Below, one piece after another: positions 1 to 64,000 of a stretch of 64,000 bases of DNA (positions within the stretch are counted from its first letter, which is position 1; each line of letters opens with the position of its first letter). The stretch lies in NCBI GenBank assembly GCA_965655095.1, contig OZ296649.1:94240001-94304000 (forward strand), written 5' to 3'. The position numbers were made by a program, and so were the translations under genes. The notes under the pieces are model-generated. The model did not search any database and was not told where the DNA came from. It worked only from the letters and a program-made list of their open reading frames with translations. Source of the DNA: Haplodiscus bocki. Lineage: Eukaryota.

Positions 1-3000
1 CTTGCGAAATTTTCATGACGTCATCTGATTGTTTTTTAACTGCCTTTGTCTACAACTCTAGGTAGAGTATCAGTGCAACTTTTCAAAACAACCAGACGCC
101 GGACAAGGAAACAATTTTTACCGGAAACATCTGACAAATATTAATCGTCAACATAGTTTACTTAGCTGAAACAATTGATATTTGGTAGTCTGCCCACTGG
201 TTTTGGAAAATTGAAGGCCCTTTTACTAGTCACTCACTGATCGATTGGACTTCCGTCAAGTTTGATTATTCTTCCGTTTTTGAGGTTTACCCTGTCGAAG
301 GTTCTCGGCTGCCGGAATTTTTCTCCGTCACGACTGGTTAAGGAAAATGACAAACACAGTTTTTTGAATGCAATTAGTAAGTTGTTTTTCAAATCGTGCT
401 TTCAGAATGGTCCGCTAACGCGCAGTTACACACGAAACAACAGAGTTTTGTCCAATTGGTAAATTCACAAACTTTTTCAGCATTCCCCGGCTAAGTTTTA
501 GCGATTTTTTTTCGCAGAATCTTGCAATCCTTGATTCTCCGGCGTTTTCGTTTTCCAAAACGACGCTTCAGAGCTTCAAAAGCACACAAAATTTGTTTTG
601 TTCAGGTAATGAGTTCACCCGCGGTTATTTGACGGAATTTGGTGTAAAACATTGATCTGTTCTCTTTCTTTACAAGGCGAAAAGCTTCCGCCGCTTCGTT
701 TTCTCCTCGAAAAAAACGTGGTAACGTGGAATGGATCGCGATTCGCGATTGCTTTAGCTTGGTAGTACCGTTAGCTTCTTGGCCTGCATCAGAATTTCTC
801 TGAGTTCCGAAACAGTTGCACAGTTGTTTTTGAAGCAAAATATTTGATTCATCTCTGTTATTAAGGACGGACTGTTGTCGGTTAAAGAAATTTCTAGTAA
901 TAGACTGATACTTTTTTTGCTTTCTTACTGTTTGCACTATTCCAAACAGCAATTTTCTAACCGGGGCAAAAAGTAAATCCCGAAGTGTTTCAAGCATAAA
1001 AGTTATTTTTTGGCCAGAAAAGTTTTGCTACGTTTCTTGGCGCCTATGTTGTTTTTTCATGAATTGAGCCGCAAGCAACTTTAGTTTCTCGAAGTTGTTT
1101 TGATCCACTATAGTGTGTTTTGAACATTTTGCTTTATGAGGCTTTGAGTGGGCCGAACCAAGTGATGGTAGCAAGGGAATAGCTGTTTTTCCAGAAGAGG
1201 TGGTTTTGCGTTGTTTTTTTGTTTCCTTGGAACTATCTGTTGACATCGTCAGAAATGTTTCTTTAACTGCCGATATCTACAAGCCTATGTTTCCGTTCAA
1301 TTTTTTCAGTTGCATAGGCCTCAAACAAACGAACAATTTTTACAGAAATATTCTGGGGAAAACTAATGGTCGACATGGTTTTCTCAGCTCAAACATTTAT
1401 ATATTTGGTAATCTACCCACTGGTTTCGGATAGTTAACCACCCTTTTACTAGTCACTCGTTGATCGATTGGACTTCCGTCAAGTTTCAGTGGTCCTCCGT
1501 TCTGGAGGTTGATCCTGCCGAAGGTTCTCGGCTGCAGGAAATTTTGTCCGAAACGCCTAGTGAAGGAAAATGACAAGGGTTGTTTTTTCAGATGGCAATC
1601 AGTGAGTTTTTTTCAGCTAGTGCTTCCTCAATGGTTCAGTAGAGGTCTCTTACCCACGAAACAACAGTAGTTTGTTCGATTGGTATTTTGGCAATCGTTG
1701 TTTTAGGAAACTCTTTTCGGAGAACATTGAAATCAATGATTTTCTGGGTCTTCAGTTTTGAAAATGACGCCTTAAAGCTCCAAAAGCACACATAAGCAGT
1801 TTTATTCAGCTTATGAGTTCACCCGTGGTTAGTTGAGGGAAGTTGCGTGAAATTTTCGATCATTTCTATTTCCTTAAAAGGCGAAAAATTTCCGCCGGTT
1901 AGATTTCAATCAGGAAAACACATTGTAACGTAGATCAGATCTCAATTGCTTTAGCTATCAATAGTACCCTTGCCTCTTTGGCCTGCATCAAAAATTCTGT
2001 GAGTTCCAAAATAGTTGCAGAGTTTTTATTGATGCAAAAAACTTTGGTTCATTTGTGTTGTTTAGGACGGACTGTTGTCGGATATACAAGTTTTAGTATT
2101 TAACTGATATTTCTCTGCTGCTCTTTACTCTTCTCCCTGTTGCAAATGGCAGCTTTTTCAGCGCTGGAACAAGTGAAACTCTATGTGTTTCCTGCTTTAA
2201 ACAGCTTTTTTTCCTCGAAGTTTTTATTGCACCTATGTTCTTTTGAGGAATAGAGCTGACGGAGCAAAGAGACAGTAGCGACTAAACTTCGTTTTCCTCC
2301 AGTAAAATGGGCTTGGAAGTTTTTGGCTTTCTGGGGCTTTGAGTAGGCGGAACGAAGTAATGGTAGCAACGGACTTGCATTATTGTCCAGAAAGTGTGTC
2401 TTTGCGTTTTGTTTTTTTTTAAATCATGTGATGACATCGTCAGCAATTTTGTTCAACTGCCTAAATCTATGAGCTTAGGAGGAGTATCAGTACAAATTTT
2501 CAATACACTTAGGTTTTAGACAAAGAAACAATTTTTGCTGGGAAGAACTGGCGAAAGTCAATGGTCAGCATGGAATTCTTAGCTGAAACCTTTTGAAAGT
2601 TGGTGATCTGCCCACTGCTTTATTAAACTTAGGCGCCCCTTTACTAGCCATTCATTGGTCGACGAGACTTCTGTCATGTCCAATTAGTTGTCAGGTTTTG
2701 CATTCGACTCTGCCGAAACTTTTCGGTTGCCGAAAGAATTTCAACATTAAGACTGGCGGGGGTTATTGACAATGATGTTTTTTATCTGATGGCATGTTGT
2801 ACATTTTTTTTCAACTCATGCTTTTTGAAAGGTTCAGTATAGCTGTCTAACGCATGAAACAACAAAACTTTGCACAATAGGTGTTTTGGCGACATTTTGA
2901 GCTTTCCTTGACTGATTTTTAAAGAATTTCTGTTCCCAGAACCTTGGAAACAATGATTTTCCGGTTTTTTCAATTTCAAAAGGACGCTTGAGTGCTTCAA

Positions 3001-6000
3001 AAGCGCAAAAAAAAATTTTTAATCAGCTCAACAATTCACTCTTGATTAGTTGAGGCGAGTTGTGGTGGAAAGTCGCTCTCTTCTCATTCATTGCAAGCCA
3101 AAAATTTCCGTCGCGTAGGTTTCAATCCAAAAAAAATTTCTGTAACTTAGGTTGGATCTCGATTAACTTAGCTAACACATGTACCATGGTTTTCTGGCCA
3201 GATCTCAAGTTCTGTGAGTTTCAAAGCAGTAGCAGAGTTTTCATTGAGGCAAAAATTTTTGATTCATCTGTGTTGTTTTGGACGGACTGTTGTCGGATGA
3301 AGAAAGTTTTAGTTACTAACTGATATTGTCTTTGCTTAATTTCATTCCTCTACTTCTTCCAAAAAGCAGTTTTGTAACAGATGGTACAGGCGAAGCTTTA
3401 AGGGTTTCCTGCAAGCAGGTGTTTTTTTTGTCTGGAGGACCTGTTCTGGGTTCCTCGGAACGCGGCAATGGTATCGACCGTGTTTATTTTTTCTTCCAGA
3501 CTGGGTGGTTTTGCGTCCTGTTCTGTTCTTTTTTGTTTTCTTGCGACATTTTCATGACGTCATCTGATTGTTTTTTAACTGCCTTTGTCTACAACCCTAG
3601 GTAGAGTATCAGTGCAACTTTTCAAAACAACCAGACGCCGGACAAGGAAACAATTTTTACCGGAAACATCTGACAAATAATAATCGTCAACATAGTTTAC
3701 TTAGCTGAAACAATTGATATTTGGTAAGCTGCCCACTGGTTTTGGAAAATTGAAGGCCCTTTTACTAGTCACTCACTGATCGATTGGACTTCCGTCAAGT
3801 TTGATTATTCTTCCGTTTTTGAGGTTTACCCTGTCGAAGGTTCTCGGCTGCCGGAATTTTTCTCCGTCACGACTGGTTAAGGAAAATGACAAACACAGTT
3901 TTTTGAATGCAATTAGTAAGTTGTTTTTCAAATCGTGCTTTCAGAATGGTCCGATAACGCGCAGTTACACACGAAACAACAGAATTTTGTCCAATTGGTA
4001 AATTCACAAACTTTTTCAGCATTCCCTGGCTAAGTTTTAGCGATTTCTTTTCGCAGAATCTTGCAATCCTTGATTCTCCGGCGTTTTCGTTTTCCAAAAC
4101 GACGCTTCAGAACTTCAAAAGCACACAAAATTTGTTTTGTTCAGGTAATGAGTTCACCCGCGGTTATTTGACGGAATTTGGTGTAAAACATTGATCTCTT
4201 CTCTTTCTTTACAAGGCGAAAAGCTTCCGCCGCTTCGTTTTCTCCTCGAAAAAAACGTGGTAACGTGGAATGGATCGCGATTCGCGATTGCTTTAGCTTG
4301 GTAGTACCGTTAGCTTCTTGGCCTGCATCAGAATTTCTCTGAGTTCCGAAACAGTTGCACAGTTGTTTTTGAAGCAAAATATTTGATTCATCTCTGTTAT
4401 TAAGGACGGACTGTTGTCGGTTAAAGAAATTTCTAGTAATAGACTGATACTTTTTTTGCTTTCTTACTGTTTGCACTATTCCAAATAGCAATTTTCTAAC
4501 CGGGGCAAAAAGTAAATCCCGATGTGTTTCAAGCATAAAAGTTATATTTTGGCCAGAAAAGTTTTGCTACGTTTCTTGGCGCCTATGTTGTTTTTTCATG
4601 AATTGAGCCGCAAGCAACTTTAGTTTCTCGAAGTTGTTTTGATCCACTATGGTGTGTTTTGAACATTTTGCTTTATGGGGCTTTGAGTGGGCCGAACCAA
4701 GTGATGGTAGCAAGGGAAATGCTGTTTTTCCAGAAGAGGTGGTTTTGCGTTGTTTTTTTGTTTCCTTGGAACTATCTGTTGACATCGTCAGAAATGTTTC
4801 TTTAACTGCCGATATCTACAAGCCTATGTTTCGGTTCAATTTTTTCAGTTGCATAGGCCTCAAACAAACGAACAATTTTTACAGAAATATTCTGGGGAAA
4901 ACTAATGGTCGACATGGTTTTCTCAGCTCAAACATTTATATATTTGGTAATCTACCCACTGGTTTCGGATAGTTAACCACCCTTTTACTAGTCACTCGTT
5001 GATCGATTGGACTTCCGTCAAGTTTCAGTGGTCCTCCGTTTTGGAGGTTGATCCTGCCGAAGGTTCTCGGCTGCAGGAAATTTTGTCCGAAACGCCTAGT
5101 GAAGGAAAATGACAAGGGTTGTTTTTTCAGATGGCAATCAGTGAGTTTTTTTCAGCTAGTGCTTCCTCAATGGTTCAGTAGAGGTCTCTTACCCACGAAA
5201 CAACAGTAGTTTGTCCGATTGGTATTTTGGCAATCGTAGTTTTAGGAAACTCTTTTCGGAGAACATTGAAATCAATGATTTTCTGGGTCTTCAGTTTTGA
5301 AAATGACGCCTTAAAGCTCCAAAAGCACACGGAAACGGTTTTATTCAGCTTATGAGTTCACCCGTGGTTAGTTGAGGGAAGTTGGGTGTAATTTTCGATC
5401 ATTTCTATTTCTTTAAAAGGCGAAAAATTTCCGCCGGTTAGATTTCAATCAGGAAAAGACATTGTAACGTAGATCAGATCTCAATTGCTTTAGCTATCAA
5501 TAGTACCCTTGCCTTTTTGGCCTGCATCAAAAATTCTGTGAGTTCCAAAATAGTTGCAGAGTTTTTATTGAAGCAAAAAACTTTGGTTCATTTGTGTTGT
5601 TTAGGACGGACTGTTGTCGGATATACAAGTTTTAGTATTTAACTGATATTTCTCTGCTGCTCTTTACTCTTCTCCTTGTTGCACATGGCAGCTTTTCAGC
5701 GCTGGAACAAGTGAAACTCTAAGTGTTTCATGCTTTAAACAGCTTTTTTCCTCGAAGTTTTTATTGCACCTATGTTCTTTTGAGGAATAGAGCTGACAGA
5801 GCAAAGAGACAGTAGCGACTAAACTTCGTTTTCCTCCAGTAAAATGGGCTTGGAAGTTTTTGGCTTTCTGGGGCTTTGAGTAGGCGGAACGAAGTAATGG
5901 TAGCAACGGACTTGCATTATTGTCCAGAAAGTGTGTCTTTGCGTTTTGTTTTTTTTTAAATCATGTGATGACATCGTCAGCAATTTTGTTCAACTGCCTA

Positions 6001-6200
6001 AATCTATGAGCTTAGGAGGAGTATCAGTACAAATTTTCAATACACTTAGGTTTTAGACAAAGAAACAATTTTTGCTGGGAATAACTGGCGAAAGTCAATG
6101 GTCAGCATCGAATTCTTAGCTGAAACCTTTTGAAAGTTGGTGATCTGCCCACTGCTTTCTTAAACTTAGGCGCCCCTTTACTAGCCATTCATTGGTCGAC
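1..6200 (+). repeat. 3,539-bp trimeric higher-order repeat (1223+1195+1121 bp), ~1.75 copies visible
   Basis: Position 1 (cttgcgaaattttcatgacg) recurs at 3540. Near-identical chance ORFs are offset by exactly 3,539 bp (262/3801, 602/4141, 1028/4567). The end coordinate is approximate. Confidence 0.9.
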
Positions 6201-9200
6201 GAGATTTCTGTCTTGTCCAATTAGTTGTCATGTTTTGCATTCGACTCTGCCGAAACTTTTCGGTTGCCGAAAGAATTTCGCCAAAAAGACTGGCGAGGGT
6301 TATTGACAATGATGTTTTTCATCTGATGGCATGTCGTACATTCTTTTGGTTTTTTTTTCAACTCGTGCTTTTTGAATGGTTTAGTATAGCTTTCTAACGC
6401 ATGAAACAACAACACTTTGCACAATAGGTGTTTTGGCGACATTTTGAGCTTCCCTTGACTGATTTTTGTAGAATTTCTGTTCCGAGAACCTTGGAAACCA
6501 TGATTCTCCGTTTTTTTTTCAATTTCAAAAGGACGCGTGAGTGCTTCAAAAGCGCAAAATGTTGTTTTATTCAGCTCAACATTTCACTCTTGATTAGTTG
6601 AGGCGAGTTGTGATGGAGAGTTGATCCCTTCTCATTCATTGCCAGGCGAAAAGCTCCGCCGGGTAGATTTCAATCCGCAAAAATTTCTGTAACGTAGATT
6701 GGATCTTGATTGACTTAGCTAACAAAATTACCATGGTTTTTTGGCCAGATCTCAAGTTCTGTGAGTTCCAAAGCCGTTGCAGAGTTTTCATTGAAGCCAA
6801 AAAATTTGATTTATCTACGTTGTTAAAGACAGACTGTTGTGGCCTAAGGAAAGTTTTAGTAAATTAGTAAATGACTGTTTTCTTCGCTTCTTTTTAGTCT
6901 TCGTACTGTTCCAAATAGCAAATTTCTAACCACAGAGACAAATGAAACTCTAAGTGTTTTCAGCAAAAAAAATTTTTATGGCTCGAAGAACTTTGCTGGG
7001 TTTCTCAACAACTATGTTATTTTTTGATGAGTTGTGCCGCCGGAGCAGAGAAACCGTAGCGTCTAATTTTCGTTTTGATCCACTATGGTGTCCATTGCAC
7101 TTTTTTCTCTCTGAGGCTTTGAGTGGGCGGAACGAAGTGATGGTAGCAATGGGAATGCTGTTTTTCCAGAATAGGTGGTTTTGCGTTGTTTTTTATTGTT
7201 TCTTTTCAACTATCTCCTGACATCGTCAGAACTGTTCCTTTAACTGCCAATATCTACAAACCTATGTTTTGGTTCAGTTTTTTCAGTCACATAGGCCTCA
7301 AACAAACGAACAATTTTTACAGAAATATTCTGGGGAAAACTAATGGTCGACATGGTTTTCTTAGCTCAAACATTTATATATTTGGTAATCTGCCCACTGG
7401 TTTTGGATAGTTAACCACCTTTTTACTAGTCACTCGTTGATCGATTGGACTTCCGTCAAGTTTCAGTGGTCCTCCGTTTTGGAGGTTGATCCTGCCGAAG
7501 GTTCTTGGCTGCAGGAAATTTTGTCCGAAACGCCTAGTGAAGGAAAATGACAAGGGTTGTCTTTTCAGATGGCAATCTGTGAAGTTTTTTCAGCTAGTGC
7601 TTCCTCAATGGTCCAGTAGAGGTCTCTTACCCACGAAACAACAGTAGTTTGTCCGATTGGTATTTTGGCATTCGTAGTTTTAGGAAACTCTTTTCGGAGA
7701 ACATTGAAATCAATGATTTTCTGGGTCTTCAGTTTTGAAAATGACGCCTTAAAGCTCCAAAAGCACACGGAAGCGGTTTTATTCAGCTTATGAGTTCACC
7801 CGTGGTTAGTTGAGGGAAGTTGGGTGTAATTTTCGATCATTTCTATTTCCTTAAAAAACGAAAAATTTCCGCCGGTTAGATTTCAATCAGGAAAAATCAT
7901 TGTAACGTAGATCAGATCTCAATTGCTTTAGCTATCAATAGTACCCTTGCCTTTTTGGCCTGCATCAAAAATTCTGTGAGTTCCAAAATAGTTGCAGAGT
8001 TTTTATTGAAGCAAAAAACTTTGGTTCATTTGTGTTGTTTAAGACAGACTGTTGTCGGATATACAAGTTTTAGTATTTAACTGATATTTCTCTGCTGCTC
8101 TTTACTCTTCTCCTTGTTGCACATGGCAGCTTTTTCAGCGCTGGAACAAGTGAAACTCTAAGTGTTTCCTGCTTTAAACAGCTTTTTTCCTCGAAGTTCT
8201 TATTGCACCTATGTTCTTTTGAGGAATAGAGCTGACGGATTAAAGAGACAGTAGCGACTAAACTTCGTTTTCCTCTAGTAAAATGGGCTTAGAAGTTTTT
8301 TGTTTCCTGGGCTCTGAGTAGACGGAGCGAAGTAATGGTAGCAACGACTTGCCTTTTGTCCAGAAAGTGTGGTTTTGCATTTTGTTTTTTTTGAAATCAT
8401 TTGGTGACATCGTGAGCAGTTTTGTTCAACTGCCTAAATCTATGAGCTTAGGAGGAGTATCAGTACAAATTTTCAATACACTTAGGTTTTAGACAAAGAA
8501 ACAATTTTTGCTGGGAAGAACTGGCGAAAGTCAATGGTCAGCATGGAATTCTTAGCTGAAACCTTTTGAAAGTTGGTGATCTGCCCACTGCTTTCTTAAA
8601 CTTAGGCGCCCCTTTACTAGCCATTCATTGGTCGACGAGATTTCTGTCTTGTCCAATTAGTTGTCAGGTTTTGCATTCGACTCTGCCGAAACTTTTCGGT
8701 TGCCGAAAGAATTTCGCCAAAAAGACTGGCGAGGGTTATTGACAATGATGTTTTTCATCTGATGGCATGTTGTACATTCTTTTGGTTTTTTTTCAACTCG
8801 TGCTTTTTGAATGGTTTAGTATAGCTGTCTAACGCATGAAACAACAACACTTTGCACAATAGGTGTTTTGGCGACATTTTGAGTTTTCCTTGACTGATTT
8901 TTGTAGAATTTCTGTTCCGAGAACCTTGGAAACCATGATTCTCCGTTTTTTTTCAATTTCAAAAGGACGCGTGAGTGCTTCAAAAGCGCAAAATGTTGTT
9001 TTATTCAGCTCAACAATTCACTCTTGATTAGTTGAGGCGAGTTGTGATGGAGAGTTGATCCCTTCTCGTTCATTGCCAGGCGAAAAGCTCCGCCGGGTAG
9101 ATTTCAATCCGCAAAAATTTCTGTAACGTAGATTGGATCTTGATTGACTTAGCTAACAAAATTACCATGGTCTTTTGGCCAGATCTCAAGTTCTGTGAGT

Positions 9201-12200
9201 TCCAAAGCCGTTGCAGAGTTTTCATTGAAGCCAAAAAATTTGATTTATCTACGTTGTTAAAGACAGACTGTTGTGGCCTAAGGAAAGTTTTAGTAAATTA
9301 GTAAATGACTGTTTTCTTCGCTTCTTTTTAGTCTTCGTACTGTTCCAAATAGCAAATTTCTAACCACAGAGACAAATGAAACTCTAAGTGTTTTCAGCAA
9401 AACAAACTTTTATGGCTCGAAGAACTTTGCTGGGTTTCTCAACAACTATGTTATTTTTTGATGAGTTGTGCCGCCGGAGCAAAGAGACCGTAGCGTCTAA
9501 TTTTCGTTTTGATCCACTATGGTGTCCTTTGCACTTTTTTCTTTCTGAGGCTTTGAGTGGGCGGAAGGAAGTGACGGTAGCAATGGGAATGCTGTTTTTC
9601 CAGAATAGGTGGTTTTGCGTTGTTTTTTATTGTTTCTTTTGAACTATCTCCTGACATCGTCAGAACTGTTTCCTTAACTGCCAATATCTACAAAGCTATG
9701 TTTTGGTTCAGTTTTTTCAGTCACATAGGCCTCAAACAAACGAACAATTTTTACAGAAATATTCTGGGGAAAAATAATGGTCGACATGGTTTTCTTAGCC
9801 CAAACATTTATATATTTGGTAATCTGCCCACTGGTTTTGGATAGTTAACCACCTTTTTACTAGTCACTCGTTGATCGATTGGACTTCCGTCAAGTTTCAG
9901 TGGTCCTCCGTTTTGGAGGTTGATCCTGCCGAAGGTTCTCGGCTGCAGGAAATTTTGTCCGAAACGCCTAGTGAAGGAAAATGACAAGGGTTGTTTTTTC
10001 AGATGGCAATCAGTGAGTTTTTTTCAGCTAGTGCTTCCTCAATGGTCCAGTAGAGGTCTCTTACCCACGAAACAACAGTAGTTTGTCCGATTGGTATTTT
10101 GGCAATCGTAGTTTTAGGAAACTCTTTTCGGAGAACATTGAAATCAATGATTTTCTGGGTCTTCAGTTTTGAAAATGACCCCTTAAAGCTCCAAAAGCAC
10201 ACGGAAGCGGTTTTATTCAGCTTATGAGTTCACCCGTGGTTAGTTGAGGGAAGTTGGGTGTAATTTTCGATCATTTCCTTTTCCTTAAAAGGCGAAAAAT
10301 TTCCGCCGGTTAGATTTCAATCAGGAAAAGACATTGTAACGTAGATCAGATCTCAATTGCTTTAGCTATGAATAGTACCCTTGCCTTTTTGGCCTGCATC
10401 AAAAATTCTGTGAGTTCCAAAATAGTTGCAGAGTTTTTATTGAAGCAAAAAACTTTGGTTCATTTGTGTTGTTGTTTAGGACAGACTGTTGTCGGATATA
10501 CAAGTTTTAGTATTTAACTGATATTTCTCTGCTGCTCTTTAGTCTTTTCCCTGTTGCAAATGGCAGCTTTTTCAGCGCTGGAACAAGTGAAACTCTATGT
10601 GTTTCCTGCTTTAAACAGCTTTTTTTCCTCGAAGTTTTTATTGCACCTATGTTCTTTTGAGGAATAGAGCCGACGGAGCAAAGAGACAGTAGCGACTAAA
10701 CTTCGTTTTCCTCCAGTAAAATGGGCTTAAAAGTTTTTTCTTTTCAGGGGCTTTGAGTAGACGGAGCGAAGTAATGGTAGCAACGGACTTGCCTTTTGTC
10801 CAGAAAGTGTGGTTTTGCATTTTGTTTTTATTTAAATCATTTGATGACATCGTGAGCAATTTCGTTTAACTGCCTAAATCTATGAGCCTAGGAGGAGTAT
10901 CAGTACAAATTTTCAATACACTTAGGTTTTAGACAAAGAAACAATTTTTGCTGGGAAGAACTGGCCAAAGTCAATGGTCAGCATGGAGTTCTTAGCTGAA
11001 ACCTTTTGAAAGTTGGTGATCTGCCCACTGCTTTCTTAAATATAGGCGCCCGTTTACTAGCCATTCATTGGTCGACGAGACTTCTGTCATGTCCAACCAG
11101 TTGTCAGTTTTTGCATTCGACTCTGCCGAAACTTTTTGGTTGTCGAAAGATTTTCGCCATTAAGACTGGCGGGGGTTATTGACAATGATGTTTTTTATCT
11201 GATGGCATGTCGTACATTTTTTTGTTTTTTTTCAACTCGTTCTTTTTGAATGGTTCAGTATAGCTGTCTAACGCATGAAACAACAAAACTTTGCACAATA
11301 GGTGTTTTGCCGACATTTTGAGCTTTCCTTGACTGATTTTTAAAGAATTCCTGTTCCGAGAAACTTGGAAACAATGATTTTCCTGTTTTTTTTCAAATTC
11401 AAAAGGACGCGTGGGTGCTTCAGAAGCGCAAAAAGGTTGTTTTATTCAGCTCAACAATTCACTCTTGATTAGTCGAGGCAACTTGTGATGGAAAGTTGAT
11501 CTCTTATCACTCTTTGCAAGGCGAAAATTTTCCACCGGAAAGATTTCAACCCGAAAAAAAATTCTGTAACGTAGATTGGATCTCGATTGACTTAGTTAAC
11601 AAAAATACCATGGTTTTTTTGGCCAGATCTCAAGTCTGTGAGCTCCAAAGCATTTGCAGAGTTTTCAATGATGCAAAAAATTTTGATTAAACTCTGTTGT
11701 TAAGGACAGACTGTTGTAGCCTAAGCAAAGTTCTAGTATATGACTGTTTTTTTCGCTTCTCTTTAGTCATCGTACTATTCTAAATAGCAAAGTTCTAACC
11801 AGAGATACAATTGAAACTCTAAGTGTTTTCAGCAAAACAAACTTTTATGGCTCGAAGAACTTTGCTGGGTTTCTCAACAACTATGTTATTTTTTGATGAG
11901 TTGTGCCACCGGAGCAAAGAAACCGTAGCGTCTAATTTTCGTTTTGATCCACTATGGTGTCCTTTGCACTTTTTTCTCTCTGAGGCTTTGAGTGGGCGGA
12001 AGGAAGTGACGGTAGCAATGGGAATGCTGTTTTTCCAGAATAGGTGGTTTTGCGTTGTTTTTTATTGTTTCTTTTGAACTATCTCCTGACATCGTCAGAG
12101 CTGTTTCCTTAACTGCCAATATCTACAAACCTATGTTTTGGTTCAGTTTTTTCAGTCACATAGGCCTCAAACAAACGAACAATTTTTACAGAAATATTCT

Positions 12201-14690
12201 GGGGAAAACTAATGGTCGACATGGTTTTCTTAGCTCAAACATTTATATATTTGGTAATCTGCCCACTGGTTTTGGATAGTTAACCACCTTTTTACTAGTC
12301 ACTCGTTGATCGATTGGACTTCCGTCAAGTTTCAGTGGTCCTCCGTTTTGGAGGTTGATCCTGCCGAAGGTTCTCGGCTGCAGGAAATTTTGTCCGAAAC
12401 GCCTAGTGAAGGAAAATGACAAGGGTTGTTTTTTCAGATGGCAATCAGTGAGTTTTTTTCAGCTAGTGCTTCCTCAATGGTCCAGTAGAGGTCTCTTACC
12501 CACGAAACAACAGTAGTTTGTCCGATTGGTATTTTGGCATTCGTAGTTTTAGGAAACTCTTTTCGGAGAACATTGAAATCAATGATTTTCTGGGTCTTCA
12601 GTTTTGAAAATGACGCCTTAAAGCTCCAAAAGCACACGGAAGCGGTTTTATTCAGCTTATTAGTTCACCCGTGGTTAGTTGAGGGAAGTTGGGTGTAATT
12701 TTCGATCATTTCTATTTCCTTAAAAGGCGAAAAATTTCCGCCGGTTAGACTTCAATCAGGAAAAATCATTGTAACGTAGATCAGATCTCAATTGCTTTAG
12801 CTATCAATAGTACCCTTGCCTTTTTGGCCTGCATCAAAAACTCTGTGAGTTCCAAAATAGTTGCAGAGTTTTTATTGAAGCAAAAAACTTTGGTTCATTT
12901 GTGTTGTTTAGGACAGACTGTTGTCGGATATACAAGTTTTAGTATTTAACTGATATTTCTCTGCTGCTCTTTACTCTTCTCCTTGTTGCCAATGGCAGCT
13001 TTTTCAGCGCTTGAACAAGTCAAACTCTAAGTGTTTCCTGCTTTAAACAGCTTTTTTTCCTCGAAGTTTTTATTGCACCTTTGTTCTTTTGAGGAATAGA
13101 GCCGACGGAGCAAAGAGACAGTAGCGACTAAACTTCGTTTTCCTCCAGTAAAATGGGCTTAGAAGTTTTTTGTTTCCTGGGGCTTTGAGTAGACGGAGCG
13201 AAGTAATGGTAGCAACGACTTGCCTTTTGTCCAGAAAGTGTGGTTTTGCATTTTGTTTTTTTTTAAATCATTTGATGACATCGTGAGCAATTTTGTTCAA
13301 CTGCCAAAATCTGATCTTAGGAGGAGTATCAGTACAAATTTTCAAAACACTTAGGTTTTAGACAAAGAAACAATTTTTGCTGGGAAGAACTGGCGAAAGT
13401 CAATGGTCAGCATGGAATTCTTAGCTGAAACCTTTTGAAAGTTGGTGATCTGCCCACTGCTTTCTTAAACTTAGGCGCCCCTTTACTAGCCATTCATTGG
13501 CCGCCGAGATTTTTGTCATGTCTAATTAGTTTTCAGGTTTTGCATTCGACTCTGCTGAAACTTTTCGGATGCCGAAAGAATTTTGCCAATAAGACTGGCG
13601 AGGGTTATTGACAATGATGTTTTTTATCTGATGGCATGTCGTACATTCTTTTGGTTTTTTTTCAACTCGTGCTTTTTGAATGGTTTAGTATAGCTGTCTA
13701 ACGCATGAAACAACAACACTTTGCACAATAGGTGTTTTGGCGACATTTTGAGTTTTCCTTGACTGATTTTTGCAGAATTTCTGTTCCGAGAACCTTGGAA
13801 ACTATGATTCTCCGTTTTTTTTTCAATTTCAAAAGGACGCGTGAGTGCTTCAAAAGCGCAAAATGTTGTTTTAATCAGCTCAACAATTCACTCTTGATTA
13901 GTTGAGGCGAGTTGTGATGGAGAGTTGATCCCTTCTCGTTCATTGCCAGGCGAAAAGCTCCGCCGGGTAGATTTCAATCCGCAAAAATTTCTGTAACGTA
14001 GATTGGATCTTGATTGACTTAGCTAACAAATTTACCATGGTTTTTTGGCCAGATCTCAAGTTCTGTGAGTTCCAAAGCATTTGCAGAGTTTTCAATGATG
14101 CAAAAAATTTTGATTAAACTCTGTTGTTAAGGACAGACTGTTGTAGCCTAAGCAAAGTTCTAGTATATGACTGTTTTTTTCGCTTCTCTTTAGTCATCGT
14201 ACTATTCTAAATAGCAAAGTTCTAACCAGAGATACAATTGAAACTCTAAGTGTTTTCAGCAAAAAAAAACATCTTTTTGGCTCGCAGAGGTTTGCTGGGT
14301 TTCTCATCACTTATGTTATCTTTTGATGATTTGAATTTGTGCCGACGGAGCAAAGCAACCGAAGCGTCTAAATTTCGTTTTGATCCACTATGGTATCCTC
14401 TAAATTTTTTGCTCTCTGGGGCTTTGAGTGGGCGGAACGAAGTGATGGCAGCAATGGAAATGCTGTTTTTCCAGAAGAGGTGGTTTTGCGTTGTTTTTTT
14501 CGTTTCTTTGGAACTATCTGTTGACATTGTCAGAAATGTTTCCTTAACTGCCGATATCTACAAAACTATGTTTCGGTTCAGCTTTCTCAGACACGTAGGC
14601 CTCAATCAAACGAACAATTTTTACAGGATTTTTCTGGCGACAATTAATGGTCGACATGGTTTACTTAGCTGAAACACTTTGAAATTTAAT
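4952..14690 (+). repeat. ~2,435-bp dimeric higher-order repeat (~1193 + ~1242 bp), about 4 copies
   Basis: Anchor spacings alternate 1193/1245/1191/1243/1197/1238/1191/1241. Chance ORFs repeat at 6954/9388/11823, 7186/9620/12055 and 7565/9999/12434. Confidence 0.93.
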
Positions 14691-17600
14691 CTGCCCACAG
14701 GTTTTAGAAACATAGTCATCTTTTTACTAGTCAGTCATTGATCGGTTGGACTTCCGTCAAGTTTGAGTAATCCTCCGCTTTTGAGGTTGACCCTGCCGAA
14801 GGTTCTCGGCTGTCGGATTTCTTCTCCGTCACGACTGGTGAAGGAAAATGACAAACGCTTTTTTTGATAGCAACTAGTAAGTTTTTTCAATTCGTGCTTC
14901 CAGAATGGTCCAGTAACGCGCAGTTACCCACGAAACAAGAGAATTTTGTCCAGTTGGTATTTTGCCAATTTTTTTGAGCTCTCCTTGGCTGAGTTTTAGC
15001 CAAACCTTTTCGGAGAACCTTGGAATCCTTGATTCTCCGAATTTTTCATTTTCGGAACTGACGCTTTAGAGGTCCAATGGCACATAAAAGCTGGTGTATT
15101 CAGGTCATTTGTTCACACGTGGTTACTACAGGGAAGTTGATATAAAACAATGATCTTTTCTATTTCTTTACAAGGCAAATATTTTCCTCCGGCTCGTTTT
15201 CTTTACGAAAAAGAACATTGTAACGTAGATTTGATCTCGATTGCTTTAGCTAACAGTAGTACCCTTAGATTTTTGGCTAGCATCACAAGTTCTGTGAGTT
15301 CCGGAACAGGTGCATAGTTCTTTTTGAACCCAAAAATATTCGGTTCATTTGCGTTGTTAAGGACGGACTGTTGTCGGTTGAAGAAAGTTTTAGTAATTGA
15401 CAGACTCTTTTTCGCTTCTTTTTACGCTTTAAACTATTCCAAACAGCAACTTTCTAACCAAAAAAAACTTGAAAATGTAAGTGTTTTCTGCACAACAAAT
15501 ATTTGTTTGGCTCAAGGAAGTTTGTTGGGTTTCTTAGCATTTATGTTCTTTTCTCTATTGAGCCGACGCAGCAAAGGAACCGTAACGACTAAATTTCGTT
15601 TCGCTCCAGTATAATAGTCTTTGATTTTTTTTAGGTTTCCGGTGATTTGATTAGACGGAACGAAGTAATGGTAGCAACGGAGTTGCTTTTTTGTCCAGAA
15701 AGCGTTGTTTCACGTTTTGTTTTGTTTTTGATTCTTGGAAACCTTTTCTTGACATGGTCAGAAGCGTTTCTTTAACTGCCTATATCAACAAACCTGAAAA
15801 AAGTATCGCTACAACTTTTCAACACACCTAAGATTTCGGCAAATGAACATTTTTCACCGGAAAAATCCAGCAATATTCAACGGTCAGCATGGTTTTGTTA
15901 GGTAAAATCTTTTGAAATCTGGTAATCTGCCCACTGCTTTCTTAATGTCAGGCGCCATTTTACTAATCACTCATTGGTCGACTAAACTTCTGTCATGTTC
16001 AACAGTCGTCAATTTTTGCAGTTTGTTCTGCGGAAAAGTTTTGATTGCCGAAAGAATTTCGCCTGTAAGACTGGCGAGGATTATTTGACAATAGATGTTT
16101 TTATTCTGATGGCATGTCGTACATTTTTTTTGTTTTTTTTCAACTCCTTCTTTTTGAATGGTTCAGTATAGCTGTCTAACGCATGAAACAACAAAACTTT
16201 GACCCGTAGGTGTTTTGGCAACTTTTTGATCTTTCCCTGACTGATTTTTATAGAAGTTTTGTTCCGAGAATCTTGGAAATTAGGATTTTTCGGTTTCATT
16301 GATTTCAAAAGGACGCTTGAAACTTTCAAAAGCGCATGAGAGTTGTTTTATTCAGCTCAATATTTCAGTCTCGATTAGTCGAGGCAATTTGTGATGCAAA
16401 GTTGATCTCTTCGCATTCTTTGCAGGTCGAATATTTTCAACCGGGTAGATTTCAATCCAAAAAAATTCTGTAACGTAGATTGGATCTCGATTGACTTAGC
16501 TGAGTAAATTACCATGGTGTTTTGGCGAGATCTCAAGTTCTAGGAGTTCCACAGCAGTTGCAGAGTTTTCATTGAAGCAAATAATTTTGATTCATCTCTG
16601 TTGCTAAGGACAGACTGTTGTGGCCTAAGGAAAGTTTCAAAAAATGACTGTTTTTTTTCGCTTTTTTGAAGTCTTCGTACTGTTCCAAATAGCAAATTTC
16701 TAATCAAAGAGACAAATGAAACTCTAAGTGTTTTCAGCAAAAAAAATTTATGACTCGAAGAACTTTGCTGGGTTTCTCATCACCTATGTTGTTTTTTGAT
16801 GATTTGGATTTGTGCCGACGGAGCAAAGCAACCGTAGCGTCTAACATTTTTTCATCCACTATGATGTCCTTTGAACTTTTTATTCTCTGGGGCTTTGAAT
16901 GGGAGGAACGAGGTGATGGTAGCAATGGAAATGCTGTTTTTCCAGAAAAGGTGGCTTTGCGTTGCTTTTTTTGGTTCTTTGGAACTATCTGTTGACATCG
17001 TCAGAAATGTTTCTTTAACTGCCGATATGTACAAGCCTATGATTCGGTTCAGCTTTTTCAGACACGTAGGCCTCAAGTAAACGAACAATTTTTACAAGAG
17101 TGTTCTGGCGACAATTAATGGTCGACATGGTTTACATAGCTGAAACAATTTGAAATTTGTTAATCTGCCCACTGGTTTCAGAAACTTAGTCACGTTTTCA
17201 CTAGGCACTCATTGCTCGATTGCACTTCCGTCAAGTTTGAGTATTCTTCCGTTTTTGAGGTTGACCCTGCCGAAGGTTCTCGGCTGCCGGAAAGTTTCTC
17301 CGTCTCGACTAGTGAAGGAAAAGCACAAACGCAATTTTTTGAAGGCAATTAGTAAGTTTTTGTCAGCTCGTGCTTCCAGAATGGTCCGGTGACGCGCAGT
17401 TACCCATGAAACAACAGAAGTTTGTCCAATTTGTTTTCTGACAAATTTTTGAGCTCTCCTTGGCTGACCTGTAGCGAATTCTTTTCGGAAAACCTTGGAA
17501 TCCTTTATTCTCCGACTTTTTCATTTCCTAAACTGACGCTTTAGAGCTCCAATGGCACATAAAAGCTGGTTTATTCAGGTCATTTGCTCACCAGTGGTTA

Positions 17601-20600
17601 CCACAGGGAAGTTGGTATAAAAAACAATGATCTCGTATATTTCTTTACAAGGCAAAATTTTTCCTCCGGCAACGTAGATTGGATCTCGATTGCTTTAGCT
17701 AACAGTAGTACCCATAGATTTTTGGCTTGCATCACAAGTTCTATGTGTTCCAAAACATGTGCATAGTTCTTTTTGAACCGAAAAAGATTCGGTTCACTTG
17801 CGTTGTTAAGGACGGACTGTTGTCGGTTGAAGAAAGCTTCAGTAAATGACTGACTCTTTTTTTGCTTCTTTTTACGCTTTAAACTTTTCCAAACAGCAAT
17901 TTTCTAACCAGATAAAAACAATAAAATGTAAGTGTTTTCTGCACAACAAGTCTTTGTTTGGCACAAGGAAGGTTATTGGGTTTCTAAACATTTATGTTCT
18001 TTTCTCTATTGAGCCGACGCAGCAGAGGAACCGTAGCGACTAAATTTCGTTTCGTTCCAATATAATAGTCTTTGATTTTTTTTTTAGCTTTCTGGTGATT
18101 TGAGTAGACGGAACGAAGTAAAGGTAACAACGGAGTTGTTTTTTGTCCAGTAAGGGTTGTTTCACGTTTTGATTTGTTTTGTTTTGTTCTGTTTTGTTTT
18201 GTTTTTGATTCTTGGAAACCATTTCTTGACATGGTCAGAGGCGTTTCTTTAACTGCTTATCTCAACCAGCCTGGCAGAAGTATCGCTACAACTTTTCAAT
18301 ACACCTAAGCTTCCGGCAAAGGAACAATTTTTACCAGAAAAATCCGGCAAATTTCAACGGTCAGCAGGGTTTTGTTAAGTAAAATCTTTTGAAATTTGTT
18401 AATCTGCCCACTGGTTTCAGAAACTTAGTCACGTTTTCACTAGGCACTCATTGCTCGATTGCACTTCCGTCAAGTTTGAGTATTCTTCCGTTTTTGAGGT
18501 TGACCCTGCCGAAGGTTCTCGGCTGCCGGAAAGTTTCTCCGTCTCGACTAGTGAAGGAAAAGGACAAAAGCAAGTTTTTGATGGCAATTAGTAAATTTTT
18601 GTCAGCTCGTGCTTCCAGAATGGTCCAGTAACGCCCACTTACCCACGAAACAACAAAATTTTGTCCAATTGGTCTTTTGGCAAATTTTTTGAGCTCTCCT
18701 TGGCTGAGTTTTAGCGAATTCTTTGCGGAGAACCTTGGAATCCATGATTATCCGATTTTTTCGTTTTCAAACTGACGCTTTAGAGCTCCAAGGGCACGTA
18801 AAAGCTGGTTTATTCAGGTCATTCGTTCACCCGTGTTTACTACAGGGAAGTCGCTAAAAAACAATGATGTCGTCTATTTCTTTACAAGGCAAAACTTTTC
18901 CTTCGGCTCATTTTCTTTACAAAAAAGAACATTGTAACGTTGATTGGATCTCGATTGCTGTAGCTAACAGTAGTACCCTCAGCATTTTGGCCTGCATCAC
19001 AAGTTCTCTGTGTTCCAAAACAGGCGCATAGTTCTTTCTGAAACAAAAAAGCTTCGGTTCATTTGCGTTGTTAAGGACGGACTGTTGTCGGTTGAAGAAA
19101 GTTTTAGTAATTGACTGACTCTTTTTTTGCTAATTTTTACGCTTTAAACTATTCCAAACAGCAACTTTCTAACCAGAAGAAACATAAAAGTGTAAGTGTT
19201 TTCTGCACAACAAGTATTTGTTTGGCTCAAAGAAGTTTGTTGGGTTTCTTAACATTTATGTTCTTTCCTCTATTGAGCCGATGCAGCAAAGTAACCGTAG
19301 CGACTAAATTTCGTTTCGTTCCAGTATAATAGTCTTTCTTTAACTTTCTGGTGATTTGAGTAGACGGAACGAAGTATTAGTAGCAACGGAGTTGCTTTTT
19401 TGTCCGGAAAGGGTTGTTTCACGTTTTCTTTTGTTTTGTTTTGTTTTTGACTCTAGGAGACCGTTTCTTGACATGGTCAGAAGCGTTTTTTTAACTGTCT
19501 ATATCAACCAGCCTAGGACAGGTACCGCTGCAACTTTTCAATACACCTAAGCTTCCGGTAAAGGAACAATTTTTACAGGAAGAAACCGGCAAAATTCAGC
19601 GATCAGCATGGTTTTGTTAAGTAAAAACTTCTGAAATCTGGTAATCTGCCCACTGCTTTCTTAATGTCAGACGCCATTTTACTAATAACTCATTGGTCGA
19701 CTAAACTTCTGTCATGTTCAACGGTCGTCAATTTTAGCAGTTCACTCTGCCGAAATGTTTTGATTGCCGAAAGAATTTCGCCTTTAAGACTGGCGAGGGT
19801 TATTGACAAATGATGTTCTTTATCTGATGGCATGTCGTACTTTTTTGTTTTTTTTTTCAACTCGTGCTTTTTGAAGGGTACAGTAGAGCTGTCTAACGCA
19901 AGAAACAACAAAACTTTGACCCATAGGTGTTTCGGCAACTTTTTGATCTTTCCTTGACTGATTTTCTTAGACTTTTCGTTCCGAGAACCGTGGAAACTAT
20001 GATTTTCCGGTTTTTTCAATTTCAAAAGGACGCTTGAGTGCTTCAAAAGCGCATAAAAGTTGTTTTATTTAGCTCAATACTTCGTTCTTGATTAGTCGAG
20101 GCAAGTTGTGATGAAAATTTGATCTCTTCTCATTCCTTGCAAGACAAAAAAGTTCCGCCGGGTAGATTTCAATCGGGGAAGGACATTGTAACGTAGATCA
20201 GATATCAATTGCTTTAGCTATCAATAGTACCCTTGCGTTTTTGGCTTGCATCAAAAATTCTGTGAGTTCCACAATAGTTGCAGAGTTTTTATTGAAGCAA
20301 AAAACTTTGGTTCATTTGTGTTGTTTAGGACGGACTGTTGTCGGATATACAGGTTTTAGTATTTAACTGATATATCTCTGCTGCTCTTTACTCTTCTCCC
20401 TGTTGCAAATAGCAGCTTTTTCAGCGCTAGAACAACTGAAACTCTAAGTGTTTCCTGCTTTAAACACCTTTTTTTTCCTCGAAGTTTTTATTGCACCTAT
20501 GTTTTTTTTGAGGAATAGAGCCGACGGAGCAAAACAACAGTAGCGACTAAACTTCGTTTCCCTCCAGTAAAATGGGCTCGGAAGTTTTTGGCTTTCTGGG

Positions 20601-23400
20601 GCTTTGAGTAGGCGGAACGAAGTAATGGTAGCAACGGACTTGCTTTATTGTCCAGAAAGTGTGTCTTTGCGTTTTGTTTTTTTTTAAATCATGTGATGAC
20701 ATCGTGAGCAGTTTTGTTCAACTGCCTAAATCTATGAGCTTAGGAGGAGTATCAGTACAAATTTTCAATACACTTAAGTTTTAGACAAAGAAACAATTTT
20801 TGCTGGGAAGAACTGGCGAAAGTCAATGGTCAGCATGGAATTCTTAGCTGAAACCTTTTGAAAGTTGGTGATCTGCCCACTGCTTTCTTATACTTAGGCG
20901 CGCCTTTACTAGCCATTCATTGGTCGACGAGATTTCTGTCATGTCCAATTAGTTGTCAGGTTTTGCATTCGATTCTGCCGAAACTTTTCGGTTGCCGAAA
21001 GAGTTTCGTCAATAAGACTGGCGAGAGTTATTGACAAATTATATTTTTTTATCTGATGGCATGTCGTATATTTCTCTGTTTTTTTCAACGAGTGCTTTTT
21101 GAAAGGTACAATTCAGCTGTCTAACGATTAAAACAACAAAATTTTGCCCAATGGGTGTTTTGGCGACTTTTTGAGCTTTCAGTGACTGATTTTTAAAGAA
21201 TTCCTGTTCCGAGAACCTTGGAAACAATGATTTTCCGGTTTTTTCAATTTCAAAAGGACGCTTGAGTGCTTCAGAAGCGCAAAAAGGTTGTTTTATTCAG
21301 CTCAACAATTCATTCTTGATTAGTCGAGGCAACTTGTGATGGAAAGTTGATCTCTTATCACTCTTTGCAAGGCGAAAATTTTCCACCGGAAAGATTTCAA
21401 TCCGAAAAAAAATTTTTAACGTAGATTGGATCTCGATTGACTTAGTTAACAAAAGTACCATGGTTTTTTGGCCAGATCTCAAGTTCTGTGAGTTCCAAAG
21501 CAGTTCCAGATTTTTCATTGAAGCAAAAAAATTGATTCATCTCTGTTGTTAAGGACAGACTGTTGTGGCATAAGGAACTTTTTAGTATAAGACTGTTTTT
21601 TTTGCTTCTTTTTAGTCTTCGTACTATTCCAAATAGCAAATTTATAACCAGAGAGACAGTTGAAACTCAAAGTGTTTTCAGCATAAAAAGACATTTTTTA
21701 TGGCTCGAAGAACTTTGCTGGGTTTCTCATCACCTATGTTATTTTTTGGTGATTAGGAATTGTGCCGACGGAGCAAAGCAACCGTAGCGTCTAAATTTTG
21801 TTCTGATCCACTATGGTTTTCTTTAAACTTTTTGCTCTCTGGGGCTTTGAGTGGGCGGAAAGAATTAATTGTAACCATGGAAATGCTGTTTTTCCAGAAT
21901 AGGTGGTTTTACGTTGTTTTTGTTGTTTCTTTGGAACTATCTGTTGACATCGTGAGAAACGTTTTTCCAACTGCCGATATCTACAGACCTATGTTTCGGT
22001 TCAGTTTTTTAGTCACATTGGCCTCGAAAAGACGAACAAATTTTACAGGAATATTCTGGCGACAATTAATGGTTGACATGGTTTACTTAGCTGAAACAAT
22101 TTGAAATTTGTAAATCTGCCCACTGGTTTTAGAAACTTAGTCACGTTTTTAATCGTCACTCATTGATCGATTGGACTTCCGTCAAGTTTGAGTATTCTTC
22201 CGTTTTTGAGGTTGACCCTGCCGAAGGTTCTCGGCTGCCGGAAAGTTTCTCCGTCTCGACTAGTGAAGGAAAAGCACAAACGCAATTTTTTGAAGGCAAT
22301 TAGTAAGTTTTTGTCAGCTCGTGCTTCCAGAATGGTCCGGTGACGCGCAGTTACCCATGAAACAACAGAAGTTTGTCCAATTTGTTTTCTGACAAATTTT
22401 TGAGCTCTCCTTGGCTGACCTGTAGCGAATTCTTTTCGGAAAACCTTGGAATCCTTTATTCTCCGACTTTTTCATTTCCTAAACTGACGCTTTAGAGCTC
22501 CAATGGCACATAAAAGCTGGTTTATTCAGGTCATTTGCTCACCAGTGGTTACCACAGGGAAGTTGGTATAAAAAACAATGATCTCGTATATTTCTTTACA
22601 AGGCAAAATTTTTCCTCCGGCAACGTAGATTGGATCTCGATTGCTTTAGCTAACAGTAGTACCCATAGATTTTTGGCTTGCATCACAAGTTCTATGTGTT
22701 CCAAAACATGTGCATAGTTCTTTTTGAACCGAAAAAGATTCGGTTCACTTGCGTTGTTAAGGACGGACTGTTGTCGGTTGAAGAAAGCTTCAGTAAATGA
22801 CTGACTCTTTTTTTGCTTCTTTTTACGCTTTAAACTTTTCCAAACAGCAATTTTCTAACCAGATAAAAACAATAAAATGTAAGTGTTTTCTGCACAACAA
22901 GTCTTTGTTTGGCACAAGGAAGGTTATTGGGTTTCTAAACATTTATGTTCTTTTCTCTATTGAGCCGACGCAGCAGAGGAACCGTAGCGACTAAATTTCG
23001 TTTCGTTCCAATATAATAGTCTTTGATTTTTTTTAGCTTTCTGGTGATTTGAGTAGACGGAACGAAGTAAAGGTAACAACGGAGTTGTTTTTTGTCCAGT
23101 AAGGGTTGTTTCACGTTTTGATTTGTTTTGCTTTTGATTCCAGGGAACCATTTCTTGACATGGTCAGAAGCGTTTCTTTAACTGCCTATATCATGCAGCC
23201 TGGGAGAAGTATCGCTACAACTTTTCAATACACCTAAATTTCTGGCAAAGGAACAATTTTACCGGAAAAAGCCGGCAAAATTCAACGGTCAGCATGGTTT
23301 TGTTAAGTAAAATCTTTTGAAATGTAGTACTCTATCCACTGCTTTCTTAATGTCAGGCTCCTTTTTACTAATCACACATTGGTCGGCTAAAATTCTGTCA
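14691..23400 (+). repeat. Mosaic monomer zone, including a near-identical monomer pair 4,951 bp apart
   Basis: Identical ORF translations occur at 17584/22535 and 17846/22797. Both copies share a private 28-bp deletion, at 17670/17671 and 22621/22622. Confidence 0.88.
18166..18206 (+). repeat. Imperfect (GTTTT)8 microsatellite inside a monomer
   Basis: Sequence is gtttt gattt gtttt gtttt gttct gtttt gtttt gttttt. Homologous sites at ~15714, ~19423 and ~23115 have 3-5 units. Confidence 0.85.
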
Positions 23401-26400
23401 TGTTCAACAGTCATCAATTTTTGCAGCTGGCTCCGCCGAAATGTTTTGACCGTCGAAAGAATTTAACTGTCAAGACCGGCGAAGGAAATTGACAAACGCT
23501 CTGTTCTCTGGATGCCAAAACGTAAATTTTTCCGCTTCTTTTGCCTCGTGCTTCTTGAATGGTCCGGTAATGCTGTCTAATCCTTGAAACATCAAAATTT
23601 GCTCAATTGGTATTTTGGAAAACCTTGTGAGCTTTAGTCTTATGAGCGTTAGCGTATTTTTTTCGGAAAACATTGAAATTCATGATTCTCCGGATTTATC
23701 ACTTTCGAATATGACGCTCTATGTTTTCAAAAGCCCATGAAAGTTGTCTTGTTCAGCCCATGAAATAACCCGTGGTTAGTAGAGGCAGTTTGAGATGAAA
23801 AATTGGTATCTTACCAATTTTTACGGGGCGGAAAAAGTTCAATCATCTGTGTTTTCAAGCAAAGGCTGTTGCCGGAAAAAGAGAGTTTTAGTACCTAACT
23901 GATAAATTCACTGCGGTTGTTTAGTCTTTGTCCAATTGTAAGTGGCACTTTCGAGACTGGAGACGGAGCTGAGTTTGTGAATGGTGTCTGGAAACGAATA
24001 TCTGTGTTGCTTGAAGCCCTGTGATAGATCATTGGCGCTCAAGTTATTCTCAGCTATCAAGTGCACCTTAGCGACGAAGTCACGTACAGCTCCAACATGG
24101 GCGGTTTTGCGTTTTTTGCTTTTTCAAAATTTCTTGGCAGACTTTTAAACAGCTTTAAGATTCGCTTTAACCGCCTATATTAACAAGCCTAGGAGAGATG
24201 TTTGTTCAATTTCTGCAGACACGTGGGCTTCAATACAAAAGAACATATATTACTAGGAATGTCTGGCGAAAACTAATGGTAAACATGGTTTTGTCAGCTG
24301 AAACATTTTGAAATTTCGTAATCTGCAATCTGCAAATTGGTTTTGGAAAGTTAGTCACCCTTTTACTGATTACTCAATGATCGTTTGGACTTCTGTCAAG
24401 TTTAAGTAGTCCTCCAATTTTGAGGTTGACCCTGCCGAAGGTTCTCGGTTCCCGGAAATTTTGGCCGTCTCGACTGGTGGAGGAAAATGATAAACGGTAT
24501 TTTTTCAGTTGGCAATTAAAAAGTTCATTTCAACTCGTGCTTCCTGAATGGTCCATTAAGGTTGTGTAACCGATGAAACAAAAAACGTTACCCCATTGGT
24601 ATTCCGGCGAAAATCTTGAGTTTTGCTTGCCTGATTTTTAGCAAATTCTTTCCGGGGAACCTCGGAATCCACGATTGTCCCGCATTTTCAATTTCAAAAA
24701 CGAGCTTCAAAAGCACAAAAAAGTTCTTTTCTTCAACTCATGAGTTCACTCGTGAATAATGGACGCAAGTTTGGATGAAAACGTGATCTCTTTTTTTTTC
24801 ATTGCCAGGCAAAAACTTCCGCCGTCTCACTTTCTCTCCGAAGAAAACTGTATAACGGAGATTTGGATCTCAATTGCTTCACCTATAACAAGTACATTTG
24901 GGTTTTTTGCCTGCATCACAAGTTCTGTGAGCTCCAAAGCATTTGCAGAGTTTTTATTGAAGCAAAAATTTTTGTATCATTTGTGCTATTGAGGACAGAC
25001 TCTTGTAGGTTTAGGAAAATTTCAATAACTGATTGATAGTTTTTTCGCTTCTTCTTATTCTTCGCACTATTCAAAATAACATTTTTCTAACCGTTGATGC
25101 ATTTGAAACTTTAAGTGTTTTCCTCAAAAAAAATTTTGTTTGGCTCAAAGAAGTCTTGGCAGAATTCAAATTTTCTTGGCACACTTTATATCAGTTTTAG
25201 AATATTTCTGAAAACGGCCTCTATGCCCTAGCTTGGGAGATCTATCGGTGCAGTATTTTTGTAGACCTTGGCGCTAGCCAGCGATGAAATTTTTCACCCA
25301 AAAGATTTTACAAATCAGCATGGTTTTCCTAAAAAGTTCCCAGTAGGTTTGCAAGATTTGCATTAGAAGTTTCTCATAATCTTGTCTTCTTTTTTACTTT
25401 GGCAGCATGTTTGAGCTACCTTTTATGGATGACGGAAAATAGAGTTTTAGGAGTGTCTGCCGATTCGTTTTAAGACAACAGTAGCCAATGGCCATCAATT
25501 GTTCTGTAGTTTTTACTACAGAAGCAAAAAAAAAACTTTATAAATGGTGAATTGCAGCTATTTTGTCTTTTCCAAAGTTGAAAAAGAAAAGAGTGATGAT
25601 ATTTCCAGTTTGTAATTATAACTTCCTCCTTTCTTGCTTGATTCCCACTTTCTGACAATTGGCACGTCTGCAACTGAAATGAAGGGCTGCTAAAACTAAG
25701 AAAGCTGTCTGCAAAAACCTCTATGACTGTAAGCTTGGCTTTACGTTTCTTAGCGCTTACGTTTTTTCAAATTATCTTCACAGATTACGTGGCAACTTAA
25801 AAAAAGATTTTTTACTCGCCTTTATGTCCAAGCCTAAGAAAGGTACCGGTACGAACGTTTCGTGAATATAGCGCAAAACAAGGTCAAAAAGTTGACCGGA
25901 ATGATGTTTGACGGAATTTTTTAGTCAATAGGATGTTAGACGAAACATTTTGAGTATGGTAATCTGCCTAGGCGTTTTCGAAAATAGACACCATAGCACT
26001 AGTTACCTATCAGTCCGATGGACCATCGTTGTGTTTAAGTGGTCGCCCAGATTGATCAACCAAGTCGAATTTTTTGAGCTGCCGAAATTTTTTTCTGTCG
26101 GTTAAGTGGCGAAGAAAGTAGAGAATTAATGTATCATCAGCTGGCAAATGGTAAATTTTTCTACTTGTTTCGTTTCCTGCATACTGAAGTGTCTGGTAAT
26201 GCTGTGTATTCACAAAAAAAAACAAATCCAATTGGTTTTCCGAAAAATGTTTTTGGTTTCTTCGGTGGAGTTTAGGCGTTTTCTTCCGAAGAAGGGTTGA
26301 AATTTGTGATTCCCTGATTTTCTCACTCTCAATTACGAGTCTCAGAGCTTCAGAAACACAAAAAAGCTGTTTAGTCTAACCCATCGCTTCACGCATTCCC

Positions 26401-29400
26401 TTTAATTGCAAGTTAGGTTAAGTGTTCGATTTTTTCGATCCTTTTTTATGGCCTTCATCAATCGTTGTGTGAGTTTCAAAATAGTTAAGGAGTTTTAAAT
26501 ACGCAACAAATTTCCCTGCGTTCTTGTTTTTGTTGACGGAAGGTTGCCGAAAAACGAAAGTTCGAGTTACTAAATGGCTTTCCCTGCCCTTGTTCCTTCT
26601 CCATCTGCTTCCATAAGGCACGTTCAAAATATTGGGGGAAACTAAAAATTTGAATTGTGTCTGGAAACGATTAGCTGCGTAGGTCAAAGCCGTGTGCTAG
26701 GTTCCATATCGCCGATGTTTTATTTTGACGTATCGAACGGACGGAGCCGAGGCACTTGTTGCTCCCGTATGGATGATTTAGGTTTCTTCGTTGTCTGGGG
26801 CTATGAGCAGACTCAGCAAAGCGATGATAGGAACGAAATTGCTTATTGTTCCGCTATGGGTGGTTTCGCCTTTTTTCTTTTGTTTTTTCTTTTTTTCTCT
26901 AGCACGATTTCTAGACATCTAGGGAAATTTTTTCTCAAAATGACTACATTTCAACGCTTGTGAGGAATATCGGTACTGTTTTATCGTGAACTTAGGAGCA
27001 TGACGGAAAAAAACCTTCCAGAGAAAAAATGCCGAGAAAAATTGGGCAATACGGTTCGTTAACCGGAACACTTTAAGTTTTGGTAATCTGCACACTGCGT
27101 TTGTATAGTTAGACGACGTTTCAGTAGTTATCCGTTGGACCAACAAATCGCCACCAGTTTGACGAACTTACCCGTGTTTGAGGTTAACCATGGCGACTTT
27201 TTTCAGCTGGCGAAGTTTTTTCGCCGTCGGTAAACTGGCCAAGAATTTCGAGGAGCGCTGAAATTTTGAGGTGGCGATGGCCTTTTTCCTAGTTTTTTTT
27301 TCAACTCCTTTTTGCTGAACGCTCCAGTGATGCTGTGTAAATCATGAGACAACAAAATTTAGTCCAGTTGGTTTCTCCAAGACCTTTCAGCCTTTTTTTC
27401 GGTTGTAATTAGGCGAAATGTTTCTCGGTAAGACGTTGAATTTCATGACCCTCAGGTTTTTTTTAAATTCGAGCAGGAGACTTTTGAGCTTCAGGAGCAT
27501 ATGTAATCTGCCCGATTCAACCAATTGATTCATGAAATCGCCCATTCGTGCTAATGGTTGGTTGAGTTGTTTTATCGACTTTTCCAAGCTTTTATTCAGG
27601 CAGAATTTTTCCGTTAGCTCACTTTTTCTTGCAAAAAAAAAGATTTTGTAAAGCAGCTTGTGTCTTGACGACTGTTTTACGTAACAGCGGTAACCATTGC
27701 TTTGTAGCCTTCATCAAAACCCCTATGAGTTTCAAAATGCTTTCAGAGTGTTTACATGGGCAACTAACTTTGAGTCATTCTTATTTTTGTAGACGGAATC
27801 TCATCAAAAAAGATTAAAGTCAGCAGCTCCTTGATAGTTTCTTTTGCTCCTGTTCACTTTTCACCCTTTTCTAGACGGCAGTTTTTACCCGGAGACAGAG
27901 TTGAAACTATGAATGGTTTCCCCAGCCAGGTAATTGTGTGGATCGAAGCCCTGTGCTGACTTTTGTGACGGCTTCTGTGTTTTTGAAGAGTCAAGTGGAC
28001 AGAGCAAAACGACAATTGCAACGGAGTTGTCCGTTGTTCAGGCTTGCAGGGTTTCGCGCTTTCTGTCTCTTTTGTTCTTTGAATCATGAAGCAGACGGAG
28101 TGAATTGTCTGTAGTGACGAAATTGTTCGAATTTTGTTCCACTACGGGTGGTTTTATGTCTTATTTCTTGGCTCAATTTTGTGACAATTTTGAAAAACTT
28201 TTATGAGCGCCTATATGTTTGAGCATTTGGGGGTCCCTGTAGAACTTTCTTGAACATATCATTGGAAAACGAGGGTAAAATAACTAGGCAATAAAATTTG
28301 CTGAAATTTTTAAACCTACTTGGTTTCTCAACAAAAACATTTGGAAATTTGGGAACCTTTTCACTTCGTTTCTAAAAACTTCCTTACAAAGTACCTTTTG
28401 ATCAACCTTTCTCGTGTTTAAATAGTCGCCCGTAGATGTAGTTGACTATGCTGTCGGAGAAAAAGACGAAGAATTTGAAAAAAGTTGTTTTCTCAGATGG
28501 AAAGTCAAATCTTTTTTCTACTTTTTCCGGCTCCTGTTTATTCTATGTCCCAGTATTGCTGTCTAATCCATGAAACAGCAAGAAGTAGTTCAATTGGTCA
28601 TTCGCCTATGTTTTTCGTTTTTTGGCTGTTTTTTGAGGACTTTTTTGGGGAAAAACGTTGAAACTCATCATTCGCTAGCCTTTTCCATTCCGAATACGAC
28701 AATTTAGATTTTCGAGAGCTACGAAACGCTCTTTTATTCAGCTCCTTCCTCCATTCCTTGTTAAAAGAAGGCGAATCAGGAGGAAAAACAAATATTTTCT
28801 CAGCTGTTATTTAGACGGAAATTGTACGCTGTTTCGTTTTTTCTCCCAAAGGAAAATGTTTTTAACTTAGCTTAGATCCAGATTCTTTTGCCTAACAATA
28901 ATACATACGGCTTTGTGGCCTGCATCAGAGGTTGTGTGGGTTTCAAAACAATTGCAGCGTTTTCACAAAGGCATCAGATTTTGATTCATTTGATTTTTTA
29001 AGGGCGTAATGTCGTCGAAGGAAGAACATTTTAGCAACGAATTGATACTTCCTCTGCGCTTGTTTCTTAGTTTATTGTACGTCCTATTTCACTTGTCAGT
29101 TTTTCAACTGGAGAAAATCTATGATTGGTGTCTGGAAACAAGTATGTGTGGGGCTCGAAGCCATGAACTAAGTTTTTTAGCGACTATGCTTTCTTGAGTT
29201 TTGGAACGGAGGGAGCAAAGAGACAGTAACGATGAAATCGCCGATGGCTTCAATATGGTTGACTCAGCGGTTTCTTTTGATTCTCAAGCCTTCGAGTAGA
29301 CGAAGCGAAGAAACCCTATCGACAAAATTGCTTAATATCCGAGTTTTGTTGATTTCGCATTTTTGTTTATTTTTTCCTTGACTTTCATAATCTTTTTCGC

Positions 29401-32400
29401 ACGAGTCCATGATATCTCAGACTTTTAAAACTTCATCTCAGAACCCAAGAAAATTATCAGTCCAGTTTTTTTGTTGACCCTAGAAAAGGACACAGAAAAA
29501 AAATTGTGGGAGATTTTTTCCGAAAAAATTCGGCCGACCTTGTTTTTTCAGCCAAAGCACATTGATTTCGCGACTTTTATGAGATTGTTCAATAATTTCA
29601 TTAGTGAAAAAAATCTCCAAAGCCATTTAGTGTATCGTGAACCAAGTTAACTATAACTATAGTTTTTTGCAGGAAAATTTCCTGAAAGTTTATTGAATTT
29701 TTCGTCAACAAGCTTTTTTCCGCAGAATGCTTTTGAAATTGTGCATTTTTACGCAAAATTGCGGTACTTTTGTACTCAAAAGTTTTCTTCCAGAAAAGTG
29801 CGTGGCTTGGTATGTCAAGTGAAAGTTGTTCGTGATCTCAGATTGTCTGTTTTTTGATCCATTGTCGAAAAGTTTTCAGCCATATAAACATGGTCAAAAA
29901 CCGGAATATTGTTGTTACAGACATTTTTAAATCGTCCCGAGAACTTTCTTCTCATGCCTAAATCTCAGAGCTCAGAGCTTATTTCATTCACTGGTTTTCT
30001 TACAGTCAACTTGACAAAGGTCAAAAGTTTTTTGCAGCGCAACCAACTTTCCTCGAAGAAAAATTTTTTGGCGGAGATGGTTGGATTTTAGGTGTCTAAC
30101 TTCCGAACATATTATTTGTCAGATGTGAAACTACTTACTCCACATTCAAACCTACCCCATTTTTTGCGGTATATGACAATTGTTTTGACTCTATAGTTTG
30201 CATGGGTGTTTTTTGCATCAAATGATTGGCCATAGATTTCAAAAAGTTGGTGTTTTTCTGAAAAAAAAAGTTTTTGGTTTGTAACTTGTAACTTTAAAGT
30301 AGCAAATTTTGAGGCATCAGAAGCACCACCAAAGTGTCCAGTTTTTTTCACTATCTTTTCTGATCCAATTTCCGAAAATAGACTGCAAATGGAACTTGTC
30401 CATCTTTTCTACCATTGGGGAAAAATCGTGTTGCCTTTGGACATTTGATTTTTTTCAAATTTCAAAAGCTTCGAATTACGCAAGTTCTGGTAACTAAAAG
30501 AAACTTTCTACTTTCTCGCTTCCTATACCATTTAACAAAATTCGAACTGAAGTGAAAAGCATCTGATACTGAAAAATTGTCTGCAAAAAAACTTTCTGTG
30601 TGGCTCGACGCCGTGCGCCAAGTTTCCTAGCACCCAGGTTTTTTATATTTTCTTCGCAGTTTTCTCGGGAACTCAGAATATATTTTAACGACTGCTTCCG
30701 TCTTCGAGCTTAGGATGAACTTTGCGGATTTTTTGCGTCGAGCTATGTTCAAGATGGGGAGAAAGTTTTTGCCAGAAACTTCTACCATATTTTTTCGGCC
30801 GTTATGAATTTTTAGCCGAAACTTTTTGAAACTCTGTGAGCTTAGGCGTAAATCCGGTGCCCTTGGACTGAGATGTACCACTCGAAGAGCATGCTTAGCT
30901 TGGCGTACCAAGTAAATGCTGTTTGTGATCCCACTTTTACCATGTATTGAGCTTTTGCTTGCGTCGAAAGTCTTTCGGCTCAACAAAAATGGTCAGAAAA
31001 CCTGACAAATGTTGATTTTTGCGCAATATTTTTCAAAACAATAAGGAAATTTTTGAAACACAATATCGCACGTCCTATTCAATCAATTGCTTCAATTTTT
31101 TCACCGGTTGGGTGGCCAGAAGAGAAAGTTTTCTTTTCGCGTTGTAAAAACTGCCAATTTGTTTTTTCGGCGCGGAAACGTGACGTTCTAGGCCTGGGAA
31201 TTGCAATTTTTCCAGCATGCAGATTTGTGAGTAGTTCCTCTACTTTCTAGTTTGCATTCTTGGTTGCAACTTTTGACGACTATGCTGTCTCAGTTCTTTT
31301 GCGTCGGTGTTCTACGCTTCACCTGAATGTTAAATCTGTCCGAAAAGGTGTTTTTTGGTGAAAAAAAACTTTTTCTTCTTTGACTTCAAAGTACTGCAAC
31401 TAAAATCTTGAGAAGTACCAAAAGTGGATCTGACATCACGCAGATTTGCCTCATTTGTTTGCAACTTCCACATTAGGACTATAAAATAGAACTTTCCACA
31501 ATTGAGCCGGCCTTTTCTGTACGGGAACATGATTTTAAGGGAGTTGATCGGTCACTCCGACGACACCTTTACTTGCCAACAGCAGCTACGACAGTTTCAA
31601 ACTACGAAAGCTCCTCCTCCTAAATGAAAAGTTCTCCTTTCTAGATTGATTGCCATCCAATTGCTATCTCGCAGATTTCCAACTGGAGGCAAAGGTGGCT
31701 GACTTTGACAAAACAGTCTGCAAAACGCTATGTGGCTCGAAGCCGCGAGTTAGGTTTCTTAGCGCCTATCGTCTTTTAAGTCTTCTTCACATATTTCCTG
31801 ACAACTTATTATGTCTCTTTTCGTTCCTTCACTTAGATGCCTGGGAGTGGTATTGGTACCGTTTTTTCATAAACCTAGTCGCAAAGCAAGGGGAAAAGTT
31901 AGCTGCAAAAATATTGCCGGAAATTTTGGGTCAACATGATTTTTTAACGAAAACATTCTGGCTCTGGTATCTTTTGCAATGCGTTTCTGAATCTCGACTC
32001 CTTTTTACTAGTTGTTTTTTTAGTTCATAAAACCGACGCTTTGTTCAAGATTTTGCTCGTGGTTTCAATCAACCACGCCGATTCTTTCCAGCTGGCAAAA
32101 TTTTTCCATGCCGGTTAATTGGAGAAGGAATTTGAGAAACGCTGTATTTTTTTCAGATGGCAAGTAGTAAGTATTTCTTCTTTTTCGGGCTGCTGCTTGC
32201 AGAATTATCCATTTAAAAAGTATCTAGTCTATTTAAGGAAAAACATTTAGTTAAGTTGGTAGTTTGGCGGAAAGTTTCGGCTGTTCTTTTGACTGAGGTT
32301 TAGGGACTTGGTTTTCGGTAGAACGATGCAATTCATGATTTCCGGGATAGTTTAATTTCATATATGACACTTCTGAGCATTGAAAGCTCATAAAAAGTGG

Positions 32401-35400
32401 CTGATTTGGCCATGACCTCATCTATTTTTGTCGATTGTGAGTTGAGTTGAGCTGATTTTTTGGTTTCTGGGAGCCCTTACATAAACAAAAATTTTCCGCT
32501 GGCTGCCATCTTCTCCCAAAAAACATTTTTCACGTAGCTTGTATCTCGTCGACTGTTCTGACATGGCTTTGTGGTTTTGACCACAGGTTCAACTAGTTCA
32601 AAACTTTTGCAAAATTTAATATAGCCAATAATTTTCGATTCGTTTCTGTCTTTGTTGACAGAATCTTTCCCATAAGAAAGAAATTTTCAGTGATGAAATG
32701 TTTTTTTGCTCCTGTTTACTTTTCGTTCAGTTCCAAATGGCAGTTTTTTAACTGGAGATGAAGCTGAAACTTTGAAAACTGGTTGGAAACCAGTACATGT
32801 GCAACTCGAAGCCCTGTGCGACGTTTCTCAAGGCTTTGTTTTTCTTATTCTTCGATGGGATGGAGCGAAGCGACGACTGCAACGGAGTTGTCGATTGCTG
32901 TAGCGTGGGTGGTTTTGAGCTGTTTTTTTTGTCCTATGGAGCATCAAACGGACAGGACAGGGTGACTGTGGTGACGAATTTGTTTATCTTTTGCTCAAGT
33001 ATGGGTCACTTAGCAGCTTCTTTTGCTTCTAGGGGTTTCAAGTGGACGGAGGGAAACGATGGCAGCTTCAAATTTCACAATCGTTCCAGCTTTTTTTGCT
33101 CGAATTTTTTCTCAACTTTCGTGACTTCTTCAGATAACTTTCTTCAGAGACTTTATCTATGAGCCTACGAGGGACTCGATACAAAATATTTTCCTACACC
33201 CAGCCTTCAGACACGGAAAAAAACTTTCCGGAGATATTCGTTGCAAATTGTTGGGCAAACATGGTTTTTTTAAATCCAACTATTTCGAACTTTGTTTAAA
33301 CGCCCATAGCATTTGAAAAGTTTGATGATTTTCACTAGCTACCCATTGGTCCAAGGGACTGCATCGTTTTTAAAAAGTTGACCGAAGATATACTAATGTC
33401 AGTTGAATATTTTCAGCCACTGAAGGTCTTCCGTTGCCAAATAGCTGGCCAAACGATTTGACAGACACTGTTTTCTTAACAGTCGAGTGATATTTCCTTC
33501 TACTTTTCTAGACTCAAGCTGACTGAATCGACTAAAATTTCTGTCTTACCAATAAAACAACATAACCAAGGTCATTTGATAATTTAGCGAATCCTTCCAG
33601 CTTCTTTAGGCTATTCCTGACTGACTTTTGGCAAAAAAACCATTCGGCTTCTCCGCAGATATCTTGACCAATGCAGATTTTTTTTGAAAATGCTCATGTT
33701 TCCAATCTGAGGTAAAGTATTTGTACCTTTTTCAAAAACAGCCACGCCAAAGACATAGTCAAAACTTCGCAGAAAAAGTTACAGTAAAACTTCTGGATCG
33801 TACGGTTTTTTCAGCCGCCACCTTTTGAAACTTCGCCATTTCACGTCCACTTTTGATACTTTTGGAACGAAACATCCTTCGCCTAGACGCTTTAAAGTTT
33901 TGTGTGCCCAGTAGTTTTTCTGTACGTTTAGTTGAGGAAGTTTATAAACGTTTTTTCGAAGTGATTGTACCAACGTGGTTTTTCCTCACGAACATTTTGA
34001 AATTGTTCTTTTTATGCACATCTTCGGTAACTGCACTCAAAAGTCACTTTCCAAGTTTATAGTTTGGAGTACCACCCAATAGTTGTCCGTTTTTCGATCT
34101 TTTCTTTGCTCAGTTTTTCTGAGCCCTGCAAAATTTGGTTGAAATGTCCGACATAGGATTTTTCCGCAGAACATTCTAAATTTCCCGGAAATGATTTCCT
34201 GCACGCCGAAATCTCAGAGCCTATTCGATGTACCAGTTTTTTTTCACAAGCACCCTGGCATGACTCGGAAGTTTCCTTGACTGAAACATCTTTTCGTCAA
34301 CGTGTTGTTTTCGGCGGGGAAGTTCAGTTTTTTAGGTGTATTTTTTCCGATTATCGTACTTCTCAGATGTGTAAGACATTCTAACTTGCATTCCTTGTTG
34401 CGTTGTTTGATGATAATATTAACCCAATGTTTTTCTGTGTGTTCTAATCCTCAACTGGATAGTTGAACAGTTTGCAAAAAAAGTTTTTGGCGCTAAAACT
34501 GATTTCTTTGAACGTGACTTCGAACTAGCGCATTTTGAGGCTTGAAACCACCATCAAGCCGTCCAAAATGTCCCTGATTTTGCTCTAGTGTTTAAATTTC
34601 TGGGGAAACACTTCCAAACTCCATATTGAAACTGTTTGCGTGTTCTGATTAGGCAAAAAAACTGCATTGGTTTCGTGCACTTGTGTTTTTCAAATTTGAG
34701 AAACGTCGAATTACGAAAGTTACAGTAACTAAACGAAACATTCTCCCTTCTCGATTGATTCGCTTCCTATGCCATTTGGAAGGTTTTCAACTGAAGTGAA
34801 AGGTATCCGATACTGAGAAAGCAGTCTGTAAAAGACCAAGTGTGTAGCTCGAAGCCTTACTCTAAGTATCTTAACGTATGTGCTTTCTTTATTTTCTTCG
34901 CAGATATAGTGGCAACCTCAGAAAACCTATTGTTCACATTCCGCTAATTTCAAAACACACCATGGGTATACTTCAAGTTTTTCCTGAGGTTCACCTGTAA
35001 GACAAGAATGATTTTTTTGCCCGAGTCCTTTTCCATTAACTTTTGGCCAACATGGTTTCTCCATTTGAAACATTTTGCAATTTCATAATTAGCCTAATTG
35101 AGCCAAAAAGTTTGACGCCGTTCAACTAATCACCATTGGCCAATGGTCTATCACCGTAATATAGGTATTCGCCAGAAGTCGTAGCAGACTTGGGCATGTG
35201 TAATCGACTGCCAAATATTTTGTGCTGGCTGCCGGAGTACTGTCGAAAGAATATTGTGAAACGACTTTCTTTCACAGACCAATATGTACGTTTTTAACAA
35301 CTTTCTGTGCTAATACTGATGATTGGTCTACTGAAACTAGCTGAACAGAAACAACAATTAAGCTTAGTTTGTTCGATCGTGGCCATGGATGTTTGACAAA

Positions 35401-38400
35401 TTTTCAGTTTTTCGGTTTACTTTTGGCAAAAATACTCTCGGAAAATTGAAGAATTTCAAAACCAACCCAATTTTTCACTATCGAAACCAACAATTTGCAG
35501 CCACAAAAAGAAGACTGAGGACCTCTAGGTCAGTTCCTATTTTCGGCTATGGTTTACGGAAGTTTCTTCGAATGCAATATTGAACAATTGTGAGTTTTTA
35601 CAAAAACAATGTTTTTCCGCCAGGTCCGATTTTCGCTCGAAAACAAATTTATTGGAGGATAGCATGTATCTCAAACGTCAAAGGGAACAACACAATCCAT
35701 GGGTGTGTCGGGTTCATCACAGGATGCCAGAGTTTTGAAGCAAATACACAGTCTTTACATAGGTAACAAATTTTTATTCAGTCCTTTTTTTTACATCAGC
35801 AATGTTTTCGATGAAGCAAAAAGTCAGTAACTAAAGGAGAAACTTTTTTCTATATTTCATTTTCTTCCAACTCCAAAGAGAAGTTCTTCGAAAAGGGTAA
35901 AAGTCAGGAACAATTATTGACGTCTGAGAGCTATTATGTCAGTGGCTCGAAGACAGGCGCATAGTTTCTCGGCGCCTAATTTTCTTCTTTGTAGTTCTAG
36001 TTTTCGAGTTACATCCAGAAGAATTCTCCTCTGAAACCTTTTGTCTTACTGCCTAGGAGAGGTATTGCTACCATTTTCTCACGGAATGAGCTACAGGACA
36101 AGGGCCAAACATTTGCCGCAAAAAAAATTGCCTGAAGACTTTGGCCGACAATGGTTTTTTGCAGAGGCCTTCCGATTTTTGTCTTTGTGCTAACTGCGTT
36201 TAGAAAATTTGACACCCTTCCACTACTAACCCATTGGTGCAACGTGCTTCCAATAGACAAAAAAGTAATGTGAGGTTGCAGATGACCATGCCGAAAACTA
36301 TCGGCTAACGAAACCTTTTCGCCTATGAAGAACTTTCGTAAAAAACTGAGAAACACAGTTTCCTCGAAGAGCAAGTGGGCACTTCTTCTTTATTTCTGCG
36401 CTAATGCTTACCAAATGGGTTAAAATTCCATTCTAATCCGTGAAACAACAGGAATTAGTTCATATGACAATTTGCCGCAAAAATTATGCATATTTTGTGT
36501 TTTTTTGATGAGTCTCGTCAAAAACTTTTTCTGAAATTTTGTACCTTTCGTGAAACATTCAGAAAGTGTTACTCAAACAACCTAATCTCTGAACCTAAGA
36601 AAAGTATCGATACTTTTGCTTCATAAACCTAAAGACATGACAAGGGCAAATATCTGTTCCAAGACGTGTTTCCGAAGTTTTTCAGTTAACATGATTTCCT
36701 TAGCCAAAATTTCTTGAAATAGGCTAAACTTAAGCGTAAATTCGGTTCTTCTGCACTCAAGTGCGCTTCTCCAAGAGCATGTTTAACCAGGTGTACCAAA
36801 TATTTGCTGTTTTTGATCACACAATCACTATTTTTGACCTATTAAATGTGTCAGAAATGTTTCCGCCTAGGACAAAATTGTCAAAATGCCTTACTACAAT
36901 TTTTCTTATCGAGTTTTCACACCACCGGAAACTTTCCTTCGAATGCCCATATCTCAAAACTTACTGAGTTTTTTTCACAGGCACTGCGGCATGACTTGAA
37001 ATTGTATTTAGATTGTAGAAACCGCACCAAATTTTTTTGGCGGAGAAACAATATTTTTGGTTATGTGACATGCGATTTTCGTACCTTGCAGATACGTGAG
37101 TACTTCCTGTACAGTCTAGCTTGTTTCCCTAGGATGCACCATTTTTTTAACTATCTGTCTCATTTCTTCTGGAAGGGTGTTGCACGCGTCAACTGAATTG
37201 TCGGACAGTTCGAGGAGCTGTTTTGGCGAAAGAAATGATTTTCCTTTGTTTGTGATTTTCAAGTGGAGCACTTTGAGGCTTGCACTCCAAATTACTCCTG
37301 AAGATCCTCAACCGCTTGCATTTTGGAAAGAACGTTTTGTGAGAAAATTGTCTACGCTTTCTAAGTCGGTGAGACAAAATTGCCCTGGTGTTATGCAGTT
37401 ATGCTTTTGAAATTTGAGATTTTTCAAATTAATTAGGTTCCACTGACTGAACAAAAAATGGTTTTCTAGTTTGATTCAAATCTTTTGCCATTTTTTTTGG
37501 TTTTCAACCGAACTGAAAAGTAGCTGATATTGACAAAGCACTCTTTACAAGGATTTTTGTGTAGCTCGTAGACGTGCGCTAAGTTTCTTGGCACCTATAT
37601 ATCATTGATTTTTCTGCAGTTTTCGTGACAGTTTCAGAAAATTCTTCAGTTACATACCTGTATCAGCCAACCTTCGAACGATGTCGGTAGACTGGAAAAA
37701 AGTATCTGATACTTCCAAAAAATTGAAAAATGGAAAAAATCTGGAATGTTTTTCCGGTAACAATTGGCCAACTGGTTTCTTCAGCCCAAGTTCATCGAAA
37801 TTGCGTAATCTGCCGACTGCGTTGACAAAATTTGACTTACTATTACTAGCAACCACTTATCCGATGTACTTTCACTCTAAGTTAACTAGTCCACCAATAT
37901 TTTGGATGACATCGCCCAAACTTTTGGATGCTACAAAAATCGATGGTTGAAAAACTGGCAAAGAAAAATGAGAAACGATATTTTTTCTTGGAGAATGTTG
38001 TACTGTTTTACCATTTCCTTCCACTCATGCTGACTGCATTGTCTATCCAATTCACGAACGGACAAAGATTAATTTTTCCGATGAATCGCTGAAAATTTTG
38101 CTTTTTCGGTTGAGTTCTAGCGAAGTTCTTCTCGGAAAAATATTGAATTTCAACCAAATCTCAAACTTTCACTTTCGAAAACAAAATCTTGGAGCAACAA
38201 AGGTAGACCGAAGACGCCATGTTTGGCCCCCGTTTTCACCCACGGTTTGTGGAGGTCCTTTGGAAAGGCAAAAAAAGCTTCTTTAAACTTTCACAAAGGA
38301 GAAATATTTCAGCCAGCTCGTTTTTTCTATCAAAAACTACAATATAGGAGCGTGGCTTAAATCTAGACTTTTATAGCGAAAAACAAGAAACAGAGCATTG

Positions 38401-41400
38401 TCGGTTGCATCATAGGCTGTGAGGACCTCGAAACAGTTGCACAGCGTTTGCATTGGTAATACACTTTGATTCACTCACGATTTCTTACACGGATTGTTTT
38501 CGATAAAATTAAGGCTCAGTAACTGATTGATGAGATTTTGCACTCTCTTTGTCTTTCTACTGCAAATGGCATTTTTGTAGCAGTCGCAAAATTCTGCGAG
38601 AAATAATGGCGTCTGGAAACTATTATGTGTCTTGCTCGAAGTCATGGGCTTAGTTTCTCAGCGCTTATGTTTTCTTTTAGAATTTCTTCCAAGATTTTTA
38701 GACACATTTCAAAAAAAAATTAATGATAGAGCCTTTATCTCTGAGCTTAGCAAGGGGATCGGTATAAATTATGTGAAATCGAGGTGCAAGAGAAGGGCAA
38801 AAAGCTTCCCAAAAGACAGTGTTGAAACTTTTCGGCCAACATGGTTTCTCAGCTGAAGCATTTTGAAAAGACTGGCCCACTGGGTTCAAAAATTTTGACG
38901 CCTTTTTACTAGTCATCCTTGGTCTTCACCGTGTCAAAGTAGTAACCCAACGTTGTGGTTGTCAATGCTGAGCCATTCACGCAACGCTGCCAAGAATTTT
39001 TCGATAGCAGAAAACTGGCGGGAAAAACCCTGAGAACGACATTTCTCAGAGAGCATATTTTTCACCACATTTCTGTGCTCTTACTGACTGAATGGTCTAC
39101 TGAAACAACCTATTCAACCAACCATATGACATGAGCATGTTTGATAATTTGCCATAATCGGTTTTTTGTTTCAGTTTCTGTTTTGACGAAACATTTTTCG
39201 GAAAATTCCTTAATTCCAAGATCAACCCTTTCTTCATATTCAAAACTCACTAATCGCAATCCCAAAAATCTCATTGAAAAGGGTTTATTCGGAATACATT
39301 TTCACCCAAGGTTTGTGGAGCCCTTTCGAAGTGCAAATCGACTTTCCTTAGGCTTTAACAAAGGTGAAACTTTTTCGCCGCCTCGTTTTCTCTTCACAAA
39401 TCAAAATTAACGGCGGATAGCATGAATCTCCACTCTTGTAGCTAACATTAGGACCCATGTTTTTGTCACAGGCATCACAGGTTGTGAGAGTTTTGAAGAA
39501 TTGCGCAGCGTTTATATAGGTAGCAAGCTTTGATTCACTCGTGTTTTTTACCTGTAATGGTTTCGATAAAGGAAACTTTCAGTGCTTAACTGACAACTTT
39601 TTGAACTTTTTATTTTTCCATTCGAAACGGCAGTATTTTAACTCAAGTAGAAGTCTAGAATTATCAGTCGCCTCCGGAATCGATTAGGTGTCTGGCTCGA
39701 AGCCGCCAGCTAAGATCCTGAGCGACTATTTTTTTTAATTTCGTTGCTCTTCCCAGATTTCGATACACATTCAGAGAAAGTTTTATTTCAAAACTTGAAA
39801 CGCCGAGTCCAGTTTTAGCAATGATAGAATTTTTCCGTAAAGCTAGTTGCGAGAGAAGCGCAGGAAATTCGCCAAGTTGTTTTGCAAAGTCTTTTCGGCC
39901 AACATGGTTGTTCTTGCGGAAACTATTTGAAACATTGTTATCAGCTCACTGCTTTTATAAAGTCTGACGGTCCTTCACTATAAGCCGTTGGTTCAATGGT
40001 CCTCCACCGTAAAATATTAGGTCACCCAAAAGTGGTTGACCACGCCCAAACTTTTTGCTGCCAAAATTTTTTCGCTGCCGGATTACTGGCGAAATAAAAC
40101 TGAGAAGCGATGACTTTACCGAGACCAAAAAACTTTTTATCTTTTTTCTCCACTTATATTGACTGAAGCGTTTAAAAAAAACATCTAATCAGCGAAACAT
40201 CAGTAGCTATTTTGATAATTTGCCGACTTTTTGTCTTTTTTTGGTTTGGTCTTTTTCGGGAATTTATTAAAATACTTGATTATCCGGTTCTTGTTTCGAA
40301 AACAAATTTTCATAGCTACAAAGGCTAAACGAAGACGTTTTTTTCAGCGAAAAAATCCATTCCTGGTTTGAAAAGTTCATTTTGAGTGCAAACTTGAATT
40401 TATCTAAGTTATAAAAAAAACCGTGAGTTTCCTGCAAGCTCGTTTTACCACCAAAAACTTGATTTTTCGAGCGTAGAATGTATCTCAACTGGAATAGCTG
40501 ACATTAGGAGCCTAGTTTTGTCACGTGTATCGCAGGGTGTGGGAATTTTGAATGAGTTGCACATCGTTTAGATAGGTGACAAATTTTGTTTCAGTCGCTC
40601 TTTTCACCTCGAACATTTTCGATAGGGCAAAATTTCAGTACCTAACGTAGAATTCTTTTTTCTATATGTCTTTCTATTCTCACTCCAAAAGCCAGTTCCT
40701 TAAATAGAAAAAACGTCAAGATCAATTAGGGGCGTCTGGAATGTATTATGTGAGTGGCACCAAGCCATGCGCTTAGTTTCTCGGCGCCTATGTCTTTTCT
40801 TTCTTTAATTTGCAGATTTCGAGAAAACTCCAGAAAAAAATTCTAAAAGCCCACAACTCCCAGCCTAGGAGTGTTATAGGTAAAAAATTATCGTGAACCT
40901 AGGTGCAAGAGAAAAGCCGCACAAATGCTGCAATAAACATGCCGAAACCTTTTAGCGACGATTGATTTTTTAAATAGATTTTTTGATTTTTGGTTATGAG
41001 CTAACTGCGTTTATATAATTTGACGCTTTTTCACTACTTACCTATTGGTCAATTGGATTCCTGAAAAATTTAAGTGAAATTATAAGTTTTCAGTTGAACA
41101 TACCGATAACTTTTGGCCGTCCAAAGTTTTTTGCTGCAGAAAAACTTTCAAGAAGAATTAAGAAACACTGTTTTCTCAATGAGCAAGCGGATGCTCTGTA
41201 TTTTTCTGATTCTGTGCTGATAAATAGCTTTTTAATGATATGTAATCAATGAGTCAAGAAAAAGTAGATTTTTTAGCAAATTGCTAAAAAAAATGTCATT
41301 TTTGGCTTTTTTGCAGGGTTTTGGCAAAAGAGTTTTTTCGGTAGCTTCGCACTTTTTGTGATACCTTTAGGAGGTACTACTCACACGCCTTTATCTCCGA

Positions 41401-44400
41401 TCCCAAAGGTATCGGTACAATTGTCTTTTAGACCAAACGATAAGGCAAGCGCCAGAATGTAAATTAAAAAAACTTTCAGAAGTTTTTCCAGCAACCGGGT
41501 TTCCTGGGCCCAAGCTTTTTGGAATTGTGTAAACTTAGGCAGAATTTCGGTTCCTCTGCACTCAGATGCACTTCTCCAAGTGCATGTTTAACCACTTGCA
41601 CCAACTATTTGCAGTATGTGATACCACTTTCACCATTGTTGAAACTTTCGTGTTCGAATCTTTTGGGCCCAGCAGAAAATGGTCAAAACATCTAAATTAA
41701 AACGTTCTAATTTCGCAGATTTTTTCAAAACACTGGAAGGTTTCTTTTGCACGCCTACGTCCCACATCCTATTCCATTTCTTAGCATTTTTTTTCACAGG
41801 CACTGAGGCATGGCTAGAAAGTGCATTTTGATTTCGGAAACTCCACCAAAGTTTTTTTTCGACGAAAAAACGTTAAAGTTTGGTTGTGTGACATTCAAAT
41901 TTGGCAAATTGCAGAATTGTAAGTACTTAAATTTGCAATCTAGCCCGCAACTCTGGTTGCCCTTTTTGAATACCTTCCTCAATTCTTCCGGATGAGTATT
42001 TTACGCCTCAACTAATTGGTCGGACCGTTCGAGAATCTTTTTTGTTCTAAAAACTGATTTCTTTTGTGACTTTCAAGTACCGTAACTTGAAGCTTCAAAA
42101 GCATCCTCAAGCACTCCAATTTTCCTTTGAATATCTTTTTCGCTTACATTTTCCGAAAGAAAAATTCATATCCAGATTGTCTTCATTTTCTACCTCGGCG
42201 AACAAACTGCCCTGGTTCGATGCATTTACGTTTTTCAAATCGGAAAATTTTGGTGAATCGAAGTTTCCAGTAATTGAAGGAAATTTTTGCTGTCTGGTTT
42301 GATTCGCATTTTTTGCCTTTGGAAAAGTTTTCACGAAATGGAAAAATAACTGATACTGAGAAAGCAGTCTGTACATAGCTATGTGTGCAGCTGGAAGCCT
42401 TGCGCTATGTTTCATAGCGCCTACGTAATTTCTAATTTTCTCTGCAATATTCGTGACATCTTCAAAAAAATTGTCCTTTTGCGCCTGTACCAACCAGCAT
42501 ACCAAAGATATTGATGAAACGTTTTCTGAAACTTCGAAAAAATCCCAGGATGGAATTATCCCGGAAAGTTTTTCCAGTAACTATTGGCCAACATGGTTTT
42601 TTCAACCGAATTTTATCGAAGAAGCGTAATCTGCCCACTGCTTTGACAAAATTTGAGTTGCTATTACTGGCAACCAATATTCCGATGTACCGTTGTCGTA
42701 AATTAAGTAGCCGTCCAAGATTCTGGTTGACATCGCCGAAACTTTTTGGATGCTAAAAAACTTCGACGGTCGGAAAACTGGCAAAGGAAAATGAGAAACG
42801 ATATTTTTTCACGGAGAATGTTGTACTGTTTTACCACTTCCTTCAACTCACACTGACTGCATTTTCTATCCAACCAACGAACGAACAAAGATTAGTTTTT
42901 CCGATGAGTGGCTGAAGATTCTGCTTTTCCGTTTGAGTTCTAGCGAAGTTTTTCTCGCAACAATTATGAAATTTAAACATATCTCAAATTTTCGCTTTCA
43001 AAAACAACATCTTGGAGCAACAAAAGTAGACAGATGACGCCGTGTTTGGCCCCCGTTTTCACCCATGGTTTGTGGAGGTCCTTTGGAAAGGCAAAAAAAA
43101 ACATTTTTAAGCTTTCATAAAAGAGAAATATTTCAGCCAGCTGGTTTTTTTCTATCAAAAACTATAATATAGGAGCGTAGCTTAAATCTCCATGTTTATA
43201 GCAAAAAACGAGAGACAGAGCATTGTCGGTTGCATCATATCCTGTGTGGAACTTGAAACAGTTGCACAGCATTTGCATTGGTAATACACTTTGATTCACT
43301 CGTGATTTTTTACACGGAATGTTTTCGATAAACTGAAGACTCAGCAACTGACTCATAAGTCTTTGCATTCTTTTGTCTTCCTCCTGCAAAGGGCAGTTTT
43401 CTAACAGTAGCAAAATTGTGAGACATAAAACGGCGTCTGGAAACTATTATGTGTCTTGCTCGAAGTCATGGGTTTAGTTTCTCAGCGCCTATGTTTTCTT
43501 TTAGATTTTCCTTCTTTAGATTTTCAGATATTGTATGAAATCCAAGTGCAAGAGAAGGTAAAATACATCCCAAAAGACAGTGTTGAAACTTTTCGGCCAA
43601 CATGGTTTTTCAGCTGAAATAATTTGAAAAGATTGGCCCGCTGGTTGTGTTTTAGGGAAGTTTTCTCAGAAAAAAAAACGAATTTCAGGATTGTCACATA
43701 ATATCACATCAAAAAAAGATCAATTTGGAGCCACAAAAGCTGACTAAAACTATTCAATCCAGTGGACATTTTTACCCTCGACTTTTTGAGTACTTTTAGA
43801 GTGCTCAATTTCTTTAGGTTTTTACAAAGGCGAAGTCTTTCACCCAGCTCGTTTTTTTCTTCAGAAAACAAAATTACTAGAGCAAAGCATGTATCTCAAC
43901 TTTCAGAGTTAACAACGGGACCCATGTGTTTGTCGCGGGCATCACAGGTTGTGGGCGTTTGGAAGCAGCTGCACAGCGTTTACATAGGCAACAAGTTTGA
44001 TTCACTCATGTTTTGGTACATGGATTGGTTTCGACAAAGGAAACTTTCAGTACCTAGCTGATAACTTTCGCTTTCTTTTTCTCTTCGTAGTCGATACGAC
44101 TGTTTTTCAACTGGAATAAAAGTCTGGAAGATTGAGTTGTTTTTAAAATTTTTTTGTATGATGCTCGAAAACGTGCATTATATTTCTCATTACCTATATC
44201 TTCTTCTTTACTTTCTTCCCAGATACCGAGGCACAATGAGAAAAATTTTTATAAGCAAACCTATATCTGCAACCTTAGCAAGGTTATCGGTATAAAAAAC
44301 CGAAGGCAAAAGAGGAACTCAAAAACATGCAAAAACACCTTGCCCGGCCAATACGGTTTTCTCAGTCCAAACGTTTTGAAGTTTCGTAATCTGCCCAATG

Positions 44401-46136
44401 CGTTCAAATTCTTTGACGACCTTTCATCAGTTGTCATTGGTCCAAGGGTGCATCAACACTTCTTAAAAAGTCGCTCAAAACTGTAGATGACATTGCCGAT
44501 TCTTTTTGGCTGCCAAAAACATTGGCTGCCGGAGAACTAACGAAAGAAGGATTGAGAAACGATACTTTCTCAGAGAGTAGGTTGTATTTTTTTAGCACCG
44601 TTCTCTGTTCTTACTGTTTCGATTGTGTACTGAAACTACTTGATCAAAAACACAAATAAATAGAGATTTTTGATGATTTGCCATAAAAGTTCGGCTTTTT
44701 TAAGGTTTTTTGGTTCAGTTTTAGCAAAAATGTTTTCGGAAACCTAATGAATTTCAAGACCAACCATCTTTTTCACTTTCGGGAACCACTCTTTGGTGCG
44801 CAGAAAGCAAACCGAAGAAGTTTTGTTCAATATACCTTATCATCCATGTTTTGTGATGGTTTTATGCAGACCAAAATTGAACCTATTCAAGTTTTTACAA
44901 AGACAAAATTTCTCGCTAGCTAGTTTTTTCTTCCGAAAACAAAAACAATGAAGCACAGCATGTATTTCAACTTTCAAAGCCAACAAAAGGACGCATGTTT
45001 TTTTCGCAGGCATCACCGGTTGTCAGGGGTTCGAAGAAGCTGCACAGCGTTCACAAATTCTACAAAATTTGACGCAGTCGTCTTTTTTTACCTGGAACCT
45101 TTTCGGTAAAGCAAAGTTCCGGTAATTAGAGGACATTTTTTGCTATAGATCGTTTTATTCCTATTCTGAAGGGCAGTTTTCTAAGTGGAGTTAAAACGTG
45201 CTACAATTAGTGAAATCTCCCAAGCTTAAAGGTTTTCCCTTGAAACACTGGCCTATTTCCTCACCGCCAATTTTCTTCCAGAAAACCAAAAAATGGAAGC
45301 AAAGCTTGTATCTCGATTGTTGTAGCGAACAACGGGACTCATGAAGTTGTCGCCTACATCACGGTGCGTGCATGTTTTGAAACAGTTGAGCAGACCGCCT
45401 TCACAGAGGTACTGATCTTTGATTCAATCGGGTTTTTTAACTGGGATGTTTTCGATGAAGGAAAGGTTCAGTAACTAACTGAAAAATTTTTTCCTTTGTT
45501 TTTCTCTGCCTACTAGAAATGGAAAGTTTTTGAAAGTAATAAATTCTATGAAAAATAGTTGCGTCTGGACATTTTGAGGAAAAGTTTTCTTCATTAGCTT
45601 TGACATCCGATTCCAGCGAGATCATCCTTAAATACTTTTCGTAAAAACAGGCCCAAAAGAAGGGCAAGAAAAATGTCAAAAAGTTTGCCCAGACTTTTCA
45701 ACCAACATGGCTCTGTGCAGAAACTTAGAAAAATTCGATTAATTGCTTTTTGCTTCCATAAAGATCGACGCTTTTTAATCAGTTACCCAATGGTCCAATG
45801 GACCTCCTAAAAAGAAGTAGTCATCCAGGATTTTAGTCGACCGTCCCAAAAACTTTCGGCTGCCCAAAATTTCTTGTGGAAACAGTTGAGAAACACTGTT
45901 TTTTTTTTCAAAAAGCAAGTGGTTCGTTCTCTCTAGTTCTCTTTGCCTATGCTCACTGACTGATCTACAATTGCTATCAAAACGCAGAAACAAAAAGAGT
46001 CATTCCTTTCTGTAGTATGCGGAAAAGATATTCGAGACTAGGAGAATGTCAATGCACTTTTGTTGTACACCTTGGGAGATGAGAAGGATAATTAGTACGT
46101 CTAAACAAAAGTTCTGAAATTTTTTGGCCAACCTGG
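23400..46136 (+). repeat. Diverged monomeric layer of the same satellite family (full, truncated and 'W'-type monomers)
   Basis: Degenerate anchors lie at ~24323, 25964, 27088, 37810, 38873, 42631 and 44391. The tail motif GTCTG.AAA...TATGTGTG.GCTCGAAGCC and the AACATGGTTTT box recur throughout, with many indels. Confidence 0.88.
35000..44400 (+). repeat. Relic ~4.8-kb tandem duplication (about five subunits), 2 copies
   Basis: Paired landmarks are 36190/41001 (gctaactgcgttta), ~36760/41565 (cttctccaag.gcatgtttaacc), 37810/42631 and 38821/43582 (gttgaaacttttcggccaacatgg). ORFs 37681/42511 and 37650/42462 translate to related sequences. Confidence 0.8.
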
Positions 46137-46160
46137 TTTATTTGCAGGGATGTAGAATTT

Positions 46161-46231
46161 GCTGGATCCAGCCCATTCAGCTGGAAATTGGATCCAGCAG
46201 ACCGTTTGCTGGATCCAGCGCTGGATCCAGC
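46161..46231. repeat. Left subterminal cluster of the palindrome GCTGGATCCAGC (putative transposase-binding sites)
   Basis: Perfect copies at 46161-46172, 46208-46219 and 46220-46231; partial TGGATCCAGC at 46189-46198. Confidence 0.85.
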
Positions 46232-46269
46232 ATTCTCAGAAAAAAATAACAAATACGTAGAAAATGAAA

Positions 46270-47781
46270 TCAATCAACGTCAACATTACACAGCCATGTG
46301 AGTATTTGACCTTCTACATCCTCAGTTTTGGATTCCTTAGAGGCAATTTTCAATATTCGTTTAAAGTTGTACCGTATGAAGAGTTGAGTCTTTAATTTTT
46401 CTGTCTTCAGATTGGATCGGAGCCGCGTGTGTACTATCTTGTGACAAGAAAAGGCTCGCTCAACTACCGCCTCTATAACTGGCATTTCTAATATGAGATT
46501 TGCAGAGGTTTTATGAACTGGGAAATTTGAGACGTTGAGAGGAGCTTCAAGAACTTGGGTATCACAGAATTCTTCTTTTTCTTTTTCGAAATCTGCAGAA
46601 CGAGATTCGGGCAAAATGCACCGGAGCCACTGTGTCGCCTTTTGGGGGTCATTTTTGCCGTATACCGAGAGGAATACTTCTGCTTCCGGGGTTAATCCCA
46701 GAAAATCCTGGAAATAATATGTCAAATTTTCCATCAGCCGTTCAGAAAACATTTTCCATCTGTTGATAAAAATTATTTCCAGCTCACATCGTGTTTCAAC
46801 GGGAAGGGTGAATAGTGACCAATTTTGGCGAATTTCGAGAAAAGCCTGAATAACCTCATTAACAGTTGCTTTGTCAGATTGAATAATCATTATATGCTTT
46901 GCCACAACATCCAAAATTAGATGTGCATGTGAAAAAATAGCTTGGTCCTCTGTTGTCCCCAAATTGCGCTCGTGGCATTTTTTCAACGTTTCGAACTTTG
47001 AGTTCCATCGAACTTGACTATACCTGGGAACGGCGCCTTCTGTTACAAGTGAATCCACTTTTGCCCCAGCCTTTGCCACATTTTCAATTGAGCGAAAAAC
47101 ATCGGCCATGACAAGATTTAAAATATGTGCCACGCAATCACAGTTAAAAATACTTGGGAACTCACGGTTCAATAATCTCAGTGATTTTTGCATGTTGGCT
47201 GCGTTATCAGCATGGGCCCCTATGATAATTGCCTCTTTCTCTGTCAATTCATGGACTGTTCTTATGGTCATGGATAGTATATTGTCCGCAGATTTGTCTT
47301 TACAGTTTACACTGAACCAGAGGTACACACTGGATGAGGCAGAGACCATAAAACAAATATGATGCACGCCGGATATGTTGTTCGTCCAACCGTCCAACAT
47401 AATCGTGCCGAACTTCCCCCGAAGAAATTCCACTATTTGAGTTCTCCAATTGGCCGCTAGTTTACTAGCCTGATCAGTAATTTGCTGCCTTGAAATATAT
47501 TGATAAAACACCCCAGGCAAATTAAAGAAACACTGACCAACTGCAAATACAACGAGCGTTCCGTGTAATGTGATTGGCCGAGAATTCGCCGCATCAAATC
47601 CGTCTAATTTAATTCGCTTACAATGCACGCGTGAACTGAATAAACGACGCGTAACGTGAACGCTGCGTACTGCACGCATATATAAGGTAGCTTGCATAAT
47701 CCTCAGCAGTGCTGCAACCGTTGAATACAAAGTTTGGACTATTTTAGAAACACAATCTGTAATGTTGGGCATATAAATCAT
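46270..47781 (-). CDS. hAT transposase (DUF659-like RNase H core plus C-terminal hATC dimerisation domain), ~503 aa from the first ATG
   Basis: Motifs are MLDGWT (Asp1), HADNAANM (Asp2), CVAHILNL (CxxH), VRWNS (RW motif) and PVIEAVVERAFS..H..LRSNL......LFIRYN (catalytic Glu and hATC). The track's 47826 start is a TTG within the subterminal repeats; the first ATG is at 47781. The true start is uncertain. Confidence 0.93.
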   Translation of the reverse strand: MIYMPNITDCVSKIVQTLYSTVAALLRIMQATLYMRAVRSVHVTRRLFSSRVHCKRIKLDGFDAANSRPITLHGTLVVFAVGQCFFNLPGVFYQYISRQQITDQASKLAANWRTQIVEFLRGKFGTIMLDGWTNNISGVHHICFMVSASSSVYLWFSVNCKDKSADNILSMTIRTVHELTEKEAIIIGAHADNAANMQKSLRLLNREFPSIFNCDCVAHILNLVMADVFRSIENVAKAGAKVDSLVTEGAVPRYSQVRWNSKFETLKKCHERNLGTTEDQAIFSHAHLILDVVAKHIMIIQSDKATVNEVIQAFLEIRQNWSLFTLPVETRCELEIIFINRWKMFSERLMENLTYYFQDFLGLTPEAEVFLSVYGKNDPQKATQWLRCILPESRSADFEKEKEEFCDTQVLEAPLNVSNFPVHKTSANLILEMPVIEAVVERAFSCHKIVHTRLRSNLKTEKLKTQLFIRYNFKRILKIASKESKTEDVEGQILTWLCNVDVD

Positions 47782-47796
47782 AGTTTTTCTAAAAAC

Positions 47797-47875
47797 GCTG
47801 GATCCAGCATTCAGATTGCTGGACAAAATCTAGCAGTCTGCTGGATCCAGCTGTGGATCCAGTTTTGCTGGATAC
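47797..47875. repeat. Right subterminal cluster of GCTGGATCCAGC
   Basis: Perfect copies at 47797-47808 and 47840-47851. Partial copies at ~47818 (GCTGGA), 47854-47862 (TGGATCCAG) and 47867-47873 (GCTGGAT, abutting the TIR). Confidence 0.85.
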
Positions 47876-47882
47876 ATCCCTG

Positions 47883-48618
47883 TTTATTAGCCAATAGTTT
47901 TCGAAAATGTGTACACTAACTACGAATCTTATCGGTGCTTCTGGACTCAAATGCACTTCACCAAGTGCGCATTTAGCTTAATGTACCGATTAAATGCTGT
48001 TTGTTATCCCACTTCGACCGTTTTTTGACCTTCCGTTTGTGTCGGTTTTTTTCGGCCTATCAGATAAACGTCCGAAGTCTGGTTTCTCTTGTTCTGTTTT
48101 CGTAGATTTTCCAACACCTCCAAGAATTTTTCTTTTGAACGTGTATATCTCACTCCCTAGTCAACCAATTAGCCTATTTTTTCACAAGCGAAGCAACATG
48201 ACATTCAGGTGATTTTGGATTCTAAAAACGCCACAAAAATGCTTTGTTTTGACGGAAAGCGTTAATTTTTGAGTATTTGACATGCGAATCATGTACTTTG
48301 GGAAAAGTAAGTGCCTCCTCTAGATTCCATCCTCGGGAAAGTTGATGAAAATGTTAGGTAATTTCTTCCCCATGGGTGTTTCACACCACAGTTGAGTGGT
48401 CGGACGTCTCGAAAATGTGTTTTTTGGCTCAAAATTGCTCGTTTGTGTCATTAAAGTAGCGCACATTGAAGCTTCAGAACCACCAATAGGCCGTCCTGGT
48501 TCCACTTGAAAAGCCTCCTATGGTTGCAGTTTTAGAAGTAGACTTCTAATTGAACAAGTCCATGGCTACTATTCTGGCAGAAAATTTGCCCTGTTTTTAT
48601 AGACTTTTGTTCTCCAAA
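47883..48618 (+). repeat. Diverged W-type monomer interrupted by the hAT element
   Basis: Colinear with 50430-51130 (actc.aatgcacttc.ccaa; gtgtcggttttttcgg; agcgcacattgaagcttca), but visibly more diverged from the array units than they are from each other. Confidence 0.85.
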
Positions 48619-51600
48619 AGAATTTTTGCGCCGGTCTTATAAACTTGTGTTTTTCGAAATTGAAAAATTTCGAAACAGGAATTTTCCAAAACATGAAACA
48701 AGGTTTCTCTTTTCTAGGTTGATTGGCACCCTATGCCAATTGGCAGGATTCCAATTGAAAGAAAAAGAAGTTGATACTGAGAAAACCGTCTGTACAAGGC
48801 TATGTGTGTAGCTTGAAGCCGTGCGCTAAATGTCTTGACGCTTATATTATACGATTTCCTTCGCTGATTTCGTCACAACTTCAGAAAAATATTTCCTTCA
48901 TATCCCCAGTTCGCCGAAACTAACGGGTGGTATGCGTACAGTTTTTTTAGACCTAGAGGCAAGAAAAAGATAATAACTTAGTTGAAAAATTTTTCCCGCT
49001 AAATTTGGCCAACATGCTTTTTTCAGCCGAAACAATTCGAAATATCGTAAGCAGCCCACTGATTTTATGAAACTTGACGCCTCCTTACTAAGTACCGTTG
49101 GTTCAGCGGTCTTTCAAAGTAAATTAGGAAGTCGCCAAAGAGCGTAGTTGACAATGCCGAAGTTTCATTGCTGCAAGAACACTTGTGGCTTAAAGAAAAC
49201 TGGCCGAAGTTTTCAGAATCGATACTCTTTCAGAGTGCAAAATGTAGTTTTTTTAACCGTTTTCTCTCTTTTTTTATTTAAAAGGTCTACTGAACCCTTG
49301 TAACCCTTGCAAAGTCAAAAATTGGATCAAAGGAAAGTTATTACTTTTTCCGTTGAGTTTTGGTGTTTTTTTTGGAAAGTTTATGAATTTCAAGACTATC
49401 CAAAATTATAACTTTCAAAAACTAAACTTCGGCGCCACAAAAGCAGTTTGAACACGTCCTATTTAGACCAACTTTACACCCATGACTTCTAGAAGGGCTT
49501 TACACTGCGAAATCAAACATTTTCAAGTTCTGAAGTGAGCGAATTTTTCAACCATATCTATTTTCTTCCAGAAAACCAAAGAATTGAAGCAAAGCTTGTA
49601 TCTCGATTGTTGCAGCGAATAAAAAGACTCATGGAGTTGTCGCGTACATCACGGGCAGTGTGAGTTTTGGAACAGTTGCACAGACCGCGTTTACATCCGT
49701 ATAGAATTTTGATTCAATCGGGTCTTTTTAACTGGGATGTTTTCGATAAAGAAAAATTCAGTGAGTAACTGATGAACATTTGGTTAGTTTTTCGCTTCCT
49801 ATTACAAATTACAAGTATCTGATGGTGGTAAAAGTGTATAGAAAAAGTTGCGTCTGGAAACTATTAAGTGTGTGTCTCTAAGTTATTCGCTATGTTTCTT
49901 GGTGCCCATGTTTTCTTTCTGATTTTCTTACCAGGTTTCGAATGTTTTTCCAAGATATACCAAGGCAGAGATTTTTCGCCGGCTCATTTTTCAAGAAACA
50001 AATTTTGGAGCATAGCAGGTTTATCAACCGTCAAAACTAACAACAGAACCCATGGCTTTGTCGCGGGAATCACAGGCTGTGAGAGTTTCAAATCAGTTAC
50101 ACAGCCTTTACATGTTTATAAAAAAAATCTGATTCCCCAGTGCTTTGTTTCCTAGCATCTTTTCGTTGAAGGAAAGTTTCAGTAACTAAAGGAGTTTTTT
50201 GGCATTCTTTTTCTCTTTCTACTGCTAATGGCAGTTTTCTCACGCTAGTAAACCTCTGGAACAATTAGTGGCGGAGAAACAAAAAAGATTCATACCATTT
50301 TGTAATATGCCAAAAAATTTACTCGAGACACGGAGAATGTCAGTGCGTTTTCGTTGCTCACCTAGGGAGAAGACAGGGGTTACTCGACTACCTGTACAAA
50401 AATTCTGATTTTTTGGCCCACCTTGTTGATTAGCCAATAACTTTCAAAATTGTGTTCACTTAAGAATATTATCGAGGCTTTTGAACTCAGATGCACTTCT
50501 CCAAAAGTGTCTTTAGCTTGCTGTACCGAAATATTGCTGTTTGGTATCCCACTTTGACCATTTTTTGACCTTATTTTTGTGTCGGTTTTTTTCGGTCTAT
50601 CACAAAAGGTCCAATGTCTGATTCATGTTGTTCTGATTCCGCCATTTTTTCCACAACTCCCGGAAGTTTTCCTTGAACATCTATGTCTCACATCCTATTT
50701 AATAAAACCATCTAATAAATTCACAAGCAATGCGGCATGACTTCAAGGTATTTTTTGACTCTAGAAACTGCACCACAAAAATTTTTTGACGGAGGACTTT
50801 TCTTTTCCTAGTATGTGACATGCGAATCAGGTAGCTTGCAGGTATGTAAGTGCTTCCTCACTATAATAGCCTTGCCCAATTTGATTGAAAAATATTGTCT
50901 CATTTCTTGCCCATGGGTATTTTACGCTTCGGTTGAATGGCCGGACACCTCGAAAAGGTGCTATTTTGGCTCAAAAACACTCTTTTTTTGTAACCTTAAA
51001 ATAGCGCACATTGAGGCTTCAAAACAAGCAACAGTCCGTTCTGATTTTCCCTGAAAAGCCTCTTGTGGTAGCAGTTCTGGAAAATAGACTTCCTATTGAA
51101 CAAGCCAATGGTTACTATTCTGGCAGAATTGTTGCGCTGGTCTTATAAACTTGTGTTTTTCAAAATTGAAAAATTTCGAAACAGGAATTTCCAAAACATG
51201 AAACAAGGTTTCTCTTTTCTAGGTTGATTGGCACCCTATGCCAATTGGCAGGATTCCAATTGAAAGAAAAAGAAGTTGATACTGAGAAAACCGTCTGTAC
51301 AAGGCAATGTGTGTAGCTTGAACCCGTGGGCTAAATGTCTTGACGCTTATATTTTACGATTTCCTTCGCTGATTTCGTCACAACTTCAGAAAAATATTTC
51401 CTTCATATCCCCAGTTCGCCGAAACTAACGGGTGGTATGCGTACAGTTTTTTTAGACCTAGAGGCAAGAAAAAGATAATAACTTAGTTGAAAAATTTTTC
51501 CCGCTAAATTTGGCCAACATGCTTTTTTCAGCCGAAACAATTCGAAATATCGTAAGCAGCCCACTGATTTTATGAAACTTGACGCCTCCTTACTAAGTAC

Positions 51601-54600
51601 CGTTGGTTCAGCGGTCTTTCAAAGTAAACTAGGAAGTCGCCAAAGAGCGTAGTTGACAATGCCGAAGTTTCATTGCTGCAAGAACACTTGTGGCTTAAAG
51701 AAAACTGGCCGAAGTTTTCAGAATCGATACTCTTTCAGAGTGCAAAATGTAGTTTTTTTAACCGTTTTCTCTCTTTTTTTATTTAAAAGGTCTACTGAAC
51801 CCTTGTAACCCTTGCAAAGTCAAAAATTGGATCAAAGGAAAGTTATTACTTTTTCAGTTGAGTTTTGGTGTTTTTTTTGGAAAGTTTATGAATTTCAAGA
51901 CTATCCAAAATTATAACTTTCAAAAACTAAACTTCGGCGCCACAAAAGCAGTTTGAACACGTCCTATTTAGACCAACTTTACACCCATGACTTCTAGAAG
52001 GGCTTTACACTGCGAAATCAAACATTTTCAAGTTCTGAAGTGAGCGAATTTTTCAACCATATCTATTTTCTTCCAGAAAACCAAAGAATTGAAGCAAAGC
52101 TTGTATCTCGATTGTTGCAGCGAATAAAAAGACTCATGGAGTTGTCGCGTACATCACGGGCAGTGTGAGTTTTGGAACAGTTGCACAGACCGCGTTTACA
52201 TCCGTATAGAATTTTGATTCAATCGGGTCTTTTTAACTGGGATGTTTTCGATAAAGAAAAATTCAGTGAGTAACTGATGAACATTTGGTTAGTTTTTCGC
52301 TTCCTATTACAAATTACAAGTATCTGATGGTGGTAAAAGTGTATAGAAAAAGTTGCGTCTGGAAACTATTAAGTGTGTGTCTCTAAGTTATTCGCTATGT
52401 TTCTTGGTGCCCATGTTTTCTTTCTGATTTTCTTACCAGGTTTCGAATGTTTTTCCAAGATATACCAAGGCAGAGATTTTTCGCCGGCTCATTTTTCAAG
52501 AAACAAATTTTGGAGCATAGCAGGTTTATCAACCGTCAAAACTAACAACAGAACCCATGGCTTTGTCGCGGGAATCACAGGCTGTGAGAGTTTCAAATCA
52601 GTTACACAGCCTTTACATGTTTATAAAAAAAATCTGATTCCCCAGTGCTTTGTTTCCTAGCATCTTTTCGTTGAAGGAAAGTTTCAGTAACTAAAGGAGT
52701 TTTTTGGCATTCTTTTTCTCTTTCTACTGCTAATGGCAGTTTTCTCACGCTAGTAAACCTCTGGAACAATTAGTGGCGGAGAAACAAAAGAGATTCATAC
52801 CATTTTGTAATATGCCAAAAAAATTACTCGAGACACGGAGAATGTCAGTGCGTTTTCGTTTCTCACCTAGGGAGAAGACAGGGGTTACTCGACTACCTGT
52901 ACAAAAATTCTGATTTTTTGGCCCACCTTGTTGATTAGCCAATAACTTTCAAAATTGTGTACACTTAAGAATATTATCGAGGCTTTTGAACTCAGATGCA
53001 CTTCTCCAAAAGTGTCTTTAGCGTGCTGTACCGAAAAACTGCTGTTTGGTATCCAACTTTCACTTTTTTTGACCTTATTTTTGTGTCGGTTTTTTTCGGT
53101 CTATCGCAAAAGGTCCAAAGTTTGATTCATGTTGTTCTGATTCCGCCATTTTTTCCACAATTCCCGGAAGTTTTCCTTTGAACATCTATGTCTCACTTCC
53201 TATTTAATAAAACCATCTAATAAATTCACAAGCAATGCGGCATGACTTCAAGGTATTTTTTGACTCTAGAAACTGCACCACAAAAATTTTTTGACGGAGG
53301 ACTTTTCTTTTCCTAGTATGTGACATGCGAATCAGGTAGCTTGCAGGTATGTAAGTGCTTCCTCACTATAATAGCCTTGCCCAATTTGATTGAAAAATAT
53401 TGTCTCATTTCTTGCCCATGGGTATTTTACGCTTCGGTTGAATGGCCGGACACCTCGAAAAGGTGCTATTTTGGCTCAAAAACACTCTTTTTTTGTAACC
53501 TTAAAATAGCGCACATTGAGGCTTCAAAACAAGCAACAGTCCGTTCTGATTTTCCCTGAAAAGCCTCTTGTGGTAGCAGTTCTGGAAAATAGACTTCCTA
53601 TTGAACAAGCCAATGGTTACTATTCTGGCAGAATTTTTGCGCTGGTCTTATAAACTTGTGTTTTTCAAAATTGAAAAATTTCGAATCAGGAATTTTCCAA
53701 AACATGAGAAAAGGGTTCTCTTTTCTAGGTTGATTGGCAACCTATGCCAATTGGCAGGATTCCAATTTCAAAAGAAAAGAAATTGATACTGAGAAAACCG
53801 TCTGTACAAGGCTATGCGTGTAGCTTGAAGCCGTGCCCTAAGTGTCTTGACGCTTATATTTTATGATTTCCTTCGCTGATTTCGTCACAACTTCAGAAAA
53901 ATATTTCCTTCATATCCCTGGTTCTCCAAAACTAACGAGTGGTACGCCTACAGTTTTTCTGGACCTAGAGACACGAAAAGGGTAATAACTTAGTTGAAAA
54001 ATATTTCCGGCCAAATTTGGCCAACATGCTTTTTTCAGCCGAAACAATTCGAATTATCGTAAACAGCCAACTGCTTTTATGAAACTTGACGCCCCTTTAC
54101 TAGGTACCGTTGGTTCAGCAGTCTTTCAGCATTAAATTAGGAAGTCGCCAAAGAGGGTAGTTGACAATGCCGAAGTTTTATTGCTGCAAAAACACTTCCG
54201 GCTTATAGAAAACTGGCCGAAGTTTACAGAATCAACATACTTTCAGAGTGAAACATGTGCTTTTTTTAACAGTTTTCTCTCTTTTTTTATTTAAAAGGTC
54301 TACTGAACCCTTGTAACCCTTGCAAAGTCAAAACTTGGATCAAAGGAAAGTTATTACTTTTTCCGTTGAGTTTTGGTGTTTTTTTTGGAAATTTTATGAA
54401 TTTCAAGTCTATCCAAAATTATAACATTCAAAAACGACACTTCGGGGCCACAAAAGCAGTTTGAAGACGTCCTATTCAGCCCAAGCTTACACCCATGACT
54501 TCTTGAAGTGCTTTACATTGCGAAATCAAATTTTTTCAAGTTTTGAAGTGAGCGACTTTTTCAACCATATCTATTTTCTTCCAGAAAACAAAAAAGGGAA

Positions 54601-57600
54601 GCAAAACTTGTATCTCGTTTGTTGCAGCGAATAACAAGACTCATAGAGTTGTCGCGGACATCATGGGCAGTGCGAGTTTCGAAACAGTTGCACAGACCGC
54701 GTTTACATGGGTAGCGAAGTTTGATTCAATCGGGTTTTTCTTAACTGAGGTGTTTTTGATAAAGGAAAAACTCAGTGAGTAACTGATAAACTTTTGGTTA
54801 GCTTCTCGCTTCCTATTACAAATGACAAGTATCTGACAGTGGTAAAAGTCTATAGAAAAAGTTGCGTCTGGAAATTGTTAAGTGTGTGTCTCTAAGCCAT
54901 TCGCTATGTAACTTGGCGCCCATGTTTTTTTTTGATTTTCTCCCCAGGTTTCGAACATTTTTCCAAGATATACCAAGGCGAAGATTTTTTGCCGGCTCAT
55001 TTTTCAAGATACTATTTTTGGAGCATAGCAGGTATATCAACCGTCATAACTAACAACAGGACCCATGGTTTTGTCGGGGGAATCACAGGCTGTGAGAGTT
55101 TCAAATCAGTTACAGAGCCTTTACATGTGTATAAAAAACCATTTGATTCCCCAGTGCTTTGTATCCTAGCATATTTTCGTTGAAGTAAAGTTTCAGCAAC
55201 TAAATGAACTTTTTGGTTTTCTTTTTTCTTTCTAATGCCAACGGCAGTTTTCTCACACTAGTGAACCTCTGGAACAGATAGTGGCGGAGAAACAAAAAAA
55301 GATTCATACCAATTTGTAATATGCCAAAAAAATTACTCGAGACTCGAAGAATGTCAGTGCTTTTTCGTTGCTCACCCAGGGAGAAGACAGAGGTTACTCG
55401 TCTGTCTGAACCAAAATCCGGAATTTTTTCGGCCCACCTTGTTTATTAGCCAATAACTTTCAAAATTGTGTACACATAAGAATATTATCGAGGACTTTGA
55501 ACACAGATGCATTTCTCCAAAAGTGTCTTTACCTTGCTGCACCAAAAAAGTGCTGTCTGGTATTCCACTTTCAACAATTTTTGACCTTACTTTTGTGTCG
55601 GTTTTTTCGGTCTATCACAAAAGGTCCAATATCTGATTCATGTTGTTCTGATTCCGCCATTTTTTCCACAACTCCCGGAAGTTTTCTTTGAACATCTATG
55701 TCTCACATCCTATTAGATAAAACCCTTCTAATAATTTCACAAGCAATTTGGCATGACTTCAGGGTTTTTTTCGATTCTAGAAACTGCGCCAAGAATTTTT
55801 TTTGGCGGAGGATTTTTTCCTATTATGTGACATGCGAATCAGGTACCTTCCAGGTATGTAAGTGCTTCCTCCATATAACAGCCTTGCCCAATTCGATTGA
55901 AAAATATTGTCTCATTTCTTCCCCAGTGGTATTTTATGCTTCGGTTGAATGGCCGGACATCTCGAAAAGGTGCTATTTTGGCTCAGAAACACTCTTTTTT
56001 TGTAACCCAAATGGAGCGCACATTGAAGCTTCAAAACAAGCAACAGTCCGTTCTGACTTTGCCTGAAAATCCTCTTGTGGTAGCAGTCCTAGAAAATGGA
56101 CTTCCTATTGAACAAGTCAATGGTTACTATTCTGGCAGAATTTTTGCGCTGGTCTGACAAACTTGTGTTTTTCAAAATTGAAAATTTTCGAATCAGGAAT
56201 TTTGCAAAACATGAAAAAAGGGTTCTCTTTTCTAGGTTGATTAGCATCCTATGCCAATTGGATGGATTCCAATTGAAAAAAAAAGAAATTGATACCGAGA
56301 AAACCGTCTGTACAAGGCTATGCGTGTAGCTTGAAGCCGTGCCCTAAGTGTCTTGACGCTTATATTTTATGATTTCCTTCTCTGATTTCGTCACAACTTC
56401 AGAAAAAATTTCCTTCTTATCCTTAGTTCTCCGAAACTAACGAGTGGTATGCGTACGGTTTTTTTGGACCTAGAGGCAAGAAAGAGATAATAACTTAGTA
56501 GAAAAAATTTTCCGGTTAAATTTGGCCAAGATGCTTTTTTCAGCCGAAACAGTGGGAAATATCGTAAACAGCCCACTGCTTTTATGAAACTTGACGACCC
56601 TTTACTGGCCAACATTGGTTCAACGCTCTTTCAACGTAAATTAGGAGGTCGCCAAAAAGTGTAGTTGACATTGCCGAAATTTTGATGCTGCAAGAACACT
56701 TGTGGCTTAAAGAAAACTGGCCGAAATTTTCAGAATCGATACTCTTTCAGAGTGCAAAATGTACTTTTTTATCAGTTTCCTGTCTCTGTACTATATGAGA
56801 GGTCTAATGAACTTTTCCACTCCTTGCCAAGTCAAAACAAAGATTAGGCGAAAGTTTTTGTTTTTCCGTTGAGTTTTAGTGATTTTTTCTCTGGAATTTT
56901 CATGAAATTCAAGACTATCCGAAAATTTAAATTTCAAAAACGACACTTCGGTGCCACCAAGGCAGTTTGAAGACGTCCTATTTAGACCAACATTACACCC
57001 ATGACTTCTACAAGTGCTTTACACTGCGAAATCAAACATATTCAAGTTTTGGAGTGAGCGAATTTTTCAACCATATCTATTTTCTTCCAGAAGACCAAAG
57101 AATTGAAGCAAAGCTTGTATCTCGTTTGTTGCAGCGAATAACAAGACTCATAGAGTTTTCGCGGACATCATGGGCAGTGCGAGTTTCGAAACAGTTGCAC
57201 AGAACGCGTTTACATGGGTAGCGAATTTTGATTCAATCGGGTTTTTCTTAACTGAGGTGTTTTTGATAAAGAAAAACTCAGTGAGTAACTGATAAACTTT
57301 TGGTTAGCTTCTAGCTTCCTATTACAAATGACAAGTATCTGACAGTGGTAAAAGTCTATAGAAAAAGTTGCGTCTGGAAATTGTTAAGTGTGTGTCTCTA
57401 AGCCATTCGCTATGTAACTTGGTGCCCATGTTTTTTTTTGATTTTCTTCCCAGGTTTCGAACATTTTTCCAAGATATACCAAGGCGGAGATTTTTTGCCG
57501 CCTCATTTTTCAAGAAACAATTTTTGGAGCTTAGCAGGTATATCAACGGTCATAGCTAACAGCAGAACTCATGGTTTTGTTGCGGGAATCACAGGCTGTG

Positions 57601-60600
57601 AGAGTTTCAAATCTGTTACACAGCCTTTACATGTGTATAAAAAAACCTTTGATTCCCCAGTGCTTTGTTTCCTAGCATCTTTTCGTTGAAGGAAAGTTTC
57701 AGTAACTAAGTGAGTTTTTTGGCATTCTTTTTCTCTTTCTAGTGCTAATGGAATTTTTCTCACGCTAGTGAACCTCTGGAGCAATTAGTGGCGGAGAAAC
57801 AAAAAAGATTCATACCATTTTGTAATATGCCAAAAAAATTACTCGAGACTCGAAGAATGTCAGTGCTTTTTCGTTGCTCACCCAGGGAGAAGACAGAGGT
57901 TACTCGTCTGTCTGAACCAAAATCCGGAATTTTTTCGGCCCACCTTGTTTATTAGCCAATAACTTTCAAAATTGTGTACACATAAGAATATTATCGAGGA
58001 CTTTGAACACAGATGCATTTCTCCAAAAGTGTCTTTACCTTGCTGCACCAAAAAAGTGCTGTTTGGTATCCCACTTTGACCATTTTTTGACCTTATTTTT
58101 GTGTCGGTTTTTTCGGTCTATCACAAAAGGTCCAATATCTGATTCATGTTGTTCTGATTCCGCCATTTTTTCCACAACTCCCGGAAGTTTTCTTTGAACA
58201 TCTATGTCTCACATCCTATTAGATAAAACCCTTCTAATAATTTCACAAGCAATTTGGCATGACTTCAGGGTTTTTTTCGATTCTAGAAACTGCGCCAAGA
58301 ATTTTTTTTGGCGGAGGATTTTTTCCTATTATGTGACATGCGAATCAGGTACCTTCCAGGTATGTAAGTGCTTCCTCCATATAACAGCCTTGCCCAATTC
58401 GATTGAAAAATATTGTCTCATTTCTTCCCCAGTGGTATTTTATGCTTCGGTTGAATGGCCGGACATCTCGAAAAGGTGCTATTTTGGCTCAGAAACACTC
58501 TTTTTTTGTAACCCAAATGGAGCGCACATTGAAGCTTCAAAACAAGCAACAGTCCGTTCTGACTTTGCCTGAAAATCCTCTTGTGGTAGCAGTCCTAGAA
58601 AATGGACTTCCTATTGAACAAGTCAATGGTTACTATTCTGGCAGAATTTTTGCGCTGGTCTGACAAACTTGTGTTTTTCAAAATTGAAAATTTTCGAATC
58701 AGGAATTTTGCAAAACATGAAAAAAGGGTTCTCTTTTCTAGGTTGATTAGCATCCTATGCCAATTGGAAGGATTCCAATTGAAAAAAAAAGAAATTGATA
58801 CCGAGAAAACCGTCTGTACAAGGCTATGCGTGTAGCTTGAAGCCGTGCCCTAAGTGTCTTGACGCTTATATTTTATGATTTCCTTCTCTGATTTCGTCAC
58901 AACTTCAGAAAAAATTTCCTTCTTATCCTTAGTTCTCCGAAACTAACGAGTGGTATGCGTACGGTTTTTTTGGACCTAGAGGCAAGAAAGAGATAATAAC
59001 TTAGTAGAAAAAATTTTCCGGTTAAATTTGGCCAAGATGCTTTTTTCAGCCGAAACAGTGGGAAATATCGTAAACAGCCCACTGCTTTTATGAAACTTGA
59101 CGACCCTTTACTGGCCAACATTGGTTCAACGCTCTTTCAACGTAAATTAGGAGGTCGCCAAAAAGTGTAGTTGACATTGCCGAAATTTTGATGCTGCAAG
59201 AACACTTGTGGCTTAAAGAAAACTGGCCGAAATTTTCAGAATCGATACTCTTTCAGAGTGCAAAATGTACTTTTTTATCAGTTTCCTGTCTCTGTACTAT
59301 ATGAGAGGTCTAATGAACTTTTCCACTCCTTGCCAAGTCAAAACAAAGATTAGGCGAAAGTTTTTGTTTTTCCGTTGAGTTTTAGTGATTTTTTCTCTGG
59401 AATTTTCATGAAATTCAAGACTATCCGAAAATTTAAATTTCAAAAACGACACTTCGGTGCCACCAAGGCAGTTTGAAGACGTCCTATTTAGACCAACATT
59501 ACACCCATGACTTCTACAAGTGCTTTACACTGCGAAATCAAACATATTCAAGTTTTGGAGTGAGCGAATTTTTCAACCATATCTATTTTCTTCCAGAAGA
59601 CCAAAGAATTGAAGCAAAGCTTGTATCTCGTTTGTTGCAGCGAATAACAAGACTCATAGAGTTTTCGCGGACATCATGGGCAGTGCGAGTTTCGAAACAG
59701 TTGCACAGAACGCGTTTACATGGGTAGCGAATTTTGATTCAATCGGGTTTTTCTTAACTGAGGTGTTTTTGATAAAGAAAAACTCAGTGAGTAACTGATA
59801 AACTTTTGGTTAGCTTCTCGCTTCCTATTACAAATGACAAGTATCTGACAGTGGTAAAAGTCTATAGAAAAAGTTGCGTCTGGAAATTGTTAAGTGTGTG
59901 TCTCTAAGCCATTCGCTATGTAACTTGGTGCCCATGTTTTTTTTTGATTTTCTTCCCAGGTTTCGAACATTTTTCCAAGATATACCAAGGCGGAGATTTT
60001 TTGCCGCCTCATTTTTCAAGAAACAATTTTTGGAGCTTAGCAGGTATATCAACGGTCATAGCTAACAGCAGAACTCATGGTTTTGTTGCGGGAATCACAG
60101 GCTGTGAGAGTTTCAAATCTGTTACACAGCCTTTACATGTGTATAAAAAAACCTTTGATTCCCCAGTGCTTTGTTTCCTAGCATCTTTTCGTTGAAGGAA
60201 AGTTTCAGTAACTAAGTGAGTTTTTTGGCATTCTTTTTCTCTTTCTACTGCTAATGGGATTTTTCTCACGCTAGTGAACCTCTGGAACAATTAGCGGCGG
60301 AGAAACAAAAAAGACTCATACCATTTTGTAATATGCCAAAAAATTTACTCGAGACTGGGAGAATGTCAGTGCTTTTTCGTTGCTCACCTAGGGAGAGGAC
60401 AGGGGTTACTCGTCTGTCTGAACCAAAATCCGGAATTTTTTCGGCCCACCTTGTTTATTAGACATTAACTTTCGAAATTGTGTACACTTAAGAATATTAT
60501 CGAGGCCTTTGAACTCAGATGCACTTCTCCAAAAGTGTCTTTAGCCTGCTGTACCGAAATATTGCTGTTTGGTATCCCACTCTCACCATTTTTTGACCTT

Positions 60601-63600
60601 ATTTTTGTGTCGGTTTTTTTCGGTCTATCAAAAAAGGTCCAATGTCTTATTCATGTTGTTCTGATTCCGCCATTTTTTCCACAACTCCCGGAAGTTTTCT
60701 TTGAACATCTATGTCTCACATCCTATTAGATAAAACCCTTCTAATAATTTCACAAGCAATTTGGCATGACTTCAGGCTATTTTTCGATTCTAGAAACTGC
60801 GCCAAGAATTTTTTTTGGTGGAGGATTTTTCTTTTCCTATTACGTGACATGCGAATCAGGTACCTTCCAGGTATGTAAGTGCTTCCTCCATATAACAGCC
60901 TTGCCCAATTTGATTGAAAAATGTTGTCTCATTTCTTCCCCAGTGGTATTTTATGCTTCGGTTGAATGGCCGGACACCTCGAAAAGGTGCTATTTTGGCT
61001 CAAAAACACTCTTTTTTTTGCAACCCCAATGGAGCGCACAGTGAAGTTTCAAAACAAGCAACAGTCCGTTCTGATTTTGCCTGAAAAGCCTCTTGTGGTA
61101 GCAGTTCTAGAAAACAGACTTCCTACTGAACAAGCCAATGGTTAATATTCTGGCAGAAATTTTGAGCTGGTCTTATAAACTTGTGTTTTCTGAAAATTAA
61201 AAATTTTCGAATCAGGAATTTTGCAAAACTTGAAAAAAGTGTGCTCTTTTCTAGGTCGATTGGCATCCTATGCCAATTGGCAGGATTCCAATTTCAAAAA
61301 GAAAGAAATTGATACTGAGAAAACCGTCTGTACAAGGCTATGCGTGTAGCTTGAAAACGTGCCCTAAGTGTCTTGACGCTTATATTTTATGATTTCCTTC
61401 GCTGATTTCGTCACAACTTCAGAAAACTATTTCCTTCATATCCCTAGTTCTCCGAAACTAACGAGTGGTATGCGTATAGTTTTTTGGACCTAGGGGCAGG
61501 AAAAGGATAATAACTTAGTTGAAAAATTTTTCCGGTTAAATTTGGCCAACATGCTTTTTTCAGCCGAAACAGTTGGAAATATCGTAAACAGCCCACTGCT
61601 TTTATGAAACTTGACGACTTTTTACTAGCCACCATTAGTTCAACGGTCTTTCAACGTAAATTAGGAGGTCGCCAAAAAGTGTAGTTGACATTGCCGAAAT
61701 TTTGATGCTGCAAGAACACTTGTGGCTTAAAGAAAACTGGCCGAAGTTTTCAGAATCGACACACTTTCAGAGTGCAAAATGGACTTTTTTATCAGTTTTC
61801 TGTCTCTTTACTATATGAGAGGTCTAATGAGCCTTTCTAATCCTTGCCAAGTCAAAACTTAGATCAAGCGAAAGGTTTTGCCTTTCCGTTGAGTTTTAGT
61901 GATTTTTTCTCTGGAATTTTCATGAATTCCAAGACTATCCGAAATTATAAGTTTCAAAAAACGAAACTTAGGGGACATGAAGGCAGTTTGAAGACGTCCT
62001 ATTTAGACCAACTTTACACCCATGACTTCTAGAAGGGCTTTACACTGCGAAATTAAACCTTTTCAGTTTCTGAAGTGAGCGAATTTTTAAACCATATCTA
62101 TTTTCTTCCAGAAAACCAAAGAAATGAAGCAGAGCTTGTATCTCGTTTGTTGCAGCGAATAACAAGGTTCATGGAGTTTTCGCGTACATCACGAGCAGTG
62201 TGAGTTTTGAAACAGTTGCACAGACCGCGTTTTGCATGGGTAGCGATCTTTGATTCAATCGGGTTATTTTAACTGGGATGTTTTCGATAAAGGAAAAATT
62301 CAGTGAGTAACTGATGAACTTCTGGTTAGTTGTTCGCTTCCTATTAAAAATGACAAGTATCTGACGGTGGTAAAAGTCCATAGAAAAAGTTGTGTCTGGA
62401 AACTGTTAAGTGTTTGTCTCTGAGCCATTCGCTATGTCTCTTGGTGGCGATGTTTTCTTTTTGATTTTCTTCCCAGGTTTCGAACATTTTTCCAAGATAT
62501 ACCAAGGCGGAGAATTTTTGCCAGCTCATTTTTCAAGAAACAATTTTTGGAGCATAGCAGGTATATCAACCGTCATAGCTAACATCAGGACTCATGGTTT
62601 TGTCGCGGGAATCACAGGCTGTGGGAGTTTCAAATCAGTTACAGAGCCTTTACATGTGTTTAAAAAACCATTTGATTCCCCAGTGCTTTGTTTCCTAGCA
62701 TGTTTTCGTTGAAGTAAAGTTTCAGTAACTAAATGAGTTTTTTGGCATTCTTTTTCTCTTTCTACTGTTAATGGCAGTTTTCTCACGCTAGTAAACCTCT
62801 GGAACAATTAGTGGCGGAGAAACAAAGATTCATACCAATTTGTAATATGCCAAAAAATTTACTCGAGACTGGGAGAATGTCAGTGCTTTTTCTTTGCTCA
62901 CCTAGGGAGAAGACAGGGGTTACTCGTCTGTCTGAACAAAAATCCGGAATTTTTTTGGCCCACCTTGTTTATTAGCCATTAACTTTCGAAATCGTGTACA
63001 CTTAAGAATATTATCGAGGCCTTTGAACTCAGATGCACTTCTCCAAAAGTGTCTTTAGCCTGCTGTACCGAAATATTGCTGTTTGGTATCCCACTTTCAC
63101 CATTTTTTGACCTTATTTTTGTGTCGGTTTTTTTCGGTCTATCACAAAAGGTCCAATGTCTGATTCATGTTGTTCTGATTCCGCCATTTTTTCCACAACT
63201 CCCGGAAGTTTTCTTTGAACATCTATGTCTCACATCCTATTAGATAAAGCCCTTCTAATAATTTCACAAGCAATTTGGCATGACTTCAGGTTTTTTTTCG
63301 ATTCTAGAAACTGAGCCAAGGATTTTTTTTGGCGGAGGATTTTTCTTTTCCTATTACGTGACATGCGAATCAGGTACCTTCCAGGTATGTAAGTGCTTCA
63401 TCCATATAACAGCCTTGCCCAATTTGATTGAAAAATGTTGTCTCATTTCTTCCCCAGTGGTATTTTATGCTTCGGTTGAATGGCCGGACACCTCGAAAAG
63501 GTGCTATTTTGGCTCAAAAACACTCTTTTTTTGTAACCCCAATGAAGCGCACATTGAAGCTTCAAAACAAGCAACAGTCCGTTCTGATTTTGCCTGAAAA

Positions 63601-64000
63601 GCCTCTTGTGGTAGCAGTTCTAGAAAATAGACTTCCTACTGAACAAGTCAATCGTTAATATTCTGGCAGAAATTTTGCGCTGGTCTTATAAACTTGTGTT
63701 TTTTGAAAATTGAAAATTTTCGAATCAGGAATTTTGCAAAACTTGAAAAAAGTGTGCTCTTTTCTAGGTTGATTGGCATCCTATGCCAATTGGCAGGATT
63801 CCAATTTCAAAAGAAAAGAAATTGATACTGAGAAAACCGTCTGTACAAGGCTATGCGTGTAGCTTGAAGCCGTGCCCTAAGTGTCTTGACGCTTATATTT
63901 TATGATTTCCTTCGCTGATTTCGTCACAACTTCAGAAAAATATTTCCTTCTTATCCCTAGTTCTCCGAAACTAACGAGTGGTATGCGTACAGTTTTTTGG
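48619..64000 (+). repeat. Right homogenised macrosatellite array, ~6.1 composite units of 2,505-2,514 bp
   Basis: The anchor CAGCC(C/A)ACTG lies at 49052, 51557, 54064, 56569, 59075 and 61589. Identical chance ORFs occur at 49868/52373, 50815/53320, 55698/58204, 56391/58897, 56967/59473 and 57438/59944. The array runs off the right edge. Confidence 0.97.

What the first reader, a model, noticed from the sequence alone, without database searches (positions are those of the whole stretch)
1..64000. Layered kilobase-monomer satellite: two independently homogenised HOR arrays flanking an old monomeric core
Seen: one family fills the window in one orientation. It runs young trimer, young dimer, mosaics, ~25 kb of diverged monomers, then a different young 2.5-kb array. 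Established: homogeneous HOR arrays bordered by diverged monomeric layers is the architecture of primate alpha satellite, whose monomer is only 171 bp. Inference: this may be an undescribed (peri)centromeric or heterochromatic macrosatellite with ~1.2-kb monomers, caught between two expansions. I do not recognise the family.
Basis: partly seen in the sequence, partly recalled or inferred. Interest (0 to 1): 0.7.

Follow-up and report, generated by a model that had tools for sequence, protein, structure and literature searches.

The report
Tandem array of whole rolling-circle transposons
The window is part of a 135-kb one-way row of complete copies of a small non-coding rolling-circle transposon, re-copied in blocks of different ages. 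It is a transposon-born satellite of a known kind, and nothing tested here points to a centromere.

Summary
One repeat family, all on the + strand, covers 94.5% of the window. The order is as described: a 3.54-kb trimer, a 2.44-kb dimer, an 85-92% mosaic, about 24 kb of monomers no more than 70-75% alike, then a 2,506-bp array.

The interpretation needs changing. Each "monomer" is a whole non-coding transposon of the Helentron/HINE type. It has a T-run at each end, a 10-11-nt subterminal inverted repeat and an 8-bp 3' hairpin. Units are joined end to start with nothing between them. About 500 copies of its 3' end lie on both strands of all chromosomes.

The array is about 135 kb (C2:94.199-94.334 Mb) and holds at least five separately homogenised blocks. 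A hAT element and a 17-kb element with inverted ends have inserted into it. It shows no coding signal, no Rfam match and no hidden short period.

No array of the window's own subfamilies (about 80% alike or more) turned up at another locus. Looser same-strand clusters of the wider family do occur on other chromosomes.

Most likely a head-to-tail transposon chain was enlarged by repeated local block duplication. A centromere role is untested and has no support here. Tandem Helitron concatemers are already published. This scan had already reported head-to-tail rolling-circle arrays and HINE families elsewhere in this genome.

The parts
1..6930 (+). Young 3,539-bp higher-order unit of three monomer types (X, Y, Z). 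It continues upstream of the window to about -4.8 kb.
   Evidence: Self-alignment of 1-3378 with 3540-6930 is 95.6% identical; tiles reach 97-99%. Monomers within a unit are 69-73% alike. The three types form three separate clades.
4768..14510 (+). Young higher-order unit of about 2,435 bp (Y+Z, the trimer without X), about four copies. The first copy is shared with the last trimer unit.
   Evidence: Tile offsets of 2,434-2,440 and 4,870 at 95-99%. Its Y and Z monomers group with the trimer's Y and Z monomers.
14511..24164 (+). Mosaic zone of intermediate age: X-, Y- and Z-like monomers in irregular order.
   Evidence: Best identity is 85-92%, with offsets of 3,715, 4,950 and 7,400. Its monomers branch at the base of the young X/Y/Z clades.
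24165..46144 (+). Old layer: single elements of 1.06-2.05 kb, at most 70-75% alike. One 4.8-kb duplicate (about 36-39 kb and 41-44 kb) is 84-88% alike. The switch from left-type to right-type elements lies at about 33 kb.
   Evidence: End branches are 0.25-0.44. 5' modules are present up to 33,090 and absent beyond. GC and AT skew change at 30-34 kb.
26652..26911 (+). Example of a seamless joint. The 3' end of one element (subterminal repeat, hairpin, T-run) stops at 26,721. It is followed at once by 5' end modules (T-run, then subterminal repeat).
   Evidence: End profiles match at 26652-26721 (3'), 26723-26780 and 26786-26911 (5'). The joint sequence is printed.
42365..42437 (+). 3' end of an old element whose hairpin still has all 8 base pairs.
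   Evidence: 8 of 8 Watson-Crick pairs.
46145..47882 (-). hAT transposon inserted into the old layer. It is not part of the repeat family.
   Evidence: The 518-aa ORF matches DUF659 and the hAT dimerisation domain. Inverted ends and an 8-bp target duplication with 7 of 8 bases matching are read. Contigs of sample S1 bridge both joints with 0 differences.
47883..48618 (+). Last old stretch before the young array. It is alike to positions 1800-2506 of the 2,506-bp unit.
   Evidence: nhmmer hit at 47875-48578, E 3.8e-99.
48619..64000 (+). Young 2,506-bp higher-order unit made of two different elements, both lacking the 5' module (3' ends 1,064 and 1,441 bp apart). There are 6.1 copies in the window. 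It runs on to +64.8 kb, then as a 2,300-bp deletion form to +79.8 kb.
   Evidence: Neighbouring units are 94.6% alike over 12.9 kb, and some pairs 99-100%. Two kinds of 3' end alternate. The continuation is shown.

Best explanation
The window is the middle of a roughly 135-kb, one-orientation tandem array. Its repeat unit is a complete, non-coding rolling-circle transposon of about 1.1-1.6 kb, of the Helentron/HINE type.

Shown:
- Each unit starts with the element's 5' end (a T-run, two bases, then a 10-11-nt subterminal repeat).
- Each unit stops at the element's 3' end (the inverse of that repeat, an 8-bp hairpin, then a short T-rich tail).
- The next unit follows with nothing in between.
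- The same element, with the same ends, lies dispersed in hundreds of old copies on both strands of all chromosomes.
- Blocks of two or three neighbouring units were later copied as blocks, at several places and times. This gives higher-order repeats 82-100% alike next to old units no more than 70-75% alike.

Inferred:
- The chain was founded either by a rolling-circle event that did not stop at the 3' end, or by elements landing in the T-run at the end of a resident copy.
- All later growth came from unequal exchange or replication slippage between units, not from transposition.
- The array has no sequence-encoded product and is most likely neutral repeat DNA.
For: Ends of dispersed copies:
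- Thirteen copies lose likeness to each other within a few bases of the same 3' point. Seven to nine do so at the same 5' point, with unrelated flanks.
- The 5' repeat is the inverse complement of the 3' subterminal repeat in all seven copies checked.
- The hairpin is paired in 81-85% of cells against 39-46% in slid controls, and four pairs change on both sides. It folds with z = -2.3.
- This layout fits the published definition of HINEs (PMC4067079).

Abundance: the 33-nt 3' motif occurs 90 times at up to 3 mismatches (control 0). A degenerate form occurs 497 times, 252 forward and 245 reverse (control 7).

Joints and layout in the array:
- Joints are seamless, with the 3' end directly followed by the 5' end.
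- The tree is clustered by position, and block identities are layered.
- Structural types are segregated: every unit left of 33 kb has 5' modules and none to the right does. This argues for local copying.

No product: no Pfam family in 12 array or element ORFs, no period-3 signal (p = 0.50), no Rfam or tRNA match.

Published precedent: rolling-circle replication yielding tandem Helitron copies (10.1101/2021.06.02.446622; Xiong et al. 2016 as cited in PMC11934779).
Against: - No autonomous Rep/helicase partner with these ends was found, so the class rests on end structure alone. None of the listed Helitron_like_N sites lies near a listed 3' motif.
- No empty sites were examined. Insertion between T and T without a target duplication is therefore read from only three copies by eye.
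- Hairpin covariation does not exceed shuffles.
- The founding step is not resolved. Old array units and dispersed copies form a near-star tree, and one clade for all array units is borderline rejected (p-AU 0.045, with the group named after the tree was seen).
- The wider family forms other same-strand clusters that I could not fetch.
- Function was not tested: no RNA run holds the stretch and there are no chromatin data.
Confidence: 0.8

Rival explanations
1. The array is a working (peri)centromeric or heterochromatin-organising satellite. Its layers would record successive centromere expansions, as in primate alpha satellite.
For: - Young higher-order blocks lie beside old monomeric stretches in one orientation.
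- There are only two foreign insertions in 135 kb.
- Centromeric arrays of tandem Helitrons are reported in plants (Xiong et al. 2016 as cited in PMC11934779), so a transposon origin does not exclude this reading.
Against: - The close subfamilies occur at one 135-kb locus only.
- Copies elsewhere are single or in short clusters on both strands.
- There is no nucleosome-sized sub-period.
- CpG is not depleted: observed/expected 0.77-0.97, like the flanks.
- According to earlier, unchecked notes of this scan, the genome holds many unrelated arrays of similar build.
- No chromatin data are available.
Confidence: 0.08
2. The chain was built mainly by serial insertion. Each new element landed in the T-run at the end of a resident copy, which forces the same orientation. 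Local duplication added only the youngest blocks.
For: - Joints are seamless.
- Dispersed loci often hold two or more head-to-tail copies that are very unlike each other: L003, L042, L043 and same-strand pairs.
- There are several same-strand clusters on other chromosomes.
- The tree of old units and dispersed copies is near-star shaped, and one clade for the array is borderline rejected.
- Earlier notes of this scan propose such targeting for other Helitron-like families here. These are leads only.
Against: - None of the 13 dispersed copies nests inside the array clades.
- Structural types are strictly segregated by position rather than mixed: 5' modules everywhere left of 33 kb, nowhere to the right.
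- The two 3'-end kinds alternate regularly on the right.
- No filled or empty joint pair was seen.
Confidence: 0.1
3. The units are a tandem family of genes or small RNA genes, intact or decayed.
For: Kilobase units in one orientation and a strand-asymmetric base composition. Earlier notes of this scan report arrays of tRNA, 7SL and U14 genes elsewhere in this genome.
Against: - ORFs of 80 aa or more lie on both strands and do not stack at one place in the unit.
- No Pfam family was found.
- There is no period-3 pattern, and conservation along the unit is flat at 0.68-0.77.
- There is no Rfam or tRNA match.
Confidence: 0.01
4. The array is an assembly artefact, either collapsed or falsely expanded repeats.
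For: Blocks that are 99-100% alike are hard to assemble.
Against: - Most of the locus is diverged enough to be unique.
- Short-read contigs from sample S1 match the old layer and bridge both hAT joints with 0 differences; those of the second sample S2 lie on the same stretch but reach too few letters past the joints to count as bridging.
- Block boundaries are orderly.
Confidence: 0.01

Closest known systems
HINEs / DINE-1: non-autonomous Helentron elements (Thomas et al. 2014, PMC4067079)
   Same: Non-coding. A subterminal inverted repeat lies a few bases from the 5' end and about 40 nt from the 3' end, and is itself partly palindromic. A short stem-loop lies 9 nt from the 3' end. There are T-runs at both boundaries, no visible target duplication, and internal repeats of variable number (here the ~93-bp 5' module, 1-6 copies).
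   Different: No autonomous Helentron with the same ends was identified here. In the published cases an internal short repeat becomes the satellite. Here the whole element is the repeat unit.
Tandem Helitron concatemers (Drosophila pseudoobscura Y, 10.1101/2021.06.02.446622; centromeric Helitrons of plants, Xiong et al. 2016 as cited in PMC11934779)
   Same: Whole rolling-circle elements lie joined head to tail in long arrays, which those papers attribute to rolling-circle replication.
   Different: Those arrays are of canonical Helitrons and are mostly young. This one is of the T-T (HEL2/Helentron-like) end type. It is old, and it has been reworked into higher-order blocks of several ages.
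Local amplification of Helitron-like repeats in cnidarians (Hydractinia and Nematostella subtelomeres, PMC11934779)
   Same: Helitron derivatives are amplified locally into large blocks. Earlier notes of this scan call this genome a probable coral; I did not test that.
   Different: Those blocks are subtelomeric, occur on many chromosome arms and take up several per cent of the genome. This one is a single interstitial 135-kb locus at 62% of the chromosome.
Primate alpha satellite (higher-order arrays flanked by monomeric layers)
   Same: The layout is alike: units much more alike than the monomers inside them, age layers along the array, one orientation.
   Different: The monomer is 1.1-1.6 kb with no ~171-bp sub-period. 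It is a transposon with recognisable ends. The array is at one locus only, with no evidence of kinetochore chromatin.
Satellites seeded by tandem transposon dimers (McGurk and Barbash, 10.1101/158386)
   Same: A head-to-tail pair of transposons gives the substrate for unequal exchange, which then grows an array.
   Different: That model rests on double insertion of mostly cut-and-paste or retro-elements in Drosophila. Here the ends offer a built-in route, either read-through or landing in the terminal T-run.

Membership tests
HINE / Helentron-type non-autonomous rolling-circle element (as defined in PMC4067079) | Subterminal inverted repeats about 2-4 nt from the 5' end and about 38-60 nt from the 3' end | tested here: met
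   The 10-11-nt repeat starts 2 nt after the 5' T-run. Its inverse complement starts 41 nt before the 3' end. This holds in all seven copies compared.
HINE / Helentron-type non-autonomous rolling-circle element (as defined in PMC4067079) | Short palindrome (stem-loop) 8-35 nt from the 3' end | tested here: met
   An 8-bp stem with a 3-nt loop ends 9 nt before the terminus. It is paired in 81% of cells against 39-46% in slid controls, and four pairs change on both sides. It folds at -12.9 kcal/mol, z = -2.3. Covariation does not exceed shuffles.
HINE / Helentron-type non-autonomous rolling-circle element (as defined in PMC4067079) | Runs of T at both boundaries, and insertion into T-rich sites | tested here: inconclusive
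   T-runs at both ends are seen in dispersed copies and at array joints. Target preference needs empty sites, which I could not fetch.
HINE / Helentron-type non-autonomous rolling-circle element (as defined in PMC4067079) | No target-site duplication | tested here: inconclusive
   The flanks of three single copies (L036, L039, L048) show no direct repeat when read by eye. No empty site was compared.
HINE / Helentron-type non-autonomous rolling-circle element (as defined in PMC4067079) | No coding capacity | tested here: met
   No Pfam family in array or element ORFs. No period-3 signal.
HINE / Helentron-type non-autonomous rolling-circle element (as defined in PMC4067079) | An autonomous partner (Rep/helicase, often with an endonuclease) that shares the ends | tested here: inconclusive
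   The genome has 147 Helitron_like_N matches. None of the listed ones lies near a listed 3' motif. Only 100 of the 497 motif sites were listed, and no further DNA could be fetched.
Canonical Helitron (HEL1) | 5' TC and 3' CTRR ends with insertion between A and T | tested here: not met
   The ends are T-runs. The CTAA seen near the 3' end is the first arm of the hairpin, about 20 nt from the terminus, not the terminus itself.
Satellite DNA with higher-order repeats | Head-to-tail units in one orientation, with multi-monomer blocks far more alike than the monomers inside them | tested here: met
   All hits are on the + strand. Monomers are 69-76% alike and units 91-100% alike.
Centromeric satellite (alpha-satellite-like) | Association with CENP-A/CENH3 chromatin | not testable with these tools
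   No chromatin data. No RNA run holds the stretch either.
Centromeric satellite (alpha-satellite-like) | Large arrays of the family at the centromeres of most chromosomes | tested here: not met
   Close relatives are confined to C2:94.199-94.334 Mb. Elsewhere there are single copies and a few loose same-strand clusters. The search scores only the best candidates, so this is a lower bound.
Centromeric satellite (alpha-satellite-like) | Nucleosome-sized monomer or sub-period | tested here: not met
   No lag from 21 to 800 stands out (highest z 3.2-3.9 among 780 lags). TRF finds nothing but one 5-bp run.
Tandem gene or RNA-gene array | A conserved reading frame or RNA structure at a fixed place in the unit | tested here: not met

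The most novel reading that the evidence does not exclude
This HINE family builds one-way chains by itself. The T-run at the end of a resident copy would be the preferred landing site of the next copy, and it forces the same orientation. The C2 array would be the largest such chain, possibly the master locus that seeded the dispersed copies. Other same-strand clusters lie at C3:41.30-41.36 Mb, C4:67.97-68.04 Mb, C11:62.68-62.72 Mb and on C525. That would make self-end targeting a general route from rolling-circle transposon to satellite in this animal.
Probability: 0.15. Interest if true: 0.55.

Novelty: new member of a known kind. Interest (0 to 1): 0.3.

Why it matters
It removes a candidate centromere repeat from the list and names the family's origin. 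It is also a very clean record of how a rolling-circle transposon turns into satellite DNA. Whole elements with readable ends are still joined seamlessly, and at least five block amplifications of different ages lie side by side in one 135-kb locus. Two later transposon insertions mark points in that history. If long reads from other individuals or species show which layers vary, the locus could be used to time the steps from transposon chain to higher-order satellite in a cnidarian. Little is known about satellites and centromeres in that group.

Tried and rejected
- Tandem Repeats Finder was blind to the array because its longest period is 500. Self-BLAST and nhmmer were used instead.
- Rfam at gathering thresholds and ARAGORN found nothing.
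- The gene-array idea was rejected. ORFs are scattered on both strands. There was no Pfam hit in 12 array or element ORFs. There was no period-3 signal.
- A cryptic short monomer, as earlier notes report for other kilobase repeats of this genome, was rejected. The only internal repeat is the ~93-bp 5' module.
- I first read CTAA as a canonical Helitron 3' end. I dropped this when the alignment showed it to be one arm of the hairpin, with about 20 more conserved bases after it.
- I first placed the unit boundary at position 236 of the 2,506-bp unit. I corrected this when dispersed copies proved to extend about 95 nt further 5'.
- The search for the autonomous partner led nowhere.
- The comparison of hairpin integrity between array and dispersed copies was not informative. 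Array copies keep mostly 3-6 of 8 pairs; dispersed copies average 5.9.
- CpG observed/expected does not set the array apart from its flanks.
- No RNA run was found.
- The 17-kb insert has no likeness to the Polinton downstream or to any other fetched locus.
- The large protein searches were not used, because no claim here rests on a protein.
Full report
WHERE IT LIES. The window is G000:C2:94,240,001-94,304,000 of a 1.5-Gb eukaryote assembly. Earlier notes of this scan call the organism a probable reef coral; I did not test that. The window holds no N. GC is 37-41% throughout. GC skew and AT skew change at about 30-34 kb.

THE OBSERVATION. Tandem Repeats Finder sees nothing because its longest period is 500. 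BLAST of the first 1.3 kb finds a copy every 1.1-1.3 kb up to 25 kb, at 69-81% identity, all on the + strand. The more sensitive nhmmer search finds the family through the whole window, again only on the + strand. That search used the first monomer and the 2,506-bp unit of the right-hand array as queries. Together they cover 94.5% of the window. The one large hole is a hAT transposon at 46,145-47,882. The small holes are diverged family sequence, and some of them match dispersed copies.

The best non-self identity of 400-bp tiles gives the age map:
- 1-6.9 kb: period 3,539, 96-99% alike.
- 4.8-14.5 kb: period about 2,435, 95-99%.
- 14.5-24.2 kb: mixed offsets, 85-92%.
- 24.2-48.6 kb: at most 70-75%, apart from one 4.8-kb duplicate at 84-88%.
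- 48.6-64 kb: period 2,506, 91-100%.

THE WHOLE LOCUS. I fetched 50 kb on each side. The array runs from window coordinate -41.1 kb to +93.9 kb, about 135 kb, all on the + strand. Its layers are:
- -41 to -36 kb: old.
- -36 to -22 kb: young blocks of 3.6-3.9 kb and 1.47 kb, 96-100% alike.
- -22.0 to -5.0 kb: a 17-kb foreign insertion.
- -4.8 to +14.5 kb: the trimer and the dimer.
- 14.5-24.2 kb: the mosaic.
- 24.2-48.6 kb: the old layer.
- 48.6-64.8 kb: the 2,506-bp block.
- 64.8-79.8 kb: a 2,300-bp deletion form, 99-100% alike.
- 79.8-90 kb: a form of about 3.0 kb, 82-86% alike.
- 90-94 kb: an old end.

The picture is a patchwork of at least five separately homogenised blocks and three old stretches. 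It is not two arrays around one core.

WHAT THE MONOMER IS. Searches of the whole genome with the units found weak, short matches (66-80% identity) on every large chromosome and on both strands. I fetched about 25 of these places. The copies have defined ends:
- Thirteen copies stay alike up to the same 3' point and are unrelated beyond it.
- Seven to nine copies start being alike at the same 5' point.
- The 3' end reads, in order: an 11-nt partly palindromic repeat, two bases, an 8-bp stem with a 3-nt loop, then nine bases ending in a T-run (consensus).
- The 5' end is a T-run, two bases, then the inverse complement of that 11-nt repeat.
- The hairpin is paired in 81-85% of cells against 39-46% when the partner is slid. 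Four pairs change on both sides, though this does not exceed column shuffles. One copy folds at -12.9 kcal/mol, z = -2.3.

This is the build that Thomas and co-workers give for HINEs, the non-autonomous partners of Helentrons. They describe subterminal inverted repeats 2-4 nt from the 5' end and 38-60 nt from the 3' end. They also describe a palindrome 8-35 nt from the 3' end, T-runs at the boundaries and no target duplication (PMC4067079). It is not the TC...CTRR build of canonical Helitrons.

The 33-nt 3' motif occurs 90 times in the genome at up to three mismatches, against 0 for the reversed control. A degenerate version occurs 497 times, 252 forward and 245 reverse, against 7 for the control. 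The family is therefore a dispersed transposon of at least several hundred copies.

HOW THE UNITS ARE JOINED. Profiles of the two ends placed on the 164 kb show a regular series. Left of 33 kb, every unit ends with a 3' end that is directly followed by one to six copies of the ~93-bp 5' module. Right of 33 kb, the 5' module is absent and two kinds of 3' end alternate about 1.07 and 1.43-1.6 kb apart. The printed joints show the 3' terminus abutting the 5' terminus with only the shared T-run between them, in old and young units alike. So the 'monomer' is one whole element. The 2,506-bp unit is a pair of two different elements, both lacking the 5' module.

NO PRODUCT.
- ORFs of 80 aa or more lie on both strands and do not stack at one place in the unit.
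- Twelve array or element ORFs have no Pfam family.
- Column conservation along the unit is flat (0.68-0.77) and has no period-3 component (p = 0.50).
- Rfam and tRNA searches are blank.
- There is no hidden short period. Earlier notes report ~175-bp sub-monomers in other kilobase repeats of this genome, but that does not apply here.

TREE AGAINST POSITION. I built a tree of a 555-column region shared by 70 array units and 13 dispersed copies.
- It clusters by position: 24 label changes, shuffled mean 58.7, reached in 0 of 200.
- The trimer's three monomer types are three clades. The dimer is the trimer's Y and Z types without X.
- The mosaic units branch at the base of these clades.
- All units from -41 to +32 kb fall in one large group, and all from 33 to 93 kb in another. 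This matches the structural switch and the change in base skew.
- Old units have end branches of 0.25-0.44. These are as long as or longer than those of dispersed copies (0.12-0.39), which sit at the base of both groups on very short, weakly supported inner branches.
- One clade for all array units is borderline rejected (p-AU 0.045). I named that group after seeing the tree, so this is weak.

MECHANISM. The young blocks are plainly copies of multi-unit blocks, as unequal exchange produces.

The old layers are also better explained by copying in place than by serial insertion. Structural types are strictly sorted by position, and no sampled dispersed copy nests among the array units.

How the first chain arose is open. 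Rolling-circle replication that fails to stop at the 3' end is the published explanation for tandem Helitrons (Xiong et al. 2016 as cited). The alternative is that an element landed in the terminal T-run of a resident copy. That would also force one orientation. Several observations keep this alternative alive:
- Several dispersed loci hold two head-to-tail copies that are very unlike each other (L003, L042, L043).
- At least seven same-strand pairs of 3' motifs lie within 5 kb of each other among 90 sites in 1.5 Gb. Chance would give about 0.03 such pairs (my estimate).
- Other same-strand clusters exist at C3:41.30-41.36 Mb, C4:67.97-68.04 Mb, C11:62.68-62.72 Mb and on contig C525.

CENTROMERE IDEA. 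Nothing here supports it.
- The close subfamilies occur at this one locus, at 62% of a 151.7-Mb chromosome.
- There is no nucleosome-sized period.
- CpG observed/expected (0.77-0.97) is like that of the flanks.
- According to earlier, unchecked notes of this scan, the genome is full of unrelated arrays of similar layout.

It is not excluded either. Centromeric tandem Helitrons are reported in plants, and no chromatin data were available. No RNA run holds the stretch.

ASSEMBLY CHECK. Short-read contigs of sample S1 bridge both hAT joints without a difference; contigs of the second sample, S2, lie on the same stretch but do not reach 31 letters past the joints, so they do not count as bridging. 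S1 may be the sample the assembly came from, so this is weak independent support.

COMPARISON AND VERDICT.
- It works like the published tandem Helitron concatemers.
- It works like the satellites seeded by transposon dimers (10.1101/158386, listed).
- It adds to reports of local Helitron amplification in cnidarians (PMC11934779).
- It differs from the classic HINE-to-satellite cases of oysters and Drosophila (reviewed in PMC10048060). There an internal short repeat expands. Here the whole element is the unit.

I file it as a new member of a known kind. Earlier follow-ups of this scan had already reported head-to-tail arrays of other Helitron-like families and abundant HINE families in this genome. 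This report adds one more family and a clear case of higher-order layering.

Noticed in passing
window 46145-47882 (- strand): A compact hAT transposon of 1,738 bp with an open 518-aa transposase frame (DUF659 plus the hAT dimerisation domain). It has inverted ends and an 8-bp target duplication with 7 of 8 bases matching. It is inserted in the old layer. Contig depth inside it is several times that of the flanks, so it is multi-copy.
   Followed up: partly
L011:7963 to L013:4970 (window coordinates -22037 to -5030; C2:94,217,963-94,234,970): A 17,008-bp element with inverted ends of about 590 bp (85-91% alike) and a likely 6-bp target duplication. It is inserted inside one array unit at about position 790 of the monomer. 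The only Pfam trace is a sub-threshold match to protein-primed DNA polymerase B (E 0.0075), plus a weak C2H2 finger. It is probably a decayed Polinton/Maverick-like element. It has no likeness to the Polinton downstream.
   Followed up: partly
L018:2316-8754 (C2:94,346,316-94,352,754), about 12 kb beyond the right end of the array: A Polinton/Maverick with an open 1,226-aa protein-primed polymerase B frame and a 416-aa double-jelly-roll capsid frame.
   Followed up: no
C3:41.30-41.36 Mb, C4:67.97-68.04 Mb, C11:62.68-62.72 Mb, contig C525:20-30 kb (coordinates): Other clusters of the same transposon family, each with all copies on one strand. In the C3 cluster two units 2,552 bp apart are 82% alike.
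   Followed up: no
L010-L011, window coordinates -35312 to -34737 (and the same place in the next two 3.6-3.9-kb units): The ~93-bp 5' terminal module of the element, which carries the 5' subterminal repeat, stands six times in a row. Units in the window carry one or two.
   Followed up: partly
window about 30000-34000: GC skew turns from positive to negative and AT skew halves. This is the same place where the units switch from the left type (with 5' modules) to the right type (without them).
   Followed up: partly
genome-wide, for example C3:133.75-134.31 Mb, C9:18.6-19.0 Mb, C1:134.8-135.0 Mb, C23: There are 147 Helitron_like_N matches. Many lie in open frames of 1,600-2,780 aa spaced about 15-17 kb apart on one strand. 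These are arrays of giant Helitron-like elements. They are probably the ones earlier notes of this scan describe, and they do not share the ends of the family studied here as far as the listed sites show.
   Followed up: no

What the first reader, a model, noticed from the sequence alone, without database searches (positions are those of the whole stretch)
46145..47882. Very compact hAT transposon with intact catalytic motifs but no BED zinc finger
Seen: the element is 1,738 bp and ~87% is one uninterrupted intronless ORF. D, D, E, CxxH and RW motifs are all present. The N-terminus has no CxxC...H..H pattern, and the other two minus frames stop early. The CxxH-to-RW spacing is only ~35-40 aa. 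Established: characterised autonomous hATs (Hermes ~2.7 kb, hobo ~3 kb, Ac and Tol2 ~4.6 kb) encode ~600-800-aa transposases with an N-terminal BED domain that binds subterminal repeats. Inference: either a minimal hAT lineage, of possible interest as a small vector, or an in-frame deletion derivative mobilised in trans.
Basis: partly seen in the sequence, partly recalled or inferred. Interest (0 to 1): 0.7.

Follow-up and report, generated by a model that had tools for sequence, protein, structure and literature searches.

The report
Deletion-derived hAT transposon copy, BED finger lost
The 1.7-kb element is a real hAT transposon, but it is small and lacks a BED finger only because this one old, decaying copy lost 375 bp that every longer sister copy in the genome still has, so it is an ordinary defective copy, not a minimal lineage.

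Summary
Window 46145-47882 is a 1,738-bp hAT element with 10-bp TIRs (CAGGGATGTA), an 8-bp TSD (7/8) and palindromic GCTGGATCCAGC subterminal repeats. It carries one minus-strand ORF (87% of the element from the first ATG) with the D, D, CxxH, RW and E motifs and no zinc finger.

All 14 other loci in this genome that span this point (92-94% identical) carry about 375 extra bp at window 47489-47493, and complete copies are about 2,113 bp. That segment holds the start codon, a CxxC...H....H BED finger and the first conserved helices of the transposase. It is collinear with a sister family whose finger passes Pfam zf-BED.

The deletion is exactly 125 codons. It lies between short imperfect direct repeats, and its junction is unique in the genome. 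Substitutions in this copy look neutral (13 synonymous, 29 non-synonymous). It is therefore a single-copy, Ds-like, in-frame deletion derivative of an old family (mean pairwise divergence 8.6%).

Side finding: the same genome holds a young sister family of only 1,863 bp. It has at least 10 full copies at 97-100% identity, at least 3 of them with intact 512-aa BED-containing transposase frames. That family is the real compact hAT candidate.

The parts
46137..46144 (.). Left target-site duplication, tttatttg
   Evidence: It matches 47883-47890 (tttattag) at 7 of 8 positions. Ten of the 12 family copies with both ends mapped have perfect 8-bp TSDs.
46145..46154 (+). Terminal inverted repeat CAGGGATGTA, the 3' end in the transposase orientation
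   Evidence: It is the perfect 10-bp inverse of 47873-47882. The same terminus is present in the other copies, with single-base changes in a few.
46155..46269 (.). 3' subterminal region with palindromic GCTGGATCCAGC repeats at 46161, 46208 and 46220
   Evidence: Analogous GCTG....CAGC palindromes sit at the ends of sister family B and of relatives L038 and L039. A role as transposase-binding sites is inferred, not tested.
46270..47826 (-). Open reading frame of 518 codons from TTG (first ATGs at codons 16 and 19). It joins about 110 residues read from the 5' leader to transposase residues ~115-522.
   Evidence: Pfam: DUF659 at 37.9 bits and Dimer_Tnp_hAT at 20.3 bits. The ORF is 86% identical to residues 115-522 of the intact copy's protein P0001.
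47489..47493 (.). Deletion junction. About 375 bp present in all other long copies are missing here.
   Evidence: Other copies align to element positions 1-1345 and 1349-1738 with 372-378 bp in between. An 81-bp probe across the junction matches in full only here. Short imperfect direct repeats (TATTTTGCGG / GTATTCGCGG) flank the lost piece in full copies.
47380..47400 (-). MLDGWTN, carrying the first catalytic Asp
   Evidence: D-G-W is invariant in alignments A2 and A3.
47191..47211 (-). ADNAANM, carrying the second catalytic Asp
   Evidence: D-N is invariant in A2 and A3.
47113..47136 (-). CVAHILNL, the CxxH motif
   Evidence: C, A and H are invariant in A2 and A3.
46999..47013 (-). VRWNS, the RW motif
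   Evidence: R-W-N is invariant in A2 and A3.
46447..46464 (-). VERAFS, carrying the catalytic Glu inside the hAT C-terminal region
   Evidence: The E is nearly invariant in A2 and A3. The Pfam Dimer_Tnp_hAT stretch covers residues 431-487.
47784..47872 (.). 5' subterminal region with GCTGGATCCAGC repeats at 47797 and 47840, plus degenerate copies
47873..47882 (-). Terminal inverted repeat, the 5' end in the transposase orientation
47883..47890 (.). Right target-site duplication, tttattag

Best explanation
The element is one copy of an old hAT DNA-transposon family, called family A here. Complete family A elements are about 2,113 bp and encode a 522-aa transposase with an N-terminal BED zinc finger, a DUF659-type RNase-H-like DDE core with an all-alpha insertion domain, and a hAT C-terminal region.

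This copy lost 375 bp (125 codons) between two short imperfect direct repeats. A deletion of this kind fits abortive gap repair or replication slippage, but the mechanism is inferred.

The lost piece held the native ATG, the BED finger, the linker and the first conserved helices after it (transposase residues 1 to ~118). The 5' leader of this family happens to be open in phase, so the deletion fused leader and catalytic core into one long ORF. That fusion is why the copy looks like a complete, BED-less mini-transposase.

Both termini and the subterminal repeats are kept. In principle a full-length copy's transposase could move it, as Ac moves Ds. That is inferred, not shown.

The encoded protein lacks the end-recognition domain and evolves neutrally. 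The copy is a non-autonomous, decaying relic.
For: 1. All 14 other loci that span the point carry 372-378 extra bp at element position 1345/1349. The loss is 375 nt in four of the six copies aligned there and 372 nt in the other two.
2. In the one intact copy, L007 (protein P0001, 522 aa), the extra piece reads MPAV..DHF..CKLC..(18)..H....H. It matches positions 5-44 of the 44-position Pfam zf-BED profile, though weakly (E 0.05, 14.1 bits).
3. P0001 is collinear from residue 1 with the sister-family B protein (38% identity, E 2e-116). The family B finger passes the zf-BED gathering score (22.4 and 26.7 bits against 20.6).
4. Outside relatives start with the same W/F..CxxC..H..C finger. Two of them carry PF02892 in the precomputed annotation.
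5. A model of P0001 (mean pLDDT 71, core 85-94) has a strand-strand-strand-helix N-terminus. Its best structural match is the Hermes transposase (E 5e-11, probability 1.0, TM about 0.5).
6. The window protein matches P0001 only from residue 115. Its DUF659 match starts at profile position 32, against position 19 in P0001.
7. The junction is unique in the genome.
8. The window copy sits inside the family by divergence: K2P 0.059-0.104 to the others, and 3.9% from the majority state.
9. Its differences from the majority are spread evenly over codon positions (16, 12 and 15). They split 13 synonymous to 29 non-synonymous, against a random expectation of 22% to 74%.
10. Many other copies carry different internal deletions, as is usual for hAT families.
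Against: The deletion is exactly in frame and the ORF is still open after about 4% divergence. That could hint at selection. However, one other copy (L007) of the 9 long copies compared is also fully open, and the substitution pattern is neutral.

The family A finger itself scores below Pfam's zf-BED cut-off. Calling it BED rests on pattern, collinear homology and predicted secondary structure.

The short-read contigs that were listed do not span the junction. The only assembly support is a contig-level record that is 100% identical over 4.5 kb and may derive from the same data.
Confidence: 0.93

Rival explanations
1. It is a naturally minimal, autonomous hAT lineage that works without a BED finger.
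For: The ORF is intact, all catalytic motifs are present, and the TIRs, subterminal repeats and TSD are intact.
Against: It is the only copy with this structure. All 14 other loci that span the point have the finger-bearing segment. That segment is homologous to the N-termini of sister families and distant relatives, so it is ancestral. The deletion also removes conserved helices beyond the finger. Substitutions are neutral.
Confidence: 0.02
2. The truncated protein is kept because it does something useful, such as acting as a trans-dominant inhibitor of the family's transposase or as a domesticated host protein.
For: The loss is in frame and leaves a long open frame of 503 codons from an ATG. 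The dimerisation region is retained. From general knowledge, truncated transposases act as repressors in other systems, for example the P element KP protein.
Against: It is a single copy. The synonymous to non-synonymous split is as expected for neutral change. No run on record as RNA holds the sequence. The first ~110 residues come from a leader with no recognisable protein features. The family is old and mostly broken, so there is little left to repress.
Confidence: 0.03
3. The 375-bp deletion is an assembly artefact, and the real locus holds a full-length copy.
For: The element is a multi-copy repeat. The short-read contigs collapse across copies, and none of those listed spans the junction.
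Against: The same sequence, 100% identical over 4.5 kb including both flanks, is in a 358-kb contig whose record name ends '66.69x', apparently a coverage figure. Copy-specific substitutions run on both sides of the junction. Microhomology at the breakpoints is typical of real deletions.
Confidence: 0.02

Closest known systems
Ac/Ds-type relation within a hAT family: autonomous element and internal-deletion derivative
   Same: Both termini and the subterminal repeats are kept. There is an internal deletion relative to full-length copies. Many sister copies carry other internal deletions.
   Different: The deletion happens to keep a long open frame, so the copy mimics a complete gene. There is no sign that this derivative was ever amplified. 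Nearly all candidate partner elements in the family are themselves broken.
Hermes transposase (Musca domestica hAT; PDB 2BW3, 4D1Q, 8EDG)
   Same: Hermes is the best structural match of the family's intact protein (E 5e-11, TM about 0.5). It shares the N-terminal BED finger, the RNase-H-like DDE core split by an all-alpha insertion domain, the CxxH and RW motifs, and 8-bp TSDs.
   Different: There is no detectable sequence match to any PDB chain, and identity in the structural alignment is about 15%. The protein is 522 aa against 612 for Hermes, and the element is 2.1 kb against about 2.7 kb (Hermes sizes from general knowledge). The window copy additionally lacks the finger and the helices that follow it.
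DUF659-type (PF04937) hAT transposases of animals: the P0007 clade in sponge, Hydra, frogs, reptiles and insects
   Same: The Pfam architecture is the same (BED finger, DUF659, Dimer_Tnp_hAT) and so are the invariant motifs. PMC3985635 places DUF659 among hAT RNase-H-like transposases.
   Different: Identity is only 20-27%. Families A and B have about 13 fewer residues between CxxH and RW, about 10 fewer just after RW, and shorter linkers. The hAT subgroup (Ac, Buster or Tip) was not determined.
Sister family B in the same genome (e.g. L032:1352-3214)
   Same: It has the same TIR start (CAGGGATG), 8-bp TSDs, palindromic subterminal repeats and a collinear protein at 38% identity.
   Different: It is 1,863 bp with only a 149-nt leader. 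Copies are 97-100% identical, and at least 3 have intact 512-aa frames that include a zf-BED above Pfam's cut-off. It is young and possibly active, whereas family A is old and decayed.

Membership tests
hAT superfamily transposon | 8-bp target-site duplication | tested here: met
   The window copy matches at 7 of 8 positions. Ten of the 12 family copies with both ends mapped are perfect.
hAT superfamily transposon | Short terminal inverted repeats starting CAG/TAG | tested here: met
   CAGGGATGTA / TACATCCCTG, 10 bp and perfect.
hAT superfamily transposon | DDE RNase-H-like core with an insertion domain, plus CxxH and RW motifs | tested here: met
   DUF659 is above its cut-off. The motifs fall on invariant alignment columns. 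The Hermes fold match was obtained for the intact family protein.
hAT superfamily transposon | C-terminal hAT dimerisation region (PF05699) | tested here: inconclusive
   The window copy scores 20.3 bits against a cut-off of 21.4. The intact family copy scores 26.0 bits and passes.
Autonomous hAT element | Complete transposase including the N-terminal DNA-binding (BED) domain and its own start codon | tested here: not met
   The finger, the native ATG and residues 1 to ~118 are deleted in the window copy. No CxxC occurs in the first 130 residues.
Autonomous hAT element | Evidence of selection or recent activity of this form | tested here: not met
   The junction is unique, the substitution pattern is neutral, and the copy is 3.9% diverged from the majority state.
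Non-autonomous internal-deletion derivative (Ds-like) | Both ends retained, with an internal segment missing relative to full-length family members | tested here: met
Non-autonomous internal-deletion derivative (Ds-like) | Mobilised in trans by the family's transposase | not testable with these tools
   This needs an excision or integration assay. The single copy gives no genomic evidence either way.
BED zinc finger (PF02892) in the deleted segment | Cx2CxnHx3-5[H/C] with an upstream aromatic residue, and a match to the Pfam profile | tested here: inconclusive
   Family A has the pattern, but scores 14.1 bits against a cut-off of 20.6. The collinear family B finger scores 22.4 and 26.7 bits and passes. 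The model shows three strands and a helix at pLDDT 70-82.

The most novel reading that the evidence does not exclude
The window copy itself is ordinary, but it points to an undescribed lineage of unusually compact hAT elements. The lineage comprises families A, B and C here, plus relatives P0132 and P0134 on roughly 2.1-2.4-kb contigs elsewhere. Its features are 500-520-aa BED-bearing transposases, shortened loops around the RW motif, and 12-bp GCTG....CAGC palindromic subterminal repeats.

The 1,863-bp family B has at least 10 near-identical full copies, at least 3 intact frames and many deletion derivatives. It may be a currently active autonomous hAT smaller than any characterised one that I can recall.
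Probability: 0.4. Interest if true: 0.45.

Novelty: new member of a known kind. Interest (0 to 1): 0.2.

Why it matters
This finding matters little in itself. It is a defective copy of a decaying DNA transposon, and its compactness and missing finger are products of one deletion.

It is a useful caution. A long intact ORF with every catalytic motif does not make an element autonomous, and comparing copies within the genome settles the question at once.

The by-product is more useful. A 1.86-kb hAT family with intact BED-containing transposase frames and near-identical copies would be a reasonable candidate if someone wanted a small hAT for transposition assays or vector work.

Tried and rejected
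- A sequence search of the intact family protein against PDB found no meaningful hit, best E 0.19 to a ribosomal protein. Only the fold search found Hermes.
- Pfam zf-BED did not appear in the whole-protein scan of P0001 at E <= 1. It appeared only weakly on the 70-aa piece.
- Word-based protein searches gave few relatives for families A and B. The wider hAT clade was reached only through P0007.
- Family scans had already placed the protein, and the claim does not rest on an absence of relatives.
- Sequencing runs: none of the five holders is on record as RNA (four have no kind recorded, one is DNA?), all kept as contigs. The laid contigs confirm both flank-to-element boundaries in sample S1 with no mismatches. 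They collapse inside the repeat, and none of those listed spans the junction. Expression and population status therefore stay open.
- The in-phase open leader was tested as a possible N-terminal domain. It has no Pfam hit, no relatives outside the family in this genome, and low language-model recognition with no usable hit. It remains unexplained.
- My first try at the leader query used the wrong strand and was corrected.
- A literature search for a 'smallest autonomous hAT' gave nothing usable. Size comparisons with Hermes, hobo, Ac and Tol2 rest on general knowledge.
- A search for the CAGGGATG terminus in the outside relatives found no exact TIR. Related ends and palindromic subterminal repeats were seen instead.
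- Majority states were used only inside scripts to classify substitutions.
Full report
**1. What is at the coordinates**

Window 46145-47882 is a 1,738-bp element. It is bounded by a perfect 10-bp inverted repeat (CAGGGATGTA ... TACATCCCTG) and flanked by tttatttg / tttattag, an 8-bp duplication matching at 7 of 8 positions. Inside each end lie copies of the 12-bp palindrome GCTGGATCCAGC, three on the left and two exact plus degenerate ones on the right.

The minus strand carries the only ORF of 180 aa or more in the whole 64-kb window. It runs 46270-47826, which is 518 codons from a TTG.

Pfam finds DUF659 (PF04937, 37.9 bits, above cut-off) and the hAT C-terminal dimerisation region (20.3 bits, just under the 21.4 cut-off). 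DUF659 is the RNase-H-like core of a subset of hAT transposases (PMC3985635).

The DGW, DNA, CxxH, RW and E motifs are all present. They fall on invariant or nearly invariant columns of an alignment with 29-31 hAT transposases. No CxxC occurs in the first 130 residues.

**2. The other copies in the genome decide the interpretation**

A DNA search of the window's own 1.5-Gb genome found 18 related loci. All 14 other loci that span the relevant point align to element positions 1-1345 and 1349-1738 with 372-378 extra bp in between. Complete copies are about 2,113 bp. Multiple alignment places the gap at window 47489-47493. The loss is 375 nt in four of the six copies aligned there and 372 nt in the other two.

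In the full copies the lost piece is flanked by short imperfect direct repeats, TATTTTGCGG and GTATTCGCGG. An 81-bp probe across the window's junction matches end to end only at the window. Every other copy matches only one half.

**3. What the lost piece encodes**

One copy, L007 (G000 C10:57221228-57222793), still has an intact frame. From its only in-frame ATG it gives a 522-aa protein, P0001. The protein begins MPAVVDHF...CKLC, then 18 residues, then H, four residues, H.

That stretch matches positions 5-44 of the 44-position Pfam zf-BED profile. The match is weak (E 0.05, 14.1 bits against a 20.6 cut-off). The call is strengthened in three ways.

- P0001 is collinear from residue 1 with the transposase of a sister family in the same genome (38% identity, E 2e-116). 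That protein's finger passes the zf-BED gathering score, with 22.4 bits in the whole protein and 26.7 on the 70-aa piece.
- Outside relatives start with the same aromatic...CxxC...H...C finger, on which P0001's CKLC and H41 align. Two of them carry PF02892 in the precomputed annotation.
- An AlphaFold model of P0001 shows three short strands and a helix for residues 8-45 at pLDDT 70-82.

Overall the model has mean pLDDT 71, pTM 0.66 and a core at 85-94. Its best PDB matches are all Hermes transposase entries (4D1Q, 8EDG, 8SJD, 2BW3; E 5e-11 to 1e-8, probability 1.0, TM about 0.5).

The window protein matches P0001 only from residue 115. Its DUF659 match starts at profile position 32, against position 19 in P0001. 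So the deletion removed four things: the native start codon, the finger, the linker, and the conserved helix that carries the ...PF.IVEDE.F motif shared with all relatives. Because that segment is homologous to the N-termini of sister families and distant relatives, it is ancestral. The window copy is a deletion, and the others are not insertions.

**4. Why the copy still looks like a complete gene**

In family A the roughly 420 nt between the 5' TIR and the MPAV start codon are free of stops in the transposase phase in several copies. L004 and L006 have no stops. L003, L005 and the window have one. The other two frames have 4-7. Removing exactly 125 codons therefore fused this leader to the catalytic core and produced one long frame. 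The first ~110 residues of the window ORF are leader-derived.

The leader's openness is itself odd. Only 2-4 of 5,000 dinucleotide shuffles are stop-free in that frame. Yet it has no Pfam match, no relatives outside the family in this genome and low language-model recognition.

Family B has only a 149-nt leader, closed by a stop just upstream of its ORF. The outside relatives whose N-terminus is complete, and families A and B, begin at or a few residues before the finger. I take MPAV as the real start and leave the open leader as unexplained. A lineage-specific N-terminal extension of 105-139 aa cannot be excluded.

**5. Age and selection**

Family A copies differ by a mean K2P distance of 0.086, and each lies 2-6% from the majority state. 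The window copy is at 3.9% and sits inside the family, closest to L004 and L002.

Differences from the majority are spread evenly over codon positions in every copy. In the window copy they number 16, 12 and 15, with 13 synonymous and 29 non-synonymous. Random change would give 22% synonymous, 74% non-synonymous and 4% stops. This is neutral decay after insertion, with no sign of domestication.

Of the 9 long copies compared, two keep a fully open frame (L007 and the window), and the rest have breaks. Other loci carry different internal deletions, for example 608-1252, 643-961, 561-789, 523-843 and 458-1499. That is the usual picture of a hAT family with Ds-like derivatives.

**6. Most likely history and mechanism**

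Shown:
- It is a hAT element that inserted by cut-and-paste, as the TSD and TIRs indicate.
- It differs from its family by one internal, in-frame, microhomology-flanked deletion.
- It exists once in the genome.
- It is drifting neutrally.

Inferred:
- The deletion arose by abortive gap repair or slippage.
- The GCTGGATCCAGC palindromes are the sites bound by the finger.
- The copy cannot supply end recognition because it lacks the finger. With intact ends it could be moved only by a full-length copy's transposase.
- Whether the deletion came before or after insertion here cannot be told.

**7. Support from reads and other assemblies**

None of the five public runs that hold the sequence is on record as RNA (four have no recorded kind, one is listed as DNA?), and all are kept as contigs. 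Contigs from sample S1 bridge both flank-to-element boundaries without mismatch. They collapse inside the repeat, and none of those listed spans the junction.

A contig-level assembly record (358 kb; the record name carries '66.69x', apparently a coverage figure) is 100% identical to window 44770-49272, deletion included. It may derive from the same data, so it is not independent proof.

**8. Comparison with known systems and novelty**

The element meets the hAT criteria: 8-bp TSD, CAG-type TIRs, a DDE core with CxxH and RW, and the hAT C-terminal region (passed by the family, borderline in this copy). It fails the criteria for an autonomous element. It behaves like a Ds-type derivative.

The family is a divergent branch of the animal DUF659-type hATs, at 20-27% identity to a clade found in sponge, Hydra, frogs, reptiles and insects. 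It has no sequence-level match to any solved structure.

It is a trait of the whole lineage and not of this copy.

The pooled TSDs of families A and B show AT at positions 4-5 in 12 of 14 cases and T at position 2 in 9 of 14. I did not assign an Ac, Buster or Tip subgroup.

**9. By-product: a truly compact sister family**

A six-frame search with P0001 found a second family, B, at 38% identity and a third, C, at about 28%.

Family B elements are 1,863 bp (L032:1352-3214). Their TIRs are CAGGGATGGT ... CACATCCCTG. Three of the four copies inspected have perfect 8-bp TSDs. Their subterminal repeats are GCGGTTAACAGC / GCTGTTAACGGC-type palindromes.

At least 10 full-length copies are 97-100% identical, and there are many internal-deletion derivatives. 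At least 3 copies have uninterrupted frames. The frame encodes a 512-aa protein with zf-BED and DUF659 above Pfam's cut-offs. The Dimer_Tnp_hAT match is sub-threshold at 13.9 bits.

Relatives at 53% and 40% identity sit on 2.1- and 2.4-kb contigs from other samples. They have CAGGG-like ends and GCTGTATACAGC palindromes.

**10. Verdict**

The 'minimal lineage' reading is refuted, and the 'in-frame deletion derivative' reading is supported. The finding is ordinary. Interest is low for the finding itself and moderate for the family B by-product.

Noticed in passing
L032:1352-3214 (G000 C5:84204089-84205951); also C3:74103848-74105710, C1:71009892-71011753, C10:73384587-73386448 and others: This is sister hAT family B. 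It is 1,863 bp with 8-bp TSDs. At least 10 full copies are 97-100% identical, and there are many deletion derivatives. At least 3 copies have intact 512-aa frames with zf-BED and DUF659 above Pfam cut-offs. It is a candidate young, possibly active, very compact autonomous hAT.
   Followed up: partly
Family A copies, element nt 1 to ~420 (e.g. L004:748-1154; window 47494-47882 minus strand): The 5' leader, from the TIR to the transposase ATG, is stop-free in phase with the transposase. Only 2-4 of 5,000 dinucleotide shuffles reach this. An ATG lies inside the TIR. The leader has no homologues and no recognisable protein features. It could be a lineage-specific N-terminal extension or a coincidence.
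   Followed up: partly
L036:1255-2763 and L037 (G000 C3:113609052-113610224, C12:50984257-50985429): This is a third related hAT family, C, at about 28% identity to family A. It has intact frames of about 500 aa and a different N-terminal Cys/His pattern. The copies are about 99% identical. Element ends were not mapped.
   Followed up: no
Ends of families A and B and of outside relatives L038:1-95 and L039:2290-2378: All four elements share 12-bp palindromic subterminal repeats of the form GCTG-NNNN-CAGC: GGATCC, TTAA-type and TATA cores. This suggests a conserved half-site recognised by the lineage's BED finger.
   Followed up: no
window 1-32000: There is a sustained AT skew of about -0.12 to -0.16 (T-rich plus strand) over the first ~32 kb. 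It fades to about -0.03 to -0.08 further on. No large tandem repeats and no long ORFs are present. One possibility is a long transcribed or intronic region.
   Followed up: no
P0006 (347 aa, gene call on another family A copy): A database gene model starts in flanking DNA and reads through the TIR into the element. This shows how the open leader produces chimeric gene predictions.
   Followed up: no
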